Virus record (IMG/VR): IMGVR_UViG_3300031413_000001
Strand: one strand, 5' to 3'
DNA length: 64,000 nt
Source of the DNA: a virus
Taxonomy: Duplodnaviria; Heunggongvirae; Uroviricota; Caudoviricetes
How positions within the stretch are numbered: position 1 is the stretch's first letter; each line of letters opens with the position of its first letter. The notes under the pieces were generated by a model. The model searched no databases. It was not told the DNA's origin and saw only the letters and a list, made by a program, of their open reading frames with translations. A program made the translations under genes and the position numbers. Positions 1 to 64,000 of this stretch are shown piece after piece.

Positions 1-213
1 GCCGAAGATCTGAATGGTCTTGTAGCCTTCGGGGATAACCAGCTGATTGGTCTGAAGGGTGATGCCACTCCAATCAACGGGTTCTCGACAGGTTGCCAGG
101 GTCAGGTGCAGCTCATGGACTGGCATGATCTTCTTGATCCCAGTCTCATAGGCCCACTGCACCACATCGCTGGTGTTCAATAGGGGTCGGTATAGCCAGA
201 GTGTCTTCATCAT
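1..213 (-). CDS. Acb1/gp57B-like 2H phosphodiesterase, 5' part (runs off window)
   Basis: Manual translation MMKTLWLYRPLLNTSDVVQWAYETGIKKIMPVHELHLTLATCREPVDW...; first HxT motif in the context typical of gp57B/Acb1. Confidence 0.65.
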   Translation of the reverse strand, partial: MMKTLWLYRPLLNTSDVVQWAYETGIKKIMPVHELHLTLATCREPVDWSGITLQTNQLVIPEGYKTIQIFG

Positions 214-274
214 CTTTGACCCATATTATAAGCTACTTTGGCTTGCAACTAAATTAGATATGAGATACACGATA

Positions 275-615
275 TTACGACCCAGCCCCTTCCAGCGGGC
301 TGACCCGGAATAGCATGGATTTCAGAATATCTCAATTAAGAAGCAACACAAAGGCGCGACTTCCTCGCTTTACCATCCGCTAAAGGAGAAGTCTTTCAAT
401 TGGGTGCCGCGCCGGACGCCGGATACGACAACAGCGCCCCTGAGGGCGCTGTTGGGCTGGAGTCCATTGGATTCCGCGCCAACTTCCATGGCAGCAGCAA
501 TCCCGATCCTATCTTTTCTCTAAAGCCCCTCGGCGCTATGGGGCGACGCCATGTTCCTTAGCGCATACGTACCTCCTTTCAGTTAGTGTTGATCCGCTGT
601 TAATCTGTAGCTGCA
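275..615 (-). ncRNA. Candidate structured RNA containing a Met-Arg-stop minigene
   Basis: Own promoter at 623-649, no long ORF, several hairpins, SD GAAAGGAGGT followed by ATG CGC TAA (558-566). Confidence 0.45.
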
Positions 616-654
616 CTCAGGACATTAGTGCCAACATCCTGAGCGTCAACCGTT

Positions 655-1065
655 TTATTCGGCGTCGGGATACATTTCCTTCAAACGCTTGAGATCTGCC
701 AGATCTTGCGCCTTTTGGAGATTGGCGGTTTCCTCAAGGGCACGTACCTGTTCCCGCAGAATCAGGGAACGTCGCTTGCTGTCATCGGCCCATTCGATTG
801 CCCGCCAGTTATTGTCCAGATAGTCAACCGGGAAAGTAACCAGCCGCGAACCACCGCCGTCCCAGTTCTCGTGGAAGACGACCTCGATCGTGGCTTCGTC
901 CTCATTCAACTGCCAGCTGTCGAAGCGGACATTCTTGAGGAGTGGGTACTGAACGGGGTTGAGCTCCTCCCTGTACTTTTGGACCGCCTCGGCCATGTCG
1001 CGCATCATGTTACGGATGCGGCGCTTCTCGACCAAGTAGGCCTGGATATTGGAAAGCTCGCTCAC
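655..1065 (-). CDS. Hypothetical early protein
   Basis: ORF coupled to upstream gene; weak similarity to 7936-8187. Confidence 0.75.
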   Translation of the reverse strand: MSELSNIQAYLVEKRRIRNMMRDMAEAVQKYREELNPVQYPLLKNVRFDSWQLNEDEATIEVVFHENWDGGGSRLVTFPVDYLDNNWRAIEWADDSKRRSLILREQVRALEETANLQKAQDLADLKRLKEMYPDAE

Positions 1066-1418
1066 TTTTCCGAAACCGAAGCGTGGGCGGGCTTGGGGCC
1101 TGCACCGTTGACGATCAGCGCCGCTGCGCGTTCGTCGGCCGACATTGCATCCAGGGAGATCCAGCCGTGCTTTCCAGCTACTGCGCGGAACATCGTCGAG
1201 ACCTGCAGTTCCAGGTTCTTGGGAAGCGTAAAGCGGAACGTGTCGACTGCGCCCTTCTTGACTCGGAGATCGACCAGCTGCTCGCCCTTGGGCAAGTTGA
1301 TGGACTTGACCCTGTTGGTCGGCAGGATCTGAACGACATCGTCCTTTACCCGAATCCGGACCTTCGTGTTAGCGCCGACCAGTGCCGATGCCAGCTTGTT
1401 AAGATTCACAGTAGCCAT
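1062..1418 (-). CDS. Hypothetical protein, paralog of 1762-2127
   Basis: Shared QILPTNRVKSINLPKGE block; promoter and SD GAGGAG. Confidence 0.9.
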   Translation of the reverse strand: MATVNLNKLASALVGANTKVRIRVKDDVVQILPTNRVKSINLPKGEQLVDLRVKKGAVDTFRFTLPKNLELQVSTMFRAVAGKHGWISLDAMSADERAAALIVNGAGPKPAHASVSEK

Positions 1419-1485
1419 TTTCGATCTCCTCGTTTGCGTTTCCTATGTTCTGGTTTTAGCACCAGAACAGACAGCGTCAACCAGT

Positions 1486-1713
1486 TTATTCAACCATTTC
1501 CACTTCTTCCACCTCGTAAGTGGAGTCATAGCTGCTGGTCCGCTTGCCATTGTGATCGGCAGCATAGGCATCAGCATCGGCTTCATTCTTGAACGCTTTG
1601 TGGGCGCGGCGACTATCGTACTCACCGTTGAAGTACACATCCATAACAATGTAGATCATGTTGATCTCCTCGTTGTGGGCGACCATCGCCCCGTCCATGT
1701 TCTGGATGTACAC
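1486..1713 (-). CDS. Hypothetical protein (true start probably about 1659)
   Basis: SD GAGGAG upstream of internal ATG; promoter 1705-1732. Confidence 0.7.
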   Translation of the reverse strand: MYIQNMDGAMVAHNEEINMIYIVMDVYFNGEYDSRRAHKAFKNEADADAYAADHNGKRTSSYDSTYEVEEVEMVE

Positions 1714-1761
1714 TCTGGTGAGAGGGCGTCAACCACTTTCTCACCAGAGTCTCGAACTCTT

Positions 1762-2127
1762 TTACTTTGCGGTGATGCTTGCGCCAGCAGGGGCAGCCTG
1801 ACCGATCGGGGTCTTCAGCAGCTCTGCGGCCTCGGTCACGTTGACCATCGTGAGCCAGCCATGCTTGCCCTGGACGATGTTGAACTTTGCGCCCTCTGCG
1901 CCGTCGAGTTCGTTGAGGCCGGCCACGTCGGGCATCTGGAAGCGAACCGTACCGCGATCTGCGCGAACCTTCAGTTCAGCGAGCATTTCGCCCTTGGGCA
2001 AGTTGATCGACTTGACACGATTCGTGGGGAGAATCTGCAACATGCCGCCGAGGACGCGAACGCGAACCTTAGCCGAAGTGCCGATCAGTGCCGAAGCGTT
2101 CTTGTTGAGATTTACCAGCTTGCCCAT
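1762..2127 (-). CDS. Hypothetical protein, paralog of 1062-1418
   Basis: Paralogy; promoter and SD. Confidence 0.9.
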   Translation of the reverse strand: MGKLVNLNKNASALIGTSAKVRVRVLGGMLQILPTNRVKSINLPKGEMLAELKVRADRGTVRFQMPDVAGLNELDGAEGAKFNIVQGKHGWLTMVNVTEAAELLKTPIGQAAPAGASITAK

Positions 2128-2223
2128 TGTGCGTCTCCTCGTTTGCGTTTCCGATAAACAAGCTCTAACACCAGGAAATGGAACGTCAACCAGTTTTGTT
2201 CTGGTTTTGTTCAGATAATTTGA

Positions 2224-2394
2224 TCAGTCGTCGAGGTCGATCTTTTTGCCCTCGCGACGACGCTTCCGCGCGCTGGTGGCCTTGTAGCTCATGTCCTTTC
2301 GGTGGTCGCCTCCGTCCATGCCACCCTTTTTGTTGCTGCGGTGCAGCTTGGCGAGGATTTCAATGAACCAACCGGTCCGAATTTTACCACCCAT
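2224..2394 (-). CDS. Small basic hypothetical protein
   Basis: SD AAGGAGG before ATG 2394. Confidence 0.65.
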   Translation of the reverse strand: MGGKIRTGWFIEILAKLHRSNKKGGMDGGDHRKDMSYKATSARKRRREGKKIDLDD

Positions 2395-2405
2395 AGTTGA
2401 CCTCC

Positions 2406-2654
2406 TTAGCGGACGATGACCGAGACCTTGCCGTAAGCCCCACTGTGGAACCACGTTTTGGCCTCGCGGATTTGGACCTTGCCAATTTGCGCTGGTGTAT
2501 AGCCCTGCGAGTTGACCGTCTGATCCGGCTGGTTGATGTTGCCCATTGCAACAGCGACGTCACGTTCCAGCGTTTCCATTGCCTTTTCCTGGCGCTCCAG
2601 GAGTTCCCCACGGAGGTGGCTGACATCGCTGTAAATGATCGTTACCTGCTTCAT
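2406..2654 (-). CDS. Hypothetical protein
   Basis: Promoter and SD AGGAG. Confidence 0.8.
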   Translation of the reverse strand: MKQVTIIYSDVSHLRGELLERQEKAMETLERDVAVAMGNINQPDQTVNSQGYTPAQIGKVQIREAKTWFHSGAYGKVSVIVR

Positions 2655-2708
2655 CGTGGACTCCTGGTGTTTCCTATAAAAAGAGGAGTAACACCAGGAT
2701 CCTGGTGA

Positions 2709-3284
2709 TCAACCGCTTTTTGCTTTTCCTCGGACATTTTCTGGAAGCTCATAGGGGTCATACGCCGCTGCCTTGTCGGCAGTGACCTTGTTGGCATGCT
2801 CGATGCCCAGTCGCAGACCACGCTCCGATGATGGAAGGGGAGGACGACCAGCGGCTACATCGCGACCGATCACGTCCTGGAGCCAGGCGATGTTTTTGTT
2901 GGCTGCTGCCTCGATATCAGGATACAGTCGGAGGCGAGCGTCGCCATCGAACCGCTCGTTGATTGGACGATGTGGCGTGGTGTCCGTGATGTAGCCCTCA
3001 AGGCCGGCGAGTGGATTCTCATACTCCCGCCAGAAGGTAAACGGAGGCATCATGCCTCCCTTGGTGGACAGAAAGGAACCTTGCTTGGCACCAAGTGCCT
3101 CGGCGCTGTACCAGAGCACAAGGGCAACGTCGCCCTGATATGTCCAGTGGCGAGCAGTTGTGTTGGGACGATGGCGATGCGTGGCATCGAGAAAGCTGTC
3201 CTCGTAGGTCCACGCCGCGCCGCTCGTGACCTCGATCACGCGATCGGTGGGAGGAGCAATGTCCTCGACCTTGTTCCACGGCAT
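2709..3284 (-). CDS. Hypothetical protein
   Basis: 191-aa ORF in operon. Confidence 0.8.
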   Translation of the reverse strand: MPWNKVEDIAPPTDRVIEVTSGAAWTYEDSFLDATHRHRPNTTARHWTYQGDVALVLWYSAEALGAKQGSFLSTKGGMMPPFTFWREYENPLAGLEGYITDTTPHRPINERFDGDARLRLYPDIEAAANKNIAWLQDVIGRDVAAGRPPLPSSERGLRLGIEHANKVTADKAAAYDPYELPENVRGKAKSG

Positions 3285-3285
3285 A

Positions 3286-3588
3286 TCAGTTCCCCTTTAC
3301 GAGAATGCGCTCTGCAGCGAGAGCAGTTGCGGGCAAATACTTGTAGTCGGTTGCGTTTGCGAGATACTTGAGGGCACCCTCATAGGCTGCGCGGAGCGTT
3401 GGGCGCACACGCATGTTAGTGTCTTCGCGGAAGTAACGCGAGAGCGCCTCGCACATCAGCTGGGCATTTTGCGCTTGCGGATGCTTGAGCTTTGCGGGGA
3501 TATACTTGCCGCCACCCGGCGCGATCAGATCCTCGGTGATGATCCAACCGGTCTTCATGCGCGTATTGTGGGTGTAAATGAGCAGCAT
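3286..3588 (-). CDS. Hypothetical protein
   Basis: Promoter and SD AGGAG. Confidence 0.8.
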   Translation of the reverse strand: MLLIYTHNTRMKTGWIITEDLIAPGGGKYIPAKLKHPQAQNAQLMCEALSRYFREDTNMRVRPTLRAAYEGALKYLANATDYKYLPATALAAERILVKGN

Positions 3589-3648
3589 GTCTATCTCCTG
3601 TGCGTCCGATAAACAGACACTAGCACCAGAGTTTGGCTATGCAACCAG

Positions 3649-3978
3649 TTATTTGCCTCGAAGCCAGGCCCAGAAACCCTTTTTGGCGATGTTTTTGGCA
3701 ATGACCGCGGTGGCCTTGGCCTCAAAGAGTTTTCCCTCAGGGCCACACATTCCTTTCTGGGAGCGAACGTTGGCACACTCTGGCAGCTTGACATCGTAGC
3801 CACCATGAGGAGTGAATGTCTCGAGACGCGCCAGCTCATTGGTGCAGTAGTCGAAATTGGACACACCGCCCAGCCAGCTTTTCCAGTATTTGCACTGGTG
3901 ACAGGGACCGGGCCAGTTGAGTGTGTCCTGCTCAGCCTTCTTCAACGCCGCTTGGGCTCTGGCTAAAAGGTCACTCAC
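3649..3978 (-). CDS. Cys-rich hypothetical protein
   Basis: CHQC...C...C...CGPEG; 4-nt overlap with upstream gene. Confidence 0.75.
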   Translation of the reverse strand: MSDLLARAQAALKKAEQDTLNWPGPCHQCKYWKSWLGGVSNFDYCTNELARLETFTPHGGYDVKLPECANVRSQKGMCGPEGKLFEAKATAVIAKNIAKKGFWAWLRGK

Positions 3979-4844
3979 CGCTTCAATTTCTCCATCATCA
4001 GCTTGGTGCTGAGCACCTCGTTTTTGTCAAACTTCATCAGCGCCGGATTGTGCTGACCAGTCTTGGTCGCGTGGCTGCTGACTTCTCCCTGCAGCCGCAC
4101 TTCCTTTTTGTCAAGGATGGTCTCAGCGGTGATGAAACCGCTGGTGTGGGTTCTTTTCAGACGTGCGATCACCAGCTCATCGCGGCGCGAATAGATGAAC
4201 ATGTCACCGATTGCCAGCTCGTTGCCGAACATATCCAGGGGAACGCAGGGCAGGAGATCAACCTTCTTGGCCTTTTCCTCCTCGGTCTTGGGAGGCTTTT
4301 TGGCAAACAGATAGACCGTTGGTCCCACGTGATTGGGAAGGATCTCAAGGCCGGCTTGGTCGCCCCAGTTAGTAGCAACAGGCTTTCGACCATCGAACTC
4401 GTAACGAAGCGTCTTTGAACCGTCCTGCTCAATCCACTCCATCATGTAGATTTCCAGCAGGTTGGGCTCCCTGATACCCATGAAGCCCGACTTGCTTTCG
4501 CGGATGAAGATGTTGGGATCCGTTGGCAATGTTCCTTGGCGGATGATATTGTAAGCGGGGCCCTTGGGAACTGAACTTATGTTGCGGAGTTGAAGACAGT
4601 CGCGCTCGATCTTTGCGATGCTGCCGGCCCTTGCACCACTGTGGATCTTGGCATAGATGGGCCGACCAGCCTTGAAGTCCTCGACCATCTTGGCCATGCC
4701 CTGGATGAGAAGCTGGCGATTGGCGATCACATTCTCGATCGTCTCGTCGGACTGGTCAGCGTACCGTCCCCGGTAGATGTCGCCCTTGAGATTTCCTATC
4801 TCAACCATCGTATCAGGGTTGTTGTGCAAATGGTACCACGACAT
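3975..4844 (-). CDS. Hypothetical protein
   Basis: 289-aa ORF, TGATG coupling. Confidence 0.85.
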   Translation of the reverse strand: MSWYHLHNNPDTMVEIGNLKGDIYRGRYADQSDETIENVIANRQLLIQGMAKMVEDFKAGRPIYAKIHSGARAGSIAKIERDCLQLRNISSVPKGPAYNIIRQGTLPTDPNIFIRESKSGFMGIREPNLLEIYMMEWIEQDGSKTLRYEFDGRKPVATNWGDQAGLEILPNHVGPTVYLFAKKPPKTEEEKAKKVDLLPCVPLDMFGNELAIGDMFIYSRRDELVIARLKRTHTSGFITAETILDKKEVRLQGEVSSHATKTGQHNPALMKFDKNEVLSTKLMMEKLKR

Positions 4845-5500
4845 CAGTTGTCATCCTCTTCCGAATAAGTCCCACCCTCGCTCCAGAGGTACTGCCTGAT
4901 TTCCTTCAAGCATTCCAGAAGCGAACCAGTAATCCGAGCCCTGCCCCAGCTGCGATCGATGTCACGGTGATCAAAGATCGCCCACTCGTCGCCCTGGATC
5001 CACGCCAACTTCCAGTCGTTATAGCGGGAAAGAGTGTGCTCTGCAATGTTAAATCCGCGCATCAGGTCAGTCTTGACCGCTGCGCCCTTGCTGGTCAGCT
5101 TGAGCGTTCCCTCGAACATTCCGGGGCGGATCACGGGCAGGACGCTTTCGATCAGCTGGCTCAGGGTCACCAGCTTGTCGTCATCCCACTTGTGGTTGAC
5201 CGCAACCGTGAGGCAGTTCTGATCCGTCCGGCACCAGTGACCGCCACCATTCCGCAGACCAGATCCCTGCCATGCGCCCTTCCAGGAAAGCTGCGAGAGA
5301 TACGCATCGCCGCGCTTGTTCCAGCCGCTGGCCACATTGGTTTCCAGAGCCTTCTCCAGCGTCATCGCTTCCTTGGCCTCTTCGGCCAGCTGGGCAGTGG
5401 TGAAAGCATTGTGGGCGATGTGGAAGTTGTCCTGGGCCCTCTTGAGAGCATCGCGGGCTCGATCAAGATTTGCCGTCAGTTGTTCGATCGTCTTCGCCAC
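4844..5500 (-). CDS. Hypothetical protein
   Basis: GTG start after SD GAGGAG and promoter 5528-5554. Confidence 0.85.
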   Translation of the reverse strand: MAKTIEQLTANLDRARDALKRAQDNFHIAHNAFTTAQLAEEAKEAMTLEKALETNVASGWNKRGDAYLSQLSWKGAWQGSGLRNGGGHWCRTDQNCLTVAVNHKWDDDKLVTLSQLIESVLPVIRPGMFEGTLKLTSKGAAVKTDLMRGFNIAEHTLSRYNDWKLAWIQGDEWAIFDHRDIDRSWGRARITGSLLECLKEIRQYLWSEGGTYSEEDDN

Positions 5501-5551
5501 CGCGTTTCTCCTCGTTGTCTGCATTCTGGATAGCAGACCTGTCCTGGTTGT

Positions 5552-5998
5552 CTACCAGAATCTCTTGCGCGAGTAAAAAGAAAGCGGATCCATTAGGCGC
5601 ACGTGATCCCTGCTCTTGCCCTTTAAGTCCTCGTAACATTCGCACATGAACTCGGGGCTGGTTCGAGCATCGGGGACAATGGGCTTGCAGATCTTCTTCA
5701 TGCCCGATTCAATGAAGTGGCAGATTTCCGCCTTGTTGGTGCGATCTCGCCAAGTACCATCACGCATCTGATACTTGAGTGCCGCGCATTGAACTCGACC
5801 CTTTTTGTCAAGCCCAACGTTGTTGAAACAGGAAACACATTGACTTGGACGTTGAGGCCCAAAGTAAGCCTTTTCCCATTGACAGGCCCGGCAATAACCA
5901 ATGCAATCGGACACCGTGCCGGAGGCAAATGGCACATCGCACCTCATGCAACGTGGAGCGGTACTAGAAACCGCTGGGGCTTTGGGACGGCTGCTCAT
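5552..5998 (-). CDS. Cys-rich putative zinc-binding protein
   Basis: Multiple CxxC pairs; TGATG coupling. Confidence 0.65.
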   Translation of the reverse strand: MSSRPKAPAVSSTAPRCMRCDVPFASGTVSDCIGYCRACQWEKAYFGPQRPSQCVSCFNNVGLDKKGRVQCAALKYQMRDGTWRDRTNKAEICHFIESGMKKICKPIVPDARTSPEFMCECYEDLKGKSRDHVRLMDPLSFYSRKRFW

Positions 5999-6300
5999 CA
6001 GTGGACGGTCGCGAGTTCGCGCTCCAAGTCCTCACATTCCAGCAACCAGACCAGCGTGAGCTCCCAGTCGCCGCGATGATCGTTCTGATGCTCCCAGAGG
6101 ACGTCCTCGATGGGATAAAAGCTACCATGCTCGTTGATGTGGTCGCGAACCTGACGTGGGAGACGATCGAACGCATCCATGTCGATCTGCCGACCCTCTT
6201 CCCAGTGAGGAGTGTCCTCGGTCTGGGTGCTCATTTCGGCGATGGCCTGTGCCAGCATGCCAGCAATGCTGGAGCCGCTCAGAAGATCCGCGTAGCCCAT
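5998..6300 (-). CDS. Acidic hypothetical protein
   Basis: ATG 6300 just after stop of upstream gene, SD GGAGG. Confidence 0.75.
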   Translation of the reverse strand: MGYADLLSGSSIAGMLAQAIAEMSTQTEDTPHWEEGRQIDMDAFDRLPRQVRDHINEHGSFYPIEDVLWEHQNDHRGDWELTLVWLLECEDLERELATVH

Positions 6301-6301
6301 T

Positions 6302-6478
6302 TTATGCCTCCACGCTGCGGTCGAGGAGATTGTTCTTTCCGATGCCGCCGCCCCAGCCCTTCCGGATGGTGATGGCCGAGCCAGCGCGGGTGAAGAACTC
6401 AGGGGAGCCGTTGAGAACACGTCGCACCTGACGACGCTGCATGTTGCGAACGCCCCGCTTTCCCGTCGTGTTGCTCAT
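6302..6478 (-). CDS. Small basic protein (58 aa, not in ORF track)
   Basis: MSNTTGKRGVRNMQRRQVRR...; promoter 6509-6536 and SD AGGGAG. Confidence 0.7.
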   Translation of the reverse strand: MSNTTGKRGVRNMQRRQVRRVLNGSPEFFTRAGSAITIRKGWGGGIGKNNLLDRSVEA

Positions 6479-6532
6479 CTTGTTTCTCCCTACGTTGCCT
6501 ATGTTCTGGTATTACTACCAGAGTTCCTGGTG

Positions 6533-6733
6533 TCAACCAGTATTTGTTAGCTGATCTTCTCCGACTATGAAACCGCTGAGTTCACCTGGCTCTTTGTTGA
6601 GAAGCTTGGTGAGGATCATGTCCTCGCTGCCGATCTTTTCAACCAGCACCCGTCGACCGTTATATTTCTCATGACGAGGGTTAAGTCCTTGGATTGTGTA
6701 CTCACCGCCCTCAACGATCGTTGCATCAGCCAT
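6533..6733 (-). CDS. Small hypothetical protein
   Basis: Promoter and SD AGGAG. Confidence 0.75.
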   Translation of the reverse strand: MADATIVEGGEYTIQGLNPRHEKYNGRRVLVEKIGSEDMILTKLLNKEPGELSGFIVGEDQLTNTG

Positions 6734-6795
6734 CTTCGATCTCCTAGTTGCCTACACCTCTGTCCTAGCAAACTGGACAGGACTGTCAACCAGTT

Positions 6796-7032
6796 TTACA
6801 GAAAAGAGTTGGCCCTCTCGATCAACGCCTTGTCCTCACTATCCAGGGAAAGCGAGCAGTGGGCGTTCCGCTCATGAAGTTCCAATGCCTCGACCAGAAG
6901 ACGGATGACCTCACGCATGTCAATCATACGCTCGAGATCTTCCCCAACGCCGTTGGTGCCATGGATGGGGCAGTTGGGGTCCTCTGCTATCCAGGGACCC
7001 CCGATCTGATGGCACTGATGTCCACAGTCCAT
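6796..7032 (-). CDS. Hypothetical protein with Cys/His N-terminus
   Basis: CGHQC...CPIHG; TAATG coupling. Confidence 0.7.
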   Translation of the reverse strand: MDCGHQCHQIGGPWIAEDPNCPIHGTNGVGEDLERMIDMREVIRLLVEALELHERNAHCSLSLDSEDKALIERANSFL

Positions 7033-7403
7033 TACGCGCCCTTCAGCTTGAGCTTGAACGTCCGAGTACCCTGCGAAGTGCCCGCCGTCTCGACCATATC
7101 CTTGGGGATATCGTAGTAGTGGGCAATCCAGCCGCTCTCACGAAGCACCGTCCGCGTCTCTGCGAGCTTGCCCTTGTCCTTGCCGCGAGTGATCAGCTTC
7201 TTGGTGACCTGCACCTTCCGATTGTGCTTCTCGAGGCTGTAAAGGCGGACGATGCCATCGTAACGGCCGTCCCGTCGACCGACCAGACCGTAGCCGTAAT
7301 GGCGCTGGAAACCAGTGCGGAAATCACCTTCGAGCTTGCGGATGATATCCTGCTTGCTCTTTGCCGAAATCTTCGTCGCCTTGATCTTGATCACAACGGC
7401 CAT
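7032..7403 (-). CDS. Basic hypothetical protein
   Basis: Promoter and SD. Confidence 0.8.
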   Translation of the reverse strand: MAVVIKIKATKISAKSKQDIIRKLEGDFRTGFQRHYGYGLVGRRDGRYDGIVRLYSLEKHNRKVQVTKKLITRGKDKGKLAETRTVLRESGWIAHYYDIPKDMVETAGTSQGTRTFKLKLKGA

Positions 7404-7461
7404 CTGCTGTCTCCCTGTGTGCGTTTCCTATGTACCAGGAATAGCACCAGAGTTGAGCACG

Positions 7462-7896
7462 TCAACCAGTTATCTTAGCCAGTTCCGCTTTTAGGAGCAT
7501 CTCATAGAACTGGACATTCTCGGCCACGTTCCAGAAACGATTCATCCCACTTGTATGGGGAATGTAGAGGGCACGGAGATCGCCACTGCTAACGGGGTTT
7601 CCTGCTATCAGGGCACCGCCATAGACACGCGCTGCCTCGGCTCCCACAAGGATTGTTAGCCAGGGACCCTCAAGGTCCATTAGTATCTTGCGGAGGCGGG
7701 TTCGCGCTTCATCAAGTTCCAGAAGCTTCTCGCCATCATGACGAGCGTTGATGCGACGGATTGCATGATAGGCATCACTGTCCAGAGCCATCATCTTGGC
7801 AAGCCGCGCAGCCGCGCCAGTGGTCGTGTGGATGAACAATGGATCTTTGGGATCCGTGTTGGGTCCAGGCCGATCGCCTACAATGAGAACATTCAT
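7462..7896 (-). CDS. Uracil-DNA glycosylase superfamily protein
   Basis: Motif A-like VLIVGDRPGP and motif B-like IPHTSGMNRFWN. Confidence 0.7.
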   Translation of the reverse strand: MNVLIVGDRPGPNTDPKDPLFIHTTTGAAARLAKMMALDSDAYHAIRRINARHDGEKLLELDEARTRLRKILMDLEGPWLTILVGAEAARVYGGALIAGNPVSSGDLRALYIPHTSGMNRFWNVAENVQFYEMLLKAELAKITG

Positions 7897-7935
7897 AGCG
7901 GAATGCTACGCTAGGGAGCATTGGGCCGCAAGATA

Positions 7936-8187
7936 CTAAAAGTGCTCAATCTCCGCAGGGCTTATAGTGACCGTCTCATCGCCCTCGTAGGGGTGGCTGT
8001 AATCAAAATAGACTGTGATCGTGTCGTCGGCCTCAATATAGAAGGATTCCATATGGGCATGAGTGGTGAAGACCTTGAAGTCCTTTTCAGACTTCTCGGC
8101 CTCCACGTGCTTTCGAGCGATCTCCTCGATGACTCTGCTGAGTCGACTGTGGTTATCGATTACAGCTTCGATGATCGCCAGTTGCAT
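7936..8187 (-). CDS. Hypothetical protein
   Basis: TGATG coupling. Confidence 0.7.
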   Translation of the reverse strand: MQLAIIEAVIDNHSRLSRVIEEIARKHVEAEKSEKDFKVFTTHAHMESFYIEADDTITVYFDYSHPYEGDETVTISPAEIEHF

Positions 8188-8357
8188 CAGAAGAACAGTG
8201 AGATCAGATAGCCCGCTGCGCCGAAGAAGCTCACGAAGACCACGAACCAGCAGAAGGTCATCTTGACGTTGATGTTCTCATAGTTCTTCAGCGTCAGGAG
8301 ATTGGCGACGAAAAAGATCGTCCAGAGAATGAGCCCGATTGCGATACCGATGAACAT
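8187..8357 (-). CDS. Small two-TM membrane protein (56 aa, not in ORF track)
   Basis: MFIGIAIGLILWTIFFVANLL...FCWFVVFVSFFGAAGYLISLFF; SD GAGGGAG. Confidence 0.7.
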   Translation of the reverse strand: MFIGIAIGLILWTIFFVANLLTLKNYENINVKMTFCWFVVFVSFFGAAGYLISLFF

Positions 8358-8368
8358 GGTTTACTCCC

Positions 8369-8818
8369 TCAGATATAATAGCTGGTCTGGTGATTTTCTT
8401 CGACAGCCTGCTCAAGATTGAAATTGTAGTTGCGCCAGGCGAATCCGTAAAGATCCATCGACTTGGCGCCTGCACCATAACGTGGCTGGACCGTTACGCG
8501 CTTGTCGGTGATGTTGGTGATCACGCCCAAGTAACGAAGATTGTAGCTGTCGTACTCGACAGTTTCGCCGACCTTGAACGTCCGATCCACGGCCTTGTTA
8601 TTGTAAGTGCCGAACAGTCGGATGAACTTGACACCTTCGCGCTTGCCGACAGTTGCCTTGAGGCCGCTGTCCTGACCAGGATAGACCTGACCATAACGCT
8701 TGCGCGTCTTGCCCACCACTGCGACCGTCTTGTCGGCGGCCAGCTCAACGAGTGCGCGACCGTGTGCTGCCACTAGGGGCACTACTGCGTCAAAACGTGC
8801 CTGCTGCTCTGCGTTCAT
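8369..8818 (-). CDS. Hypothetical protein
   Basis: ATG about 8818 after SD GAGGAG and promoter. Confidence 0.85.
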   Translation of the reverse strand: MNAEQQARFDAVVPLVAAHGRALVELAADKTVAVVGKTRKRYGQVYPGQDSGLKATVGKREGVKFIRLFGTYNNKAVDRTFKVGETVEYDSYNLRYLGVITNITDKRVTVQPRYGAGAKSMDLYGFAWRNYNFNLEQAVEENHQTSYYI

Positions 8819-8881
8819 TTTCGATCTCCTCGTTGCCGATGTTCTGGATCTAACACCAGAACAGATAGTTGCAACCACTTT

Positions 8882-9013
8882 TTAGACGTCGCAGAATCTT
8901 TCCACGCCGCGCTTGCAAAGCACCTGCTCATCGTGCTTCATCATGCGATCAAAAGCAAAGAGCACCGCACCAGCGAGCAGGACCCAAAAGAGGATCAGGG
9001 GAAGGCGCCGCAT
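8882..9013 (-). CDS. Small membrane-anchored protein (43 aa)
   Basis: MRRLPLILFWVLLAGAVLFAF...; TGATG coupling. Confidence 0.55.
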   Translation of the reverse strand: MRRLPLILFWVLLAGAVLFAFDRMMKHDEQVLCKRGVERFCDV

Positions 9014-9156
9014 CACGCCGCCTCAACCGGCTTGAGGAGAACGGAATGCAGACGCTCCAGCATATCGTAGATCTCCTCTGGGGTCTCCAGACCAGTGAGC
9101 GCGAGGTCGGCCACGATCTCTCCCTCGAGTGCCTTGGGCATGATTTCCTGTGCCAT
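9013..9156 (-). CDS. Small acidic protein (47 aa)
   Basis: MAQEIMPKALEGE...; coupled on both sides. Confidence 0.6.
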   Translation of the reverse strand: MAQEIMPKALEGEIVADLALTGLETPEEIYDMLERLHSVLLKPVEAA

Positions 9157-9590
9157 CAGCGACGACCTCCGAGGAAGTTGCCCAGCTCGCTCATAAACAC
9201 CTTGCTGGCATTCTTGGGATCATTCTGGATTGCGTCCCTGACCCGACGCTCCATGGCGTCTGCCTCGATCTGGATCGTTTCCTGGTGCATCCGCTTTGCA
9301 AAGTCCTTGTCCTCCTGGGACATTGCCTCGCTGGGGACCGGCTTCGCACCTGCTTCAACGTAGCGCGTCCGCTTGCCGTGGGGCACGATCTTGAGAAAGC
9401 CTAGCGCCGCAGTTGCCTCGATCAGCCGGACCGCGTTGGGGTTGCCAGTGCCCGACGTGCCCCAGATCGCCGTCGTGGCCTCGGTCATCGTAAAGCGCGC
9501 CTTGCCCTGGATTTCCAGCTCGTTGAGAACGTGGGCTGCCGTGCTTGCTGCCTTCTGCGCGCCCTTGCTCATCTCGTTCCAGTTTGCCAT
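9156..9590 (-). CDS. Hypothetical protein
   Basis: Promoter and SD. Confidence 0.8.
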   Translation of the reverse strand: MANWNEMSKGAQKAASTAAHVLNELEIQGKARFTMTEATTAIWGTSGTGNPNAVRLIEATAALGFLKIVPHGKRTRYVEAGAKPVPSEAMSQEDKDFAKRMHQETIQIEADAMERRVRDAIQNDPKNASKVFMSELGNFLGGRR

Positions 9591-9647
9591 CGACCGATCT
9601 CCGTGTTGCTTGCCTATGTTCTGGTTTTAACACCAGAGTCAGGTGCG

Positions 9648-9860
9648 TCAACCGGGAAAATCACCCAAGGCTGCAATCAGTTCAACCTCCCAGACGCTTT
9701 TGTCCAGACCATACTGGTCGTCGTTGGTATAATGTTCGCGAATCTTGTTTTCCGCATCCTCGTAGTCGGTGCCCCAGACCAGCGTCTGGACCTTTTCCTG
9801 GTAGCTCTTTTCCATGTAGGGGCTGACGTGGAGCGTTACATTGGCCAGATACAGTTTCAT
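9648..9860 (-). CDS. Hypothetical protein
   Basis: ATGA coupling. Confidence 0.75.
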   Translation of the reverse strand: MKLYLANVTLHVSPYMEKSYQEKVQTLVWGTDYEDAENKIREHYTNDDQYGLDKSVWEVELIAALGDFPG

Positions 9861-10456
9861 GCGCTGATCACATCCTCCACCCTGTAAATGTGGAAGCCGC
9901 AGATCATGTCGATGTGGGTGTCATCGTACAGATACTCGCAACGCGGCTTCTGTTTGCCATAGTAGGTTCCGTTCTTGTGGTAGCGGAAACCACCCTGCGG
10001 ACTCTGGTGCTCTCGCTTGATGCCATAAAAGGTTAGAAAGCGGGGGATCTCGTCATCAGCGATGTGCGGAAAGCATTCAAGGAACTGTTCGGGCGAATCG
10101 CAAAGCCCGTATGCACCCAGACCTTCCACGCCGCGGTACGGCCCCTTCTGGTACTTTTCCGAGTACAGTTTGTTCATCTTCCGCTTGTAGGCGCTCCGGG
10201 CCTCGTGATAGCCCTCCCAGTTGTCCTTTCGCATCAGCTCATAATAGGGAGGAACATCCTCGACCACTGTCTGAACGATGTCACGAACGTTGAAGTTGCC
10301 ATTTGCCACGTACATGCCCTTGGCCATGCGTGGCGGATGGCTGAGCTCCAGGGGCAGGAGATCATCAGGATTCTTGTCGTTGTGCTCCTCGGCCAGCGCC
10401 CTGTATCGTGCCTGATGGTCGTCTGCGAAGGGGCGGAACGTGATATCAACGAGCAT
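9857..10456 (-). CDS. Hypothetical phage protein
   Basis: 199 aa; GxCDSPEQ and GGFRYHKNGTYYG blocks. Confidence 0.8.
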   Translation of the reverse strand: MLVDITFRPFADDHQARYRALAEEHNDKNPDDLLPLELSHPPRMAKGMYVANGNFNVRDIVQTVVEDVPPYYELMRKDNWEGYHEARSAYKRKMNKLYSEKYQKGPYRGVEGLGAYGLCDSPEQFLECFPHIADDEIPRFLTFYGIKREHQSPQGGFRYHKNGTYYGKQKPRCEYLYDDTHIDMICGFHIYRVEDVISA

Positions 10457-10952
10457 TGCGCTTGGCCTTCAGCTTGTCGATCAGATCCTGTTTGGCCGAC
10501 GCGCTGCGGTTGCGCCGCTTCTGCCACTCAGGAGCCTTTTTATCCTCGTCGAGCAGCCGATAGTTCTGATAGTCGATGTTGGGAAAATACTCATCGAAAC
10601 CCAGATAGTTGATGGTCAGCTTTCGCTCGACCAGTTGCTCACGCCACATTGGCCCTTCCTCGCGGCTCTCGCGCTCTGCTGCGCTCTCATGCGTGAAGGG
10701 ATTGAAGTGGTAGCTTTTGCCCAGGCCAGGCTCGCCAACGATCGCCAGAACCAGCGGAGCGTCCCGCATATCGTGCTGCAGGGCTGGGAAATCGCTGATG
10801 TGGGGACCTATCAGGAGAGCGACGCCATCCCAGGCCGCCGACGACAGGGTAAGCGGAGCGGAAGGCGGAATGGTCATCCCAGCATCCTTCATCTGCGATT
10901 CGATGATCGCGTCGCAGCAAGCGTTATAGGCTGCCTTCATTTCGTCGTCCAT
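10446..10952 (-). CDS. Hypothetical protein with P-loop-like GEPGLGKS
   Basis: Walker A-like string only. Confidence 0.7.
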   Translation of the reverse strand: MDDEMKAAYNACCDAIIESQMKDAGMTIPPSAPLTLSSAAWDGVALLIGPHISDFPALQHDMRDAPLVLAIVGEPGLGKSYHFNPFTHESAAERESREEGPMWREQLVERKLTINYLGFDEYFPNIDYQNYRLLDEDKKAPEWQKRRNRSASAKQDLIDKLKAKRNAR

Positions 10953-11171
10953 GTTCAGAAACTCCGCGAGATAAAGCTGGCTGCATCATACAGCCCAAGC
11001 TGGTTGGCGACATCGTAGAGACGGGCCAGCTGGTCGTTCAGAGCGCCCTGGCTTTGCTTGAAGCGCGGAAGATCTTTTACATCCTCTGCCTTAAACGCCC
11101 GTTCGATCTGCATCCACTGTCTCCTCGTTGCCTATGTTCTGGGTTTAATACCAGAACAATCCTTGTCAACC

Positions 11172-11208
11172 AAGAAAATGGGGTGGACTGCGCTAACAAT
11201 CCACCCCA
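11172..11208 (-). terminator. Intrinsic terminator
   Basis: TGGGGTGGA...TCCACCCCA stem followed by TTTTCTT on the minus strand. Confidence 0.75.
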
Positions 11209-11388
11209 CGATCTTTGTCTTTCTCCAGCTTCGCGGCACACCCCGTCTTGAGCACCCTTACCCGACCGCGTTTACCTCCCGGGACGACAATGATTTTTGT
11301 CTACAACGAGATCGTCACCTTTGGCAGCTGGAGCCTCCAAGCCCAAGACGTTCGGACTTTTTGAAATCGGGGGCACCAAACTTGTTCA
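11175..11388 (-). ncRNA. Candidate pseudoknotted ncRNA (about 210 nt)
   Basis: Dedicated promoter 11393-11419 and terminator, no SD-led ORF, several long-range complementary pairs. Confidence 0.6.
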
Positions 11389-11424
11389 ACCAACTTAGCT
11401 TCTAAAACTCTACTGTCAACCGTC

Positions 11425-11856
11425 TTATGGAACAAAACGCTCCAGGGGCTGGCTTGCAATCTGTTCAGCTTTGGCCTTGCGGAACACCGTTTGCTTGGTG
11501 CCACGCTTTGTCTGATTGGCGTTGATCTTGTAAGTGACAATCCGCGCCGTGCGACCATGCTTGAGCATCGTCATCCACATCAGCTTTAGACCATCGCGTG
11601 ACCACCAGGCGAGAAGCTGCTCCATACTGTCAAAGCCGCAAAACCACTCACGCCGGCCATTGAGCTCCCAGTCGCGTTGCTTGGTCCGGCTCATCTTCAG
11701 GCCCAGCCAAAAGACGCGGAGTTCCTCTTCCTCTTCGGGGCTGGGATGACAGAGCCGATCCTCATTTCCCTCCAGGACTGCGCGGGTAAAGCGATGACCA
11801 AAGCCGGCACTATAAATGCCCTTGCCTTCGTCGCTTTCGATCCTGTAAATGAGCAT
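11425..11856 (-). CDS. Hypothetical protein
   Basis: ATG after SD AGGGAG; promoter 11882-11908. Confidence 0.8.
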   Translation of the reverse strand: MLIYRIESDEGKGIYSAGFGHRFTRAVLEGNEDRLCHPSPEEEEELRVFWLGLKMSRTKQRDWELNGRREWFCGFDSMEQLLAWWSRDGLKLMWMTMLKHGRTARIVTYKINANQTKRGTKQTVFRKAKAEQIASQPLERFVP

Positions 11857-11915
11857 CTCGATCTCCCTGCTGTCCAATCCTGAATAGCAGAACTGGACAG
11901 GGGATCAACCGCTTT

Positions 11916-12203
11916 TTAGCCCTCGTGGTGATAAGTTTTCACAAGCTTCAGAGCCTGCGTGAGCGTCTTGACGTCACCAACATTCCAATCGTCAACCGAC
12001 CCGCTCGTCAGGACAATTTCCATATCTTCAGTAAAGTCGAAGCGCACAAGAGGAGCAGTCATATTGTAGACTGCAACGTGGCGAGCAACACCGCCTTTGA
12101 CAAAGTAGGAGCGCAGGATAAAGGTCAGCGCGCTACCAACGGTCTTAAAGCTGCGATCGCTGGCGTTACCATACGGGCTGTTTGGCGTTGCGATGATCTG
12201 CAT
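11916..12203 (-). CDS. Hypothetical protein
   Basis: Promoter and SD AGGAG. Confidence 0.8.
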   Translation of the reverse strand: MQIIATPNSPYGNASDRSFKTVGSALTFILRSYFVKGGVARHVAVYNMTAPLVRFDFTEDMEIVLTSGSVDDWNVGDVKTLTQALKLVKTYHHEG

Positions 12204-12266
12204 TTGCTCACTCCTGTTTGTTCCGATAAACAGACACTAGCAGGACTGGTGAGCCGCGCAACCAGT

Positions 12267-12470
12267 TTATCGCTTCTCGCGGAAGAAAACCCACAAAAAG
12301 ACAAACCCCCAGCCAACGACCACCAGCATGACGATGATGTATTGGCCGACGAAGTTCTGGAACAGGGTGTACTTGGGATCGTTCTTCGCGCAGGCGTCCA
12401 TGGTATCACAGGCAAGCCAGGTACCCGTGGCAATGTAGGCGAGGGCGATGACTTGAAAGATCAAGTCCAC
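12267..12470 (-). CDS. Two-TM membrane protein
   Basis: Two hydrophobic segments, basic C-terminus. Confidence 0.7.
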   Translation of the reverse strand: MDLIFQVIALAYIATGTWLACDTMDACAKNDPKYTLFQNFVGQYIIVMLVVVGWGFVFLWVFFREKR

Positions 12471-12784
12471 TAGCAGGGGACCTTATCGCAATAGTCGAGC
12501 GGCGAGCAGAACTCTTCGCCTTCCTGGTCTGTGCCATAGACGATACCGTCGATGATTGCTTCGACCTGAACGGTCTCCACCCAGCCACGCGCCACTTCCA
12601 TCAGGACCATGTCCTTGGGCTGAATCTCGCGAGTCATCTCACTGGCCGCCACAATCTCTGCCCAGCTGAATGAACCAACGGTTGACGAACCCGTTGCGAT
12701 CTCGGCCAGTTCCTGGGCCGAGAGGTTGCTTTCTGCTAACCGGGTCTTTGCTTGTTCAATCATCGTCTGCTCCTTTGTTGCCAC
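12470..12784 (-). CDS. Hypothetical protein
   Basis: Downstream of promoter 12787-12813. Confidence 0.75.
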   Translation of the reverse strand: MATKEQTMIEQAKTRLAESNLSAQELAEIATGSSTVGSFSWAEIVAASEMTREIQPKDMVLMEVARGWVETVQVEAIIDGIVYGTDQEGEEFCSPLDYCDKVPC

Positions 12785-12819
12785 GTGTTTAGCACCTCAA
12801 ATCCTGGAGTCAACCAGGA

Positions 12820-13035
12820 TTATCGGCGAAAACCCTCACCAATGTTGTGAATCTTGATGCCGGTGGGCTTGACGAGACGGCGGATTTCGGTTGGCGTCGT
12901 GTTGCGAACCTGGATCCAATTCTGACGCGCTTCAGCGATCTGGATGCCCGCGTCCTCGAGCGCGCCAACGGCTGCTACTCGATCACCTGCGTTCCAGTTT
13001 TTGAGAACTACTTCCAAGCTGCGCTTGCCGGCCAT
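12820..13035 (-). CDS. Hypothetical protein
   Basis: Promoter and SD AAGGAG. Confidence 0.8.
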   Translation of the reverse strand: MAGKRSLEVVLKNWNAGDRVAAVGALEDAGIQIAEARQNWIQVRNTTPTEIRRLVKPTGIKIHNIGEGFRR

Positions 13036-13183
13036 CTTTGATCTCCTTGCTGTTGTTCTCTTTTTACAACCTGGTTACCAGCTTGCAACCAAAGAGTTCA
13101 CAGAAACATCAAAGAAACCATAAGGACGAGAAGGGCCAGCACAAGTGCCAGCCCCAGGTAGGATCCGAATTTGCTTTTGCCCA

Positions 13184-13489
13184 TCACATGCTCCAGTAAA
13201 GTTCGGTCGACGGATCGCAGCAACGAGGAGTATCGGCAGCGATCTGGATGGGCTTGCCGCTCATCATGTTCGTAACGGTCTTCATTTCCGGCTGGGCGGG
13301 CGCTACGGCGACGGGCTTTGCAGCGCGGACGAAAGCGTTTGCTTCCCGGGCGTTTGCACAAAGGGCAACACGTTCGTCGCCAGTCTTGAAGCCCTGCTTG
13401 AGCGTTACTTTGGACTTGCCGAACGCGAACTCAATCTTCTCGACCTTCTTGTTTGCCTGCAGGGTCTCGAACACTTTACCGATCTTCAT
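13184..13489 (-). CDS. Hypothetical protein ending TPRCCDPSTELYWSM
   Basis: ATG 13489 after SD AGGAG and promoter. Confidence 0.8.
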   Translation of the reverse strand: MKIGKVFETLQANKKVEKIEFAFGKSKVTLKQGFKTGDERVALCANAREANAFVRAAKPVAVAPAQPEMKTVTNMMSGKPIQIAADTPRCCDPSTELYWSM

Positions 13490-13667
13490 TTTGCCAAACT
13501 CCTGTGTGCGTTTCCGATGTACCAGAAGTAGCACCAAGTAAGAGCCAGTCAACCAGAATAAGAGCCACTTTCCAACTCTTTTATTAACCCTAACAGGTAT
13601 AGTTAATGGGTCCAGGGTTCAAGGAAATGGGGAGAGTGGATCCACTCTCCCCATTCTTAATCCAGAT

Positions 13668-14948
13668 TTAGCTTCCCATTGCAGCCATACCCACAACATA
13701 GTTGAACGGCACCTGCGGTCCAGTAGTGGTATTGATGTTTGGTGTTCCTGGAAGGACCATTGAATCAGTGGTTCCTGCAAAGGTATATCCAAACGGACGC
13801 TGTGAAGATGCGCCCGTTCCGTTGTTACCAAATACCAAATATCCATTCTTATAGAACATATTGGTGTATTGTGAATAAGCTGCTCCATTGCTGCTCATAT
13901 TGGTAAAGCCAGTCTGAGTCCAATTGATACCATCGTTACTGGCTAGGTAGTAGGCAGTAGAGGAGCTCGCGGTGTTGTTGCGGTTCATCGCGGCATACAG
14001 GGTACCATTTGCATAAACGACATCGTGAACGTAATGGCCAAGAATGTGTCCAGCGACTGTATTGCAAGCGGACCAGTTGACTCCATCATTGCTTACCATG
14101 AATGGAATACCAGCGGTATAGACACCGGCAGCAAGCCATAGCCCATTTACCCTGGTTATCATTGGACTCACGTAGTTGCTGACTCCATTGCTTTTTCCAG
14201 TGCTATCCGTTACTGGGATCCAAGTTGCACCAAGATCACTTGAACGCCATCCATAGATATTGACTGAACCACCTTGGGCAGTGTTTCCAAGGTTACCAAT
14301 GAAGATGTCACTTCCACTATCTTGTACCTTGGTAAAGTTTCTCAAATAGTGTCCGTTTGTTGAATCATAAACAAATGAGCCCCTAGCCGGAACGAGAAAT
14401 AGTGTCCACGCCAGACCATCAGCCGACCTTGCAACATACTGGTTTACTGGAGATGTAGAGCCTACATCTCCAAGCAACATCTGCATCCAAAAGTAACCGT
14501 TGGAAAAGCTCAGCTTTCCCATGACCTGATTGGTCGTTGGTGTTGTAGGAAGCACCGTTCCGCTTGGCAAAGTCAAAGTTACCGCACCGCTGTTCTGAGT
14601 AAATGCTGTATAGTTGACGCCATCAAGGCTTTTACGGACCACCAGAGCACTGTTGGGCATTGTGGAGTATGCACCACCGCCCTGAATCATGCCACCACTA
14701 CTGTTGGTGTCTCGGTTGGTGTTATTGTTGGTAAGAATCAACCACTGACCATTACCATAGACGCAATCCCAACCGCCCTGACCATTGCGGGTTGTCCACG
14801 AAACCAAGTCAGGACTGGTATAGGCATGGTTGCCATCAATGACCATGTAACGTTCTACGCGAGTGTTATTGACCGTGATGCCGAAGTTACGATCAGCATA
14901 AGCACCGTCACTGTCGGTTGCCCTAACAGTAAATTGAAAGTTTGCCAT
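13668..14948 (-). CDS. Virion Asp-box (BNR) beta-propeller protein with N-terminal Ig F-G hairpin; putative receptor-binding subunit
   Basis: Repeated SxDGxxW motifs; N-terminus FQFTVRATDSDGAYADRNFGITV. Confidence 0.8.
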   Translation of the reverse strand: MANFQFTVRATDSDGAYADRNFGITVNNTRVERYMVIDGNHAYTSPDLVSWTTRNGQGGWDCVYGNGQWLILTNNNTNRDTNSSGGMIQGGGAYSTMPNSALVVRKSLDGVNYTAFTQNSGAVTLTLPSGTVLPTTPTTNQVMGKLSFSNGYFWMQMLLGDVGSTSPVNQYVARSADGLAWTLFLVPARGSFVYDSTNGHYLRNFTKVQDSGSDIFIGNLGNTAQGGSVNIYGWRSSDLGATWIPVTDSTGKSNGVSNYVSPMITRVNGLWLAAGVYTAGIPFMVSNDGVNWSACNTVAGHILGHYVHDVVYANGTLYAAMNRNNTASSSTAYYLASNDGINWTQTGFTNMSSNGAAYSQYTNMFYKNGYLVFGNNGTGASSQRPFGYTFAGTTDSMVLPGTPNINTTTGPQVPFNYVVGMAAMGS

Positions 14949-14959
14949 GTTTAGTTCCT

Positions 14960-16123
14960 TTACTGAACAGTGATAGTGTAAGCGCGAAGACTATACGCCT
15001 GAATATTGTCTATGACTCTAATGGTAAAATTGTAGAGGCCACTTTGCACATACTTAGTATTGGCAATGGTGCCACTGATCTTACCCGTACTGTCAATGGT
15101 CAAACCAATAGGGAGGCTTCCACTGTTGATATGAAGACGAGCCGTTCTACCCGAATAGGGATTAATGGAAAACTGGCCATTGACCGCGGTGCCCTTAGCA
15201 AACGATCCAATACTTCCACCATCGGTCATCAGCATCAGAGTCTGACCATTTACCACCAAGGAGTTATTGAGAATGGGATCCTTGGTACGATCATAGAAGA
15301 TAGGATCGGTAACCAGTTTGACTTCCGCACAAGTGCCGGAAATTACACCGCTTTTGGGTTCAAGATTCAATCCCCAGGGCAGCACGCCGTTGACCACTCG
15401 GTAGTTGCTAATAGTCTTGCCACTCTGACCAGTTGCTGCCATTGTGATCGTATTACCGTTGGCTCCCGACAACGTATCATTTTCGTTGAATACTTTAATC
15501 GTACCAGGGAGAGTAGTCCAAACCGGCGGAGTTAGGATGCTTGGACTTAGGCCAACATCAAAACCTGGGTTTAGTATTTCCGATGTTGAGCCAGTGATTG
15601 CACCTGTGCGAGGATTGAGCCTTAGACCCCAAGGCATGCCGCCACTAACAACCAAATAGGATTGGATTGTCTTGCTACCCTGAGGAGTTGCCGAAAAGGA
15701 TAGGTTTACTGTTGCGGTTTCACTGAATACGCCCAAGGTACCAAACGTCGTGTTCCACTTCGGTGGATTAACATTGGTGGCATCGGCAATCTGACTTCCC
15801 TTGAACTCACCAACCTTACCACTGATCACGCCGGTTTTGGGATCCAGTCTGAGACCCCAGGGAAGTGGTTTGTTACCAACAACTGCCACACCAGCTATCG
15901 TTTTACCAGCGCGGGGATTAACCACCAATGCAGGCAAACTAATGGTGTCGGTAACGTTTGCTGTTACCAGAATGGTATCCGCGTCTGGACTACTCCAAAT
16001 GGGACCCTGACCAACGTTTTCGGGACTGAGGTTTCCAACCAACTTACCAGTTGTGGATTCCATTGTGACACCTACGGGAAGATCACCTCCCTGAAGGCTA
16101 TATTGTATCTGACCTTTAGCCAT
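14960..16123 (-). CDS. He_PIG/putative Ig repeat virion protein
   Basis: Five LPxG[LV]x[LMI]xxx[TS]Gx[IL]xG repeats. Confidence 0.85.
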   Translation of the reverse strand: MAKGQIQYSLQGGDLPVGVTMESTTGKLVGNLSPENVGQGPIWSSPDADTILVTANVTDTISLPALVVNPRAGKTIAGVAVVGNKPLPWGLRLDPKTGVISGKVGEFKGSQIADATNVNPPKWNTTFGTLGVFSETATVNLSFSATPQGSKTIQSYLVVSGGMPWGLRLNPRTGAITGSTSEILNPGFDVGLSPSILTPPVWTTLPGTIKVFNENDTLSGANGNTITMAATGQSGKTISNYRVVNGVLPWGLNLEPKSGVISGTCAEVKLVTDPIFYDRTKDPILNNSLVVNGQTLMLMTDGGSIGSFAKGTAVNGQFSINPYSGRTARLHINSGSLPIGLTIDSTGKISGTIANTKYVQSGLYNFTIRVIDNIQAYSLRAYTITVQ

Positions 16124-16580
16124 TACTGTTTGCCATTACCCTTCCTGAGTAATCAGCACCGCTGTTACCCTGTCCAACATTACCGCTTGGTGTTACCCAA
16201 TTGACCTGCGTTCCAACATCCTTGACCACCAGATTGAACTCCCGGTCAGTAAAGAGGTTGGTGCGATCCGTAACCCTAGCAGTAAAGGTGTAGGTTGTGT
16301 CTTGACCAACCTGACCAATTGTTCCCAGCAAGTGGCCCGAGATAGCATTAAGTGAAACACCACTAGGCAAAGTTCCACTTTGAACACTATAGCTGGCAAT
16401 ATCACCATTGGGATCACTTGCGATCAGTGCGAAATCAATTGAGTCGCCTTCATTCCAAGCACCAATAAGTCCGGTTGGCGTATCCCATACCGGAGGATTG
16501 GCAACAGTGGGTGGGCGATAGATTCTTTTGAAATGGACTCTACCTCTGGGCCTGTAATGGCCAATCAATTTGATACTCAT
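16116..16580 (-). CDS. He_PIG/putative Ig domain protein
   Basis: One full Ig repeat plus a C-terminal half repeat; SD GGAGG before ATG 16580. Confidence 0.85.
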   Translation of the reverse strand: MSIKLIGHYRPRGRVHFKRIYRPPTVANPPVWDTPTGLIGAWNEGDSIDFALIASDPNGDIASYSVQSGTLPSGVSLNAISGHLLGTIGQVGQDTTYTFTARVTDRTNLFTDREFNLVVKDVGTQVNWVTPSGNVGQGNSGADYSGRVMANSNG

Positions 16581-16599
16581 CAATACCTCCACCTAGTGC

Positions 16600-16632
16600 C
16601 CTATTTACCACTTCCGGCCCGTAGGTAAATAT
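16600..16632. promoter_or_regulatory. Back-to-back late promoters (TAAATA on both strands)
   Basis: GGTAAATAG (minus) and GGTAAATAT (plus) between divergent structural genes. Confidence 0.7.
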
Positions 16633-16652
16633 AGAAACTAGGGAGTATCGTA

Positions 16653-18659
16653 GTGGCAAACCTTTGGAAGTCTCCAGCAAGTGGAAAGCTCTTGAATGGT
16701 GGACAACCATGGCGACGTGGTGACCAGGTAGATCTTCTCCTCGAATTCAACAACAGTCCACAGAGGATTGACCTGATCGGCGGCGACCTGCCACCAGGTC
16801 TAAACTTCAATGGCGCTACTCGACGCATCTATGGAACCATCTTGGCTCTTCCCAAAGACCAGGACAGCTATCCCGTGGTCTTTCGTGCTGTCAGTGCTTC
16901 CGATCCAACCAAGACCTTTGATCGATCCTACAAGTGGATCGTGGACCCCAGGGATGAGGAACAGAGCTGGGCAATGCCCGCTGGTCTTCAGGACCTTGGT
17001 GCGGTAAACCGTGGCTCAAGTGTCAACATCCAGCTGGACATTATCAACCCCGATATGGACAACCTGACCTACAAGGCAATGGGTGTTCGTACTGGTATCC
17101 CAGGTACCCACGAGGGTCTTCCAAATGGTCTGGCAGTTGAGCAAGCGCAGCCTAATATTGTTCGCATCATTGGATCGCCAACGGTTACTGGCAACCAACC
17201 TGGTGCCTACTATTTTAAGGTGTACGCTCGCGATCCCGATGACGTGGCACGCAATCCCCATGGCGAGGGTGCGCCCCGTACCTCAGAGAAAACCTACAGG
17301 ATCACACTCAATTCAGAGATCGTCCTGGATGCCCGACTCAGTGATACGGTTAGGTGGGAGACTCCTGCGGGAAGCCTAGGATCCACTTATGAGACCTATC
17401 CTAGTCACTTTGCAGTCAAGGCAGTACCACAGTATCAGGTAAACGGAAGCAACAACCTGGAAGTGCAGATCATCCGCTACACCTTGACCGGCAGGAGCAA
17501 TCCACTTCCCGATGGTCTCCTCCTTGATCCTAACACTGGACTGATACTTGGACGTTGCCCCTACGTGGTAACCAATACTTCCTTTGAGTTCAAGGTTGAG
17601 GCCCGAGTGGTCTTTCAAAACCAGATCACTGGTGAGGTTCGCCAGAGCAGCGTGGCAAGCGAGCGCAGCTTTAGCGTGACCATTCGCAGCATCTTTGCCT
17701 CCGATAGCGTGACAACCTTGCAGGTAAATGTTCCCGGCGATGCACGGAGAAAGATCGTCCGGTGGATTTGGGGCAACACCGCAGAGCTCCGCGAACCATC
17801 GGCCAAGGCACCACATGAACTAACTTTGTTGGGACGTGACAACAACTTCCGACCCAGCGACCAATTGTTTGGTAAGAAAAAGGAATACAACATCCTGGTA
17901 GCCGCCGGCTTGAATTATGTTCAAGATGGTAGCTTTTTGGACAAACTCAAGGACTATCACCATCCAACCACTTGGAGGATTGGAAAGCTGGCCAGCAGTC
18001 GCGCCAGGAGTCCAGAGGGTGTCCACCTCTATGATGTACTCTACTTGACGGTTATTGATCCAATGTCGGGTGCCGGTGGATTTGATGCTGGAAACAAAGA
18101 GGTAACTCTATCTCGTTACCAGTCAGGGCAAAAGCAGACGGCAATTCCTGTGATGAACCTATCCAAGGAAGACAGCCATTACTTTCCCAATAGTATCCGT
18201 AACATGCGGTTGGACATGCAGAGCAATCGCAACCGACAGGACTGGACAGAACAGGCTCAGACTGCAGGAACGCGCGGCTATGGACTGGTTGGTCGAGAGG
18301 GTTTGCCACTCTGGATGATGAGTGAGCAGGAAGCTGGAAAGCCAGCAACCATTCCTGGATACCAAACTGTCATTGAGCTGGCGTATGTTAAGGCAGGATC
18401 GGGTCCTGCACTGGTAAGAGCCTTGGAGCAAGCAGGATTCAACGAGGACTTGCAGGGTACGACTATCTCGGTGGATAGATACCTTCTCCTAAGTGATGGC
18501 TTTACCTCGACCACTTTTGATTTCGATCCAGATACTGGTGCGCTGACAACCTTTGATGGTCCCGACAATGCGGAGAACCGTACCACTCAGCTGACTTCCT
18601 TTGATAAGGTACTCCAGTCTGAGAGTAAATACTACAAGTTTCCGCTAGGTGACAAATAG
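16653..18659 (+). CDS. Ig-repeat structural protein, putative baseplate component
   Basis: Three He_PIG-like repeats, 668 aa, late promoter. Confidence 0.75.
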   Translation: MANLWKSPASGKLLNGGQPWRRGDQVDLLLEFNNSPQRIDLIGGDLPPGLNFNGATRRIYGTILALPKDQDSYPVVFRAVSASDPTKTFDRSYKWIVDPRDEEQSWAMPAGLQDLGAVNRGSSVNIQLDIINPDMDNLTYKAMGVRTGIPGTHEGLPNGLAVEQAQPNIVRIIGSPTVTGNQPGAYYFKVYARDPDDVARNPHGEGAPRTSEKTYRITLNSEIVLDARLSDTVRWETPAGSLGSTYETYPSHFAVKAVPQYQVNGSNNLEVQIIRYTLTGRSNPLPDGLLLDPNTGLILGRCPYVVTNTSFEFKVEARVVFQNQITGEVRQSSVASERSFSVTIRSIFASDSVTTLQVNVPGDARRKIVRWIWGNTAELREPSAKAPHELTLLGRDNNFRPSDQLFGKKKEYNILVAAGLNYVQDGSFLDKLKDYHHPTTWRIGKLASSRARSPEGVHLYDVLYLTVIDPMSGAGGFDAGNKEVTLSRYQSGQKQTAIPVMNLSKEDSHYFPNSIRNMRLDMQSNRNRQDWTEQAQTAGTRGYGLVGREGLPLWMMSEQEAGKPATIPGYQTVIELAYVKAGSGPALVRALEQAGFNEDLQGTTISVDRYLLLSDGFTSTTFDFDPDTGALTTFDGPDNAENRTTQLTSFDKVLQSESKYYKFPLGDK

Positions 18660-18667
18660 GAGAACCG

Positions 18668-21088
18668 ATGAGTGACATTCTCACAAAGGTCAACCAGATT
18701 GGTCTCAACACTGATTTTCCGATTTCGGGTCAAAACAACTCTTCAGTTGGCTTCCGCCAGAACTCAAGGGCAGTCTTGGCCGGCTTTCAGCAAGCAAGTG
18801 ATGAGCTAACGAAGTTTCAGAATACTCGCTTCAGCTTTGTTGGTGACGCGGCAGGTAAGAGTGATCGCATTGGTAACGCGATGGTGTTCAACACCTCTGA
18901 TCCCAATCTTGAAGTAAACTTTACCCTAGCTAATGTATTGCCCGCCGGTGCGGTACTTTCCACCAAAGGCCAGGACTTTGACCTACAGATCGATGCCAAG
19001 GGTCGAGTCGTTCAGGTAACACCAACGACTCACACGATCTCTTGGGCGGTTGGCGGTGAGAACCAAGAGATTGGAACGGATGCTTCCTCGCTGGGTATTG
19101 GTACGGGAACGGTACACTTTCCCACATACCGCTTTAATGGTCTTGGACGCCTGATCGCAACTGGTACACGGTCGGTTAGCTATGGTCTAAACAGCCACAA
19201 GCTGGCAAGCGGTGCCCTGTTGATCGGTGACAGCACGAATAGTTCCAAGGAACTTGCTCCTCCTCCCTCCGGTGCAGCCTATGCTCTGGTGGCCAATGGT
19301 CCCACGGTTTCCTGGCAGCCTGTTGGTGCAGGAACAATCCAGGGTGTCATTGGTGGACTGGGTATCAAGGTAACTCCTGATCCTTCGGCGCCAGTGGTTC
19401 GGCTGGACATTGGAAACACTGAGGCAAAAGACAACATTCGTGACCAGGACTTGATTGTCTGGCACGACCTTCGGGACAACTTGCCAAAGAACACCACTGT
19501 GGCAAACCTCCGGGCACAACTGGCAAAGATTGAGAGCGATACTGCACCAATCCTAGGCGGTGACCTGGATACAAAGAACTATTCAATCCGGAGTTCAACT
19601 GGTAGCTTGGTCCTTAAGAGTGGATCCAGCAACCCAGCGAGCACCATTACGGTAGCGCAGACTGGTATCAGCATTCAGGGCACTGGTAGCACGCCAATTG
19701 TTCTACAAGGCGGTCCTGTGTCAGTTACCGGCACGTCGCTTCTGCTTCAGAGCAGTGGTGACATTGGCCTAACGGGCAAGGCACTAACTGTCCTGTCCAC
19801 GTCCACGAATCTGCAAAGCAGTGGCGCAGTGACGTTGGGTGGCGTTGGTGTAAACATCAACAGTATTGGTTCCCTGGCGCTGAGTGGTAAGAGCGTTGGT
19901 ATCACCAGCGAGGGCGCCCTGACACTAAAGGCAACCGCACTTGACTATCAGGGTGGATCAATTGGTCTAAGGGGCTCGGACATCACAGTCCGGGGCACGG
20001 GTCCAATGAACATCCAATCCGATGATACGGTTCAGATTGGTGGCTCAACACTTCGACTGAACAATACTCTGTGGCCAACCACACGCGGACAGCCCGGTCA
20101 GTTTATGATCATGGGCGTTCAGGGCTTGACTTGGTACACCGAGGAAGAGGTTGAAGCACAGACGCTGGCCCAGACAGTATTCGTTGCCCCTCATGGAACG
20201 GACGGTGATGGAAATGGTGCATTCACTAACCCATATCTGACCATCAACAAGGCACTGACAACTATCCCAACCAACACCAATGCCCACTGGACTATCGTTC
20301 TAATGGGCAACCTCTACAATGAGGATGTGGTTGTTCAAAACTTCCGCAGGATCTCTTTTGAGAGCTTCTTTGACTCCACCAATACTGTGGTAAAGGGTGA
20401 TCTGCAGATTGGTTCCAACGTTGATGAGTTCAATATGAGCAACATCACTTGGGATATCAGCGACCGCGCCAGTGATACCGGACCAGCGATGATCGTGTCC
20501 GGCGGATTGGTACGGGGAACGATCAAGAACTGCGGCTTCTTGAAGGCAAATCGCCAGCAGGTTGCCCTGGGATTGTATGGACCAACAACTGGTCGAGTAC
20601 AGTTCCTGGATTGCGACATTCGGGGCATCATAGTCAATGAGATGATCCTAAGCGATGATGGTGAGGTACTGATCACCAGTCTCCTGAGCAAGCTGGACAA
20701 CAATATCCCAATCGTTTCCGTTGACACCGATAGGATGCTGACCTTGAACGATGTTGGAAAGTACCTGAGAGTCAACGTATCGGTGCCCAATGAGGTAATG
20801 ATCCCTGACAGTGAGCAAGTGGAGTTTAACCTAGGCGCCACCATCAGGATTGCACAGACTGGTATCGGGCCAACGAGCATTACACCAACCGGCAATGTAA
20901 CTGTCAATACCCCCAATGGTTACGCATTGAGGCGACGTTACAGCAGGGCTGAACTTATCTATGTGGGAAACAACATCTGGGATCTCTCGGGAGACTTGGA
21001 TGAGAACATCATCATCGCACCAGTAACTCGCGTTGACAGTGATCAGATTTCCGCAGACGACGACACCATTACCGTTGACAACGGCTAA
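18668..21088 (+). CDS. Tail fibre/baseplate-associated protein
   Basis: G/S/T-rich beta repeats; FVAPHGTDGDGNGAFTNPYLTINKAL start of a beta-helix. Confidence 0.75.
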   Translation: MSDILTKVNQIGLNTDFPISGQNNSSVGFRQNSRAVLAGFQQASDELTKFQNTRFSFVGDAAGKSDRIGNAMVFNTSDPNLEVNFTLANVLPAGAVLSTKGQDFDLQIDAKGRVVQVTPTTHTISWAVGGENQEIGTDASSLGIGTGTVHFPTYRFNGLGRLIATGTRSVSYGLNSHKLASGALLIGDSTNSSKELAPPPSGAAYALVANGPTVSWQPVGAGTIQGVIGGLGIKVTPDPSAPVVRLDIGNTEAKDNIRDQDLIVWHDLRDNLPKNTTVANLRAQLAKIESDTAPILGGDLDTKNYSIRSSTGSLVLKSGSSNPASTITVAQTGISIQGTGSTPIVLQGGPVSVTGTSLLLQSSGDIGLTGKALTVLSTSTNLQSSGAVTLGGVGVNINSIGSLALSGKSVGITSEGALTLKATALDYQGGSIGLRGSDITVRGTGPMNIQSDDTVQIGGSTLRLNNTLWPTTRGQPGQFMIMGVQGLTWYTEEEVEAQTLAQTVFVAPHGTDGDGNGAFTNPYLTINKALTTIPTNTNAHWTIVLMGNLYNEDVVVQNFRRISFESFFDSTNTVVKGDLQIGSNVDEFNMSNITWDISDRASDTGPAMIVSGGLVRGTIKNCGFLKANRQQVALGLYGPTTGRVQFLDCDIRGIIVNEMILSDDGEVLITSLLSKLDNNIPIVSVDTDRMLTLNDVGKYLRVNVSVPNEVMIPDSEQVEFNLGATIRIAQTGIGPTSITPTGNVTVNTPNGYALRRRYSRAELIYVGNNIWDLSGDLDENIIIAPVTRVDSDQISADDDTITVDNG

Positions 21089-21099
21089 GGAGAAACAAC

Positions 21100-22260
21100 A
21101 TGGCAAAGCAGACTATCAATGTTGGAACCACGGCCAACGACGGCACTGGTGACAAGCTGAACTTGGCGTTCAGTAAAGCAAACGCCAACTTCACCGAACT
21201 TTACAGTGGCAAAGAACCTTCCATTTCCTTTGCCCAGCCTGCCCAATACTTTAAGGGTGACAAGACTTGGGGCAACCTGCTTGATGACGAGGACCTTCAG
21301 GACACCCTGGCGCTCAAGGTAAACAAGGGTGGCATCACCAGCAGCGGCTTGACAACCAACAGTGGTATTCTGTTGGGACGCAAGAGCGCCAACACGGGTG
21401 CCATTGAGAACTTGGATCCCCTGGAAGCCAAGACGCTATTGCTGCTCGACAACGTCAGCAACACCAGTGATGCCAACAAGCCAATCAGCACAGCAACCAA
21501 GACTGCACTTGATGCCAAGGAACCAACCGTAACCGGTGGTGGCGTTGGACAGTATTACCGTGGTGACAAGACCTTCCAGGACTTGAACAAGACGGCCGTT
21601 GGTCTGGCACTCGTTGATAACACCAGCGATCTCTCCAAGCCCATCAGCACCCTGGCACAAGCGGCACTGGATGGCAAGGAAGACAAGCTGGTTGCACCAA
21701 CGACTGCGCCAACAACCAAGTTCCTCAATGGAAGCAAGGCTTTCGTCGTAGTGGACAAGACAACGGTTGGTCTCTCCAACGTGGACAATACTGCGGATGC
21801 AGACAAGCCCGTGTTCACTAGCACGACCGCTGGTATCGTACCAAAGAGTGGTGGCGGTACAACCAAGTATCTGAGGGCAGATGGAACTTGGGCAGTGCCC
21901 GGCGGCAGTGGTTCCTCTAGTGTTCAGACCTACGCGGTAAAGTTCTACATGAATGCCGTACCAACCATGGCAGCTAATGCCCGCAGCCGCGCCGATGTGG
22001 TAACAGATGACTTCACGATCGTTGTTGGAAACAGCAAGGCCAAGGTCTTGGTTGCACCGGATGCAGACACCGTGTTCAACATCGCCAAGAACGGTACCAA
22101 TATTGGTACGATCACCTTCTTGGCCGGTGAGACAGTTGGAACTATTGCGGTGCCAACGAGCAGCGATCGAGCACTGGTTCTTGCGGACTACCTTGAGATC
22201 GTAAGCCCCGCGGTACAGGACAGCAAGCTGGATAAGCTGGTAGTCGTACTCCACAACTAA
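21100..22260 (+). CDS. Fibre protein with T4 gp9/gp10-like N-terminus
   Basis: KQTINVGTTANDGTGDKL..AFSKANANFTELY; three V[SD]NT[SA]DxxKP repeats. Confidence 0.8.
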   Translation: MAKQTINVGTTANDGTGDKLNLAFSKANANFTELYSGKEPSISFAQPAQYFKGDKTWGNLLDDEDLQDTLALKVNKGGITSSGLTTNSGILLGRKSANTGAIENLDPLEAKTLLLLDNVSNTSDANKPISTATKTALDAKEPTVTGGGVGQYYRGDKTFQDLNKTAVGLALVDNTSDLSKPISTLAQAALDGKEDKLVAPTTAPTTKFLNGSKAFVVVDKTTVGLSNVDNTADADKPVFTSTTAGIVPKSGGGTTKYLRADGTWAVPGGSGSSSVQTYAVKFYMNAVPTMAANARSRADVVTDDFTIVVGNSKAKVLVAPDADTVFNIAKNGTNIGTITFLAGETVGTIAVPTSSDRALVLADYLEIVSPAVQDSKLDKLVVVLHN

Positions 22261-22266
22261 GGAGGT

Positions 22267-22296
22267 AAGCCCGGAGAAGCAATCCTCCGGGCTTTA
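22267..22296 (+). terminator. Hairpin terminator
   Basis: AAGCCCGGAG...CTCCGGGCTTT. Confidence 0.65.
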
Positions 22297-22298
22297 CC

Positions 22299-22709
22299 AT
22301 GACTAATAAGTATCCTGTTAAAGAGGAGCCTGCTATGCGCGACACCAATCAACTTGAGTTGAACTTTAGTGGTGAGGATGCACCACTGTCCATGGCGGAA
22401 CAGGACAAAGAGGTACACCTCAGGTTGGAACGGTGTCAAGTATTGACCTATGTCAACTCAATCCAGCGCGGTCACAAAGCGTGGGCAGATCGCCACCCAC
22501 CCACTAGTCGTGCTATCAGGACTGCGCTCCAGTACTTCAGGGAGAACCCAGAAGCCTATGGAGCACACTATGTACCAGCTCTGGAAGACGTACTCAGGGA
22601 GAGCACCGCTGGACAGAGTGAGGAGATTCGCTTCTACATCGTCACTCACGACCTCTATGCTGAAGAGGTACGACACATGATAATCCCACAATACCAGAAG
22701 GTAACCTAA
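22299..22709 (+). CDS. Hypothetical protein
   Basis: ORF; SD GAGGAG before second ATG. Confidence 0.7.
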   Translation: MTNKYPVKEEPAMRDTNQLELNFSGEDAPLSMAEQDKEVHLRLERCQVLTYVNSIQRGHKAWADRHPPTSRAIRTALQYFRENPEAYGAHYVPALEDVLRESTAGQSEEIRFYIVTHDLYAEEVRHMIIPQYQKVT

Positions 22710-22710
22710 G

Positions 22711-23469
22711 ATGGCAATGAAGTTCACAGGAGCGTTCCGCCCCATTGGAAAGCTGATCAGCCGCGAGGCACCAAGCAAGGTAGTCATCGTACCTCCGCTT
22801 GCCTTTACCTCCACACCAACTATCACTGGCACCAGGATAGGTGATCCATTCAAGGTCAACTGGACTACCAATAGAGTACCCGACACGGTAACTTATGAGT
22901 GGCTGGTTGGTGGAGTAACGGCTAAGTTTGCCCTAAACAAAGACATCTATTACCCCAATGCCACCACCAACCTACAATGCAGAGTAACAGCAACCATTGG
23001 AACCGAGACAGTAAGAGCTATATCGGGTATTAAGAGTGTACTTGTTCAGAGCGGCACCGCTGTCTTCTCTGATGCATTCGAGGGTAATGGTGTGTGGGTG
23101 GTAAACTATGGTGCGGCCAACATTGTTACAAGCCCACTGGCCCTACAGGGATCCAGGATGCTAAGGCTGGATCCGGTAGCATCGGGTAATCCATCGGACA
23201 TAACAACTGGGTACTTCAACGCATTGCCGGGCAGTACCAGCTATAGGGTTAGGGTGTGGGCACGCGCGGAAAGCCAACCCACACAGTTACACCTGCTGGT
23301 CTATACTAACTCGGCCTATGCCGTGAACACCACAATAGATCTCACCACTGAGTGGAAACCTTATGATTTCAATTTTGTTACCGGCAATCAAATGTTTGTT
23401 AGGTTGATCTCTCAGAAGACGAACAGTCCAGCAATGTTTGTTGATCAGGTTTCCGTTAGCCAACTTTGA
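22711..23469 (+). CDS. Ig-like plus carbohydrate-binding (CBM4/9-like) virion protein
   Basis: YRVRVWAR...LTTEWKPYDFNF...FVDQVSV pattern. Confidence 0.65.
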   Translation: MAMKFTGAFRPIGKLISREAPSKVVIVPPLAFTSTPTITGTRIGDPFKVNWTTNRVPDTVTYEWLVGGVTAKFALNKDIYYPNATTNLQCRVTATIGTETVRAISGIKSVLVQSGTAVFSDAFEGNGVWVVNYGAANIVTSPLALQGSRMLRLDPVASGNPSDITTGYFNALPGSTSYRVRVWARAESQPTQLHLLVYTNSAYAVNTTIDLTTEWKPYDFNFVTGNQMFVRLISQKTNSPAMFVDQVSVSQL

Positions 23470-24810
23470 TAAACCAAACTGAGTAAATGAAAAGGGTTAA
23501 TGAAAGAATATGATTCTGAAAAACGTGAAGGGCCGAGGGTATAGAATCCCAGAAACTTCATAATCCTCAGATCGCCTTTATCACGCGTATCAAATTTTTG
23601 ACATTCCCTGTAAGGTTTTTTCAAGCAACCTATAGTGCCTCTATAGTGGAGTAATAGTTCTCCCATAGTGCCGCTATAGTGTTGACATGGTGCTTCCATT
23701 GTGGAGGGTCCTGATCCCAGGAGCCCGTGATTTTCCCAAAACTACCCGTGAAATCCGCCGAACAGCCCGTGATTTTGGGCGAGCATGCCTGCGGCTGGGC
23801 GAGCAGTGGAAGGAATTTGCCCGTGAGAGTGGCCCCAAAAGCTGGTCTAGAGTTGAGCAGAGTAGCGCAAAAATTTGAACAGATCGCCCGCAAAACGCCC
23901 GCAGAGTTGGTCTATAGTTGAGTAGAGTTCCCGTATAGTGGAACAAAAGTGCCCGCGAGAACGTGCCCAATAGTGCCTCTATAGTGGAGTAAAGCTGCTC
24001 ATAGAATGCTCACTACCTTAGAAAAACCTCCAACCATGCCCGCGCAAAATGCTAGGCGCGGAGCGCGACTTCAAAGTGGCACTGTACGCTTTTTCATATC
24101 TTTGATCCACCATCAGATAGCCACCCCCATATTACCAATCACAGTAGTGGAAACACCTATAGTAATGCTCTATAGAGAATCCATGAAGTTCCCTATAGCA
24201 TAGACTCTAGTGTAGACTATAGCTGTGACTCATATAGCCAAGACTATAGTAGAAGCCATAGTAGAAGGTACTATAGACAGAGTTCAGACACTATGGATCC
24301 ACTATACACGGACCCTGGACGTCAGGAGTTCACCTAGAGGACGCTCCCAGGAGCGTGGAAAAAGGTGTCAAATCACGTCAAATCTATATGTGCGGCGAAA
24401 GAATTATTATTGATTTAATACCTGTTAACTATGCCAAAACTTGCTCAAAAGTCGCAGATTTGCGTGGCTTTTGACACGCTATAGTGTTCAATAAATGCTC
24501 ATAAAAGCACGGTAATTCAGCTTTATTATGCCATAATAGCCTTTTACTGTGCCTTTCACGTATCGCGCATATCTGTCACCAGAGTTAGCCCAGAGTACAC
24601 CAGAGTGTGCCTCGCTATAGCTATCACTGGAGTTCCTCTATAGTGTGTTCTATAGTGGGAAACCAGAGTTTCCGCTATAGGGAGAGTTTTTCAAAGTCTC
24701 CACTAGGGACAAAATAGTTGAACCCGTGTGTTCTCCTCTATAGGGATAGAGTTGACTCCTCTATAGAGAGTCTCTATAGGGGTGGATATGACTGCCAGTG
24801 TCTCTATAGA
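23470..24810. repeat. Non-coding repeat-rich region, putative origin or genome-terminus/packaging site
   Basis: About 20 CTATAG palindromes, 23-bp direct repeat (23632, 23970), 4x CCCGTGA, AT-rich patch about 24400-24550. Confidence 0.7.
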
Positions 24811-25045
24811 GTATCATGAGGATAGTGAGGATCTGTGTTATCAGACCGTTACCAACCCCTCTAGTGGAAACTTGGTATCGGGTTTTGGTCCTGGGCCCTG
24901 TATGACTCGGTGGTTAGAGGAGCATGGTGGGCGTTATCGCTGCTCCACGGTGTTTGATGCTCAGTATAGTTTCTACCCTGAGGCTCTGGAGATCGAGTTT
25001 CAGGACTCTGCCTGTGCTCTTTTGTTCAAGTTGACTTGGGGTTAA
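24788..25045 (+). CDS. LFKLxW-family protein 1
   Basis: ends FQDSACALLFKLTWG. Confidence 0.85.
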   Translation: MTASVSIEYHEDSEDLCYQTVTNPSSGNLVSGFGPGPCMTRWLEEHGGRYRCSTVFDAQYSFYPEALEIEFQDSACALLFKLTWG

Positions 25046-25068
25046 CTCTTCCTCTATAGAGAGAAAAC

Positions 25069-25290
25069 ATGGAAGTCCGCATCCCTGTTCAGGCCTACAT
25101 GGTAATCGGCACCTATAGTAGTGAGTTGCTTCCCGACATAGAGGAATGGTTTATCAGAAACCGTTTTCACGAGGGTGTTCACTGGTGGTTTGACTTTGAT
25201 TTCAACAGAATTGGGGTGGATTCCCTTGTCTTTGAGAAGCGGAGGATTGCTCAGCTGTTTCACTTGACGTGGTGTACCTTTCCCCTATAG
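25069..25290 (+). CDS. LFKLxW-family protein 2
   Basis: FEKRRIAQLFHLTW. Confidence 0.85.
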   Translation: MEVRIPVQAYMVIGTYSSELLPDIEEWFIRNRFHEGVHWWFDFDFNRIGVDSLVFEKRRIAQLFHLTWCTFPL

Positions 25291-25299
25291 AGCGGAAAC

Positions 25300-25518
25300 A
25301 TGACTGAGTGGCACAACTTCCCTATAGGGATGGAACTTCACATTGCGGTTCAGAACTGGCTACTGGAGCATGTGGGTGCTCAATCGCTATCCAAGCTGGA
25401 CACCACTGGTGAGTGGTTTTGGCGAGTAAACGTTCGCCCTGAGGAACTGGATGACCGCCTGATAGTCAGCATCCGCGACCCCCAGAAGGCCATGCTGTAC
25501 AAGTTGACTTGGGGCTAA
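25300..25518 (+). CDS. LFKLxW-family protein 3
   Basis: IRDPQKAMLYKLTWG. Confidence 0.9.
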   Translation: MTEWHNFPIGMELHIAVQNWLLEHVGAQSLSKLDTTGEWFWRVNVRPEELDDRLIVSIRDPQKAMLYKLTWG

Positions 25519-25541
25519 CTCTTCCTCTATAGAGAGAAAAG

Positions 25542-25793
25542 ATGACCTATAGTGACACCTTCACAGCCAGCGTTCCTCTTGAGAAGGGGTTCTTCACACC
25601 TGCTCTAAAGGGGTGGTTTGTGGCCAATGGTGTGCCCATTGTTGAAGAGGGTTTTCCCGTCATTGGCGAGGGCCTGGGTTGGGACGCTTGGGTAAGTCAA
25701 CGCCCCGTAGAGGGATTGAATAGCGTTCGCTTTCGCTTCAAAGACAAGGGTATCGCCATGTTGTTCAAGCTCACGTGGCATGATTTCCAGTGA
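25542..25793 (+). CDS. LFKLxW-family protein 4
   Basis: FKDKGIAMLFKLTW. Confidence 0.9.
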   Translation: MTYSDTFTASVPLEKGFFTPALKGWFVANGVPIVEEGFPVIGEGLGWDAWVSQRPVEGLNSVRFRFKDKGIAMLFKLTWHDFQ

Positions 25794-26083
25794 GTGAGAT
25801 AGCGGTGTCCTCGGACTTCTTTGAGATCAGGTCCGATCCCCACTATTATGAACTGGACATGGGTTGTGGTATCCATCGTGGACGCCCCTATGTTCGATTG
25901 TGGGATGACCTCTGCACCATCTATGTTCTGCAGGATCCCATGCATCAGTGGTTGGCGGATCGAGATGTCTTCTATGGAATGGACATTGACATAATCAGCG
26001 GCGATTCCCACGTGGACATTCCTGATCAGCGTGCCGCTATGTTGTTCAAGCTGACTTGGTATGGGGTCATTGATGCGGCGTAG
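25790..26083 (+). CDS. LFKLxW-family protein 5
   Basis: IPDQRAAMLFKLTW. Confidence 0.9.
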   Translation: MSEIAVSSDFFEIRSDPHYYELDMGCGIHRGRPYVRLWDDLCTIYVLQDPMHQWLADRDVFYGMDIDIISGDSHVDIPDQRAAMLFKLTWYGVIDAA

Positions 26084-26312
26084 AAAGTTTAGATACCGTG
26101 TACTGATTCCCTTTGAGTCATACCATGGGGAGAGGAATGGCATCTGGGACTGGCTTGAGGCGACCGTTGGGCGGGTCCTAAGTGAGCAGAATCCCTATGG
26201 TCAGTGGACTGGTGGGTTCTCCAAGGACGAGGTCCTTGGAGTTGAATCCTATGAGTTCACCTTTGAAGATCGGAGAACTGCCATACTGTTCAAGCTACTT
26301 TGGGACCACTGA
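26073..26312 (+). CDS. LFKLxW-family protein 6
   Basis: FEDRRTAILFKLLW. Confidence 0.9.
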   Translation: MRRRKFRYRVLIPFESYHGERNGIWDWLEATVGRVLSEQNPYGQWTGGFSKDEVLGVESYEFTFEDRRTAILFKLLWDH

Positions 26313-26578
26313 TGCACAACGTTCACCTGATAGTCAAAGAAGACCACTACGATCCCTCGGGTCCTGGGGTTGTGTGGTGGAATCTGGCCAGCGACTACAA
26401 TGAGGGCTATCGTGCAACCGATGGCTTTTGGGAGTGGATCAACCAACAAGGCGTTGAGGTCGATGAGTGGGATATCATTCAGGACTACGACGATGGCAAT
26501 GATGTGGTGCCCGGCCAGGTGGTCTTCGCGTTCAAGGATCCCGTGATTGCCCTACTGTTCAAGCTAACTTGGGGATGA
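26312..26578 (+). CDS. LFKLxW-family protein 7
   Basis: FKDPVIALLFKLTWG. Confidence 0.9.
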   Translation: MHNVHLIVKEDHYDPSGPGVVWWNLASDYNEGYRATDGFWEWINQQGVEVDEWDIIQDYDDGNDVVPGQVVFAFKDPVIALLFKLTWG

Positions 26579-26796
26579 GCAGCAGCTATAAGGCTCATCA
26601 TGATCACCACGAGATTTGGATCATGAATGGTGTGAGCAAGATGACGCCAGAGATCCGTGCGTGGCTTGATGAGTTCGCGGGCAAAAAGTGGCTGGGCAGT
26701 ATGGGTGCTGGATCTATGAATGGCAATCGGGTAGGCATGATGCATAACTTTTCCTGCAAGGAAACTGCCATGCTCTTTAAATTGACGTGGGGATAA
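26575..26796 (+). CDS. LFKLxW-family protein 8
   Basis: FSCKETAMLFKLTWG. Confidence 0.9.
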   Translation: MSSSYKAHHDHHEIWIMNGVSKMTPEIRAWLDEFAGKKWLGSMGAGSMNGNRVGMMHNFSCKETAMLFKLTWG

Positions 26797-26817
26797 GTCC
26801 ACTCCTATAGTGAGTCT

Positions 26818-27099
26818 ATGTATGAACTCTCGATCATGCTCCCAGGAGCACTTGGAAATTACAATCGCCGACACACTCCTCTTCCCCGAGGATTGGAGTG
26901 GGGAAAGCCCCGAGGATACCAGATAGTTCCAACTGATGAGCTATGCGAGTGGCTTACTTCTTTTACCCGTAGCCACGCTACCATTGAGTTGCTTCATAGA
27001 AACTCCAGTGTTTGGGAGCCTCACCGAGAAGTCATTGGAGTTTCCTTTGGTTTCCTGGAAGCCTCTGATGCCCTCCTGTTTAAGTTGACCTGGTTATGA
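26818..27099 (+). CDS. LFKLxW-family protein 9
   Basis: FLEASDALLFKLTWL. Confidence 0.9.
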   Translation: MYELSIMLPGALGNYNRRHTPLPRGLEWGKPRGYQIVPTDELCEWLTSFTRSHATIELLHRNSSVWEPHREVIGVSFGFLEASDALLFKLTWL

Positions 27100-27335
27100 T
27101 TGGTGTGGAAGTCAGTAACGATCTGATTAAGATGGCAAAGGATGATCTCCACTACGTTCTAAGGGATGATGTGGTCAATTGGCTGCATGTTCATGCAGGG
27201 ACTGGAGATTGTAGGGGAGGGTGGTCTCCTGATTGCGATTGGCTCTGGACCTACAAGAGCGTGGACTACCGAGGGGCAGCCGTGGTGTTCAGTGATGCCA
27301 AGGCCGCCATGTTGTTCAAGTTGACTTGGGTATAG
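27096..27335 (+). CDS. LFKLxW-family protein 10
   Basis: FSDAKAAMLFKLTWV; shares GGWSxxCxWxW with member 14. Confidence 0.9.
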   Translation: MIGVEVSNDLIKMAKDDLHYVLRDDVVNWLHVHAGTGDCRGGWSPDCDWLWTYKSVDYRGAAVVFSDAKAAMLFKLTWV

Positions 27336-27356
27336 TTCTGCTCTATAGAGGGGAAG

Positions 27357-27617
27357 ATGGCTAGACGGCGTCCTCAAACTTCCTGGCTGGTAAGCATTCC
27401 CAGCAGCATCATGCCAAGTACGTGGGCCAATATGAATGGCGATCTCGATTGGGAGATCGACCTGTGGTTTGAGGAACTGGGTCTTGAGTGGCGACGTGAT
27501 TGGTGGATGGCTATGAACCCCTCCTACCGTCACGACCTGGCATTTCAGGATCGCCGGACTGCCCAACTGATTTTTCTTCTCGTGGAAAGCAGGGCTGATG
27601 AAAATACAAGTTCATGA
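27357..27617 (+). CDS. LFKLxW-family protein 11 (degenerate motif)
   Basis: FQDRRTAQLIFLL. Confidence 0.75.
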   Translation: MARRRPQTSWLVSIPSSIMPSTWANMNGDLDWEIDLWFEELGLEWRRDWWMAMNPSYRHDLAFQDRRTAQLIFLLVESRADENTSS

Positions 27618-27909
27618 CATTGGTATCCCCTGGTGGCCCTGGAACTACCGCTATCGAGTGACGGCCATTGGAAAGCCCAAGGTGGATGCCCCCGCGTTGG
27701 GCTATGACAACAACCTCTTTGATCTACAGGATAGGCTGGGCTGGGAACCCAACTACGATTATCTTCGTCCAGATATTCGGAACTGGCTCCATGATAGCTT
27801 GAACTACATGGACTGGACCACCGAGCATCCCAATGATGCTGGCGAGGAGTGTGGGATCCTTTTCCGGCGTCGTAAAGACGTGATGATGTTCAAGCTGGCT
27901 TGGGGCTAA
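27598..27909 (+). CDS. LFKLxW-family protein 12
   Basis: FRRRKDVMMFKLAWG. Confidence 0.9.
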   Translation: MKIQVHDIGIPWWPWNYRYRVTAIGKPKVDAPALGYDNNLFDLQDRLGWEPNYDYLRPDIRNWLHDSLNYMDWTTEHPNDAGEECGILFRRRKDVMMFKLAWG

Positions 27910-28187
27910 TGGATATCGTAGCACATCGTCGTGAGTGCGATAGGCTACTAAAAGCCGGTATCAGAGTGGCGATCGCACCCCAGCATATAATCAATGGTTT
28001 CAATCAGATATCTGAAGAACTGATCCAGTGGCTTCTTGAACGTGGTTACACCACTGGTGGCATCACGCCTGATCCATATAGGATCTGGGCAGGAAGCCGA
28101 CCCAATGCTCGAGAGCCCAACGCTGCGGTAATATTTCATCCCAGTCAAGCACAGGATGCACTCTTGTTTAAGTTGACCTGGGGATGA
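27909..28187 (+). CDS. LFKLxW-family protein 13
   Basis: DALLFKLTWG. Confidence 0.9.
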   Translation: MDIVAHRRECDRLLKAGIRVAIAPQHIINGFNQISEELIQWLLERGYTTGGITPDPYRIWAGSRPNAREPNAAVIFHPSQAQDALLFKLTWG

Positions 28188-28438
28188 ATAGCGTGGTTCC
28201 TATTCCCGACAGCCTCCTATATAGGGACACTCATCCCTACAGTAGTGGATGGTGGATTCGCCAAGACATCTTTCAGTGGTTGACCACCTTTGTGGGACGT
28301 GGAAATCAAGCTGGTGGTTGGTCCGGGGAGTGTGAGTGGATCTGGGTTTACGCATTCGTTGATGGGCAACCCACCAACAATGCAATATCCTTCCAGGATC
28401 CCAAAGCTGCCATGTTGTTCAAACTCACATGGGCGTAG
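28184..28438 (+). CDS. LFKLxW-family protein 14
   Basis: FQDPKAAMLFKLTWA. Confidence 0.9.
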   Translation: MNSVVPIPDSLLYRDTHPYSSGWWIRQDIFQWLTTFVGRGNQAGGWSGECEWIWVYAFVDGQPTNNAISFQDPKAAMLFKLTWA

Positions 28439-28662
28439 AATACAACATCATACTCAGCGACAAGGTTGCCTATAGGGAACACCACTGTACGGAAAGTCCC
28501 TGGGGAAGTTATCAGATATTCAACCCCGAGATAGCCGAATGGCTAGATGCCCGACTCGCTCCCAACAAGTGGGACCACGACATTGACTTTGACACACAGA
28601 ACTGTATCGTGACCATAGAGGACAAGGATGTGGCACTGTTGTTCAAGTTGACCTGGGTATGA
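28429..28662 (+). CDS. LFKLxW-family protein 15
   Basis: IEDKDVALLFKLTWV. Confidence 0.9.
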   Translation: MGVEYNIILSDKVAYREHHCTESPWGSYQIFNPEIAEWLDARLAPNKWDHDIDFDTQNCIVTIEDKDVALLFKLTWV

Positions 28663-29027
28663 TTGAGTGGACGTTCGTGCAGCTCTATGGCCTCCGGTAT
28701 TTTTCCCGGCAAGGTTTTAGCTCAGCCACTTCACCAGTTCATCGCTGGCGACCTGATGGTCGACCGGCAACCTTTGGCGTCGCCATTGCCGACCATGTGT
28801 TCGAGTGGCTAGATGCCAATTGCAAGGGTAGGTGGTACCACGTAACCAATCGTCAATTCACCACCATTGAACAGATAACTGTTACCCGCGATGATCAGGA
28901 AGAGCTTCGCTTGGCTCGCAAACTCAATCTCGTGACTGATGAGATGCGTGACAAGTTCCGCAGCATCCGCGAGATTGCCTTTGAATTGAAGAGCGACGCG
29001 CTCATGTTCAAGCTGAGTATTGCCTGA
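28659..29027 (+). CDS. LFKLxW-family protein 16
   Basis: FELKSDALMFKLSI. Confidence 0.85.
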   Translation: MIEWTFVQLYGLRYFSRQGFSSATSPVHRWRPDGRPATFGVAIADHVFEWLDANCKGRWYHVTNRQFTTIEQITVTRDDQEELRLARKLNLVTDEMRDKFRSIREIAFELKSDALMFKLSIA

Positions 29028-29257
29028 TGGGCATTCGTGTTCACTGTGATCTTTCAAAAGCCTGCGAGTGGCTTGAGGCAAGAAATCGACGGGGTGGGTA
29101 TTGGAAAGTTCGCCCCGAAGTTCTTGACTTCATGGATAGTCGAGGGATTCCTTTTCGATCCAATGCCAGCCTCAGTGAGCAGGACTGGTCAGTGGTATTT
29201 CCCGATGAGTTTGCCAGGGATGCCATGTTGTTCAAACTAACGTGGGGTGGAAAGTGA
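29027..29257 (+). CDS. LFKLxW-family protein 17
   Basis: DAMLFKLTWGG. Confidence 0.9.
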   Translation: MGIRVHCDLSKACEWLEARNRRGGYWKVRPEVLDFMDSRGIPFRSNASLSEQDWSVVFPDEFARDAMLFKLTWGGK

Positions 29258-29514
29258 GCGACCTGTGGGGCGACACGCTGAGCAAGAGCATGGAGTGGTA
29301 CAACTCCTGCACGTTTGTCCGCGTTCCAACAACTAGCTTGAATGATGCTCTTTCCTGGTGCGTGGAAAAGAAGGGCCTGAGCGGCCACGATCGACTGTAT
29401 AGTGAGGACAGAGTTGGTTGGGGTTGGACTTCTGGTCCAACCAGCGACGTGTGGGTCTTTTACTTTCAGAACGATCCTGATTTTGCCATGCTGTTCAAAT
29501 TGACTTGGGCGTGA
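29254..29514 (+). CDS. LFKLxW-family protein 18
   Basis: FAMLFKLTWA. Confidence 0.9.
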   Translation: MSDLWGDTLSKSMEWYNSCTFVRVPTTSLNDALSWCVEKKGLSGHDRLYSEDRVGWGWTSGPTSDVWVFYFQNDPDFAMLFKLTWA

Positions 29515-29534
29515 ATACTCTATAGGGAGGATTA

Positions 29535-29834
29535 ATGATCACCTTTCCTCTCACCGACAAACAGATCTACAGCCTGTCTGAGGACACCTCAAATCCTTGG
29601 GTAGCGGTCCTGGATGCGATGAAGACCTGGGCCAAGGAGATGAATCTTCAGTATATCCCCAGTGGATCCACGTTGAAAGAATTGCCTCCTGGGCATTGGT
29701 GTGTGAAAAGCTACAATTACGACCAGAGGCGACGTGAAGGTGGCGGTGGCATCTGGAATCACCGGATGATCTGCTTCAACGATGCGGATGCCAAACACGC
29801 CATGATATTCAAACTTCGTTGGGGCGGGCAGTGA
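29535..29834 (+). CDS. LFKLxW-family protein 19
   Basis: HAMIFKLRWGG. Confidence 0.9.
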   Translation: MITFPLTDKQIYSLSEDTSNPWVAVLDAMKTWAKEMNLQYIPSGSTLKELPPGHWCVKSYNYDQRRREGGGGIWNHRMICFNDADAKHAMIFKLRWGGQ

Positions 29835-30115
29835 AGCAGCAAGTCTTTTGGGTTCCCAGCGATATAGACCTCCCAAAGGTAACTGTCGTGACACTCCACG
29901 ATCCCAGTGGTGAGAAGATTGCCGATTCAGTCATGTGGGCAGGAGAGCGCCTGGGACCCAGCAACGGCAACGGTGGGGATATCAGAGGCAAGAACTGGGA
30001 CTTCACCCCTGGATGGCTGGCGCAGTTTGGTAGCAAGGATCTACATTTTTACTTTGGTGACGAAGTGGATCGTGATACCATCGTCTTGTTCAAACTTACA
30101 TTTGGTGGTCGATGA
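29831..30115 (+). CDS. LFKLxW-family protein 20
   Basis: IVLFKLTFGG. Confidence 0.9.
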   Translation: MKQQVFWVPSDIDLPKVTVVTLHDPSGEKIADSVMWAGERLGPSNGNGGDIRGKNWDFTPGWLAQFGSKDLHFYFGDEVDRDTIVLFKLTFGGR

Positions 30116-30426
30116 CTAGCGCGACTGTTGAGCTGCCCTGGGAGCGACTGGTTGATTGGGGGATGGGAATCACCCTAAAGCAGGAAGTCCTGGACTGGCT
30201 CCAGGCAAACATTGGCCTGGGTGATAGTCGTTGGTGGAACAGTGTTGTGGAATTGGTCTTTCACCTTGACCACTGCGAGAACGATGGGCCGGGTTGTATC
30301 TCCTCAGGAGAGCAATGCGTGGGTCATGAGGACTGGGGCTGGTCGATCGGTACAAGGAGTGGGAAAGGCTTCTTTGTGTTCCGGGATCCTGCCCACGCGG
30401 TCATGTTCAAGTTGACTTGGGCATGA
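30112..30426 (+). CDS. LFKLxW-family protein 21
   Basis: KGFFVFRDPAHAVMFKLTWA. Confidence 0.9.
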   Translation: MTSATVELPWERLVDWGMGITLKQEVLDWLQANIGLGDSRWWNSVVELVFHLDHCENDGPGCISSGEQCVGHEDWGWSIGTRSGKGFFVFRDPAHAVMFKLTWA

Positions 30427-30656
30427 GGGAAGTTGAACTATCGCTGGAGCGCCTTCGCGAGATCAACGAAGAGATCAACAAGGTAAAGGCAGTTCAGACC
30501 TATCTGATAGAGTGGTGCGTGGAACATGTCAAGGAACGACCTATCAGCACCATCGTGAGCAAGCCCGCAGTTTATAATAGTGTGGAGTTTAGGGGAATCA
30601 TGTTTGAGTTCCGTGAGCCCCAAAATGCCATGATGTTCAAATTGAGGTGGGCATAA
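30423..30656 (+). CDS. LFKLxW-family protein 22
   Basis: FREPQNAMMFKLRWA. Confidence 0.9.
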   Translation: MREVELSLERLREINEEINKVKAVQTYLIEWCVEHVKERPISTIVSKPAVYNSVEFRGIMFEFREPQNAMMFKLRWA

Positions 30657-30892
30657 TGCCCTTGATGTCAGTGGTCATGCAAACTCATCCCGTAATCGTC
30701 AGTATGCCCATGGATCAGAGCGACGATCACTGGATTGAAATAGATGATTGGATCTCCAGCAAAAACCTTGATGTCATTTGGAGTTCCAACGTGGACACCT
30801 CGGGTATCGCACCATTTCCATTCCTGCGCCACTTCTGTTTTAAGACGGAAGACCGGGAGGCAGCCATGCTGTTCAAACTTACATGGCTATAA
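30656..30892 (+). CDS. LFKLxW-family protein 23
   Basis: AAMLFKLTWL. Confidence 0.9.
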   Translation: MPLMSVVMQTHPVIVSMPMDQSDDHWIEIDDWISSKNLDVIWSSNVDTSGIAPFPFLRHFCFKTEDREAAMLFKLTWL

Positions 30893-31101
30893 CTGTGGAA
30901 ATCTCCGATCGCGGAGATTGGAATACCGTCTATAGGGAAGCATCCAATTGGATGGTGGACCACTTTCCAGATCTTTGCCTTCCAGTCACAGATCCCAAGC
31001 GGGTCTATAATGGTTGGGACGTGTCTTTTGGTCTTGACACCATACAGTTCTATTTTGAAGATCCTCAGGTTGCTATGTTGTTCAAGTTGACTTTTGCCTA
31101 A
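30883..31101 (+). CDS. LFKLxW-family protein 24
   Basis: FEDPQVAMLFKLTFA. Confidence 0.9.
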   Translation: MAITVEISDRGDWNTVYREASNWMVDHFPDLCLPVTDPKRVYNGWDVSFGLDTIQFYFEDPQVAMLFKLTFA

Positions 31102-31121
31102 CCTGGCTTTACGATACAGGT

Positions 31122-31430
31122 ATGGAAACGCACCACTCCTGGAAATCCTTTATCGCCCAGGGGCGAGCATGGCGTGCCGTGGCCGAGTGGTCCAGTGAGT
31201 TCTTTGATCGAATTGAAGACGAGCAATATGACGACTATGATGTCTATCCCCTGAGGGAAGATGTCAGAGCATGGTTGGATAAGTTGCCTCGTGGTCGATG
31301 GTGGGTTGAAAGTCCCGATGGCACTGGTCTCATAGACATCACGGGCCCACGATGGATGCGTCCCATCTACTTTCGTTTTCGTCGAGACCTAATGCTGTTC
31401 AAGTTGAGGTGGGACCATGGTGCGAAATAA
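31122..31430 (+). CDS. LFKLxW-family protein 25
   Basis: DLMLFKLRW. Confidence 0.9.
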   Translation: METHHSWKSFIAQGRAWRAVAEWSSEFFDRIEDEQYDDYDVYPLREDVRAWLDKLPRGRWWVESPDGTGLIDITGPRWMRPIYFRFRRDLMLFKLRWDHGAK

Positions 31431-31641
31431 AGACTTTCCCAACAAGGTAACCATCCGGCTTCACCGCTTGGAGTTTCAGGCTCTTCTAGCTTGGCTTCAT
31501 GCAGCTGGGCATGAGTTGCGCGTCACGATGAAGTTTGGTGACAACCAGCACAAGAGCGCGGATCCTGACCACCTTCAGCAGGACATCTTGTTCAAAGATC
31601 GAAAGGACGCCATGTTGTTCAAGCTGGCGTGGTATCGATGA
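31417..31641 (+). CDS. LFKLxW-family protein 26
   Basis: FKDRKDAMLFKLAW. Confidence 0.9.
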   Translation: MVRNKDFPNKVTIRLHRLEFQALLAWLHAAGHELRVTMKFGDNQHKSADPDHLQQDILFKDRKDAMLFKLAWYR

Positions 31642-31901
31642 TTCAGTTCATTATCAAAGATTACCACGTGTGGGGAAACCGCAACGAGGAACTCGCACCA
31701 CCACGTCTCCCCTATGAGGTCCAGGATTGGCTCAACGATAGCGGGATCACGGAGTATGGATTGGAGTGGAAGCACAATGAAAAGGCTTCCCTGGGAAAGC
31801 ACCAAAAGGCACAGGTGTTTGAGACCCACATCCTCTTTTACAAGAACAGCGATGGTATGATTTTCAAGCTTCGATGGTACCACCACATACAAAATGCTTG
31901 A
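31638..31901 (+). CDS. LFKLxW-family protein 27
   Basis: DGMIFKLRW. Confidence 0.9.
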   Translation: MIQFIIKDYHVWGNRNEELAPPRLPYEVQDWLNDSGITEYGLEWKHNEKASLGKHQKAQVFETHILFYKNSDGMIFKLRWYHHIQNA

Positions 31902-31906
31902 GCACA

Positions 31907-32197
31907 ATGGGCACAACCTTTACTCTACCACACAAAATTGACAGTATAACCAGGGATGGCTGGCTTTGGTACAGCCATGATCATTTTAATCCGCCGACTG
32001 ATCGCCTATGCGTGAGCAGTGCCCATATCATAAAGCCCAAGAGTATCGGCCTGGCGCCCTGGTACTTTTTAAGCGATGATGCCCTGTTGGTTCTTGGATC
32101 GAGTGCATATCAACTCCGGTGCAGCTTCTATGATCATTGGCACTTGACCATTGATGATCGAAGCCGAGCGGCTCTTTTCAAGTTGAAGTTTCTATGA
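31907..32197 (+). CDS. LFKLxW-family protein 28
   Basis: IDDRSRAALFKLKF. Confidence 0.85.
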   Translation: MGTTFTLPHKIDSITRDGWLWYSHDHFNPPTDRLCVSSAHIIKPKSIGLAPWYFLSDDALLVLGSSAYQLRCSFYDHWHLTIDDRSRAALFKLKFL

Positions 32198-32218
32198 CAG
32201 TTTTTTACCGGTCATTGC

Positions 32219-32470
32219 GTGATGATGCCTGTTCCTAATCCAGATAGCCAGGAACACCGCGGGACATGGCTTGACGAGATCTATGCCTGGCTTGCAACCA
32301 TCGAGGGTGACTATGACCTAATGCTGGTCCGAACGGGTGCCATCTTGACTAAAGAGGATGTTCTCTCTGGCAGCAAGATGGGTCTTAGGACGATTGACGA
32401 GCACATCATTTGGTTCTTTGCAGAAATGCGGGACGCCCAGCTGTTTAAGATGAGGTGGGCCAGTGAATAA
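32219..32470 (+). CDS. LFKLxW-family protein 29
   Basis: DAQLFKMRW. Confidence 0.85.
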   Translation: MMMPVPNPDSQEHRGTWLDEIYAWLATIEGDYDLMLVRTGAILTKEDVLSGSKMGLRTIDEHIIWFFAEMRDAQLFKMRWASE

Positions 32471-32747
32471 TCCCGGCGTCTTTGATGACGAAGACGAGAA
32501 CGGATGGTCTTGCGCCAACATTGCCAACCAATGCGTGTGGTCCGTCGTGGATGAAAACGGCTTTCGTATCAAATCCCTGCATCTCAGGGAAGACGTCTTG
32601 AGCTGGCTCATAGAACACGTTGGCCCCAAGAACACCATGAGGGAGATTGGAATGTGGAGAAACGACATTCCACTGCTGGTTACCGACACCAACTTCTACT
32701 TCAAAGATCCCAACAAGGCACTCTTGTTCAAGTTGACTTGGGGCTAG
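32463..32747 (+). CDS. LFKLxW-family protein 30
   Basis: FKDPNKALLFKLTWG. Confidence 0.9.
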   Translation: MNNPGVFDDEDENGWSCANIANQCVWSVVDENGFRIKSLHLREDVLSWLIEHVGPKNTMREIGMWRNDIPLLVTDTNFYFKDPNKALLFKLTWG

Positions 32748-32765
32748 AGACTGCTAGGACGTGGC

Positions 32766-33050
32766 ATGGAATTTGAGGTCACAATCAACGTACCATACAG
32801 CAATGACCGGGTGTGTCGGTACATTGAATGGAAAGAGTACCTGAGGACCAACCACAGCGCCACAAAGTTTCCCGATGGATATGAAATCCGCGATGAAGTG
32901 TGGGACTGGTGCGAGGAAAACCTGCAGGGCTACTGGCGACAGTGGAACAACAATTTACCCAAGGGTGATCCAGCACGTGGTCGGATCATTGGCTTCTCGG
33001 ATGCCAACGCGGCCATGCTATTCAAGCTTCGCTGGTGTGGGAGCATCTAA
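32766..33050 (+). CDS. LFKLxW-family protein 31
   Basis: FSDANAAMLFKLRW. Confidence 0.9.
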   Translation: MEFEVTINVPYSNDRVCRYIEWKEYLRTNHSATKFPDGYEIRDEVWDWCEENLQGYWRQWNNNLPKGDPARGRIIGFSDANAAMLFKLRWCGSI

Positions 33051-33286
33051 TGCCCAACGCCTATATTCGCATGATCCAAGCCGACTATCCCCACGAGGTT
33101 GGTCTTCCAGAGTATGACATGACGCTTGAGGCAAGGGCGGATGCCTGGCTTCACATGAACGCCGTTGATTACATGGATTACTTTCAAGAAGTTGGCGACC
33201 TCAGGGTATATTGTTTCCGGGAGGCTTCATGGGCGACCATGTTCAAGTTGAGCTTTTATGGCCTGAACTCTTCGGAGAACCCGTGA
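33050..33286 (+). CDS. LFKLxW-family protein 32
   Basis: FREASWATMFKLSF. Confidence 0.85.
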   Translation: MPNAYIRMIQADYPHEVGLPEYDMTLEARADAWLHMNAVDYMDYFQEVGDLRVYCFREASWATMFKLSFYGLNSSENP

Positions 33287-33564
33287 ATTACGAGGTAGCA
33301 GTCCACTTTGCCAACAACGGTGTCTTTGGTCCCAAGCGACTCAAGACCCGTCTTCTAACCGAAAAAGTAGAACGGTGGCTAGACGCCCATGGTGGTGATT
33401 GGGGGCTGGTAAATTGGTATCGTCCCTATGTAGGTCATGGGGAATTTGGTCCCGAGCCGGGCATGGAGCACGTGGGGCGGATATTTCAGTTCGGAGAGCG
33501 CCGCACTGCCCAGTTGTTTCTTTTATGTTGGAATGCTTCAGGACACGCCAAAGAAGCTTCATAG
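33283..33564 (+). CDS. LFKLxW-family protein 33
   Basis: FGERRTAQLFLLCW. Confidence 0.8.
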   Translation: MNYEVAVHFANNGVFGPKRLKTRLLTEKVERWLDAHGGDWGLVNWYRPYVGHGEFGPEPGMEHVGRIFQFGERRTAQLFLLCWNASGHAKEAS

Positions 33565-33810
33565 ATACCAATTTAAGTAAAACCGCTGTGCGGCACTGCG
33601 ATTTTGAAAATATACGCAGAAACGATCCTGCTGCACTATTAGAAGATAATCCCATCCACGAATGCCATAAGAGAGCAGCACCTCTGTCAGCTGATCTACC
33701 AATATGTCTCTTTGGGATAGGTTGTGGAAGAAGTGACCACGAAAGCTGTAGGGCAGTTCCATGTAGTGGCTGAAGTAGTATTCAAGCCTGCGGTCTAGAT
33801 ACTGAAACAT
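33559..33810 (-). CDS. LFKLxW-family protein 34 (divergent)
   Basis: FQNRSAAQRFYLNW. Confidence 0.75.
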   Translation of the reverse strand: MFQYLDRRLEYYFSHYMELPYSFRGHFFHNLSQRDILVDQLTEVLLSYGIRGWDYLLIVQQDRFCVYFQNRSAAQRFYLNWYL

Positions 33811-34025
33811 AGTTTGAAATATACAGCCTTACTCAAGTCTGTAAACCACACTTCATAGATTCCAGTCTCAAAACTCTCACGACCAACAATCCAGTCCTCA
33901 TATTCCTGCCATTTTTGTTCCAAGAGCCAGAGGCGAACTTGGTAATGGTGCATGGAACTCTTGACCATAGGCAACTGCACCCTGATCGATCTGGTTTGCC
34001 GGGGATATTCAAAAAGGTCATCCAC
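33795..34025 (-). CDS. LFKLxW-family protein 35
   Basis: FTDLSKAVYFKLCF. Confidence 0.85.
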   Translation of the reverse strand: MDDLFEYPRQTRSIRVQLPMVKSSMHHYQVRLWLLEQKWQEYEDWIVGRESFETGIYEVWFTDLSKAVYFKLCFSI

Positions 34026-34029
34026 AGCC

Positions 34030-34060
34030 TATTTAATGGGTGGAAAATCTCCTTAAATAT
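34030..34060. promoter_or_regulatory. Back-to-back late promoters
   Basis: TAAATA on minus (34030-34035) and plus (34054-34059). Confidence 0.6.
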
Positions 34061-34085
34061 TCTGTACCCCAAAAGGAGATCGATC

Positions 34086-34526
34086 ATGACCCAGCTTACA
34101 CCGCATTTTAGTTTGGCCGAGATGACCGTTACCGGAACGGGTATCAAGAATGTTCCCAACGCCGCGCAGTTGGCAAACTTGACTCACACTGCTCAGATGA
34201 TGGAAAAGGTCCGTGCAATTCTTGGCACACCAATCAGCGTCAATAGTGGCTTCCGTTGTGATGCAGTAAACCGTGCCGTTGGTGGCGTGGTAACTTCCGC
34301 TCACAGCTTTGGCTTTGGTGTTGACTTCGTGAGCCCTGACTTTGGAACGCCCTATGAGGTTTGTGCCGCGCTGATCAAGGGTGGTCTAAAGTTCGACCAG
34401 CTCATTCACGAAAAGCGCCGTTGGGTCCACATTGGCTTTGGTCTCAAGGGAGGCATCAGCCACCGTCAGCAGGTCTTGACTCTTCCACCAGCAGGCGGCC
34501 GTTACCTGCCTGGTCTGGTCAAGTAA
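34086..34526 (+). CDS. Peptidase M15 family (Zn D-Ala-D-Ala-peptidase fold) endolysin
   Basis: HFSLAEM, SGFRC..VNRAVGG, SAH-x4-VD, FDQLIHE..WVHI; SD AGGAG. Confidence 0.9.
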   Translation: MTQLTPHFSLAEMTVTGTGIKNVPNAAQLANLTHTAQMMEKVRAILGTPISVNSGFRCDAVNRAVGGVVTSAHSFGFGVDFVSPDFGTPYEVCAALIKGGLKFDQLIHEKRRWVHIGFGLKGGISHRQQVLTLPPAGGRYLPGLVK

Positions 34527-34952
34527 TTACTTCGTAGTTTTTTCGGGAGGCTGAAGGGACCAAGTGCCCTTCAGCTTTCTACTCTTGGCCTTGACGAGCG
34601 TTCTCGTAATACCAAACGCCACTGGCGGAACCTCTGGCTTCTTTGCGCCACCCCATGCCAGCTTGAACATCGTGACATTCTTCATATCACGAAACCAGAT
34701 CTTAGCTTGCCTTCCAACCGCGAAGTCGCTGGCTTGTCCACACTTTTCCAGCTTGTAACGGCCTCCACTTTCCTGGAGCCAATCCCTTATGGGTTTTGCC
34801 CAGCGGTATTCCTCGAAGCCACCAGTCCATCGTGCGCTCGAGACATCACCCTGATTGAGCTTTCGCTGATAGAACTCTTCCAGCCATTCTCCCTGAACAC
34901 TGATATAGGGAAGTCCCAGCCATTTGCGCCACTTGACTTCTTCAATCAGCAT
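34527..34952 (-). CDS. LFKLxW-family protein 36 with capsid-like C-terminal tail
   Basis: VTMFKLAWGG then FGITRTLVKAKSRKLKGTWSL. Confidence 0.85.
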   Translation of the reverse strand: MLIEEVKWRKWLGLPYISVQGEWLEEFYQRKLNQGDVSSARWTGGFEEYRWAKPIRDWLQESGGRYKLEKCGQASDFAVGRQAKIWFRDMKNVTMFKLAWGGAKKPEVPPVAFGITRTLVKAKSRKLKGTWSLQPPEKTTK

Positions 34953-35232
34953 TCTGTCCTCCAAAGGTCAGCTTGAACAACATGGCCAGGTTGTCGTTTT
35001 CTTTGATCAAAAAGAAAGCGCGAAAGCTGCTGGGGTTGACGTATGCGTCCCAAAGCACGTCTTCCATATAGATACGAGTAGCATCAAAGGCCACATCGCC
35101 ATGTTCGTTGGTACGGGGCTTGCTTTTCCATCCGGGCTCACCCAGACGCTCTGCGAGCCATCGGCCAGCGCGATCTATGCACTCGGCGTTGACTGGCACC
35201 TCAATGGTGTGAATGGTAGCTTCTAGATCCAT
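34942..35232 (-). CDS. LFKLxW-family protein 37
   Basis: LAMLFKLTFGG. Confidence 0.9.
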   Translation of the reverse strand: MDLEATIHTIEVPVNAECIDRAGRWLAERLGEPGWKSKPRTNEHGDVAFDATRIYMEDVLWDAYVNPSSFRAFFLIKENDNLAMLFKLTFGGQNAD

Positions 35233-35507
35233 GTCAGCTTGTATAGCACGGCAGCTTTGGAATCATAGAGTCGAATCATAAGCCTCCAGGAATAGACTTG
35301 TTCGCCATACTGACTGAGATCCGTGGAGGCATGAACAAACCTGCCATTGTAGGAGAAGTTGTGCTGGTCTAGCCAGTCCTTCATTTCCTGATCGAATAAA
35401 CGACTGGCATCATCCTCAGCCCGCCAACTGAGATCCCGATAGAGCTTTTTATTAGGAAGCGGAAAATCCCAATAGCTAGGCCCAGGTGAGTTTGAACAAC
35501 ATTGCAT
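35223..35507 (-). CDS. LFKLxW-family protein 38 (start uncertain)
   Basis: LYDSKAAVLYKLTWI. Confidence 0.8.
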   Translation of the reverse strand: MQCCSNSPGPSYWDFPLPNKKLYRDLSWRAEDDASRLFDQEMKDWLDQHNFSYNGRFVHASTDLSQYGEQVYSWRLMIRLYDSKAAVLYKLTWI

Positions 35508-35724
35508 CGGAAACTCTCTTAAAGTGAAATTCCAAACTTGTCATCCCATAATCTTCGAACATCCAACATTCGCCATGTTCCCAGTCCACACCCCATGCGC
35601 CAATGTTTTCTTGGATCCAGTCCCAGCACTCGTCCGAGAGACTGTCGTCGAAGCCGTGTTCATCTATAATGCAGACGCGGCTCTTGGGTATCACGACCCG
35701 AACGCCGTCAAGCCTCCTCGCCAT
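35476..35724 (-). CDS. LFKLxW-family protein 39
   Basis: FKRVSDAMLFKLTWA. Confidence 0.9.
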   Translation of the reverse strand: MARRLDGVRVVIPKSRVCIIDEHGFDDSLSDECWDWIQENIGAWGVDWEHGECWMFEDYGMTSLEFHFKRVSDAMLFKLTWA

Positions 35725-36073
35725 CGCCCACCTGTGGAATTGCACTCGTGATCGTCAGTGGAATATAGGGGCAGTAAAAGGCCGTGATCTCCGGCATCAC
35801 TACTATCTGGATATCGGCGTGATCGTGCCAGGCTAACTTGAACAATTGAAAGACACTGGGGTCCTCAATCCAGATAGCCCTGCCTTTATCCATCCATGCC
35901 GTTCCCCATCGACCGGGACAGGTGTTGTCCATCCATTCGGCAAGAAAAGGTAAGATGCGGGGATTGGCACGAATATGCGTGGGCACTTCAGCATCAATGG
36001 CTTCCCAGGCAAAGAACATTTCTCCATCGCTGGGAACAATATACCACTGATGATGTTTCTCGATGAGTTTCAT
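35708..36073 (-). CDS. LFKLxW-family protein 40 with capsid-like C-terminal tail
   Basis: FQLFKLAW then TAFYCPYIPL. Confidence 0.85.
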   Translation of the reverse strand: MKLIEKHHQWYIVPSDGEMFFAWEAIDAEVPTHIRANPRILPFLAEWMDNTCPGRWGTAWMDKGRAIWIEDPSVFQLFKLAWHDHADIQIVVMPEITAFYCPYIPLTITSAIPQVGDGEEA

Positions 36074-36510
36074 CAGCCGCACGCCAACTTAAACATCACC
36101 GCGTGTTCCTTGCTGTAGAAGGTCCACGTACACTCATAGACCGCAGAGGGAACAGGTTGAAGCTGTGGTATTGGATATCCATTACTGGAGTAATGTTGGG
36201 GCGAGTAATTGTTATAGTTGATTCCTGTTTGAAGACTTCCAACCAGATGAGCGTGTTCTCGAACCTGGGTGTTGTATTCCTCAATCTTCATGATATCCCT
36301 GAGATTATCCTGATATTCAGGCTCAACGGATCTCAGATGACGAAGGCAATCATTCTCGCCCATCCACCGAAATGCCGTGAGGAGTTTTTCCTCGCCGGGG
36401 ATCATAACATCAAAGATTGTGCCATCGTCATTCTGAAATGTGAAGCGGCTACGAGTTGCTGCTTTCAACGGACCAGAGAATTTAACGTCGAAGTGTTCCA
36501 GGATACGCAT
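36073..36510 (-). CDS. LFKLxW-family protein 41
   Basis: FYSKEHAVMFKLACG. Confidence 0.85.
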   Translation of the reverse strand: MRILEHFDVKFSGPLKAATRSRFTFQNDDGTIFDVMIPGEEKLLTAFRWMGENDCLRHLRSVEPEYQDNLRDIMKIEEYNTQVREHAHLVGSLQTGINYNNYSPQHYSSNGYPIPQLQPVPSAVYECTWTFYSKEHAVMFKLACG

Positions 36511-36525
36511 TAACCCATTATGGGG

Positions 36526-36759
36526 TCAGCGGCCTCCAAAAGTCAATTTGAACAAGACAGCCGTGGCATTATCGGGAAGGTTGAACATCACCTGCCATCG
36601 ACTGTGATCGCGACCCAACATCCAGGTGACTTTGTCACTGACTGGCGGTGCGTTGTCGGCAAGCCAGTCCATGATGTCTGGATTGACGTGGACCTTCACC
36701 GATCCATTGCTTGAAGAATGGGCACAGGTCTTAAAGGGCAGAACGACGTTGACGCTCAT
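36526..36759 (-). CDS. LFKLxW-family protein 42
   Basis: TAVLFKLTFGG. Confidence 0.9.
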   Translation of the reverse strand: MSVNVVLPFKTCAHSSSNGSVKVHVNPDIMDWLADNAPPVSDKVTWMLGRDHSRWQVMFNLPDNATAVLFKLTFGGR

Positions 36760-37091
36760 GACCAAGTCAGCTTGAATAACATGGCGTGTTGCTTTTCCCG
36801 GAATACCAGTATCGCTCCAAGATCTGGACTATTGCCCACTTTATAGCCAGGAGCATATTGTTCCATCCAGGGATAAAGCTCACTGGCACGCCACTTGCTA
36901 TCAAAATGATCTCGGAAAAGCTGCTGGAGGTTTTCCTGTGGGCTGTTGCGGGCTTCCTGATCTTTTCGGGTAAGACGTTCCTCAGGGGTCTCGCGACCGC
37001 GCAGAACAAAGGAATTCTCAGGAATACACTTCTCGACGATTACTTTGAGTGGATTACCGCAATCCCAGACCATTTTATAGCTAGTCTGCAA
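36756..37091 (-). CDS. LFKLxW-family protein 43
   Basis: FREKQHAMLFKLTWS. Confidence 0.9.
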   Translation of the reverse strand: MQTSYKMVWDCGNPLKVIVEKCIPENSFVLRGRETPEERLTRKDQEARNSPQENLQQLFRDHFDSKWRASELYPWMEQYAPGYKVGNSPDLGAILVFREKQHAMLFKLTWS

Positions 37092-37359
37092 TCAACTTGC
37101 TCCTGATCTCCGCAGTCCGCTGGGAGATAAGGTCGATCATCTTCATGGTGACCTGTACGTCGTTGTCCACCAGCCACCGGAGATCGTCCTCGTGGCTCTT
37201 TTCCAGATGACGGTGCATTGCTTCAATGCCTTCTGGCGGAGGACCCATTCGAGCGCAGACCTGATCGGCCAGCTGATGAAAGAGCTCCGCTCGCTTGATG
37301 ATCGAGACGTAAAAGAGATTTCGCATCACACGCTGGTCGGCCACTACAATCCTCCCCAA
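37081..37359 (-). CDS. Hypothetical helical protein inside the array (no motif)
   Basis: Fills the gap between members 43 and 44. Confidence 0.6.
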   Translation of the reverse strand: MGRIVVADQRVMRNLFYVSIIKRAELFHQLADQVCARMGPPPEGIEAMHRHLEKSHEDDLRWLVDNDVQVTMKMIDLISQRTAEIRSKLIAD

Positions 37360-37598
37360 GTCAGTTTGAATAACATGACCTTATCCAGATCACAACCCTC
37401 TAGAAATGATATCATCACGCTATCTGTGCTGTCGTTGAATCCCCACACGGTGTTCATGGACACCACAGTTGCCAGCGGTTCGGCTGTGACATCATAGAGC
37501 TTTCGCTCCACTCCATCATCGTCCTTGACTAGCTTCCAGGGAAACCTATCTGTGGGTATGAAGATGGTTGTGATGATCACATTATCCCGAATAGTCAT
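37344..37598 (-). CDS. LFKLxW-family protein 44
   Basis: VMLFKLTWGG. Confidence 0.9.
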   Translation of the reverse strand: MTIRDNVIITTIFIPTDRFPWKLVKDDDGVERKLYDVTAEPLATVVSMNTVWGFNDSTDSVMISFLEGCDLDKVMLFKLTWGGL

Positions 37599-37882
37599 CG
37601 ACCACCCCATGCAAGTTTGAACATCATCGCCTTCGCGGGGTCTTTGAACTTGAAGTGAAGGAATTTTGCCGGACCGTTCTGGCGATCACCAGTTGCCAGA
37701 TACATGGGATCAATAGAACTCTCGCTGGCCCTCAGATAAAAGGCAGCTTTCCGGCTCCATGTATAATCCGTCATATCGCTGGCCTGTTGGCCTACATTCT
37801 GCACCAGCCAGTCGTGCATGACGAGGCGGAGGCCGTAGCCATCCCAAATCTCATCATTGACCTTGATGCAGATGTGCGTCAC
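37595..37882 (-). CDS. LFKLxW-family protein 45
   Basis: FKDPAKAMMFKLAWGG. Confidence 0.9.
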   Translation of the reverse strand: MTHICIKVNDEIWDGYGLRLVMHDWLVQNVGQQASDMTDYTWSRKAAFYLRASESSIDPMYLATGDRQNGPAKFLHFKFKDPAKAMMFKLAWGGR

Positions 37883-38160
37883 CGACCACCCCAAGAAAGT
37901 TTGCAGAGCATGGCATGACTGGGTCGATAGAAGAAGATAAAGAGACCCTTGTTATCCTCATCCTTGGTGGTGGTCCAAAGAATACCCAGCGGTCCGGCCG
38001 TGTCGTGTAGCCACTTTTGAAAGTCGGCGGTTGGATTGCGATGCCGTATGTAGCTGAATCCTTTGGACGTGGAAACATTCACACTCTCAAATGCCGGACT
38101 GTCATAGGATATGAATACCCTATGGCCCTGTTCAACAAGTGGATCCGCTAGACGTTTCAT
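37879..38160 (-). CDS. LFKLxW-family protein 46
   Basis: KGLFIFFYRPSHAMLCKLSWGG. Confidence 0.9.
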   Translation of the reverse strand: MKRLADPLVEQGHRVFISYDSPAFESVNVSTSKGFSYIRHRNPTADFQKWLHDTAGPLGILWTTTKDEDNKGLFIFFYRPSHAMLCKLSWGGR

Positions 38161-38167
38161 AGAACCG

Positions 38168-38194
38168 TGTTAGCACCAGAACTTCCAGTGTCAA
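38168..38194 (-). promoter_or_regulatory. Early-type promoter, near-leaderless
   Basis: TTGACA-ctggaagttctggtg-CTAACA, 7 nt before ATG. Confidence 0.8.
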
Positions 38195-38195
38195 G

Positions 38196-38486
38196 CTATT
38201 TGAATGTGAGCTTGAACATCAGAGCGTGGTTTCTATCTTCAAAGCAATAGCAGATGTATTTGTTACTGGTCACCGCATTGTGGTACCAACTCCCCTCCTC
38301 GGGGGATTCTGGATCACGAAAATAGAAGCTGTTGTACTGGTCATCACCAACGTTGTTGGCAACCAGCCACTCATCAATGTCATCACGAAGAACCTGAGTG
38401 CTCTCACACCAGATGCTGCCAGGCAATTTCAGATATACGATGTGATAGTTGTCCTCGCCATTGGACTCTTCTGACAAATTGAACAT
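38196..38486 (-). CDS. LFKLxW-family protein 47
   Basis: FEDRNHALMFKLTF. Confidence 0.9.
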   Translation of the reverse strand: MFNLSEESNGEDNYHIVYLKLPGSIWCESTQVLRDDIDEWLVANNVGDDQYNSFYFRDPESPEEGSWYHNAVTSNKYICYCFEDRNHALMFKLTFK

Positions 38487-38520
38487 CGCTCCTCCTACCT
38501 TTTGGGTAGCAGGAGTGCTT

Positions 38521-38814
38521 TCAAAAGTTCAATTTATAAAACCACAACAATTTGAACAACGCTGCTTCATTGCGATTACGAAACGCAAACGTGTAAGCGG
38601 TTGTTTTCCTTGGATACGTCTGGTATTTGTTCTTCTGATCCAAGAAGAAACCATCTTCATACTGGTGTACAAACCAATCAGTGGATTGGGGACCATCATC
38701 ATATAACCAATTGATGGAGTCAATCAGACGATCATATATGGGATCCTCGTGCCAGACACCAGGCACGGTCACGTGGTAGGGGAGAGCAGCCAATCGCTGC
38801 TGGGCATTCTTCAT
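38521..38814 (-). CDS. LFKLxW-family protein 48
   Basis: FRNRNEAALFKLLW. Confidence 0.9.
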   Translation of the reverse strand: MKNAQQRLAALPYHVTVPGVWHEDPIYDRLIDSINWLYDDGPQSTDWFVHQYEDGFFLDQKNKYQTYPRKTTAYTFAFRNRNEAALFKLLWFYKLNF

Positions 38815-39029
38815 CCCCATACCAACTTGAAGGCAACGGCCTTTCGAGCATCATCAAAGATAAACCGCCAACCTAATGGATCACCACCGGGCTTATCACA
38901 GATGATCTCCAGCGAGTAATCAAAATTCTTATTCCAGCTTTGATCAGTCAGCCACTGGAATAATTCAAAATCATTACCTTCGCGGGGGTAGATATCAACG
39001 ATCTTGCAGAATGGATACTCGGTACTCAC
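38811..39029 (-). CDS. LFKLxW-family protein 49
   Basis: FDDARKAVAFKLVWG. Confidence 0.9.
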   Translation of the reverse strand: MSTEYPFCKIVDIYPREGNDFELFQWLTDQSWNKNFDYSLEIICDKPGGDPLGWRFIFDDARKAVAFKLVWG

Positions 39030-39235
39030 ATGCCACCCAGTGTGAGTTTGACGATCAGGGCCTTGTTGGCATCGTGAAACCAGAAGCTAAGATAGTCCAG
39101 CTTTCCGCCGTGCATGTCAATCTGCCAGTCACGTTCCGCTTTGAGCTTGTTTTCATGCAGCCAGTCGATCGAATTGTCGCCATAGGGATCCTTGGCCCAG
39201 CTGATCTTTACCTCGTAGATGAATTGCTTTCTCAC
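39026..39235 (-). CDS. LFKLxW-family protein 50
   Basis: FHDANKALIVKLTLGG. Confidence 0.85.
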   Translation of the reverse strand: MRKQFIYEVKISWAKDPYGDNSIDWLHENKLKAERDWQIDMHGGKLDYLSFWFHDANKALIVKLTLGGM

Positions 39236-39543
39236 ACGCCGCTCCAGGCTAACTTGAACAGCATGGCTTTCTTGGGATCCGCGAAGCCAAAGTGAGCGCA
39301 GCCATCAATGCGGAGTATCCGCCAGGAACCTTTCCAGCCCCACTTGCTGCTGTAGATCATTTCCTTTCCCACGTGGGCTAACAACCAGGCTTTTACCTCG
39401 TCGCTGGCCCGCATAACAAAGGGTTCGTCGTTCCATGCCCAGATGTGGTCATCGGATTTAACAAAGGTATGACTCACCGTCCGCCCCACGTCATCTTGAA
39501 GCGGACGGCTTCGCTGGACAATTTGAACAAAAATATCAGACAT
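39232..39543 (-). CDS. LFKLxW-family protein 51
   Basis: FADPKKAMLFKLAW. Confidence 0.9.
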   Translation of the reverse strand: MSDIFVQIVQRSRPLQDDVGRTVSHTFVKSDDHIWAWNDEPFVMRASDEVKAWLLAHVGKEMIYSSKWGWKGSWRILRIDGCAHFGFADPKKAMLFKLAWSGV

Positions 39544-39806
39544 GCAGAGTTATCATCTTTCCCCACTTGGGTAAAGGAGGTCAGCGATGCCGGTTCCCTC
39601 TTGACTGCGAAGCCCTGTTTGATATGGGCCCTGCACCAAGTTTCCAGAAACAACAGAACGGATGTGGACTTTAGATCGTCCAGAGGTGTGGCCATGTCCT
39701 CCCGTTCTTGATCGAACAGGTGAAACATGGTTCCCATCGTGATTGTAACAGGTGTCCAGCTTTCCAATTGCATCTCACGGTTGACCCTAGATAAGGCTTT
39801 GAACAT
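39474..39806 (-). CDS. LFKLxW-family protein 52
   Basis: FKLSSEAVRFKMTWGG. Confidence 0.85.
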   Translation of the reverse strand: MFKALSRVNREMQLESWTPVTITMGTMFHLFDQEREDMATPLDDLKSTSVLLFLETWCRAHIKQGFAVKREPASLTSFTQVGKDDNSACLIFLFKLSSEAVRFKMTWGGR

Positions 39807-40290
39807 GAGTACCTCCGAAAGTCAACTTGAACAACATGGCGATCCTGGCATCCTTGAACTCAAACCCCGTGGCGTTGAGGACTCCAGTCTCGGTTATATA
39901 GGGACCATAGCTGTAATCACCGGAGTTTGCCAAGTCATGCTCCTTGAACCATTTGGCAATGTCGGTGTTAGCTAGAGTTCCTTCACTGTAACGGATTCCT
40001 CTGACGATCACCACATGCTTGTGGGAGGGATTCCAGTCCGTGAAGTGGTTTTTGAATTTGGTACCCAGGACTTCATCGTTCCAGTGGAACAACGACCAGT
40101 GACCATCAATCGAAGCCCAGAGACGAAGGGGGCGGGTTTCTAGGGCATGGCTGTCAACGACCTCCTGGTCCCTTGTTCCCGCCCAAGCGTCATGGTCGTC
40201 CAGCCACTGGTCAAGTTGCTTTCCCAGCTTGGCCGCGAAGTTACCATAATCGATAACACAATACTGACGAGTGGAGATACAGACTAGCAT
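39787..40290 (-). CDS. LFKLxW-family protein 53 (tandem two-domain)
   Basis: WNDEVLGTKFKNHF and FKDARIAMLFKLTFGG. Confidence 0.85.
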   Translation of the reverse strand: MLVCISTRQYCVIDYGNFAAKLGKQLDQWLDDHDAWAGTRDQEVVDSHALETRPLRLWASIDGHWSLFHWNDEVLGTKFKNHFTDWNPSHKHVVIVRGIRYSEGTLANTDIAKWFKEHDLANSGDYSYGPYITETGVLNATGFEFKDARIAMLFKLTFGGTHVQSLI

Positions 40291-40550
40291 CAGCGCCAAC
40301 CTCCAAAGGTCAGCTTGAAGTGAAGGGCGGTACCACGATCGCGAAAGGCCCAGGCCATCGTGACCTTCTTGCTGTAACCGGGCTTGCCGGTCTGGTGCTC
40401 AAAGCAAACAAAGTCCTTTTGGTAGACTAGGTTGCTTTCCTTGATCCACGCAATCATTTCCTCGCTGCGGGCCAACTGACGATCAGTGGGCAGATCAGGC
40501 AGTTCCAGCGCGGTGGGAAATTGGCGGTACTTGCTGTCGATCTGTTTCAT
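40290..40550 (-). CDS. LFKLxW-family protein 54
   Basis: FRDRGTALHFKLTFGG. Confidence 0.9.
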   Translation of the reverse strand: MKQIDSKYRQFPTALELPDLPTDRQLARSEEMIAWIKESNLVYQKDFVCFEHQTGKPGYSKKVTMAWAFRDRGTALHFKLTFGGWR

Positions 40551-40557
40551 AGAACTG

Positions 40558-40584
40558 GCTTAGCACCGCTCTACTCTATGTCAA
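40558..40584 (-). promoter_or_regulatory. Early-type promoter overlapping the upstream stop codon
   Basis: TTGACA-N15-CTAAGC, 7 nt before ATG. Confidence 0.75.
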
Positions 40585-40796
40585 CCAAATCGTAGCTTGA
40601 AGTGCATGGCGAGTTGTCGATGCTCGTCGCTGAAGCCAACGCTACGCTGGCCAAAGGTGGTGAAGACCTTTCGACTCTCTAGATTGTTCTTGAGGATCTG
40701 AGCCCACAGCCAGGAAAAGGCATCCGTGTAGTCGGTAATACAACATGCCAGTTCTACACGGTGCGGCCATTGCTGTTCAAAGGTGGGCTCTACCAA
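40581..40796 (-). CDS. LFKLxW-family protein 55
   Basis: LAMHFKLRFG. Confidence 0.85.
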   Translation of the reverse strand: MVEPTFEQQWPHRVELACCITDYTDAFSWLWAQILKNNLESRKVFTTFGQRSVGFSDEHRQLAMHFKLRFG

Positions 40797-41050
40797 TCCT
40801 GATCTTCCCGTCGCTTGCCCAGATAGATATTGCAGTCCAGCAGATCATAGTGGCCGTCCACGTAGATCTTGTGCTCACCGGACTTGAACTCCCGGAGCCA
40901 GGAGTCGTCGGCATCCATAACGTACACGATGGAGCCATCATAACTGACAACAACCATCTTGGTAGCGCCGGTTGCTAGAAAGCTCAGCGTTACACGGAAG
41001 ATATGCGGTTCCTGGCTGAGCATCTTTACGGGACTTTCCACGCTTCTCAC
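40790..41050 (-). CDS. Hypothetical protein
   Basis: First ORF of the minus array, no motif. Confidence 0.65.
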   Translation of the reverse strand: MRSVESPVKMLSQEPHIFRVTLSFLATGATKMVVVSYDGSIVYVMDADDSWLREFKSGEHKIYVDGHYDLLDCNIYLGKRREDQDW

Positions 41051-41080
41051 CTTATGATGTGAATAACAGTTTACGATGGA

Positions 41081-41350
41081 TTATTGAGTTGTCAAGTAGA
41101 GCAAACCAAAATGTCCGGCCAGATAGGTGAGGAATCCACCCCACCCGGCAATGAACAATAGGATGGCAACAAGAATGGTCTTTTCCTTGATGCTGATGCC
41201 CTTGGAGATCACATAGCTGTACGCTAGGATCAATGCCAAGATGGTGATCGCAGCCATGATAACGCTGACGCCAGAGAGGGCGAGGCCCAGGAGACCAAAG
41301 AACATAACACTTAGAATGTGCATAGGGTTGTATCCTTTCCTAGAATACAA
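41081..41350 (-). CDS. Membrane protein
   Basis: 2-3 hydrophobic segments. Confidence 0.7.
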   Translation of the reverse strand: MYSRKGYNPMHILSVMFFGLLGLALSGVSVIMAAITILALILAYSYVISKGISIKEKTILVAILLFIAGWGGFLTYLAGHFGLLYLTTQ

Positions 41351-41515
41351 CCCTACTACAGAAGCTTCCCAAGCAGCAATATGTATATGCTCTATCTATA
41401 CTCTTTGTCAACCGCATATATGCCAGGGCGGAAACCACAAAGTACGTGGATAAGCCCTGATACCTTGTACTAAATATCAGCGAGCAGCCCGCAGGAGTTA
41501 ATAGTGAGTTAGGCT

Positions 41516-41779
41516 ATGAGCAATATCATTCACTTTCCCAACGCGGTACAGGCAAGCCGTGGGGCAATGACACTAGAACCGGCTAAGGCCACAGTCAAAG
41601 ACGGTTCATATCCAATGCTAATAGGGCCGTGGGAATACACTTGCTTCAAGTGCGATACCAAGGTTTCCTTTGATTCGCAAAACATGATTTTTAGATCGGT
41701 AGACTTTCACTGCGCCAAATGTGGTGCAATCCACAAGGTTGTCAACCCCGCGTTTTCAACCGCAATCACAAAAAAGTAG
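41516..41779 (+). CDS. Zinc-ribbon protein
   Basis: CFKC...CAKC; TAAATA upstream at about 41470. Confidence 0.75.
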   Translation: MSNIIHFPNAVQASRGAMTLEPAKATVKDGSYPMLIGPWEYTCFKCDTKVSFDSQNMIFRSVDFHCAKCGAIHKVVNPAFSTAITKK

Positions 41780-41818
41780 AGTTGGTAAATATCGGAAATC
41801 CTCTCCAAGGAGATCGTT

Positions 41819-43192
41819 ATGGCTAAAAAACCAACTCCGGAAAATCCCGGAACTTATCTTCCGATCCCTGGCCAAACGACCGCAACGCCCGATGAGGCAA
41901 ACGCGGCTAAGATTGCCGCCAGGAACACATCGGCCAGTGAAACGGCTGCGACCAGCAATGAGATCGTAGTCAATCCCAACGCCAACGATGGCAAACTCTT
42001 CATCTCTTCAAAACCCAAGGGCAACGAAACAACCGTTCCCGTGATCCAAACCAACCTCCCCGTTGAGGCTGGTGGTCAGGGACCCAAGGGTGATAAGGGA
42101 GACAAGGGTGATAAGGGCGATAACGGTCCTCCTGGCGAAGTAGACTATGACAAGCTCAGGGACTTGATCCAGTCAATGCTCGACGATATGCTGAACTTTA
42201 AGAGTTTGAAGTATGTCAATGGAACTCCCACGTCGGTATTCGGCACCAAGTCCATTACGTTGCAGGTTGAACTCGTCGACAGTGTGGCAAACACCAGCAC
42301 GATCGTTACTCCCATCTGGTCGATCGCCAGCGGTGCAGCAACCATCACGGCTAGTGGTGTCCTGACTGGTGCTGATGTGCAGATTGATACGCCGGTTACG
42401 GTTGTTGCCAACTACACGGACAGCAAGAACAAAAAGTACACGGCAAGCACCAACGTTACGATCAAGGCTCTGAAGCCTGCATCGTTGGCCGTAAGTGGCC
42501 CAACGGTCCTGACTGCCGGTGCGACTACCACTTATGTGGCAACTGTTTATTACACAGACGGCACCAGCAAGGTTGTTACTGCGCTGAGTGGTACGACTTG
42601 GACGCTGAGCAATGCTTCCATTGGTGTCCTGACTGGCAACAGCTTGAAGGTTGCAGCATCAACGACCAGCAACATCACGGGTATCGTGAAGGCAACATTC
42701 GTTGAAGGCACCACAACAGTAAGCGGACAGACGAATGTTTCCCTGGCTGCACCGGTAGCAGAGGGTATCAAGCCATTCTATGGCGTTGCCGTTCACCCCG
42801 TAGCAGGCACCACCACTGAACCCGGCACTTACACCAAGTGGAGCGAGTTCGTCAATGGTCTGGCTGGACGAGGAACGAATGCCTCCAAGGTCAACACTTT
42901 CTCAACCGTACAGGGCGTTGACCAGTATGGTTGGTACGCATACCCCAAGAGCTATGGTCTGATGCCAACGGCAAAGATCAAGGGCAACGGACAGCCTGGC
43001 CCAGGTGGTTGGGATTCCGCTCTTGCTCCAAACGGTAAGACTGGTGTTGCTTGGTACGGTGATTCCAGCGGCGAAGGTCCACTGGAAGTCAGCGTTACCG
43101 TCAATGGCGTCGCAACTCCCTTCTATCTCTACCGCACGGACAACAAGGTTGCCAGCGGTACGTTTGCTGAGACTTGGGTCGTCAGCGCATAA
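41819..43192 (+). CDS. Collagen-repeat and Ig (Big_2-like) fibre protein
   Basis: GPKGDKGDKGDKGDNGPPG; Thr-rich Ig segments; late promoter at 41787. Confidence 0.85.
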   Translation: MAKKPTPENPGTYLPIPGQTTATPDEANAAKIAARNTSASETAATSNEIVVNPNANDGKLFISSKPKGNETTVPVIQTNLPVEAGGQGPKGDKGDKGDKGDNGPPGEVDYDKLRDLIQSMLDDMLNFKSLKYVNGTPTSVFGTKSITLQVELVDSVANTSTIVTPIWSIASGAATITASGVLTGADVQIDTPVTVVANYTDSKNKKYTASTNVTIKALKPASLAVSGPTVLTAGATTTYVATVYYTDGTSKVVTALSGTTWTLSNASIGVLTGNSLKVAASTTSNITGIVKATFVEGTTTVSGQTNVSLAAPVAEGIKPFYGVAVHPVAGTTTEPGTYTKWSEFVNGLAGRGTNASKVNTFSTVQGVDQYGWYAYPKSYGLMPTAKIKGNGQPGPGGWDSALAPNGKTGVAWYGDSSGEGPLEVSVTVNGVATPFYLYRTDNKVASGTFAETWVVSA

Positions 43193-43204
43193 GGGGAAAG
43201 CACC

Positions 43205-43948
43205 ATGGCACTACAGATTGCTTCTGATCTCGCTCCAGCAGGTGGTGGTACATTCTACCTGCTGGAAGATCAGTATATCAAGGGCGGACTTCAGATCCGT
43301 GAAAGCATTGTGGATCGCGACAAGATCGCTATCACCAATCTAAAGCTGGGTGCGTTGGTTCTTACCATTGACACCAAAAAGATCTGGATGGTAACTGAGC
43401 TGGTTGTTCCCAGTCGTCAGAATCCAGATGCAGTGGCAAAGGTTGAGTGGAAGGAACTTGAGCTCGGCGGAGGCGCTGGCGGAGGAACCGGTGGTACCAA
43501 GGGCCAGTTGATGCTGAACAAGCGCAACATTGCCATCTACACACTGGACAAACTTCCCGTAGATGGAAGCCACGAGTTTGAACTAGAGCTGGGTGCCATC
43601 GCGATGGCATTGAAGATTGAAACCAATCGCCCAGTTCGTGTTCGTGCATTCGCAAAGCCCGAAAAGGATGATGAGAATCCTTACGAGTTCGTAAGCACCA
43701 CTGATCATTTGGCAGATGATGGTCGACAGATGTTTGAAGACGGTACGATCCTTCGTACCCGCAACTACAGCATCCTGGCCAACTTTGAAGATCCAATTAA
43801 GAACTTTCTCTACTGGACCTTTGACAGCATTGATGCCGATGAGGGTTCGGTTGTTCTAACCGTTACATTCTTGACGATGGAAATTGCTGACACTCCTCCC
43901 AATGATGACACAGTAATCACCGAACCTCCGGCGGCCCAGACACCATAA
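43205..43948 (+). CDS. Putative structural protein
   Basis: In late operon; Gly linker. Confidence 0.75.
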   Translation: MALQIASDLAPAGGGTFYLLEDQYIKGGLQIRESIVDRDKIAITNLKLGALVLTIDTKKIWMVTELVVPSRQNPDAVAKVEWKELELGGGAGGGTGGTKGQLMLNKRNIAIYTLDKLPVDGSHEFELELGAIAMALKIETNRPVRVRAFAKPEKDDENPYEFVSTTDHLADDGRQMFEDGTILRTRNYSILANFEDPIKNFLYWTFDSIDADEGSVVLTVTFLTMEIADTPPNDDTVITEPPAAQTP

Positions 43949-43998
43949 TTCGCACCACTAAATACTGAAAACCCCACTCCCCTTCACAGGAGGCCAAA

Positions 43999-45021
43999 AT
44001 GGCAGGATTCGTAATCGAGCGTCACGGCTACACAACCGCGGCAGCTTTGACAGTTTCACTAATTCAGGACATGCTGGCTAACGGCTTTGTTCAAAAGTTT
44101 CCTACTGGAGGGGCGTTTGATCCCACCAAGGTAACCAATAAGTATCGCATCACAATGGAAGCAGGTCCGGATGTTGATCCCCTGAACGCAGCTTCGGTTA
44201 CTGAAAAGCAGCCATGGCGCGTGACGCTGGATCTTACCGATACCCAGCGACTGTTCATGTATGTGGCAACACCTACCCAGCTGACCGACGATGGCAAGGT
44301 TGCAGCAGAGTTGACCTCGGCCACCGTTGCAAATGACATTCTTGGATTCATTGGTGATCCAGTTGGCACGACAGGATTGACCGCTGAAGGCATCTACACT
44401 CCAACCACTGATTCGACAACCAAGGGTTTGATCAATCGTCAGGTTCGCGTTGACACCAAGGGCTCCAGCTACCCACTCAGCTACCGCTTGGTAATCAGCC
44501 CACGTGGTATGTGGCTTGGCGTATGGGAAGATGCTATCTCGGCAGAAAGCGCAGCCTTTTACAACTGGGTGCTGGTACAACGTCCAGTGGATCGCACCAA
44601 TGGCGCTGTATTGGTTACTGGTAAGGCTCCTGTGTTCTGTGTCAACTGTGTGGGCAACAGCTACACTCAGTTTGTGGTTCGCGAGCAGGACGTTCTTCGT
44701 CCAGGTCTTCGTCGCCCAGCTGATAGCAACACGCGCGACTCGGAAGCAGTTTTGAATAGCCGCAACCAGGTAGCACTCAGTGAAGACGGCAAGTATGTGG
44801 TAACATTCCCATCGCGCCTCAATAGCTCGCGATATCGCTATCCGCATGAGCTGGACATGGTGGGCATCACAAGTGCAGACGTCGTGTCCCAGTACAGCGA
44901 TGTTCCTCTTCAGTTCTATGGTGAACCCCAGGCACGTGTTTACAAGGCCCTCCATGCAAATGGTGGAACAAACATTGGTATGAGGACTCTGATCCTACAG
45001 CAGGGCGGCGGCATCAGCTAA
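43999..45021 (+). CDS. Putative structural protein, paralog A
   Basis: Late promoter at 43959; near-identical C-terminal half to next gene. Confidence 0.85.
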   Translation: MAGFVIERHGYTTAAALTVSLIQDMLANGFVQKFPTGGAFDPTKVTNKYRITMEAGPDVDPLNAASVTEKQPWRVTLDLTDTQRLFMYVATPTQLTDDGKVAAELTSATVANDILGFIGDPVGTTGLTAEGIYTPTTDSTTKGLINRQVRVDTKGSSYPLSYRLVISPRGMWLGVWEDAISAESAAFYNWVLVQRPVDRTNGAVLVTGKAPVFCVNCVGNSYTQFVVREQDVLRPGLRRPADSNTRDSEAVLNSRNQVALSEDGKYVVTFPSRLNSSRYRYPHELDMVGITSADVVSQYSDVPLQFYGEPQARVYKALHANGGTNIGMRTLILQQGGGIS

Positions 45022-45043
45022 TTAAGATAAAAGGAGAAACTAC

Positions 45044-46246
45044 ATGACTGGTTTTGTAGTAGAACGCCACGGTTACACTAAGGCATCTGCAATGATCCTG
45101 GATGTAATCCAAGACATGATTGCCAATGGCTTCGTGCCAAAGTTTGTTACGGGCTCCGACAAGGCGGTCTTCAACAAAGCAGATCTCACCGAAGCTTATC
45201 GCGTGACCCTTGAAGCAGGTGGCGATGTTGACCCACTGAATGCTGCGGCTGTTTCCGAGAAGCAGCCATGGCGCGTTTGTTTCAACGTCCAGGATGCCCA
45301 GACCGTCATGGTCTATACAGGTACTCCTCTTCAGCTAACTGATGATGGCAAGGTTGCAACTGTCAGCTCTCTGACGGATGGTGTCGCAGCTTCTGGTCAG
45401 TCGTCCAGGTCTTATAAGGCCCTGGTGCCATACGATGTCATTGGTTCTATTGGTGATCAAGTTGGAACCGCTTGGTTGAGTAAATCATACCAAAACGTTT
45501 CTGGATCCAAGCCTGCAGAAACAATTCCAGCACTGGTAAGTGTTGACGGAAAGTATTCTGCTCCCAGCTGGACCACTGATATTAGTATCACTGGCAGTCC
45601 AAACGGTGTTGCACCTGATACGGCTATCGTTGATGAGGTAACCAAAGGTTTGGTAACTCGCGCACGTCGTGTGGTTCCCCTTCAGCAGACCAGCTATCCA
45701 ATGACCTATCGTCTGGTAATCAGTCCACGCGGTATGTGGCTGGGTATTTGGGAAGATGCAACGACTGCAGAAACTTCGGCAACTTTCAACTGGTTCCTTA
45801 TTCAGCGTCCAGTGGATCGTGCAACTGGTCTGGTCCTCACCACAGGTAAGGCTCCAGTGTTCTGTGTCAACAGTGTTGGTCCAAACATCTGGCAGTTTAC
45901 CGTTCGTGAAGCGGATATCTTGCGTCCAGGTAAGCGTCGCAGTGCAACGGTTGATGAAGAGGATAGTGAGTGCATTATCAACAACGTTGAGCAGGTCAGC
46001 TTGAGCGAAGATGGAAAGTACATCGTTACATTCCCCAGTCGCCTCAACACTTCCCGCTATCGTTATCCACATGAGCTGGACATGATTGGTCTAACTTCGG
46101 CAGACGTGGTCAGCCAGTTTACCAACGTTCCTCTTACTGTCTATGGTGAGAGCTCTGAGCGCGTTTACAAGGCGCTTCATGCAAATGGCCCATCCAACAC
46201 TGGCATGCGTATCCTCGTGCTCCAGCAGGGTGGCGGCATCAGCTAA
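45044..46246 (+). CDS. Putative structural protein, paralog B
   Basis: Same N- and C-termini (GFVxERHGYT...QQGGGIS). Confidence 0.85.
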   Translation: MTGFVVERHGYTKASAMILDVIQDMIANGFVPKFVTGSDKAVFNKADLTEAYRVTLEAGGDVDPLNAAAVSEKQPWRVCFNVQDAQTVMVYTGTPLQLTDDGKVATVSSLTDGVAASGQSSRSYKALVPYDVIGSIGDQVGTAWLSKSYQNVSGSKPAETIPALVSVDGKYSAPSWTTDISITGSPNGVAPDTAIVDEVTKGLVTRARRVVPLQQTSYPMTYRLVISPRGMWLGIWEDATTAETSATFNWFLIQRPVDRATGLVLTTGKAPVFCVNSVGPNIWQFTVREADILRPGKRRSATVDEEDSECIINNVEQVSLSEDGKYIVTFPSRLNTSRYRYPHELDMIGLTSADVVSQFTNVPLTVYGESSERVYKALHANGPSNTGMRILVLQQGGGIS

Positions 46247-46250
46247 TTAA

Positions 46251-46284
46251 TAGTGGGGAGGGAAAACTCTCCCCACTACTTTTT
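46251..46284 (+). terminator. Intrinsic terminator
   Basis: TAGTGGGGAG...CTCCCCACTA followed by CTTTTT. Confidence 0.85.
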
Positions 46285-46297
46285 GTGGGAGACGTGA

Positions 46298-49200
46298 ATG
46301 TTTGGATCCATCTCCATTGTAAATCCCAACACAACTGCGACTTCCAGTTTTACCGCAACAGAGCCTTGCAGGGTTGGAATTGAAGACGGATACATTGTTA
46401 GGGTAAACCAACAAGCAACAGCTTCACGTCTCATCGATCTAAAGGTTGGGGACAAGATTGAAATTGATGTACTGGCCGGAGCGGCCAATGAACATCGTTT
46501 CATCCCCTGGACATACAATGGCAACCCCAGCTATTTTGCAGTCGTCAGCAATGCTGGCGCGGCTAAGCCAACCCTCCGCTCCCAGTATCGAAATCAGACT
46601 TGGATTGATATCCTGCCATCCTTCATGGATGGCTCGTATGCCTACCAAAGCAGCGCAGGAAGTGAGAAAAACCTCCCCCTAAGCGGCACATCGTCTGGCT
46701 TTCAAACAACCGACCTTGCATCCGTTCTAAATCCCAAGGGAAAGAGCATCCACTTCTTTCGTGATGATGGAGTGGAAGTCTATCGCCTCCTCACCGATGC
46801 TCCACCTATCAGTCACACCACTATGTGGAATGGTGCTTCAAACACTTGGGAAACCTATGCCCTAGACAGCGCGGGCTATCTCTACACATGGAACAGCCAG
46901 CAGGTTAGGACAAAGTCAACTGGCGCCTATACTGGTGCCAGAACAGTCTTCAGTGATGGAACCACCTTGTATGTGGGCGGAGATCTATATCTCCGAATCC
47001 TAAGTGACCTCAACACGCTCAGCCGTACCATCATCACAACGGAAAAGATCCTTCATGGTATGGTTCTGGGAAGTCTGGTCGTGGTTACCACTGCGAGTGG
47101 CAAGGCACTGAAGATCGATGGATCCACTATCACCACATTGTTTCAAGAGAACTCCATTGGTGTTCCAACGGTGTTCAAGGATCAGTTTATCTTTCCCATC
47201 ACGGAAAAGTACAAGCTCTCGGTCTATGACAGCCAGGGCTCCTTTATCCGTGACATCTCCACAGGTGACATGCTTCCCTGGTCGATTGCCACTTATCGTG
47301 GAAGCCGACTGGCAGTTTCCGGTGCCGACACTCCCATGGTCCAGGTCTTCAACGACCTAGGCATGGCTCCTTCGATTAAGACTTTTGCTAAGAACGTTTC
47401 CTACGCGGTTCCTCTGGCAACCTCACTTATTGGCAGCTTCTACATCAACGATTATCCATTGACCGTTCCTCCCAACCCGGTGGTCTCTGGTGCTGAATTC
47501 AAGACCTGGAGAGCTCCGCTGGAAGTGGATGCTGGATCCGGGGAATACACCGTCAATACTCTTGGTGAGAATCTTCCCAGCTTTGTGAGCCCCAATGGCA
47601 AAATGTTGATCAACGGAAGTCCGGATATCAACGTGGTAAGTCAGAACAGTGCGGTTCAGCTCTATCAGAAAGCCTACAATGGTCGCGTGAGTGCCTGTGT
47701 GGTTCTGGGCAACTATGCCTTTGACTTCAAGGTCGAGGCTGTACCCAGCAACACGATGGCTACCTTTATCAACACTGGCATCAAGAATAAAGCGACCACA
47801 CTGGTTTGGAACTTCAAGGTTCCCAAGAGGGTTGTCAACGCTCCCATTGCTCTGTCGGTTGGTACTCTGTTGGTGGATGGTCAGCCCTACAATGGCCGAA
47901 CACCAGTCAATGCTGGACAAGACCTGCAGATCACTATCAATGTTCCACAGGAAGCCTTGTATTACTTCAGCGTTCTAAGCATTGCAGATGCCCAGTACCC
48001 GCTTATTATGGGTAGCGCCTCACTTATCACAGCTGATACGCAGAAGTTCCAACCCTATGGTAGCACGGAAGTAACTTCCACATACGTGATCACCGAGACT
48101 GGAAACTATGACTTCCTGAACTATAGGAATGCACTCGTTACAATGGGCGAGGAAACTCTCAGCTTTCCCACTGAGCTGGTTATTGGAGATGAGATCACCG
48201 TTCGTCACATCCAGGCTAGCAGTTGGTGGCTTGATGAGCGCGATACGGTTTTGATTGGTCCCAGTGCCAACTATTACTTCAAGAGTTTTACCACTGTTGA
48301 TGACATGCCCGAGAATGTAGACTTTGGTACCGTGCATCATGGTATCCCGGACTTCTACTTTCCAGGTGATCTTGAACCAGTTATCGAAGGCTTGAGTGAA
48401 GACTACCAGATCCGCATCTACAACAAATACATGCAGTTCAGTGTCAACGATGGTCCCTATGAAACCAGACCACTGGTTGGAAATGGTGACCGAGTTCGCG
48501 CACTCTACAGGGTCAAGAACCTCTTTGAAGTCCAGACGGTTAAGACTCTCTTGGCCGACGATGTAACTGTCTATGAGTTTGGATATCTGAATATTGATCC
48601 GGCTGAAGGAGAGTGGATGCCTCCTCGTTCTTCTCTTCAGCTGGGTGGTCGAAACCAGTGGGAACTCGTCAACAGCCATCTTGAGCTTATTGAATCCAAG
48701 AAGCCGGAAGTTCAAAAGGCTCCCGACAAATACATGGAAGCCAACACGCCAGTGGTTCAGCAGGCTCCTGAAAAGTACATGAAGGCCAACACCCCTGAGC
48801 TACAGCAGGCTGGTGCGCTATCAGGCGTTGCTAGTGTTGGTTCTTGGTTCCAAGCCAGCAGTCCTCCGGGAAATGCCAGCGTTGGTATGTGGTTCCAAGC
48901 CAGCAGCCCTCCGGGAAATGCCAGCATCAGTGAGTGGCAGGGAAGTGCCGATCAGAGAACCACTGATCTTTCCAAGGGAGTAATCTTTGCTGGCACGATC
49001 GCATTCAAGAAGATAAGCACCAGCACTTTCAATCCATTCAGCAATTTTGTCCTGACACAAAAGGCTAGAGCAAAGGTTCCCAGCAAGACCACATATTTGA
49101 TTGACCAGAGGGCATTCAAGTATGAGGACCAGCGTCAGAGTATTCGTCTTGCTGACAGTGCTGATCTAACCTATGAGCCATCGTTTGGTATCACAGCAAC

Positions 49201-49906
49201 GTACACCAAGTTTACGCCAATATTCCATCATGAGAACAATGTGGCTCCTCGTCGAGCAACAGTGTTCTTTTCCTATCAGGCAACCAAGGGTGATCGCAAA
49301 GCTGATGTCTCTTGGAGGGTAATGCCAATGGGTCTTGGCCACCGTTATGCCGCTGGACACCTTCACCTCTATGGAACCGTTCTGCGGTATCACCAGAGGG
49401 ATTGGGCGGATTACACCTACAAGAATGACCAGGTCTATGCACCCGGTCACTTCCATGTGGGAAATCACACCTTCCAGACTGCTGAGATGAAGACCGTGCA
49501 TTTCGCAGGAGCGGAACTCCGAATCAAGCAGATTGCAGGCTATGTGGGCAAGCCAACGTTCCGCGCAGCGGAAATCAAGGGCAAAGCCGTAGTGGTGCCC
49601 ACACTGAAGAAGGTATCGATCGCCAGCGCAAAGCCGGCTTCGACCAGTCAGGTATCAGTAGCCAGGGCTGCATTTGGTGAGAACGCAATCAGCTGGCAGA
49701 CTTTCCTGCCCCTTCAGACCGGTGGTTTCGAGACTCCAGGAGAAGCAGAGTTCGCAGCTACGGCCTACAACAATGTCTTGCCCCTTACTGTCTATCAGCA
49801 GCCAGAGGGAACATTCAGCTATGTGTTCAAGCGCAACACTGAACTGGTATGTCAGATCAAGGGAACCAATATCTTTGCCGTCAAGTGGCTGATCGGAGGT
49901 GGCTAA
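46298..49906 (+). CDS. Large putative virion protein (1202 aa)
   Basis: Beta-rich, propeller-like N-terminal half, internal 15-aa repeats. Confidence 0.8.
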   Translation: MFGSISIVNPNTTATSSFTATEPCRVGIEDGYIVRVNQQATASRLIDLKVGDKIEIDVLAGAANEHRFIPWTYNGNPSYFAVVSNAGAAKPTLRSQYRNQTWIDILPSFMDGSYAYQSSAGSEKNLPLSGTSSGFQTTDLASVLNPKGKSIHFFRDDGVEVYRLLTDAPPISHTTMWNGASNTWETYALDSAGYLYTWNSQQVRTKSTGAYTGARTVFSDGTTLYVGGDLYLRILSDLNTLSRTIITTEKILHGMVLGSLVVVTTASGKALKIDGSTITTLFQENSIGVPTVFKDQFIFPITEKYKLSVYDSQGSFIRDISTGDMLPWSIATYRGSRLAVSGADTPMVQVFNDLGMAPSIKTFAKNVSYAVPLATSLIGSFYINDYPLTVPPNPVVSGAEFKTWRAPLEVDAGSGEYTVNTLGENLPSFVSPNGKMLINGSPDINVVSQNSAVQLYQKAYNGRVSACVVLGNYAFDFKVEAVPSNTMATFINTGIKNKATTLVWNFKVPKRVVNAPIALSVGTLLVDGQPYNGRTPVNAGQDLQITINVPQEALYYFSVLSIADAQYPLIMGSASLITADTQKFQPYGSTEVTSTYVITETGNYDFLNYRNALVTMGEETLSFPTELVIGDEITVRHIQASSWWLDERDTVLIGPSANYYFKSFTTVDDMPENVDFGTVHHGIPDFYFPGDLEPVIEGLSEDYQIRIYNKYMQFSVNDGPYETRPLVGNGDRVRALYRVKNLFEVQTVKTLLADDVTVYEFGYLNIDPAEGEWMPPRSSLQLGGRNQWELVNSHLELIESKKPEVQKAPDKYMEANTPVVQQAPEKYMKANTPELQQAGALSGVASVGSWFQASSPPGNASVGMWFQASSPPGNASISEWQGSADQRTTDLSKGVIFAGTIAFKKISTSTFNPFSNFVLTQKARAKVPSKTTYLIDQRAFKYEDQRQSIRLADSADLTYEPSFGITATYTKFTPIFHHENNVAPRRATVFFSYQATKGDRKADVSWRVMPMGLGHRYAAGHLHLYGTVLRYHQRDWADYTYKNDQVYAPGHFHVGNHTFQTAEMKTVHFAGAELRIKQIAGYVGKPTFRAAEIKGKAVVVPTLKKVSIASAKPASTSQVSVARAAFGENAISWQTFLPLQTGGFETPGEAEFAATAYNNVLPLTVYQQPEGTFSYVFKRNTELVCQIKGTNIFAVKWLIGGG

Positions 49907-50583
49907 TGAGCGTTAGTTTGACCAACACTCGTTTTGTACAGACGCATGCCAACGTAATTGATTTCGAGTGCCCCATGTTGGAATCAAACATTCCTCGTGG
50001 AGCCCGCGTTACATTCATTCCAATTGACAACACGGCACCGGATTTCAGACCTGTCTATGGAATGTTCATGGACACTCTTCCCTACAATCCCGCGTGGGTT
50101 GAGGTGTGGCATGATGGCTTCCGTCTCGTCAACAGCACGTTGGATTTTGGAAAGACCTTCAGGGCTTTCCGTGTCAGCGGTCAGGTAATTTACTTTCAGG
50201 ATCCCATCCTAGAAGGAACACTGAAGGTCTATGCCGATGGTGCATTCAACTATGATCTTCCCGAGTACACCATTGATGTCAACAACATCCAGGGCGCACA
50301 AACAAAGAACACCGTAGATGGGCAGATGCTCGCAGGGTATTTTTGTGAGCCAGTGATCCTCACGGAGCCTCGTCGTGGATACGTTCGACTTTCCGATGAT
50401 CGCCACAGCTTGATCTTTATTCCTGAAACAGGTTGGGAAGGCTACGATAGCTTCAGCTACGTTATGATAAATGATCGTGGACAAGCCAGTGAGCCCAAGT
50501 GCGTTTTCATTACCGTTGGTGAGCCCAAGGGTCCAACCAAGCCTGTTACCGGCGAGGGTAGCACTGATGATCCCAAGGAGTAA
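49906..50583 (+). CDS. Structural protein with C-terminal Ig-like (Big_9-like) domain
   Basis: TEPRRGYV...IFIPETGWEGYDSFSY; TAATG coupling. Confidence 0.75.
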   Translation: MSVSLTNTRFVQTHANVIDFECPMLESNIPRGARVTFIPIDNTAPDFRPVYGMFMDTLPYNPAWVEVWHDGFRLVNSTLDFGKTFRAFRVSGQVIYFQDPILEGTLKVYADGAFNYDLPEYTIDVNNIQGAQTKNTVDGQMLAGYFCEPVILTEPRRGYVRLSDDRHSLIFIPETGWEGYDSFSYVMINDRGQASEPKCVFITVGEPKGPTKPVTGEGSTDDPKE

Positions 50584-50586
50584 GCC

Positions 50587-51225
50587 ATGCTGGTAGGAAC
50601 TATTCTATATGATGGCGTGGCACGAACTGACTTGTTGCTTCGCATGACCAACAGCTTTACCAATCAGGTAAACGGAGGGCAGTCAAGCCTGTCCAACAAC
50701 GCTCGACCAACAACGGTCTCCAACTATATGCTGTTCACTGGAACTCAGGCGGTTCGCTTTTCCAACAACAATGCAGTGTGGCATCTTTCCACCCCCTATA
50801 GTGTGGAAATGGAAGTTTACATTGATGAGCCGGGTACCAGGTGGATTGCAACTTTGGGTGAAGGCTTTGGTGCGGGTTGGCCTGAGTGGACGATCAGTCA
50901 CAATGGATCCAATATACTCTTCAATAGCAGCACAACCAACAACGGCTACACAACCAGTTTGACCATGGTAAGCAATTACCAGGCAAAGCAATGGTACCGT
51001 CTGGGATTCATGTTTTACGCTCAGGGTGATAGCACGCGAGTCCGCTTGTATGTCAACAACACCCCAGTGGGCGACTATGCCATGCCGGTCCCCTACACGA
51101 CGGCAAACGGCCTTTCAATTGGTTCGGACTGGACCTATAACACCTCAACGGGTGCCAGTGCTCGAATCTTCAAGGGTCGAATCCGCAATGTGACGATTGG
51201 TAGAAGTGGCTTTTGGACGGTGTGA
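50587..51225 (+). CDS. LamG/concanavalin A-like lectin domain protein
   Basis: QWYRLG...RLYVNN...LSIG...FKGRIRNVTI. Confidence 0.75.
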   Translation: MLVGTILYDGVARTDLLLRMTNSFTNQVNGGQSSLSNNARPTTVSNYMLFTGTQAVRFSNNNAVWHLSTPYSVEMEVYIDEPGTRWIATLGEGFGAGWPEWTISHNGSNILFNSSTTNNGYTTSLTMVSNYQAKQWYRLGFMFYAQGDSTRVRLYVNNTPVGDYAMPVPYTTANGLSIGSDWTYNTSTGASARIFKGRIRNVTIGRSGFWTV

Positions 51226-51288
51226 TCCAATAGTGATTTCTGGACACCAGGTGCGTTAGGGTATCCATAAATCCAAATGGAGAACCCA

Positions 51289-51696
51289 ATGAGCGAAAAC
51301 TACCTGAACGAATATGGCGCCTTCGTGGATGCCGTGACCAGCGATGCCAGCAAGAACAAGGAAGCATTCCTAGCTCGTGTTGGTGACCTGTATGACCAGG
51401 GCTGCAATGTTGAGCGTCTTCTAACCGGCGCATGTGGCATGAGTGCAGAGTCGGGCGAGTTCATGGAAATCGTCAAGAAGATGCTCTTCCAGGGCAAGCC
51501 TTTTGATGAGGCCAATAAGTATCATATGATGCGCGAGCTCGGCGATGTGATGTGGTACTTTGCAAACGCCTGCACGGCACTGGGTCTGGACCCCTACGAG
51601 GTCTTGGACGAAAACGTCAAGAAGCTGGAAAGCCGCTTTCCTGGTGGCAAGTTCAGCATTGAGCGTAGTGAAAACAGAAAGTCTGGTGACATTTGA
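51289..51696 (+). CDS. mazG: MazG-like NTP pyrophosphohydrolase
   Basis: AESGEFMEIVKK...RELGDVMWY...NVKKLESRFP. Confidence 0.9.
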   Translation: MSENYLNEYGAFVDAVTSDASKNKEAFLARVGDLYDQGCNVERLLTGACGMSAESGEFMEIVKKMLFQGKPFDEANKYHMMRELGDVMWYFANACTALGLDPYEVLDENVKKLESRFPGGKFSIERSENRKSGDI

Positions 51697-52064
51697 TTGA
51701 CCATCCATTTCTCTCCTTTAAGGATCTAAGTGACGATGAGCTCTTGCAGAAAACGCAGGACATTCATCGTAACCTAAGCCGTGCCTCCATGTGGGGTTCC
51801 AGTCTTGACACCATCAACCAATTGGAGTGGATGTTGGAAATGATTGATGAGGAGAAAATGGAAAGGGCACAGAAGGCAAACTTCGACGCCATGGTTGCCA
51901 TGTTCCCGGACACCGTTGAGTCCGATCCCGATTTCAAGGCATCCAAGGGTGAGACTGAGGACGACAGCAAGACAACGATTGTCAAGCCAGCTTCTCGCAA
52001 GCCTCAGAATCTTCCTGCTCCCTTGTTTCACAAGGAATACACGGACAAAGACGACCAAAAATAA
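51693..52064 (+). CDS. Hypothetical protein
   Basis: Coupled ORF. Confidence 0.75.
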   Translation: MIDHPFLSFKDLSDDELLQKTQDIHRNLSRASMWGSSLDTINQLEWMLEMIDEEKMERAQKANFDAMVAMFPDTVESDPDFKASKGETEDDSKTTIVKPASRKPQNLPAPLFHKEYTDKDDQK

Positions 52065-52271
52065 TGACAAGACCCCAACCTGTTCACTATGGTATAAGAG
52101 ATTAAACGTAGGAAACAGGTTGGGTTTTGAAGCTCAGGCACTAAATACCATGAACGACGACAGGATGTCCAATAGGGCTGCTCAAGTCTTGTGGTTGTGT
52201 TGCTGGCCAGCAATTAACCCTTCATGCCGCATCCGCGGTAGTGTTCCTACGTTCCTTCTTTGGGGACTGTA

Positions 52272-53009
52272 ATGGACGAACACGACGACAACACCATGCC
52301 CAATCACCTGTTCATTAGCCTGCGCTATGAGTTCAAGGCTACCAGGATCATCGATCAGCGGCTTTCTCCCACCACCATCAAAATCAAAGCAGATGTGTCC
52401 ACACTGGAACACGTTGACGATCAGGGCCTTCCCGTAGAGGAAGACTCCGACGACTACGGTACCCGTATGGAAGTCGCACTTGCAAAGATGAGCTACTGGG
52501 TAGAGCGTGTTCTAAACAACTCCATCTTGCTTCACAGCGACAATGAGTGGGCACTTGATCGCTTTTCTGAAGGCGACAGTCCCAGTTGCACCAACGCACT
52601 CATCCTCTGCCCAGAGGAACCCACCGATGCCTGCTTGGCGGAACTTCTGCTCTGCAAGTTCAAGGCATTAACCAAGGGTGCATTCTCATTCCATGCCATT
52701 GACATCGAGAGCACCGATGGTCGAGGAATGGGCTTTACCTTTGTGGGTCTTCGTCCCGGCGAGAGCTTTGCCAGCGACGTGGAATGGCTCACTGAAAGCA
52801 ACTTCTTCTCGCGTCCTTGGTGGCATCGCGATGACGCATCCAGCATGGATGTGGTTCCCGACGAAGGTGATGACTTGAATAAGCCACCAGCTTGGGCGTA
52901 TAGTCTGGGCTTTATTGCGGATCAGATGGCGAATCCACAGGCACCCAGCAATGTGATTGTGCGTCCTGAATTCCGTCCCCGCGTAATTGATGGTGGTAAG
53001 GTAGACTGA
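52272..53009 (+). CDS. Hypothetical protein
   Basis: 245-aa ORF. Confidence 0.8.
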   Translation: MDEHDDNTMPNHLFISLRYEFKATRIIDQRLSPTTIKIKADVSTLEHVDDQGLPVEEDSDDYGTRMEVALAKMSYWVERVLNNSILLHSDNEWALDRFSEGDSPSCTNALILCPEEPTDACLAELLLCKFKALTKGAFSFHAIDIESTDGRGMGFTFVGLRPGESFASDVEWLTESNFFSRPWWHRDDASSMDVVPDEGDDLNKPPAWAYSLGFIADQMANPQAPSNVIVRPEFRPRVIDGGKVD

Positions 53010-53542
53010 TGCAGTTCAAGGGCCGTTCAACTGACGAGTGGGGAAATGTGATCTTTGACACGGATGGTCTGATTGATCATCTGATGCGGGGAAATCACCT
53101 TACCAGTGAGATGACGGCCCACCCTGTAGAGGGCGTGGTGCGCTTTAATGCGCTCTGCAAGGAATACGACCACCCCGATGATCAGGTGGGCGAGTATCAG
53201 GAACCCACATTCCCAGTCAAGGATTGGGACGAGGCTCACCAGAGCCAGTGGTTTATTCCCGAGCCCTATGCAAGTCTGGACGTCCAGGAGTTTCTCCTAA
53301 TGAGGTGCCAGAATGAGGCACAAATTGAGAGAATACTCTACGAGTGGACTCTCTTCGAGGAAAGGAACATGATTCCCCTTCTGCGCTTTCTCGTCTATGC
53401 GGTAAATCACTTCCGTGAGAATGATATCGTGTGGGGTGTGGGACGTGGATCCAGTGTTGCCTCCTATGCACTTTTTCTAATTGGCGTGCATCGTGTTGAC
53501 AGTATGGCGTTCGATCTGGACATTCGAGAGTTCCTCAAGTAA
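53009..53542 (+). CDS. DNA polymerase III alpha (DnaE)-like fragment
   Basis: IVWGVGRGSSVASYALFLIGVHRVD...L..REFL. Confidence 0.8.
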   Translation: MQFKGRSTDEWGNVIFDTDGLIDHLMRGNHLTSEMTAHPVEGVVRFNALCKEYDHPDDQVGEYQEPTFPVKDWDEAHQSQWFIPEPYASLDVQEFLLMRCQNEAQIERILYEWTLFEERNMIPLLRFLVYAVNHFRENDIVWGVGRGSSVASYALFLIGVHRVDSMAFDLDIREFLK

Positions 53543-53599
53543 CCCGCTGGTTAACTACGCATAAATAAGAACATAGGGTCGTATAGGAGGAGCACCACA

Positions 53600-53968
53600 A
53601 TGGCTCGCAACGGTTTTAGGAACAAGGCAGTTTCCATGCGCGGTGTCGAAATTGACATGGACGCGCTGAGTGCCGCAAATGAAAGTAGCCGAGCAATCGG
53701 CAATGGGCGTATGAATGCTCGCGGCGACATCATGGGCGCCGGTGGTCAGATCGAGGTTCGTAGGGAACAGATTGCTCGTGACTACTATGCGAACAACCCT
53801 CAGGCAGCAAAGCAGGTTTCGTTGAAGCCCGCACTTCCTGATGTGTTCGAAACCCCGGAGGAAGCAATGAACCGTCTGGTCAGCAGCAGGGTCGCGGAGA
53901 CCGATGCTCCTGAGGGATTGGCTCAGCGTCCAAGGGGTCGTAAGCTAGTGGACAAGAGTGACGACTAA
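53600..53968 (+). CDS. Hypothetical late protein
   Basis: TAAATA at about 53562, SD GGAGGAG. Confidence 0.8.
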   Translation: MARNGFRNKAVSMRGVEIDMDALSAANESSRAIGNGRMNARGDIMGAGGQIEVRREQIARDYYANNPQAAKQVSLKPALPDVFETPEEAMNRLVSSRVAETDAPEGLAQRPRGRKLVDKSDD

Positions 53969-53998
53969 GAACTTTGGTTTGTAACCGGAGACATTCAA

Positions 53999-54340
53999 AT
54001 GAGTCGCTACAATTATTCAAAGATCCGCGGTGACATTCGCCCAGTCCGAGATCACATCCTTGTGATCAACATGGAAAAGGGTGAAAAGGTTACCAAGGGT
54101 GGTATTATCACGCTTGATGACAATGGCAAGGATCGGGGTATCCGTCCTCGCTGGGCACAGGTCTGGCGCGTTGGTCATGAGCAGACTGACATCAAGGTTG
54201 GACAGTGGGTTCTAGTGGAACATGGTCGTTGGACCTATGGCGTTGAAGCTGAGATTCCCGAGAGCGCCGATGAAGTACATTATGTTCAGCGCGTAGACGT
54301 AACTGGTGTATTGGGTGTTCAGGATGACTGCCCCTTCTAA
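53999..54340 (+). CDS. groES: Co-chaperonin GroES-like
   Basis: IRPVRDHILV...TKGGII...VGH...IKVGQWVL. Confidence 0.85.
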   Translation: MSRYNYSKIRGDIRPVRDHILVINMEKGEKVTKGGIITLDDNGKDRGIRPRWAQVWRVGHEQTDIKVGQWVLVEHGRWTYGVEAEIPESADEVHYVQRVDVTGVLGVQDDCPF

Positions 54341-54350
54341 TCCACTTAAA

Positions 54351-54533
54351 ATGGTTGTCTGGATTCAAGACAACGATCATTTTCAAAACATGAATGATTT
54401 CATAGCATTCAACAGATCCAAAGTTGTCGATTATTCTTGGTATCACGGTTTCATAGGTGAGCCATCAAGTAGTTTGACAATTGAATTTGGCAATGTATCC
54501 GACGCTTTGCTGTTTAAGTTGAAGTACGGTTGA
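54351..54533 (+). CDS. LFKLxW-family protein (dispersed)
   Basis: FGNVSDALLFKLKYG. Confidence 0.8.
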   Translation: MVVWIQDNDHFQNMNDFIAFNRSKVVDYSWYHGFIGEPSSSLTIEFGNVSDALLFKLKYG

Positions 54534-54537
54534 AGTC

Positions 54538-54900
54538 ATGCAGGCAGAGCCCATCACACTGGATGGAACCTCAAGGGGTTCCATCCAAACCTTTTTCTAT
54601 CCCGTCTGTTATGTTCAGATCTTCCGCCCCTGTAGCTGGACAGATCTCCACGCCTTTATGGAAGAAGGCGATACATTCCGACAGGAGATGAGCAAGCGAG
54701 CCCACTGGCTTGACGAGCAAAAGATCCGACACCGTATGAAATATGATCGTGTGATTGACGATCCTGACCGTCCACACTATTATAGACTTTTCATAGAGTT
54801 CTCCACTATGGATGGAGCGGAGCAGTACATTGAACGGTGGACCGAGTGGGCAGCAGAATTAAGCACCAAGTTGCTCGATATGCTTGGGAAGTTGACGTAA
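54538..54900 (+). CDS. Divergent LFKLxW-family-like protein
   Basis: WLDEQ...FIEFSTMDGAEQYIERW. Confidence 0.7.
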   Translation: MQAEPITLDGTSRGSIQTFFYPVCYVQIFRPCSWTDLHAFMEEGDTFRQEMSKRAHWLDEQKIRHRMKYDRVIDDPDRPHYYRLFIEFSTMDGAEQYIERWTEWAAELSTKLLDMLGKLT

Positions 54901-55187
54901 CGTTCATTCGAACCTACGAGCGCTATCCCCAGTCCCAGGGCAAGACCACTTCCACCAGCGTGACACTCAACGACATTCGAGACAAGCTGGTCCGAATGGG
55001 CGAGCACGAGAAGTGGCAAAACCGTGGCAAGGACTGGTGCGCCGAACATACAAAAGATCGGTGGACCTTTGGAGACTTCCGTGTCAAGGAAGATGGATCC
55101 GGAGATGTCCAGCGAGTAGAGACAAAGTTCACATTCAATGACCGACACGATGCAATCATGTTTCAGCTGGTCAAGGATCGACTATGA
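54837..55187 (+). CDS. LFKLxW-family-like protein (start uncertain)
   Basis: DWCAEH...FNDRHDAIMFQL. Confidence 0.75.
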   Translation: MDRVGSRIKHQVARYAWEVDVTFIRTYERYPQSQGKTTSTSVTLNDIRDKLVRMGEHEKWQNRGKDWCAEHTKDRWTFGDFRVKEDGSGDVQRVETKFTFNDRHDAIMFQLVKDRL

Positions 55188-55504
55188 GCAATGAGCTCCG
55201 ATCCGAGTATGAGCACGGACAGATCTGGATAACACCAAGTGGTGAATATGCGGTCTTGATGTCTTACGATTTCCATGCACGAAGTACCTTTCTATCACGC
55301 GCTGACTATCTGTCCATGAAACTCCACGAAGATCTGTATGAGTGGCTTGATGCAATGGGACCCAAAGTTCCTCACATCACGAACCTCACCTGTGATATTC
55401 ATCCCTGGAGACACCGGCCCTTTATCCCAGGGTCGGAGGGACTTCATGCCTTCTTTTTCTATCGCCGGAGGAATGCCTCGTTGTTCAAGCTTCGCTGGAC
55501 TTGA
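55184..55504 (+). CDS. LFKLxW-family protein (dispersed)
   Basis: FYRRRNASLFKLRWT. Confidence 0.85.
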   Translation: MSNELRSEYEHGQIWITPSGEYAVLMSYDFHARSTFLSRADYLSMKLHEDLYEWLDAMGPKVPHITNLTCDIHPWRHRPFIPGSEGLHAFFFYRRRNASLFKLRWT

Positions 55505-55534
55505 CAAACTGGTAGCCAGTGCTAATATTGGAGC

Positions 55535-55966
55535 ATGAAGCACTACCGCCCCATAAAGACCTTTGCCACTTGGCTTCTTGAGCGCGTTTCAATCCACTTG
55601 CCTTTTGAGGGCGGACGTGATTGGGGCGGAAAAGATCACGAGCATTGGATCGAGGAGCATCTTGAATTAGATCGCCAGGTAACCGGTGATCTTCGAGCAA
55701 ACATCTACAGTCACAGTGGAAGCGGCTTTCCCATAGCTGGACGTCCCCACCTTCACTATTTCAATTTTCCAACCGCTGAGCAAGCGGATCTTTTTCAAGC
55801 CACATGGGGTGGAGTCCGAAGCACGGAGACTATGAAGGAAACAGCCCGGAGGAATGAATCCATCTGGGGCAACTTCACAGCCGATGATATGCTGCACCTC
55901 TATGGTGACCCACTTCCCAACATAATTCAGTACCATCTTTCCTACATGCAGGATCATGGCGGTTAA
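55535..55966 (+). CDS. LFKLxW-family-like protein with extension
   Basis: FPTAEQADLFQATWGG; promoter TTGACA-N15-CTAATA at 55501-55527. Confidence 0.75.
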   Translation: MKHYRPIKTFATWLLERVSIHLPFEGGRDWGGKDHEHWIEEHLELDRQVTGDLRANIYSHSGSGFPIAGRPHLHYFNFPTAEQADLFQATWGGVRSTETMKETARRNESIWGNFTADDMLHLYGDPLPNIIQYHLSYMQDHGG

Positions 55967-55984
55967 AGTAACCGCTTCAGTCAC

Positions 55985-56374
55985 ATGCACCAACAGTGGG
56001 CGCATCTTGATTGGGTTCCGGGTGCGTTTCTTCACAGGGATCGCCAGTGCCAAGATGACGAGATAGAAGTGATCTGCTGGTTCGCAGATACTCTACAGCA
56101 TCAGGTTACCCCAGATGATGAGCATGGGTGGCAGCGTCGTTGGCATCAGTACGCCAGCAACGTCTATGAGTTCGACGATCCCTATGTTGCCAAAATGTTC
56201 ATGCTACGTTTTGGCTGCGATCCTATTCCCGAGAAGTACCGCTTTCGTGGAGACGAGATTGCGCGGAAGCTGGTACCCCATGTTTCGGGCATTCGTCACG
56301 CAACGGGCAAAGGGTACATTTGGGAGAGGACGGCCAGCATACCCGATTACCAAAGTCCACTAATAAGGGGTTGA
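55985..56374 (+). CDS. LFKLxW-family-like protein overlapping nth antisense
   Basis: FDDPYVAKMFMLRFG. Confidence 0.7.
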   Translation: MHQQWAHLDWVPGAFLHRDRQCQDDEIEVICWFADTLQHQVTPDDEHGWQRRWHQYASNVYEFDDPYVAKMFMLRFGCDPIPEKYRFRGDEIARKLVPHVSGIRHATGKGYIWERTASIPDYQSPLIRG

Positions 56375-56918
56375 ACCACTTCCAGTATTTGCGTGGAAGT
56401 TTTTCCCTCAGGACCTCTTCGGTTTCATTGGCGTCCTTGGTGTCCACGTAACCCCAGATATTCATGATACGATGAACGTGAGTGTCAACGGTCATGGTCG
56501 TTTGACCAAAGCCTGAATCCAAGGTCAGATTGGCGGTCTTTCGTCCCACGCCGGGAAGGCTCAAGAGGTCGTCCATGTTGTTGGGAACCTTGCCCCCAAA
56601 ACGATCGATAATCTGCTGGCTGGTTTGTTGCACGAACTGAACCCGTCGACTGGTGTGTCCAAGGGGCCGTAGAAGCCCAGAGAGCTCCTCTACGGGCATC
56701 TGGGCGATCTGCTGGGGCGTTGATGCTATTTCAAAGAGACTGTTCTCTACGCGCTCCACAGTTGCTCCACGAGCACGAAGACTGAGCAGTGTTCCTATCA
56801 GGGCACGAAAGGGTTCCTGTCGGTGGAAGCCCGTGTAAGCGTGACCAGTTTCCTTCTTCATGTACGCCTTCAGCGTATCAAGAGCCGCGGGCGCATCAAG
56901 CGTTTCGTTGGTAGACAT
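56223..56918 (-). CDS. nth: Endonuclease III (HhH-GPD, 4Fe-4S)
   Basis: LLSLPGVGRKTANL, VDTHVHR, C-x6-C-x2-C-x5-C. Confidence 0.93.
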   Translation of the reverse strand: MSTNETLDAPAALDTLKAYMKKETGHAYTGFHRQEPFRALIGTLLSLRARGATVERVENSLFEIASTPQQIAQMPVEELSGLLRPLGHTSRRVQFVQQTSQQIIDRFGGKVPNNMDDLLSLPGVGRKTANLTLDSGFGQTTMTVDTHVHRIMNIWGYVDTKDANETEEVLREKLPRKYWKWFNPLLVDFGNRVCWPSSPKCTLCPLRDECPKHGVPASAQSRLHESGTSRE

Positions 56919-57014
56919 AATCTAACTTAGCAAACGGTTACCGAGACGCAAGAGTAAATTGACTCTGGACACCAGAACACCGTAATGTGTGGCATACCTG
57001 ATAGGAGTTTTCCA

Positions 57015-57953
57015 GTGTCCACACCAGACCTTTGGGTCGAGAAGTACCGCCCCAACACGCTCGAGGGATACGTCTTCAAGAACGACCATATTCGAGCACA
57101 GATTGAAAGCTGGATTCAAAATCCAGAGGGCAAGAACATTCCCTTCCCACACCTGCTTCTAAGTGGCAGCCCTGGCGTTGGTAAGACAACTCTGGCAAAA
57201 CTTCTGCTCAACGAACTGGGCGTCAACAAGTATGATATCTTGGAGCTCAATGGATCCAGGGATAACGGTGTTGACTATGTTCGGGACACGATCGTCAACT
57301 TCTGTTCCACTTATCCAAATGGCGATTACAAGGTTGTTCTACTGGATGAGGGCGACTACCTGACCCATCAGGCACAGGCTATTCTACGTAATGAAATGGA
57401 GCGTTTCAATGAAAGCGTTCGTTTCATCATCACTTGCAACCTGCCGCACAAGATCATGGCCGCGCTGCATAGCAGGATGCAGGGAATCCACTTTGATTCG
57501 CTGGACATGGAAAGCTTCTACGGTAGGGTTCTTGAGATCCTAACGCTGGAGAACGTCACGTTTGATATTGATGATCTGGAACTGTACGTCAGGAACTCCT
57601 TTCCCGATCTTCGAAAGTGCATCAATCTTCTAGATCAGCATACGCAGAACAGCGTACTGACGCCCCTGAAGGAATCCAGTGCTACTTCACTCAATTACAT
57701 GGAAGATGTCGTTGAGCTGTTCAAGGCACGGAACTTCACGCAGGCACGAAAGCTGATCGTCAGCAGCGCAGACATCAATGATTACGAGGACATCTTCCGT
57801 TTCCTCTACAAGAATCTTCAACTGTTTGGTGACACTGAGGAAGTGCAGAGCGCGGCCATTGTGGTGATCGCACGTGGTCTCCGCAGTCATGCGATTTGTG
57901 CCGACGCGGAGATCAACCTAGCAGCAACATTGGTAGAATTGAGTCAGCTATGA
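57015..57953 (+). CDS. Clamp loader AAA+ subunit (T4 gp44/RFC-like)
   Basis: LWVEKYRP, GSPGVGKTT, LLDEGD, FPDLRKCIN. Confidence 0.93.
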   Translation: MSTPDLWVEKYRPNTLEGYVFKNDHIRAQIESWIQNPEGKNIPFPHLLLSGSPGVGKTTLAKLLLNELGVNKYDILELNGSRDNGVDYVRDTIVNFCSTYPNGDYKVVLLDEGDYLTHQAQAILRNEMERFNESVRFIITCNLPHKIMAALHSRMQGIHFDSLDMESFYGRVLEILTLENVTFDIDDLELYVRNSFPDLRKCINLLDQHTQNSVLTPLKESSATSLNYMEDVVELFKARNFTQARKLIVSSADINDYEDIFRFLYKNLQLFGDTEEVQSAAIVVIARGLRSHAICADAEINLAATLVELSQL

Positions 57954-58447
57954 GCGATCTACAAACGGCTATTGATGCCATGAACGGCACCACCAAATGG
58001 GACATTCGCTATCTAGAGATGGCACGTCTGGTTGCCAGCTGGAGCAAGGACCCCAGCACGCAAACTGGTGCGGTGGTTGTTCGTCCCGACAACAGCGTTG
58101 CCAGCGTGGGCTATAATGGATTTCCACGTGGAATCCAGGATACTCCTGATCGCTATGAGGATCGTGAAGTCAAGTACAGCTACATCGTCCATTGTGAGAT
58201 GAATGCCGTCTTGAGTGCCCACACAACCGTGCGCGGTGACACACTCTACACTTGGCCATTCTTTTCCTGTGATCGGTGCGCCATGCACATGATTCAGGCT
58301 GGAATCACCAGGGTAGTGGCACCAAGTTGTCCACCGGACAAGCAGGATCGTTGGGCTGCAATTCTCGAAGACAGCAAGGCTCGCTTTCGTGAAGCCGGCG
58401 TGGAAGTCGTTGAAATTCCCTACGAGATCTTTGAGGAAAACAAATGA
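57950..58447 (+). CDS. dCMP deaminase
   Basis: SKDPSTQTGA, GYNGFPRG, HCEMNA, SCDRC. Confidence 0.92.
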   Translation: MSDLQTAIDAMNGTTKWDIRYLEMARLVASWSKDPSTQTGAVVVRPDNSVASVGYNGFPRGIQDTPDRYEDREVKYSYIVHCEMNAVLSAHTTVRGDTLYTWPFFSCDRCAMHMIQAGITRVVAPSCPPDKQDRWAAILEDSKARFREAGVEVVEIPYEIFEENK

Positions 58448-58836
58448 GCAAATACTTGAGCGGCCGACCCTTTATGGTCATTTCCTACAGCTACGTTCTA
58501 GCTGCGGGACAAAAGAGCAACACGCCAGGCTTTGGCGCCACTGCAGAGTGGGATCCAATCGAGAACATGGTCATCGTTGATCGTGTTACCAACAAGCAGA
58601 CGCAGAATGCAGAGTTGATCCTCGATCTCTTTGAGAGCAAGGTTCTCAAGAGCAGGAACGTGGACAGTGATGAGGAAAAGTCCAAGCTGTTCAACATGTT
58701 CGTCTCCAAGTATTTTGAAGACGTCAAGGCCGCGCTGGTAAAGTGGATTGCCGCCGACAGCGCAAATCTATCCAAGGTTCAGAACTTTGTGGATGCCCAC
58801 AATGCACGAAAGGTAGAAGAAGATGACGGAAATTGA
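58444..58836 (+). CDS. Hypothetical protein
   Basis: Coupled ORF. Confidence 0.8.
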   Translation: MSKYLSGRPFMVISYSYVLAAGQKSNTPGFGATAEWDPIENMVIVDRVTNKQTQNAELILDLFESKVLKSRNVDSDEEKSKLFNMFVSKYFEDVKAALVKWIAADSANLSKVQNFVDAHNARKVEEDDGN

Positions 58837-59134
58837 TCCAGAGACAATGATGAAGGTAGAAGTCCTCAAGATGGAATTGGTTTCCATCTTGTTGGAATTC
58901 ATGTCGGATATGAATAACGAGGAGACTCGTGCCAAAGTCGTAGAAGACTTCACCGACTACCTGGAGGCCAGCGAAGCATACGACTACACGGTTGTCTGCG
59001 ACGAAAGCAACAATACTCCTGATCGTGTCAGCGATCTAGAGCTGTGGGTGGATGTTGCTGTGAACTTTGCTGAGGATGAAGATTACATCTACATTCCTCT
59101 TCGCCTGAGCCCGAGGTTTGTTGATGAAGAGTAA
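58823..59134 (+). CDS. Stand-alone tail-sheath C-terminal-like domain
   Basis: YDYTVVCDESNNTP...ELWVDVAV...YIYIPLRL resembles the gp18 C-terminus. Confidence 0.75.
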   Translation: MTEIDPETMMKVEVLKMELVSILLEFMSDMNNEETRAKVVEDFTDYLEASEAYDYTVVCDESNNTPDRVSDLELWVDVAVNFAEDEDYIYIPLRLSPRFVDEE

Positions 59135-59717
59135 GGTCATCCTAACGGATTGTGATGAAGTCCTGTTCGATTGGGCAGGACCTTTTGAAACTTGGGTCCG
59201 TGCCAACTATCCTCAGCATTGTGAGGCTCCTGGTCTTCTAAAGGACTATTGGGACGTGGAGCGTTGGCTCTCCTGCCCCTATGAGGAATCTCGTGAGCTG
59301 ATCAGGATCTTCAACAGCAACCCTGACTACTGGCCGTTCTTCAAGCCACTTCCCCGAGTGGTTGACAATGTTCAGAAGCTTCACAGCGAAGGCTACCGCT
59401 TTGTGGCTATCACGGCCTGTGACACTGATCAGGCCACCTACAATGGTCGCTGGCAGAACCTCAATGAGGTCTTTGGCGTGGGAGTGTTTGACACTCTGCA
59501 TTGTGTGGGATTGGCCGAAAGCAAAAAGGAGCACCTGGCTCGCTATGTTCCAACCTATTGGGTAGAGGACAAGATGAAGCATGCCAGCGCAGGAGTGGAT
59601 GTGGGCCACACCAGCTTCTTGATCAACTACAAGCATAATGAAATGCACGAGGATCCAAGAGTTCAGCGCGTTGATAGCTGGGATGACATCTATGATCGGA
59701 TCCACCAGGATCCATAA
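59124..59717 (+). CDS. HAD-family 5'(3')-deoxyribonucleotidase-like protein
   Basis: ILTDCDEVL, ITA, WVEDK, RVDSWDDI. Confidence 0.85.
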   Translation: MKSKVILTDCDEVLFDWAGPFETWVRANYPQHCEAPGLLKDYWDVERWLSCPYEESRELIRIFNSNPDYWPFFKPLPRVVDNVQKLHSEGYRFVAITACDTDQATYNGRWQNLNEVFGVGVFDTLHCVGLAESKKEHLARYVPTYWVEDKMKHASAGVDVGHTSFLINYKHNEMHEDPRVQRVDSWDDIYDRIHQDP

Positions 59718-59831
59718 CCGCCTACTTATCTGTTTTCCAGCAGGCAATTAAACACACTGTTTAGCCACTCTCCAAGACTTAAATACTTGTGAGCAGCCCC
59801 ACAACACCAACCCTCATTTTGGAGGTCGAAA

Positions 59832-60632
59832 GTGGCTAAACAGAATCGTGCAAAGGGTGCAAACCGCCCCAATCCTCGTGCAGACCGTAACATCGGCCCA
59901 ACCCCTGGCGCCCGTGGCGGTCGCTATCAGCAGGATCGCACCTCGAATGTTATTGAGCTAAACTTCCCTCAGAAGCCAAAGAAGCAGCGCGTGGACATCG
60001 TTCCTCGCAATCTTGCACAGGAAAACTTGGTTTCTAGCCTAGAGAACCCCAACAAGCATGTGGTTTTCGCCGTTGGTCCAGCTGGTACTGGTAAGACGCT
60101 TCTGGCCACCATGCACGCTATCAAGTGCTTTAAGGCTGGTCTGGTTGAGAAGATTGTTATCACCCGCCCCAACGTTGCAGTCGACGACAAGGACATTGGT
60201 TACTTGCCAGGCGACATCTTGAAGAAGATGACCCCATGGATGATGCCAGTTCTGGACGTCTTTGGTGAATACTTCACGCAGCCCGAGATTCAGGCAATGC
60301 TGGAAGAGAACATCATTGAAATGGTGCCAATCGCATTCATCCGTGGTCGCACGTTTAAGAACGCCTACATTCTGGTAGATGAGGCACAGGGCACAACTCC
60401 TAATTCGCTTCTCTCGATTCTCACACGTATTGGTGAGGGTTCCAAGATGGTTGTAACGGGCGATCTCGCTCAGAGCGATCGTGGATCCGACAACGGACTT
60501 GCCGACTTTTTGGGTCGCTTTCAGTCCAGCCCCTGCATTGACGTAATCAAGTTCCAGCGCGGAGACGTTGAGCGTCACCCTGTTGTCAAGGAACTCCTGG
60601 GTATCTACACGGGATTCAACGGCAACATCTAA
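59832..60632 (+). CDS. phoH: PhoH family ATPase
   Basis: GPAGTGKT, GYLPGD, RGRTF, DEAQ, TRIGEGSK, GDLAQSD, RHPVV. Confidence 0.95.
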   Translation: MAKQNRAKGANRPNPRADRNIGPTPGARGGRYQQDRTSNVIELNFPQKPKKQRVDIVPRNLAQENLVSSLENPNKHVVFAVGPAGTGKTLLATMHAIKCFKAGLVEKIVITRPNVAVDDKDIGYLPGDILKKMTPWMMPVLDVFGEYFTQPEIQAMLEENIIEMVPIAFIRGRTFKNAYILVDEAQGTTPNSLLSILTRIGEGSKMVVTGDLAQSDRGSDNGLADFLGRFQSSPCIDVIKFQRGDVERHPVVKELLGIYTGFNGNI

Positions 60633-60651
60633 GAATACCACAAGCTAAAAG

Positions 60652-60692
60652 GAATAGGTCCCAGGGGTTGCTCTCTAGGGGCCTATTCTTTT
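60652..60692 (+). terminator. Intrinsic terminator
   Basis: GAATAGG...CCTATTC followed by TTTT. Confidence 0.7.
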
Positions 60693-60729
60693 GGTTGACA
60701 ACCAGCTCTGTCCTCGTACAAAAGAACAT

Positions 60730-61263
60730 ATGAGCAACACAGCAATCTTCACGCCATCGGGCGTTCAACATAAGCGACTGAAGAAACTTGCCGCTGGCGG
60801 TGAGGATGTTACAGTCAGTCCCGAGGCCCTGGGCCCGCTCTATCAGGACGGCGACGACCTGAAGACGCTGGCGTGGGACTATTACAATATGGAGAACGCC
60901 GGTCGGCGCAACTTCATCCACTTCATGGAGTTGGATGAGCCGGCTCTCGAGGGCGAGTTCCACATCGTACGGAAGAAGCTGACGCCGCTGGGCCAGCAGG
61001 CTCTCGCCGCACTGGAAATTGGTTGGTTCTGGAACTCCGAGACCAACGAGGAAGCCGTCCAGGCAACCTTCGATTTCTACCGCGATCTGATGAACAAGGG
61101 CAAGTTCTCCGTTCAGCACGCCGACTGGATCGTGGGCAACGCCGACGAACGCTTTCGTGAGCTACGGAATGAGGTCGTGTACTTCAAGCTCAAGGCCAAG
61201 AGGATCGGCGACTTTTTCGTCGAGGACAAGGACGCAAGTTTGAGCGCGGGGATGATGCGGTAA
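60730..61263 (+). CDS. Hypothetical protein
   Basis: Early-type promoter TTGACA-N16-TACAAA immediately upstream. Confidence 0.8.
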   Translation: MSNTAIFTPSGVQHKRLKKLAAGGEDVTVSPEALGPLYQDGDDLKTLAWDYYNMENAGRRNFIHFMELDEPALEGEFHIVRKKLTPLGQQALAALEIGWFWNSETNEEAVQATFDFYRDLMNKGKFSVQHADWIVGNADERFRELRNEVVYFKLKAKRIGDFFVEDKDASLSAGMMR

Positions 61264-61976
61264 TGGAGCGAGAGCCCTTTTTAAGCAACGACGTCTTGGC
61301 AGAAGTGGCAGGACGTCTACGCTTTGGGGGCCAGCCCCTGGAGCAGAAGATCGGAGAAATGTCCCAGCCGGAGCCAGCACCCTGGTCCTGGCCCACTCAC
61401 CCCATGGACCGGACGGCCGCAATGTTTGGCCTCCGGGGGTTTGAGTTCAACACTCTCCAGCAAGAAGCCATTCGAGAGCTTCCCAACAACGTGATGCTTC
61501 AGGATGCTTACCGGAAGTTTCTGATGATCGCCAAGCTGACTTGCGCGGAGGGTCTTCAGAAGGTTCGTGATCACGAGCAAAAGCAAGCTGAAGACAAGAT
61601 GAAGCGCGACCGCGTCTATCAGGGCAAAAAGAAAGCCTATGATGAGCGGGTCAAGAGCCTGAGCAAGAGCTGGACGGCTGTTCGGGACACCATCCGGACG
61701 CGCTGGACTCGGATCGGTAAAAGCGTGGCAACCATGCTGGAGCGAAATGGCTCGCTGAAGAACATGACCGATCGTGATCGGGAGTTCATCGAGGAAATGG
61801 TGCGTCGCGGAGTCGCGGCAGTGGACCGCTCGGATGGCGCGGTCATCTACTTTAATTGGGATAAGTTTGCGGACTTCTCAATCGAGGATATCAACGAGGT
61901 TGTCCTGATGCTAGATCAGCATTCCAGTGGTGGCTTCATCCGTAAGCCAGTGAAGACTCCGTTTAACGATCTTTAA
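61263..61976 (+). CDS. Hypothetical protein
   Basis: TAATG coupling. Confidence 0.8.
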   Translation: MEREPFLSNDVLAEVAGRLRFGGQPLEQKIGEMSQPEPAPWSWPTHPMDRTAAMFGLRGFEFNTLQQEAIRELPNNVMLQDAYRKFLMIAKLTCAEGLQKVRDHEQKQAEDKMKRDRVYQGKKKAYDERVKSLSKSWTAVRDTIRTRWTRIGKSVATMLERNGSLKNMTDRDREFIEEMVRRGVAAVDRSDGAVIYFNWDKFADFSIEDINEVVLMLDQHSSGGFIRKPVKTPFNDL

Positions 61977-62097
61977 CTGGAGCCTTCACGAGAAGTCGGC
62001 TTTCGATTGCCCTAACGTCGAGTGGTCTTTTGGTGCTTTCACCAAGAGACTTCTTGGCGTCTGCGGTCTTTGTATCCAATAGTTCCCAAAGTCGCAT
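61963..62097 (-). CDS. Small late protein (44 aa, MRLWELL...)
   Basis: TATAAATA at 62131-62138 (minus) and SD GGAG. Confidence 0.55.
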   Translation of the reverse strand: MRLWELLDTKTADAKKSLGESTKRPLDVRAIESRLLVKAPVKDR

Positions 62098-62171
62098 GTC
62101 AGTTCTCCACTGCTGGGTCATACCATTGGGTATTTATACCAAACGGTAAATACCAGAACTAGGAGGATTTC

Positions 62172-62732
62172 ATGCCAGAAGCTAATCCACAACTATTCAA
62201 GCGACTGAGTGATTCGGAAAGTCTCACTGACGTCATGATCCAGATGGAGGACTTTATGGACTCTCTGGACCTCTACGTTTTTAAGAATTGGTTTGAGGGC
62301 GAGATCGTCCAGGGCCCAGAGATCCGCCGCTACTGGGTCTCGATGACACTCAAGTATGAGTACGAGGAGATGCCTGATCCAGCGGGAGCAGAGCGTCTTA
62401 TTCGTCATGGTGCAAAGGTTGAATACCGAAAGGCCAAGAACGAGCAACCAGCGGAAGCCAAAGGTCCCGAGGACTTCACGGTCACTAACAAGCCCAAGAT
62501 GATCCAAAAGGACATCTGGCTCGTTGATGTTCAGATTCCCCGCCGCTTTATCGAGGAACTCGACGACAGCGATCTGGAAATGCACGTGGACGATGAACTC
62601 GTTGACGTTGAGGATGTCTCGGATGCCCGTGACGAAGACATTGATCAGGAAGCTGCATTTACCAAGGAGGGCGACGCAGAGCTCACCGATGGCGAAGATG
62701 AAGAGTCCGATGAAGACACCGGAGGTCTATAA
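62172..62732 (+). CDS. Hypothetical late protein with acidic tail
   Basis: TAAATA at 62147, SD AGGAGG. Confidence 0.85.
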   Translation: MPEANPQLFKRLSDSESLTDVMIQMEDFMDSLDLYVFKNWFEGEIVQGPEIRRYWVSMTLKYEYEEMPDPAGAERLIRHGAKVEYRKAKNEQPAEAKGPEDFTVTNKPKMIQKDIWLVDVQIPRRFIEELDDSDLEMHVDDELVDVEDVSDARDEDIDQEAAFTKEGDAELTDGEDEESDEDTGGL

Positions 62733-63475
62733 TGGCTAATCTGTTCGAAGGACTCAAAGAGGGTGATCTTGAGGAGCTCGTGCTTTCCAAGATCTCCATT
62801 GATGAATATGAAAGCAAACTGGACGATGACAGCATCGTGGTTGCATTCTACGTTCAAGATCGCGAACCAGCGGGTGACCTGAATCGCTTTATCCAAAAGG
62901 GCCCCACCGCCCTGCTGGATACCGACGTCAGCCCGGCACCAAACGAAGATGGCTTTTATATGGTCTTTGTTGAGCTTCTTCGCGATGAGGAGTTTCCCAA
63001 GAAGGTCGTTGACATAACGGACAGCCTGCAGGGACTCACCGGTATTGAAAGCTGGACCGTGTTGGTCTATGGAAGCGAAGAAGAGCAGGAAGTAACCGAG
63101 GAATATCTCGCGACTGCGGTTCGCCTTCACAGCAAGGAAGACCACGAAGAAGAATCCGAAGACTCAGTTGATGAGAGCCTGACGGAGTTCTTCCGGAACA
63201 GCGATCTGGAGAATCTGGTCGTTGAGGGAAAGCGTGTTAGCTTCCAGGGACCAGTGGCAACTTTTGAGATGAACCTTGTGGACCTGGGAGCATTTGATTT
63301 GCTTCAGGAACGCAATGCGGTGCTCTCTCAGGGGCTAAGGCTTGATGAAGCAGCACAACACAATGTCAGCCGCTTGAAAGCTCTACTAGGCGATCTATGG
63401 GTGGTGGAGCATCTACAAAACCACGTCCTGCTCAGCAATGTGTTGAGCGAAGACGTGGCCTTGTTCCGACTGTAA
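62732..63475 (+). CDS. Acidic hypothetical protein
   Basis: TAATG coupling. Confidence 0.85.
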   Translation: MANLFEGLKEGDLEELVLSKISIDEYESKLDDDSIVVAFYVQDREPAGDLNRFIQKGPTALLDTDVSPAPNEDGFYMVFVELLRDEEFPKKVVDITDSLQGLTGIESWTVLVYGSEEEQEVTEEYLATAVRLHSKEDHEEESEDSVDESLTEFFRNSDLENLVVEGKRVSFQGPVATFEMNLVDLGAFDLLQERNAVLSQGLRLDEAAQHNVSRLKALLGDLWVVEHLQNHVLLSNVLSEDVALFRL

Positions 63476-63883
63476 TTAGAAAGTGGGCTTCATCGAGGAT
63501 TCGCTGACTTCCTTGAAGGTGCCCGGCTCCAGGATGTAATAGGCGTTGTAGCTGGGCTCCTCACAGTCTTTGTGAAAGACCAGCTTGCCGGAGACCATTG
63601 CGTCCGAGATTGCCTGGAACATCTTGTCCCCATAGCAACCCCAGATGGACGTCATCTGCGAGTAGCCCTCGTTCCCACAGCCATCGCCCTCGCGAGCATA
63701 GATCGTGAGTTCGCCATTGGGACCAACCTGCAAGGGTCCCTTCCAGTCCGGCTGGTACTGGCACTCATCGTGGTAGAGCTCACCGATCTCGGTTTCGTCC
63801 ATCAGCTTGGTGTTGAGCTGATCCAGATCCTTGATCGCGAGATCATCGACCTGATAGATCTCAAGATTAGTCCACAGTCCCAT
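63476..63883 (-). CDS. Hypothetical protein
   Basis: SD AAAGGAG. Confidence 0.8.
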   Translation of the reverse strand: MGLWTNLEIYQVDDLAIKDLDQLNTKLMDETEIGELYHDECQYQPDWKGPLQVGPNGELTIYAREGDGCGNEGYSQMTSIWGCYGDKMFQAISDAMVSGKLVFHKDCEEPSYNAYYILEPGTFKEVSESSMKPTF

Positions 63884-64000
63884 CTTCTTCTCCTTTATGA
63901 AATCTCAACTTGAACAGCATTGCTTTGTCGCGGGTCTCAAATTGGAACCCGCGCTTGTCCCCGCCCATGCTGAATGATTGCCAGTGAATCTTGGGCTCAC
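63867..64000 (-). CDS. LFKLxW-family protein, 3' part (runs off window)
   Basis: Manual translation ...KRGFQFETRDKAMLFKLRFHKGEEDGTVD*. Confidence 0.8.
   Translation of the reverse strand, partial: EPKIHWQSFSMGGDKRGFQFETRDKAMLFKLRFHKGEEDGTVD

Follow-up and report, generated by a model that had tools for sequence, protein, structure and literature searches.

The interval 11172-11419 on the minus strand of the window (the whole stretch of 64,000 nucleotides of phage DNA analysed here) is very probably a stand-alone gene for a structured non-coding RNA of about 210 nt. The source is an uncultured jumbo phage, and the gene lies in its early-gene region. Twelve distinct homologs, which share 59-84% identity with the window copy, were aligned, and the predicted core consists of about ten helices in about 160 nt, with P1, PK1 and PK2 crossing a nested backbone. 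By its sequence, the RNA appears to represent a family of its own, with a new fold, among the stand-alone, ornate phage ncRNAs, a kind already known. To our knowledge, structured phage RNAs that stand alone are few, and a function has been assigned to almost none of them. The sequence-only reading of this DNA had already proposed a pseudoknotted, stand-alone, unrecognised RNA, with an Rfam search and a covariation analysis of collected homologs as checks; the proposal is upheld by the 12 homologs, by their covarying fold and by the lack of an Rfam match for the window copy and nine homologs.

The promoter of the gene was not scored by a generic sigma70 scan but has the same form as the other early promoters of the phage, and transcription is predicted from it to start at about 11385. 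In each of the 12 homologs the motif TTGAC-N17-TA precedes the first helix by 11-16 nt, and the leader before P1 is just 5-10 nt long. At the other end, a G+C-rich hairpin of variable sequence stands directly 3' of the core, again in 12 of 12 homologs. The next promoter, whose -35 is at 11169 in the window, just past the terminator, comes immediately after this hairpin in 11 of the 12 loci; the genes downstream of it differ among phages. A minus-strand promoter and terminator with no SD-led ORF between them had been read from the sequence alone, and both elements are indeed present at the positions then given and kept in the homologs. The second part of that claim was likewise confirmed, as neither an SD-led nor a conserved ORF was found inside the RNA, and the longest ORFs of the region vary in frame, length and sequence from one homolog to the next. 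A near-identical 417-kb contig in IMG/VR (G002) carries no substitution relative to the window in 11151-11444, against 46 over the surrounding 2347-nt region.

In 12 of 12 homologs, the Y00F gene precedes the RNA, either immediately or with one gene in between. An obligate partnership with this gene was rejected, as Y00F is also found without the RNA, and so was one with the downstream 52/87-aa gene, for the same reason. The early invariant R and E of the Y00F/phrog_1106 protein and its CGF-S/Q block presumably recall an ADP-ribosyltransferase-like core. The surroundings form a row of small early genes, many of them in cassettes led by promoters of the TTGAC-N17-TA form. A CTGG/CCAG inverted repeat is often embedded around the -10 of the early promoters (e.g. 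window 11136-11157), at homologous loci too. Elsewhere, in window 25031-39825, many genes have a copy of the repeated element TTGTTCAAG-TTGACT in front of them, apparently a second class of promoter or operator.

Table 1. Features of the RNA gene and predicted helices of its core, in window coordinates.
Feature	Position	Strand	Remarks
Early promoter	11392..11419	-	-35 TTGACA 11419-11414, 16-nt spacer, -10 TAAGTT 11397-11392
Conserved structured RNA core, ~160 nt	11217..11377	-	12 distinct homologs, alignment A8, pair counts
Intrinsic terminator-like hairpin and U tract	11172..11209	-	14 pairs at 11209-11178, then U tract
Upstream neighbour, 143-aa gene, T4 Y00F / phrog_1106 family	11425..11856	-	Synteny marker
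P1	11377-11371 with 11257-11251 (7 bp) and 11370-11368 with 11264-11262	-	Crosses P3 and P5
P2 hairpin, inner stem	11359-11353 with 11345-11339	-	95% paired, 2 pairs changed on both sides
P2 outer segment, irregular	11366-11363 with 11338-11335	-	Folds in most homologs; weaker
PK1	P2 loop 11349-11346 with 3' tail 11220-11217	-	Covaries
P3	11333-11327 with 11229-11223	-	5 of 7 pairs changed on both sides
P3b	11325-11323 with 11276-11274	-	Invariant G-U then C-G; coupled double change in 2 homologs
P4, variable stem	~11319-11311 with 11291-11282	-	Folds in 11 of 12 homologs, differing sequences
PK2	P4 loop 11309-11305 with 11247-11243	-	93% paired, one-sided changes only
P5	11270-11265 with 11237-11232	-	100% paired over 5 bp

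The fold was evaluated on a MAFFT alignment of 12 sequences (A8), in which 37 pairs could be placed. In total, 96.8% of 438 cells are paired, compared with 30-42% in the slid-alignment controls. Changes on both sides were observed in 12 of the 37 pairs and in 34 cells, counts of which either was reached in at most 1 of 500 shuffles, and that of the cells in 0 of 500; these shuffle counts are not probabilities, because the 12 sequences are related and the shuffles ignore kinship. The compensatory swaps recur across several helices and lineages. Folding of the window copy alone gave a whole-region z-score of -2.2, which is suggestive only.

From 5' to 3', the strands run as follows: the 5' strand of P1, the P2 hairpin, the 5' strand of P3, an invariant U, P3b, the P4 hairpin and the 3' strand of P3b; then NAA, the 5' strand of P5, the 3' strands of P1 and PK2, a variable linker and the 3' strand of P5; finally AA, the 3' strand of P3, AAA, the 3' strand of PK1 and the terminator. 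P1 is 100% paired across the 12 homologs, with three pairs changed on both sides, and its first pair is G-U in 11 of them and G-C in the other. The outer segment of P2, which is probably real as judged from the alignment, accommodates a 27-nt hairpin insertion in one homolog (L178). PK1 occurs as GUC/GAC and GAUC/GAUC types and in longer versions, of 7 bp in one case, and it shows two-sided changes in 8 cells, a count reached in 3 of 500 shuffles. In P3, an invariant U and an invariant A may form an eighth pair, and P5 shows two G-C to A-U swaps, in three sequences each. PK2 and P3b are likely but not proven, because they are conserved without a clean two-sided change; the PK2 pairing is a plausible one. 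The invariant bases concentrate at the P3/P3b/P5 junction, and the homolog alignment contains no long conserved single strand of the kind expected of a guide or antisense segment.

This fold differs in part from the pairings first drawn on the window copy, in which at least three Watson-Crick stems of at least 7 bp are present, a number found in 2% of 2000 dinucleotide shuffles. The 8-bp stem 11333-11326/11230-11223 is conserved and covaries in the 12 homologs, and corresponds to P3. The other three can all be formed by the window copy but do not hold as parts of the real fold: 11350-11341/11253-11244 (10 bp, one G-U) is 74% paired with no compensatory change, the 7-bp stem 11315-11309/11214-11208 is not kept in homologs, and the outer stem is lost in them. 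These three of the four stems are alternative pairings, replaced by P1, P2, P4, P5 and PK1, which covary, and by P3b and PK2, which are conserved.

The source phage is a distant relative of Sinorhizobium phage Phosso and Agrobacterium phage Atu_ph07, with clamp-loader protein identities of 56% and 50%, respectively. Its host is likely an alphaproteobacterium, because these are its nearest cultured phages and because T at -7 is often missing from its promoters (present in 20 of 78 TTGAC-N17-TA sites of G002). GcrA, sought as a host marker, is absent. The tRNA clusters of G002, G003, G004 and G011 hold 55-62 tRNA genes per genome, with the RNA gene located away from the tRNA cluster of the phage. 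Their tRNA-His has the standard G-1:C73 form, which we take to speak against a rhizobial or caulobacter host and to fit a sphingomonad or other host. In each of the four genomes, at least two tRNAs were called with a CUA anticodon.

Relatives were gathered through the clamp loader and the upstream Y00F-family gene, and then searched by BLAST and with a covariance model. There is a single copy of the RNA per genome. It is absent from a complete, terminally repeated relative (G004) and from the DNA after Y00F at four further loci (L163, L166, L172, L174), which are fragments, so that it could sit elsewhere in those phages. In the Y00F tree, the loci lacking the RNA are interspersed among the carriers. 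At L163 and L166 the Y00F stop runs straight into the downstream promoter and the RNA is cleanly missing; because of these junctions, promoter, RNA and terminator can be regarded as one cassette bounded by the repeated -35 element, at which it may have been gained or lost by recombination. The RNA gene is thus accessory. Comparison of the gene content of the carriers with that of G004, which is confounded by kinship, gave no convincing co-inherited partner.

Within the searches made, the RNA is confined to one uncultured jumbo-phage clade. BLAST found no homolog among cultured phages or plasmids. A metagenome scan made before the consensus was available, with the stems first proposed, returned the near-identical phage and chance matches alone. 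Consensus patterns gave nothing outside the clade after profile screening, either in IMG/VR, among the matches listed, or in 185,579 prokaryote genomes. The RNA model had no match in Phosso, Atu_ph07, UE-S1, RsoM2USA, Paride, XacN1, SCTP-2 and other jumbo contigs, and nothing was found with it in 121 genomes sampled from the class to which a Devosia genome belongs, a search run without a positive control in which 23 candidates were scored per genome listed.

The related genomes contain other candidate RNAs and leaders. At G002:256648-256860 (+) (L415), a promoter and a terminator again delimit a cassette, of about 180 nt and with no SD-led ORF; this second one is a candidate ncRNA whose body has no homolog in G003, G004 or G011. 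In the same way, G003:27610-27822 (-) (L380) runs from promoter to terminator over about 180 nt with no SD-led ORF and is a candidate for a second ncRNA family; similar sequences are found near G011:210678 and G004:348116 (nhmmer E 3e-66 and 2e-9, with a query that includes the next gene). Two 5' leaders were also observed. The one at G003:363030-363259 (-) (L397), upstream of a homolog of window gene 11916-12203, has 140 nt closed by a long inverted repeat and ends just before the ribosome-binding site; the other, G002:115480-115739 (-) (L408), is a G+C-rich leader of about 150 nt after a promoter, with several hairpins and weak similarity in G004.

We then compared the RNA with known families. 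Rfam 15 gave no match anywhere in the window, nor for the RNA core of the window copy and nine homologs at E <= 10, and no description of the RNA was found in the literature searched, in which subscription papers were largely out of reach. The manA RNA (RF01745) resembles it in being phage-borne, compact and of comparable size (192 model positions), and was rejected with 0 matches at E <= 10 in G001/G002, including the genome with an identical copy. The raiA motif, compared by description, is likewise a stand-alone RNA of about 200 nt with a compact two-pseudoknot core. In raiA, however, P1 closes the 5' with the 3' end and a conserved UUAGA(C/A)GUAA linker is present (PMC12968392), whereas the phage RNA has a P1 that closes in mid-molecule and a P2 loop paired to the 3' end, and it lacks the linker; topology, linker and lack of an Rfam match led to its rejection. 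GOLLD, ROOL and OLE are, like the phage RNA, free-standing, elaborately paired and pseudoknotted ncRNAs with no function assigned, and two of them, GOLLD and ROOL, are also phage- and prophage-borne (PMC12286853). They are, however, much larger, GOLLD being often >800 nt and often near tRNA islands (PMC12286853), in contrast to a core of about 160 nt in the early region with no similarity at the Rfam level.

Other assignments were discarded as well. The antitoxin mimic suggested in the sequence-only reading fails, since the RNA is present in single copy per genome and lacks the tandem short pseudoknot repeats of a Type III (ToxI-like) antitoxin, no repeat units being visible in the alignment. 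A tRNA or tmRNA mimic was dismissed, as ARAGORN finds none in the window and there is no conserved ORF for a tag. A template RNA of a retron or DRT was set aside because no cognate reverse transcriptase was found: RVT_1 (PF00078) had no match in five carrier or sister genomes, a search that a very divergent enzyme could escape. Likenesses to RNase P P4, group I P7, twister and the cobalamin, TPP and ykkC riboswitches are short words in the wrong pairing order, with no Rfam support.

Considering what the RNA might do, four other explanations were weighed. That there is no RNA gene at all, and that the region is instead a small ORF, a DNA element or an intergenic spacer with chance stems, is barely credible: the modest folding score of the single sequence would suit it, but the many G-U pairs in the covariation point to RNA, promoter and hairpin stand on either side in all homologs, and the ORFs are inconsistent among them. 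Also very improbable is a cis-acting, riboswitch-like leader or attenuator for the downstream genes. The aptamer-like size, the invariant junction and the terminator directly after the core are what such an element would have; however, the downstream genes vary between phages and, at 11 of 12 loci, have a promoter of their own that adjoins the hairpin, a conserved antiterminator is not apparent, and the RNA can be cleanly deleted with that promoter left intact.

A new ribozyme class would be an expanded, HDV-like nested double pseudoknot, which might remove its 5' leader by cutting at the first G of P1, or might act on another RNA, e.g. the many tRNA precursors of the phage. The HDV layout has the helix order P1, P2, P3, P1.1, and the strand order P1, P3, P3b-P4, PK2 of the phage RNA corresponds to it. 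A 7-bp P1a opening with G-U or G-C, the very short leader and the wealth of tRNA genes in the genomes also favour a ribozyme, which had been among the first suggestions. The HDV-like strand order thus stood, but the HDV type itself did not. HDV-like ribozymes require a C at the start of J4/2, where a C-to-U change inactivates them (PMC10879173), and the equivalent linker here is AA in 12 of 12 sequences; the nearest pyrimidine, C in nine and U in three, is paired and covaries with its P5 partner. Because the catalytic C is missing, the RNA is not a member of the HDV-like family. It further differs from the HDV-like and theta ribozymes in lacking the HDV P4 hairpin and an adjacent tRNA (ARAGORN finds none in the window), in having the additional long-range P5 and PK1, and in being twice the size. 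With no Rfam ribozyme match either, a ribozyme, including one of other chemistry, is unlikely. The same holds for a self-assembling RNA like manA, ROOL and GOLLD, in which PK1, PK2 or both would form between molecules and yield an oligomer or a cage. In RNAs of <200 nt, kissing loops do drive cage formation (bioRxiv 10.64898/2026.07.01.735769), one pairing of GOLLD that covariation had revealed turned out to be intermolecular (PMC12286853), and PK1 spans a long distance with a 3-nt linker. On the other side, neither manA nor another Rfam family matches, the density of crossings is also achievable within one molecule, and assembly by itself is no function.

The leading explanation, tentative and short of probable, takes up the decoy of the first suggestions: a stable early transcript would sequester a host protein or signal molecule, as a decoy or sponge. 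It is put forward because of the early accessory context, the patchy presence, the conservation in wobble-rich helices and one junction, and the exclusion of alternatives. As a decoy, the RNA would be transcribed early in infection by the host RNA polymerase from the sigma70-type promoter, and would fold into a compact body, expected to be nuclease-resistant because of the pairing of nearly all bases, of short A-rich linkers, and of ends tied by P1, PK1 and the terminator. It would then act in trans, by its shape, binding a factor of the host; an RNA-binding protein of defence or regulation would be the most likely target, and a nucleotide signal a possible one. The binding surface may be formed by the invariant P3/P3b/P5 junction together with the wobble-rich P1 and P2 helices, and the RNA would help the phage in some hosts without being essential. 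The invariant junction bases would suit a catalytic pocket, a ligand pocket or tertiary packing equally well. It is doubtful, though conceivable, that this densely pseudoknotted product of an early jumbo-phage gene is either a new ribozyme class or an RNA-only anti-defence sponge neutralising a host factor or signal.

Confinement to one uncultured clade narrows the reach of the finding and makes in vivo work hard. Nevertheless, its small size, its placed ends, the covariation-backed model and 12 natural variants make the RNA ready for synthesis and testing. Should it prove catalytic, it would define a new class of ribozymes built on an enlarged HDV-like topology. Should it act as a decoy or sponge, the protein sponges of phages would have an equivalent made of RNA, which would point to a host defence or regulatory factor.

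Follow-up and report, generated by a model that had tools for sequence, protein, structure and literature searches.

Three consecutive genes in a 64-kb stretch of DNA (the window), which is part of a jumbo phage genome of about 464 kb, raise the question of how a virion might use immunoglobulin (Ig)-like units that lack part of their fold. The genes, here designated A, B, and C, lie at the margin of a structural region with tail fiber and gp9/10-like genes, and their closest cultured relatives are found in the jumbo phages Atu_ph07 and Phosso. An earlier note on this DNA had pointed out that most repeats of B lack a terminal hairpin, with which the propeller protein C begins, and had proposed that the hairpin of C completes the open units of B. 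Such complementation proved to be the best explanation, since the three genes tile one Ig model exactly, plug and sockets co-occur in every locus, the hairpin is conserved, the sheets of the predicted B monomer are incomplete, and the predicted complex passed its mark, albeit in the weak range; binding itself is a prediction. We assign a probability of roughly three in four to the view that A, B, and C form a branched virion fiber to which three or four propeller heads are attached by hairpin complementation.

The He_PIG family (PF05345) of Pfam was matched above the gathering score by both B (93 bits) and A (50 bits; cutoff, 24 bits), and B was found to comprise five He_PIG stretches. Unit boundaries were taken from a hidden Markov model (HMM) of 92 positions, the seed of which consisted of intact units only and included neither a C head nor a B-type socket unit, and which was scanned against the window and all fetched loci. 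This HMM was used in place of a regular-expression classification of the units, which missed many true hairpins. The resulting features are listed in Table 1.

Table 1. Genes, protein segments, and DNA elements of the A-B-C cassette (positions in the window; model positions refer to the 92-position Ig HMM)
Feature	Position	Strand	Description
Gene A, 154 aa	16116-16580	-	One intact Ig unit, preceded by a basic N-terminal peptide and followed by the opening strands of a second unit
Gene B, 387 aa, scaffold	14960-16123	-	8-nt overlap with A
Gene C, 426 aa	13668-14948	-	F-G hairpin plug and Asp-box beta-propeller; own AGGA ribosome site
TAAATA box	16602-16607	-	22 nt before gene A
Second TAAATA box	16626-16631	+	Faces divergent 668-aa Ig gene
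Perfect 30-bp palindrome	13626-13655	none	Just after C; candidate terminator hairpin
A residues 1-20	16521-16580	-	Conserved basic N-terminal peptide; candidate virion anchor
A residues 30-122	16215-16493	-	Intact He_PIG unit with own F-G hairpin; model positions 2-91, 109 bits; Pfam E value, 5e-13
A C-terminal tail, ~28 residues	16116-16205	-	Strands A, A', and B of the three-chain unit, by alignment
B residues 3-34	16022-16117	-	Strands C, D, and E only, head of the three-chain unit; model positions 31-61; no Trp, short linker
B unit 2, residues ~41-107	15803-16003	-	Socket without F-G, PWG; match stops at model position 62
B unit 3, residues 121-183	15575-15763	-	Socket without F-G, PWG; model positions 2-62, 41 bits
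B unit 4, residues 200-268	15320-15526	-	Socket without F-G, PWG; model positions 2-62, 40 bits
B unit 5, residues ~283-387	14963-15277	-	Intact cadherin-like Ig cap; HMM match to position 89
C residues 2-28	14865-14945	-	F-G hairpin plug; model positions 64-90, 22 bits
C residues 34-424	13677-14849	-	Beta-propeller of probably seven blades, with closure by the C-terminal strand

A seven-stranded sandwich within a single chain is present in the A unit and in unit 5 of B, both of which contain the F-G hairpin, as the earlier note had stated, but not in units 1 to 4 of B, from which F and G are missing. Specifically, the sockets lack model positions 63 to 90, i.e., both strands, and the missing strands are found on a separate chain in exact register, as judged by the HMM in 26 loci. 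B, in other words, carries sockets without a plug, and C carries a plug without a socket. Of the four repeats that had been described as lacking only the hairpin, the first also lacks strands A and B, which leaves three canonical sockets and one unit divided among three chains. For this unit, the three genes cover the Ig model nearly without overlap (positions 2 to 28, 31 to 61, and 64 to 90 from A, B, and C, respectively), and the tails of A homologues match positions 2 to 28 in L004, L007, L009, L014, L029, and L045. The PWG motif, previously considered distinctive of three incomplete repeats, is present in units 2, 3, and 4, and C does open with the missing hairpin fused to an Asp-box propeller; the hairpin motif itself required correction, as its Asp and Arg are separated by seven residues, not six.

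The TAAATA box before gene A appears similar to a late promoter of the T4 type. The divergent gene faced by the second box (16653-18659, plus strand) encodes a protein of 668 aa in which three He_PIG units, apparently intact, are accompanied by a C-terminal domain; the homologous region of Atu_ph07 and Phosso is part of a protein of 1,250 to 1,290 aa annotated as S8 peptidase. TAAATA boxes were also seen 20 to 40 nt before several structural-looking genes (16602, 16626, 18626, 41786, 43959, 53562, and others); over the whole window, 13 such boxes were counted versus 11 expected, i.e., there is no enrichment. In the nearest relative (L009), which shares 46% of 31-mers with the window, a TAAATA box precedes both A genes, again at a distance of 22 nt, and the boxes at this position in the two phages suggest late expression. 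The second A-B-C cassette of this relative (L009, 6357-9460) has its own TAAATA box; at the corresponding place, the window, which contains one plug gene, has only the palindrome, and the absence of the second cassette from this phage indicates that cassettes are gained or lost as blocks. The palindrome was not picked up by a terminator scan.

Searches of PHROGs and NCBIfam with A, B, and C returned no match, and no tRNA gene was found within the window; in Phosso, a tRNA with a CTA anticodon (L079, 13732-13807), annotated as tRNA-Pyl, is a possible amber suppressor. Elsewhere in the window, a protein of 252 aa that matches CBM_4_9 weakly (22711-23469, plus strand) has an N-terminal peptide resembling that of the A proteins. 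Its start was the best non-A match to the N terminus of A among 1,534 starts searched (E value, 0.004), and the common peptide is possibly a virion-anchoring element shared by several appendages. The region from about 24800 to 40800 contains few large open reading frames over a long stretch, several small ones ending with an FKLxW-like motif, and at 43999-46246 (plus strand), tandem paralogues of 340 and 400 aa, nearly identical in their C-terminal halves, are followed by a 1,202-aa beta-rich protein.

The A-B-C layout recurs in more than 25 phage loci, including that of Atu_ph07. Across 26 loci, 111 truncated units were counted, nearly all of which end at model positions 59 to 62, and 38 hairpin heads begin at model positions 60 to 66, whereas not a single unit in 20 bacterial multi-Ig loci ends before position 75. 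Clustered ends, matching plug starts, and the bacterial control together argue that the split did not arise by chance. In a second control, only 1 of 1,187 units was truncated in 133 long multi-Ig proteins, a set retrieved with a hairpin profile and therefore biased toward intact units; the gene of the one protein concerned is directly followed by a plug-propeller gene. A plug gene is present in all 26 loci with sockets, most of which were fetched with the plug as the query and many of which are close kin, so that they do not amount to 26 independent events; in the loci fetched from the scaffold side, a plug gene lies directly downstream as well. The scaffolds carry three to ten PWG-type sockets, and the genomes carry one to three plug genes. 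When ten genomes were searched as a whole, plug genes were found only beside scaffolds, with the exception of a broken remnant (L030). The search for other hairpin-led proteins that the earlier note had called for yielded only propellers inside such cassettes; with regard to other cargo behind the hairpin, the searches returned only intact multi-Ig proteins and propeller-type proteins of 340 to 400 aa.

Besides many uncultured phages, cassettes were found in Atu_ph07 (gp239 to gp241) and, twice, in Phosso (genes 350 to 353 and 679 to 681), where a distant third plug gene turned out to be part of the second full cassette. These cassettes of Agrobacterium phage Atu_ph07 and Sinorhizobium phage Phosso are orthologous to the one described here and cut at the same places, and their products are annotated as hypothetical or as "EF hand/PKD domain" proteins; our literature search found no paper noting the split. 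The RefSeq start of Atu_ph07 gp240 (L002, 8974-10065) is placed at 9049, 25 codons downstream of an ATG that overlaps the gp239 stop codon, and this upstream ATG is probably the true start, giving a frame of 363 aa that takes in strand C of the three-chain unit. Among GTDB genomes, the cassette was found on one contig only (L049, scaffold and plug at 3902-5972), which is binned in an Elstera metagenome-assembled genome; phage-like genes adjoin it, and the contig is probably a prophage or a mis-binned phage contig. The remnant mentioned above (L030, 6001-6585) is a plug-propeller gene cut to 194 aa in a locus without A or B, and with a full cassette present in the related L029, it looks like cassette decay by deletion.

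Several sequence marks set the truncated units apart from intact ones. Hydrophobic core positions are retained in the sockets to the same degree as in intact units, and in addition the sockets carry a Trp at model position 45 (the LPxG position) in 91 of 111 cases, compared with 9 of 115 intact phage units and none of 115 bacterial units, and a Glu at model position 16 in 88% of cases, compared with 35% of intact phage units. The linkers that follow sockets mostly comprise 11 to 14 residues, versus 0 to 4 in intact arrays; they begin with a short stretch, xE(L/I)K, that is conserved, are otherwise poorly conserved (21%) and predicted with pLDDT values below 50, and are too short to form a hairpin. 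The first unit of B deviates in having no Trp and a linker of approximately 7 residues, and its donor may differ from that of the other sockets. On the side of C, the plug is conserved better than any other part of the protein, with a median pairwise identity of 68% versus 23% for the propeller, and 8 of the 15 columns invariant among 53 homologues fall within residues 6 to 28. Couplings derived from about 1,200 intact units recovered the C-F and A'-G contacts, and the consensus residues of socket and plug form mostly favored pairs in this model. The summed coupling score was nonspecific, however, reaching 4.7 for socket and plug, 3.4 to 3.9 for sockets and the hairpins of intact units, and 5.1 for intact cores and the plug.

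AlphaFold2 was used to predict the structures of B and C. In the B monomer, only unit 5 displayed full sheets, with all strands paired and a pLDDT of about 90, whereas in the sockets, strands C and A' were left unpaired, at a pLDDT of about 80. Unit 5 superimposes on a domain of SraP (PDB 4M03) with a Z score of 10.4 and a root mean square deviation (RMSD) of 2.0 over 87 residues; a sequence search of the PDB found no close solved relative of B. The model of C (pTM, 0.84) features a hairpin (strands at residues 2 to 11 and 17 to 26) that is free from the propeller, and since the propeller achieves closure through its final strand, the hairpin does not belong to the blades. The propeller resembles 3B7F (Z score, 19.8; RMSD, 3.8 over 303 residues) and DUF6242_C/BNR proteins, and its repeated SxDGxxW boxes and closed fold identify it as an Asp-box (BNR) propeller. 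PDB matches of C are spread across many propeller families, and conserved columns among the 53 homologues are confined to the plug and the Asp-box positions. The proteins BppU and BppA, discussed below, were absent among the matches listed in the PDB sequence and fold searches.

The complex of one PWG socket with the plug, a check proposed in the earlier note, was predicted for B residues 116 to 190 (unit 3) and C residues 1 to 34. A score of 0.48 was obtained (0.47 to 0.48 in three runs), compared with 0.00 for the best control; at least 95% of the contacts agreed between runs, and the pLDDT of the partner was at least 69, versus 35 beside an unrelated chain. The mark applied, which is reached by 58 of 80 solved pairs and 2 of 110 mismatched pairs, was thereby passed, although in a weak range: among the pairs that reached it, scores of 0.60 or less are shared by only 7 of the 80 solved pairs and by both mismatches, and 0.48 was graded as weak support. 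The pairing was likely a priori, but since the halves of a split domain can pass such a test through their likeness to intact Ig folds, the prediction is consistent with complementation but does not prove it.

Ig domains are appended to phage structural proteins by frameshifting or readthrough, and a programmed event of this kind could fuse A with B, and also B with C, unless the split were simply an assembly error. The 8-nt overlap of A and B in the window sits at an exact strand boundary, and natural A-B fusions exist (L018 and L078); in these, the unit at the junction is of the ordinary hairpin-less type, which identifies the tail of A and the head of B as halves of one unit. However, the gaps between A and B range from -8 to +12 and fall in all three frames without a shared slippery site, those between B and C range from -4 to +15, and several gene orders are incompatible with a simple fusion, C being located between A and B in L031, A lying on the opposite strand in L029 and after C in L037, and a second B occurring without a preceding A in L012 and L013. 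A fusion of B with C, moreover, would put the hairpin behind a unit that is already complete and would fill no socket. At the protein level, gp239, gp240, and gp241 are all part of the virion proteome of Atu_ph07, a phage other than the one studied here (approximately 31% identity in B), with peak gel bands 11, 5, and 6, respectively (PMC6102473, Table S5). Peptides of gp239 smear across many gel bands, as might be expected of a fused product, but they peak in a low-mass band. The varying frames and gene orders, along with the different peak bands, argue that the pieces meet in trans. A frameshift fusion was rejected on account of the variable junction frames and gene orders, and this origin of the split is very improbable, being largely refuted.

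Separate chains could also be arranged differently. The five-stranded units might close each other, in which case B would form a homo-oligomeric fiber with the Trp at the B-B interface, and C would complete a single site, most likely the A/B unit, resulting in one head per fiber. The deviating first unit fits this arrangement, as do the weak complex score and the lack of the Trp in intact bacterial units, which would mark a new interface. We nevertheless regard it as unlikely, because the sockets keep the positions that couple to F and G in intact units and end exactly where C begins, because the unit that passed the complex mark was a canonical PWG socket rather than the first one, and because the scaffolds richest in sockets (five to ten; L001, L016, and L018) each adjoin two plug genes. 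It is quite improbable, too, that the truncated units are stable reduced domains built from five strands and a linker strand, with the Trp filling the gap, while the C hairpin either is vestigial after a gene split or docks at some other site of the virion. Such domains would account for the still considerable pLDDT of the socket monomer and for the conserved start of the linker. The linkers, however, mostly provide half a hairpin in length and show poor conservation and low pLDDT, a relic would hardly be the most conserved part of C, and the confinement of plug genes to scaffold-bearing cassettes in the ten whole genomes, apart from the L030 remnant, does not point to a role elsewhere.

In the branched fiber favored here, the basic N-terminal peptide of A would probably hold this protein on the particle as the base of the fiber. 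The end of A would contribute Ig strands A and B, to which the head of B would add strands C to E, so that the two proteins would lock by sheet completion. B next carries its three five-stranded units without F-G and then the intact cap, and each open unit is predicted to accommodate, between its strands A' and C, the F-G hairpin with which one C molecule begins. In the standard Ig topology, strands E and G leave the domain at one and the same pole; the loss of F and G would therefore keep the direction of the chain, and the propeller would exit beside the lengthened linker, the extra residues of which could provide space for it to hang sideways; the socket-specific Trp may clamp this hinge. 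The outcome would be three heads per fiber, or four if the A/B unit accepts one. Fast variation of the propeller, combined with the lack of conserved catalytic residues, suggests that the heads most likely bind host-surface glycans multivalently, and the earlier designation as an adhesin likewise derives from the fold and its variability.

The odds appear evenly balanced for a wider proposal, namely, that the cassettes follow a general branching grammar with a tunable number of 3 to 10 sockets, interchangeable side-branch propellers, and a three-protein Ig base, in which two or three plug genes give rise to mosaic fibers and which perhaps forms part of the whiskers of "hairy" Atu_ph07-like phages. 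Particles of Atu_ph07 bear capsid-associated whiskers, for part of which the cassette would be a candidate. If correct, complementation would supply a concrete assembly rule for "hypothetical" virion proteins in giant phages of soil and water, and valency (the number of sockets) and specificity (the choice of heads) could be tuned independently by gene duplication and exchange. The 28-residue plug and the 65-residue socket would also offer a compact split-Ig tag pair of natural origin for use in protein display.

With respect to known systems, the sockets share family and fold with the He_PIG (PF05345) cadherin-like repeats, such as those of SraP (4M03) and of long Ig proteins of uncultured phages, but ordinary arrays of this family consist of intact units joined by linkers of 0 to 4 residues. 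Our literature search found no paper on strand complementation in phages, only one review of bacterial surfaces, and neither tandem sockets on one chain nor a three-chain Ig unit was found in the literature searched, outside which most subscription journals fell. The closest published joint is that of the baseplate tripod of Lactococcus phage Tuc2009, where a C-terminal hairpin of BppU of about 25 residues completes the titin-like domain 2 of BppA, as seen in a crystal structure (PMC4742702). Here as there, a hairpin of one virion protein would complete an Ig-like sandwich and thereby attach a carbohydrate-binding module to a scaffold. The polarity is opposite, however, since in Tuc2009 the accessory protein receives a C-terminal hairpin from the scaffold, whereas here the scaffold would receive an N-terminal hairpin from the head; furthermore, there is one joint per BppU chain, compared with three to ten tandem sockets per chain plus a three-chain unit in the present cassettes.

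Fold complementation also builds surface fibers in the Elr/WxL pilus of Enterococcus (bioRxiv 10.64898/2026.10.17.759780) and in archaeal cannulae (PMC12518558). The tip adhesins of the Elr pilus are described as pairing a constant attachment module with a payload that varies, reminiscent of the conserved plug and variable propeller of C; both structures are linear polymers on cell surfaces with other folds, the adhesin is located at the tip, and the Elr pilus needs a chaperone. In the chaperone-usher pili (type 1 and P), an incomplete Ig fold is completed by the N-terminal segment of another chain (PMC9046445), and in this principle the analogy with pilin donor-strand exchange drawn in the earlier note holds. 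It does not extend to the details: a pilin lacks only strand G and receives one strand, whereas the sockets of B lack both F and G and would receive a two-strand hairpin. Pilins have groove and donor on the same subunit and polymerize, whereas here the two are on different proteins, C having no socket of its own, which would produce side branches on a chain of fixed length instead of a polymer. The pili moreover depend on a chaperone, an usher, and an exchange step, of which there is no sign here; no chaperone or usher gene was found among the eight neighboring genes. By analogy, the A-B-C cassette would work like donor-strand complementation, yet with two strands missing and with plug and socket on different proteins, it is not a chaperone-usher system.

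Follow-up and report, generated by a model that had tools for sequence, protein, structure and literature searches.

Within the 64,000-nt window, by which we mean the whole stretch of DNA that was analysed, two convergent arms of small paralogous genes lie among tail genes. The family profile delineates a left arm of 33 consecutive plus-strand genes (24788-33564), most of which abut or overlap the following gene, and a right arm of 22 minus-strand genes (33559-40796), giving 55 array members of 69-167 amino acids within about 16 kb. These counts and arm ends reproduce the original prediction, as does the size range of 70-120 amino acids given for most members, which holds for 50 of 56 aligned proteins (the 55 array members plus 55184-55504). 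The right arm has the predicted number of genes but is broken by two non-members: a plus-strand Peptidase M15 endolysin (34086-34526), found at the same place in all relatives seen, and an 87-amino-acid minus-strand gene without a Pfam match (37081-37344). Beyond the array, six more family members were detected in the window, namely five frames in a second small plus-strand cluster (54303-56374) and a minus-strand member cut by the window end (63867-63998). No tRNA genes were found in the 64,000 nt. The array belongs to a gp23-type jumbo phage, the host of which is probably alphaproteobacterial.

The proposal that all these genes form one family was upheld by an HMM built from the members: when each was left out in turn, every omitted member was recovered with 10-58 bits at E 0.03 or better (886 frames). 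Pairwise identity of aligned members averages 19%, with a maximum of 41%. The helix and C-terminal motif attributed to each member were less uniform than stated; the strict motif is present in 33 of 55 members, and the strict helix pattern [ED]-[IV]-x-x-W-L-x-[ED] in only 5, whereas a loosened pattern fits 39. In a motif-selected alignment, the motif Lys is kept in 138 of 139 sequences and its Leu and Ala in all 139, and the stop codon follows the motif within seven residues in 49 of 55 array members.

Genome-wide figures were taken from G002, a related genome 92-93% identical to the window over the array. In the related genome, the family profile retrieved 107 real frames versus one reversed decoy frame, and about 100 family copies are present in the 417-kb relative, which has a gp23 capsid. 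The nearest cultured relative, Sinorhizobium phage Phosso, carries at least 50 copies, distant members occur in phage PA5oct (gp247, gp274 and gp275), and the family comprises 1,985 clusters at 50% identity. Searches of Pfam, PHROGs, PDB sequences and the ESM Atlas gave no useful match, and no description of the family was found in the literature, in agreement with the earlier statement that no function had been described. Curated or solved anti-defence inhibitors likewise gave no match in PDB, Pfam or PHROGs, an absence that does not exclude such a role. In phage G and coliphage 121Q, tandem gene arrays with "very similar" copies have been reported, and tandem duplication was put forward as a route of genome growth (PMC5646251); phage G holds about 35 zinc-ribbon copies (PMC7824862). 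Like these, the present array brings together over 30 related small genes with no assigned function in one giant phage. Its family and fold are different, its members share 19% identity and are not "very similar", the copy number is about 100 per genome, the genes run in two convergent arms, and one-to-one orthologs persist across the clade. Three phages that served as the Asteriusvirus/Mimasvirus test (JNE01, GAP32 and XbC2) gave no family matches at E 0.01.

AlphaFold modelled an array member as strand-helix-strand-strand-helix with a pLDDT of 92, which is predicted to be a ferredoxin-like domain lacking strand 4. A two-domain relative is predicted to have the complete four-strand fold, with strand 4 directly after the motif. 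One predicted fold, the invariant motif residues Ala, Lys, Leu and Trp, and variable loops agree with the earlier idea of a constant core and a variable surface. The predicted strand-helix-strand-strand-helix core is shared with RRM and ACT domains, and also with KH and secretin N domains, although these resemblances consist of fold-level scores (Z 5-8) with no sequence match, RNP motifs are absent, and strand 4 is missing in the modelled array member. For the two-domain relative, tandem ACT and RRM domains top the Foldseek list, the tandem RRM proteins PUF60 and PABP reaching E 5e-4 to 8e-4. For the single domain, Foldseek found no match in PDB or BFVD at E 0.001, the best BFVD entries being uncharacterised phage proteins; KH domains tie for first place at Z 5.4. 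Such likeness could point to RNA- or single-stranded DNA-binding regulators, in which a minimal RRM/KH-like module would let the sheet face of each paralog read its own target and steer translation or RNA decay. The members are also Trp-rich (4.8%). We nevertheless consider this explanation unlikely, since ACT domains score equally well, the RNP1/RNP2 aromatics are not conserved, with the alternate strand-3 positions 60 and 62 variable, the Pfam families listed for 139 members include no RRM or KH, and 32 of 56 proteins have a pI below 6.5.

Tandem two-domain forms, and a window gene pair that is fused in a relative, could also point to subunits of a mixed assembly, with paralogs co-polymerising through the conserved helix into an intracellular lattice or oligomer. 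Against this, the packing of the two domains in the tandem form was not confident (pTM 0.48), and strains missing one to three members persist. We regard it as very unlikely.

The members had been described as hypervariable, and reshuffling or inversion of the array at conserved 3' ends had been suggested. Ongoing hypervariation was not borne out: each paralog has its own conserved ortholog across relatives, and dN/dS outside the motif is 0.14-0.17. In the distant relative L004, 38 reciprocal orthologs were identified, all 38 in the same orientation and with a rank correlation of 0.998, and the arrays of L002, L008, L073 and L076 are colinear with the window; no inversion was seen. Inversion between the two arms was rejected on the L004 comparison, and the array differs in this respect from invertible shufflon-type arrays, which have alternative orientations or orders. 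Adjacent genes resemble each other no more closely than randomly paired ones do (p 0.15), so that recent local duplication was rejected and the genes are not fresh duplicates. In the best reading, the array is old and maintained. Purifying selection this strong speaks for settled roles more than for an arms race, a point against the binder library favoured below.

Gene content does change, one to three members at a time, among near-identical strains. Four whole-gene indels on the plus strand have 26-32-nt junction overlaps inside motif codons: the member at 26575-26796 is missing in L073 and L076 (32 nt), that at 27096-27335 in L002 and L076 (28 nt), three members at 27909-28662 are jointly missing in L076 (30 nt), and the middle one of these three alone is missing in L073 (26 nt). 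A fifth, in which L002 lacks only the first of the three, has its junction at the start codon, in the promoter repeat. Because the junctions lie inside the roughly 30-nt stretch of motif codons, reading frames stay intact. These junctions may have been made by homologous crossover. The suggestion that conserved 3' ends act as crossover points is supported for in-frame gain and loss of whole genes, but not for inversion and reshuffling. PeSL cassettes of the T4-type phages RB49 and phi1, which consist of an intergenic promoter and a stem-loop (PMC2839356), are comparable in that repeats with sigma-70-like promoters lie in a small-gene region and that recombination between repeats gains or loses gene modules, which here is inferred from junctions. 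In the present array, by contrast, the repeat lies in coding sequence, at the 3' ends of the paralogs; terminators are not in excess, and all passengers come from one family.

The motif codons also appear to contribute to promoter-like sites. Ahead of the left arm lies a region without long ORFs (23630-24779) containing about 20 copies of a CTATAG palindrome; it is conserved in L004, and such a cluster is the only one of its kind in the related genome. It ends in a leaderless-type, promoter-like TTGAC-N17-CTATAG site on the plus strand (24752-24779), 8 nt ahead of the first start codon. Six internal sites share this design (25031-25059 on the plus strand, 25264-25290, 25504-25532, 26782-26810, 27321-27348 and 29500-29525), and in all six TTGAC falls on the motif Leu-Thr codons (Fisher p 1.3e-4). 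A TTGAC-N14-TGCTA variant on the plus strand (32733-32756) has its -35 box in the motif codons of gene 32463-32747, so that motif codons provide a -35-like box at seven promoter-like sites; the same variant occurs on the minus strand at 40561-40584, ahead of gene 40290-40550, and at 38171-38194, ahead of gene 37879-38160. Genome-wide, the pattern was found 50 times versus 4 in the control, and it is near the S. meliloti consensus (PMC2873474). With a generic E. coli promoter model no enrichment was seen (23 versus 20.4), and terminator-like sites were not in excess either (15 versus 15.1 expected). A search for a T7-type polymerase that might use the CTATAG sites gave no PF00940 match, as did the controls. 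The promoter pattern does not time expression. Clear signs that the Gly-Gly tail serves as a Shine-Dalgarno site were seen in just 3 of the 55 genes, and such a role is hence not general. Codon use at the motif is biased: TTC encodes the motif Phe in 40 of 45 cases versus 34 of 70 at strand-3 Phe residues, and TTG the invariant motif Leu in 18 of 45 versus 4 of 28 at helix-1 Leu. The motif codons vary synonymously, as originally noted, but they are not free, and a constraint acting on the protein only is not supported.

With DNA-level roles for the motif and frequent indels, the array might be filler or a selfish repeat, in which motif recombination and expression signals spread genes whose proteins do little beyond padding a headful genome; growth of phage genomes by tandem duplication has been put forward for G and 121Q (PMC5646251). 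This is highly improbable given a dN/dS of about 0.14 in the variable part, intact frames in all 44 L002 orthologs compared, and neighbours that resemble each other no more than random pairs do.

Two of the 55 array members carry conserved excerpts of the major capsid protein. A gp23-type excerpt forms the C-terminal tail of the minus-strand member 34527-34952 (34527-34640; Pfam Gp23 E 0.003), with pN far below pS. A different excerpt with a YCPY motif forms the tail of member 35708-36073, also on the minus strand (35732-35791); it is weak alone (E 0.014) and clearer in its ortholog in L008. Across several phages, four different capsid excerpts are fused to or inserted in family members, and all capsid-excerpt matches except one lie in family frames; excerpts of other core proteins did not rise above reversed-sequence noise. 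T4 internal proteins carry a targeting sequence for the capsid. By analogy, the motif could be a capsid-targeting tag on virion or head-assembly proteins that are packaged and injected, or that tune procapsid assembly, and the recurrence of capsid excerpts and the location among tail genes favour such a role. We judge it quite unlikely, as the promoter-like sites are host-type and not of a late pattern, and as the distant PA5oct members have no virion mass-spectrometry flag while their neighbours do, although small proteins can escape detection. Capsid segments are sensed by host defence, as reported for T4 Gol/Lit (PMC3014915) and for Avs7 and Dsr1 (PMC13581612). Conserved gp23 segments recur here as excerpts on family members, whereas the triggers in those systems lie inside the real capsid protein, and these papers describe no decoy function for such excerpts (PMC3014915, PMC13581612).

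With moderate confidence, we favour the explanation that the array is a library of small binders that share one docking helix, are expressed by the host polymerase, probably early, and act in host takeover or counter-defence. The host sigma-70 polymerase would read the genes from leaderless-type promoters, several with motif codons as the -35 box, and the genes may be translationally coupled and expressed early. The last helix, with its invariant Ala, Lys and Leu, and the groove that stays open where strand 4 is missing might together be a docking site common to all members, and the hairpin, the loops and the sheet face, all of them variable, might give each member a separate host target; these are the least certain steps. 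Such a library could serve takeover or counter-defence across hosts, and the capsid excerpts on a few members may act as displayed decoy or competitor peptides. The conserved helix could also be purely structural, or be kept partly by DNA roles. A more specific version, which we offer as a tentative possibility of rather low probability, holds that about 100 one-domain adaptors dock one partner through the last helix and strand-4 groove, each with its own host target, and that some members show capsid excerpts to blunt capsid-sensing immunity. As the same 30 bases encoding the docking helix would be both crossover site and promoter box, the library would edit itself one gene at a time, with no need for a recombinase cassette.

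The family is a large one among phage proteins, in copies per genome and in clusters. The array shows how a jumbo genome can gain and lose genes singly, with the recombination repeat and the promoter box lying within the conserved tail of the protein. Since Phosso is cultured on a tractable host, S. meliloti, and carries many copies, the role of paralog arrays in jumbo phages becomes directly testable.

Six-frame translation yielded 33 plus-strand genes in the left arm (24788-33564) and 22 minus-strand genes in the right arm (33559-40796), all terminating in the motif first noted or in a recognisable form of it, which confirmed the original prediction of about 55 small motif-ending paralogs in two convergent arms. 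Members are 69-167 aa long (median 88), with a mean pairwise identity of 19%. Profile analysis identified one family: every member was still recovered when left out (10-58 bits), and the related jumbo-phage genome G002 gave 107 matches versus 1 from reversed decoys, so that the array is not attributable to chance. An M15 endolysin gene (34086-34526) and a non-member gene (37081-37344) interrupt the right arm, and six extra members lie outside the array (54303-56374 and 63867-63998). Two adjacent family genes at 55535-56374 correspond to a single 282-aa two-domain frame in G002 (L019:1502-2350), the window pair being split by the stop at 55966. Most neighbouring array genes abut or overlap, and few are preceded by a Shine-Dalgarno sequence. 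The array is flanked by tail, baseplate and sheath genes; members are nevertheless unlikely to be virion or assembly proteins, a reading against which three distant members in phage PA5oct, carrying no virion flag, can be set.

G002 (416,714 bp) is 92-93% identical to the window over the array, and because its gp23-type capsid protein resembles those of Sinorhizobium phage Phosso (86%) and Agrobacterium phage Atu_ph07 (69%), the host is likely an alphaproteobacterium. In contrast to this capsid, the window's tail sheath (45044-46246) matches Phosso at only 27% (partial) and has closer counterparts, at 38-40%, in Pseudomonas phages Lu11 and HRDY3. Family copies number 94-107 in G002 (about 52 in the array, the remainder in smaller clusters), at least 50 in Phosso, where they are dispersed, three in PA5oct and about five, weakly matching, in Atu_ph07; the profile found none in GAP32, XbC2, JNE01, Lu11 and one Vibrio jumbo phage. 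The profile matches 1,985 clusters at 50% identity. The family had been noted as one for which no function is known to be described; no counterpart was found in Pfam, PHROG or PDB, and a literature search found no paper describing it. A G002 frame truncated where the locus stops, at more than 500 aa (L018:1933-3501), has a weak family-domain match at its end and no match in PHROG. Clp protease genes adjoin family members in PA5oct (L046:20350-22188) and Phosso (L030:21295-22698), which may be coincidence in accessory regions, yet is compatible with an adaptor role.

Array members had been regarded as hypervariable. Instead, the paralogs have diverged from one another while each is stable as an ortholog: against three relatives, the most distant near saturation, dN/dS was 0.14, 0.17 and 0.16 outside the motif and 0.07-0.13 inside it. 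That members are filler is highly improbable. Orthologs in the distant relative L004 are 26-72% identical, and its 38 reciprocal best matches keep order (rho 0.998) and, in 38/38 cases, orientation; adjacent genes are no more similar than random pairs (p 0.15). Colinearity and unlike neighbours together indicate that the array is old.

The conserved 3' ends had been proposed as crossover points that reshuffle or invert the array. Comparison of array order with relatives revealed no inversion or wholesale shuffling; what held was exchange of whole genes, by which near-identical strains differ. L073 and L076 both lack gene 26575-26796, with 32 nt of overlap within the motif; L002 and L076 lack gene 27096-27335 (28 nt, likewise in the motif), L073 lacks gene 28184-28438 (26 nt) and L076 lacks the three genes 27909-28662 (30 nt). 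In two cases the surviving gene has a chimeric tail with its neighbour's motif codons. One additional indel has its junction at a start codon, and L076 lost the first array gene via a CTATAG repeat. Junctions at gene ends would be favoured by selection alone; homology-driven exchange is suggested by the motif overlaps together with the chimeric tails. Four affected genes have L004 orthologs, which favours losses over gains, with regain possible. Strain-specific non-family genes of 151-159 aa are inserted right behind a motif (L002:8138-9060 and L073:14379-14834), and in L002 and L073 the tail-fibre genes immediately preceding the array (window 22299-23469) include one more gene, of 431-444 aa.

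Constraint on the motif was expected to act mainly on the protein; its codons suggest an additional DNA-level component. The motif Phe codon is TTC in 40/45 genes versus 34/70 for strand-3 Phe residues, and the invariant Leu codon is TTG in 18/45 versus 4/28 for helix-1 Leu. In two of the three comparisons, orthologs differ synonymously about as much within the motif as elsewhere, so homogenisation by recombination would account for this bias no less well than selection. An intergenic CTATAG follows six genes, and in each of them the Leu-Thr codons supply a TTGAC 15-18 nt ahead of it (Fisher p 1.3e-4). This arrangement closely resembles the sigma-70 consensus of S. meliloti, CTTGAC-N17-CTATAT (PMC2873474). 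TTGAC-N14-TGCTA occurs 50 times in G002 versus 4 for a control pattern, and 9 times in the window versus 0.3 expected; three sites lie in the array, one using motif codons, and others at 1480, 6789, 7465, 12813 and 13552 (minus strand) and 55501 (plus). The promoter-like sites of the array end 7-10 nt ahead of a start codon, as for leaderless messages, and we infer that they act as promoters, early in infection. A 1.15-kb stretch without long ORFs (23630-24779) contains some 20 copies of the CTATAG palindrome, possibly an origin or protein-binding array; the matching locus holds 34 of 52 copies in G002, and L004 also keeps the cluster.

Structure prediction for member 28429-28662 (pLDDT 92) gave strand, inserted hairpin, helix, strand, strand and helix, and searches with this single domain returned generic matches only (KH, ACT, secretin N; Z up to 5.4). 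A conserved two-domain relative of about 210 aa (G002 L020:1451-2152), which many phages share at 43-71% identity, is a candidate family founder. Its predicted fourth strand directly follows the motif and completes the fold; because 49/55 array members end no more than 7 residues past the motif, they are taken to be ferredoxin-like domains without strand 4. Ferredoxin-fold, tandem RRM and ACT proteins match the relative about equally, and members acting as nucleic-acid-binding regulators is a rather unlikely reading. Membership of the RRM family fails, the RNP motifs being missing. Among 139 aligned sequences, selected for motif presence, last-helix Ala and Leu are invariant and Lys nearly so; these residues may line an exposed groove. 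No binding partner for the members was found, and a mixed polymer formed by them is distinctly unlikely.

The C-terminal tail of member 34527-34952 is a segment of gp23 (Pfam E 0.003), and that of member 35708-36073 is another capsid segment; over four genomes, pN is well below pS in both tails. Across the DNA and proteins collected, all but one of the capsid-profile matches fall in family frames; many of these proteins came via the family search, and enrichment was also seen among locus frames. The excerpts cover four capsid segments and stand ahead of, behind or within the family domain, and no recurrent excerpts of other core proteins were found. Just past the window end, G002 L021:2401-2898 has a family domain and, after it, an excerpt of 44 residues from capsid positions 72-115, which we take to correspond to the T4 Gol region. 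A comparable excerpt occurs in Phosso, there on a protein outside the family (L015:1390-2076). Hosts are known to have sensors for capsid protein (PMC3014915, PMC13581612), and the excerpts could thus plausibly be decoys.

We consider it an evenly balanced proposal that the array is an early library of small binders, in which the last helix would be the docking element common to all members, each member would have its own target, and the early-expressed library would serve host takeover or counter-defence. It resembles the paralog arrays of phages G and 121Q in how it works (PMC5646251, PMC7824862) and PeSL regions in how it changes; it is not itself a PeSL, since, unlike in those, its repeat is coding (PMC2839356). 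What is new is a very large family, hitherto undescribed, in which the conserved tail appears to be protein element and crossover site at once and, in some genes, may also be a promoter box.
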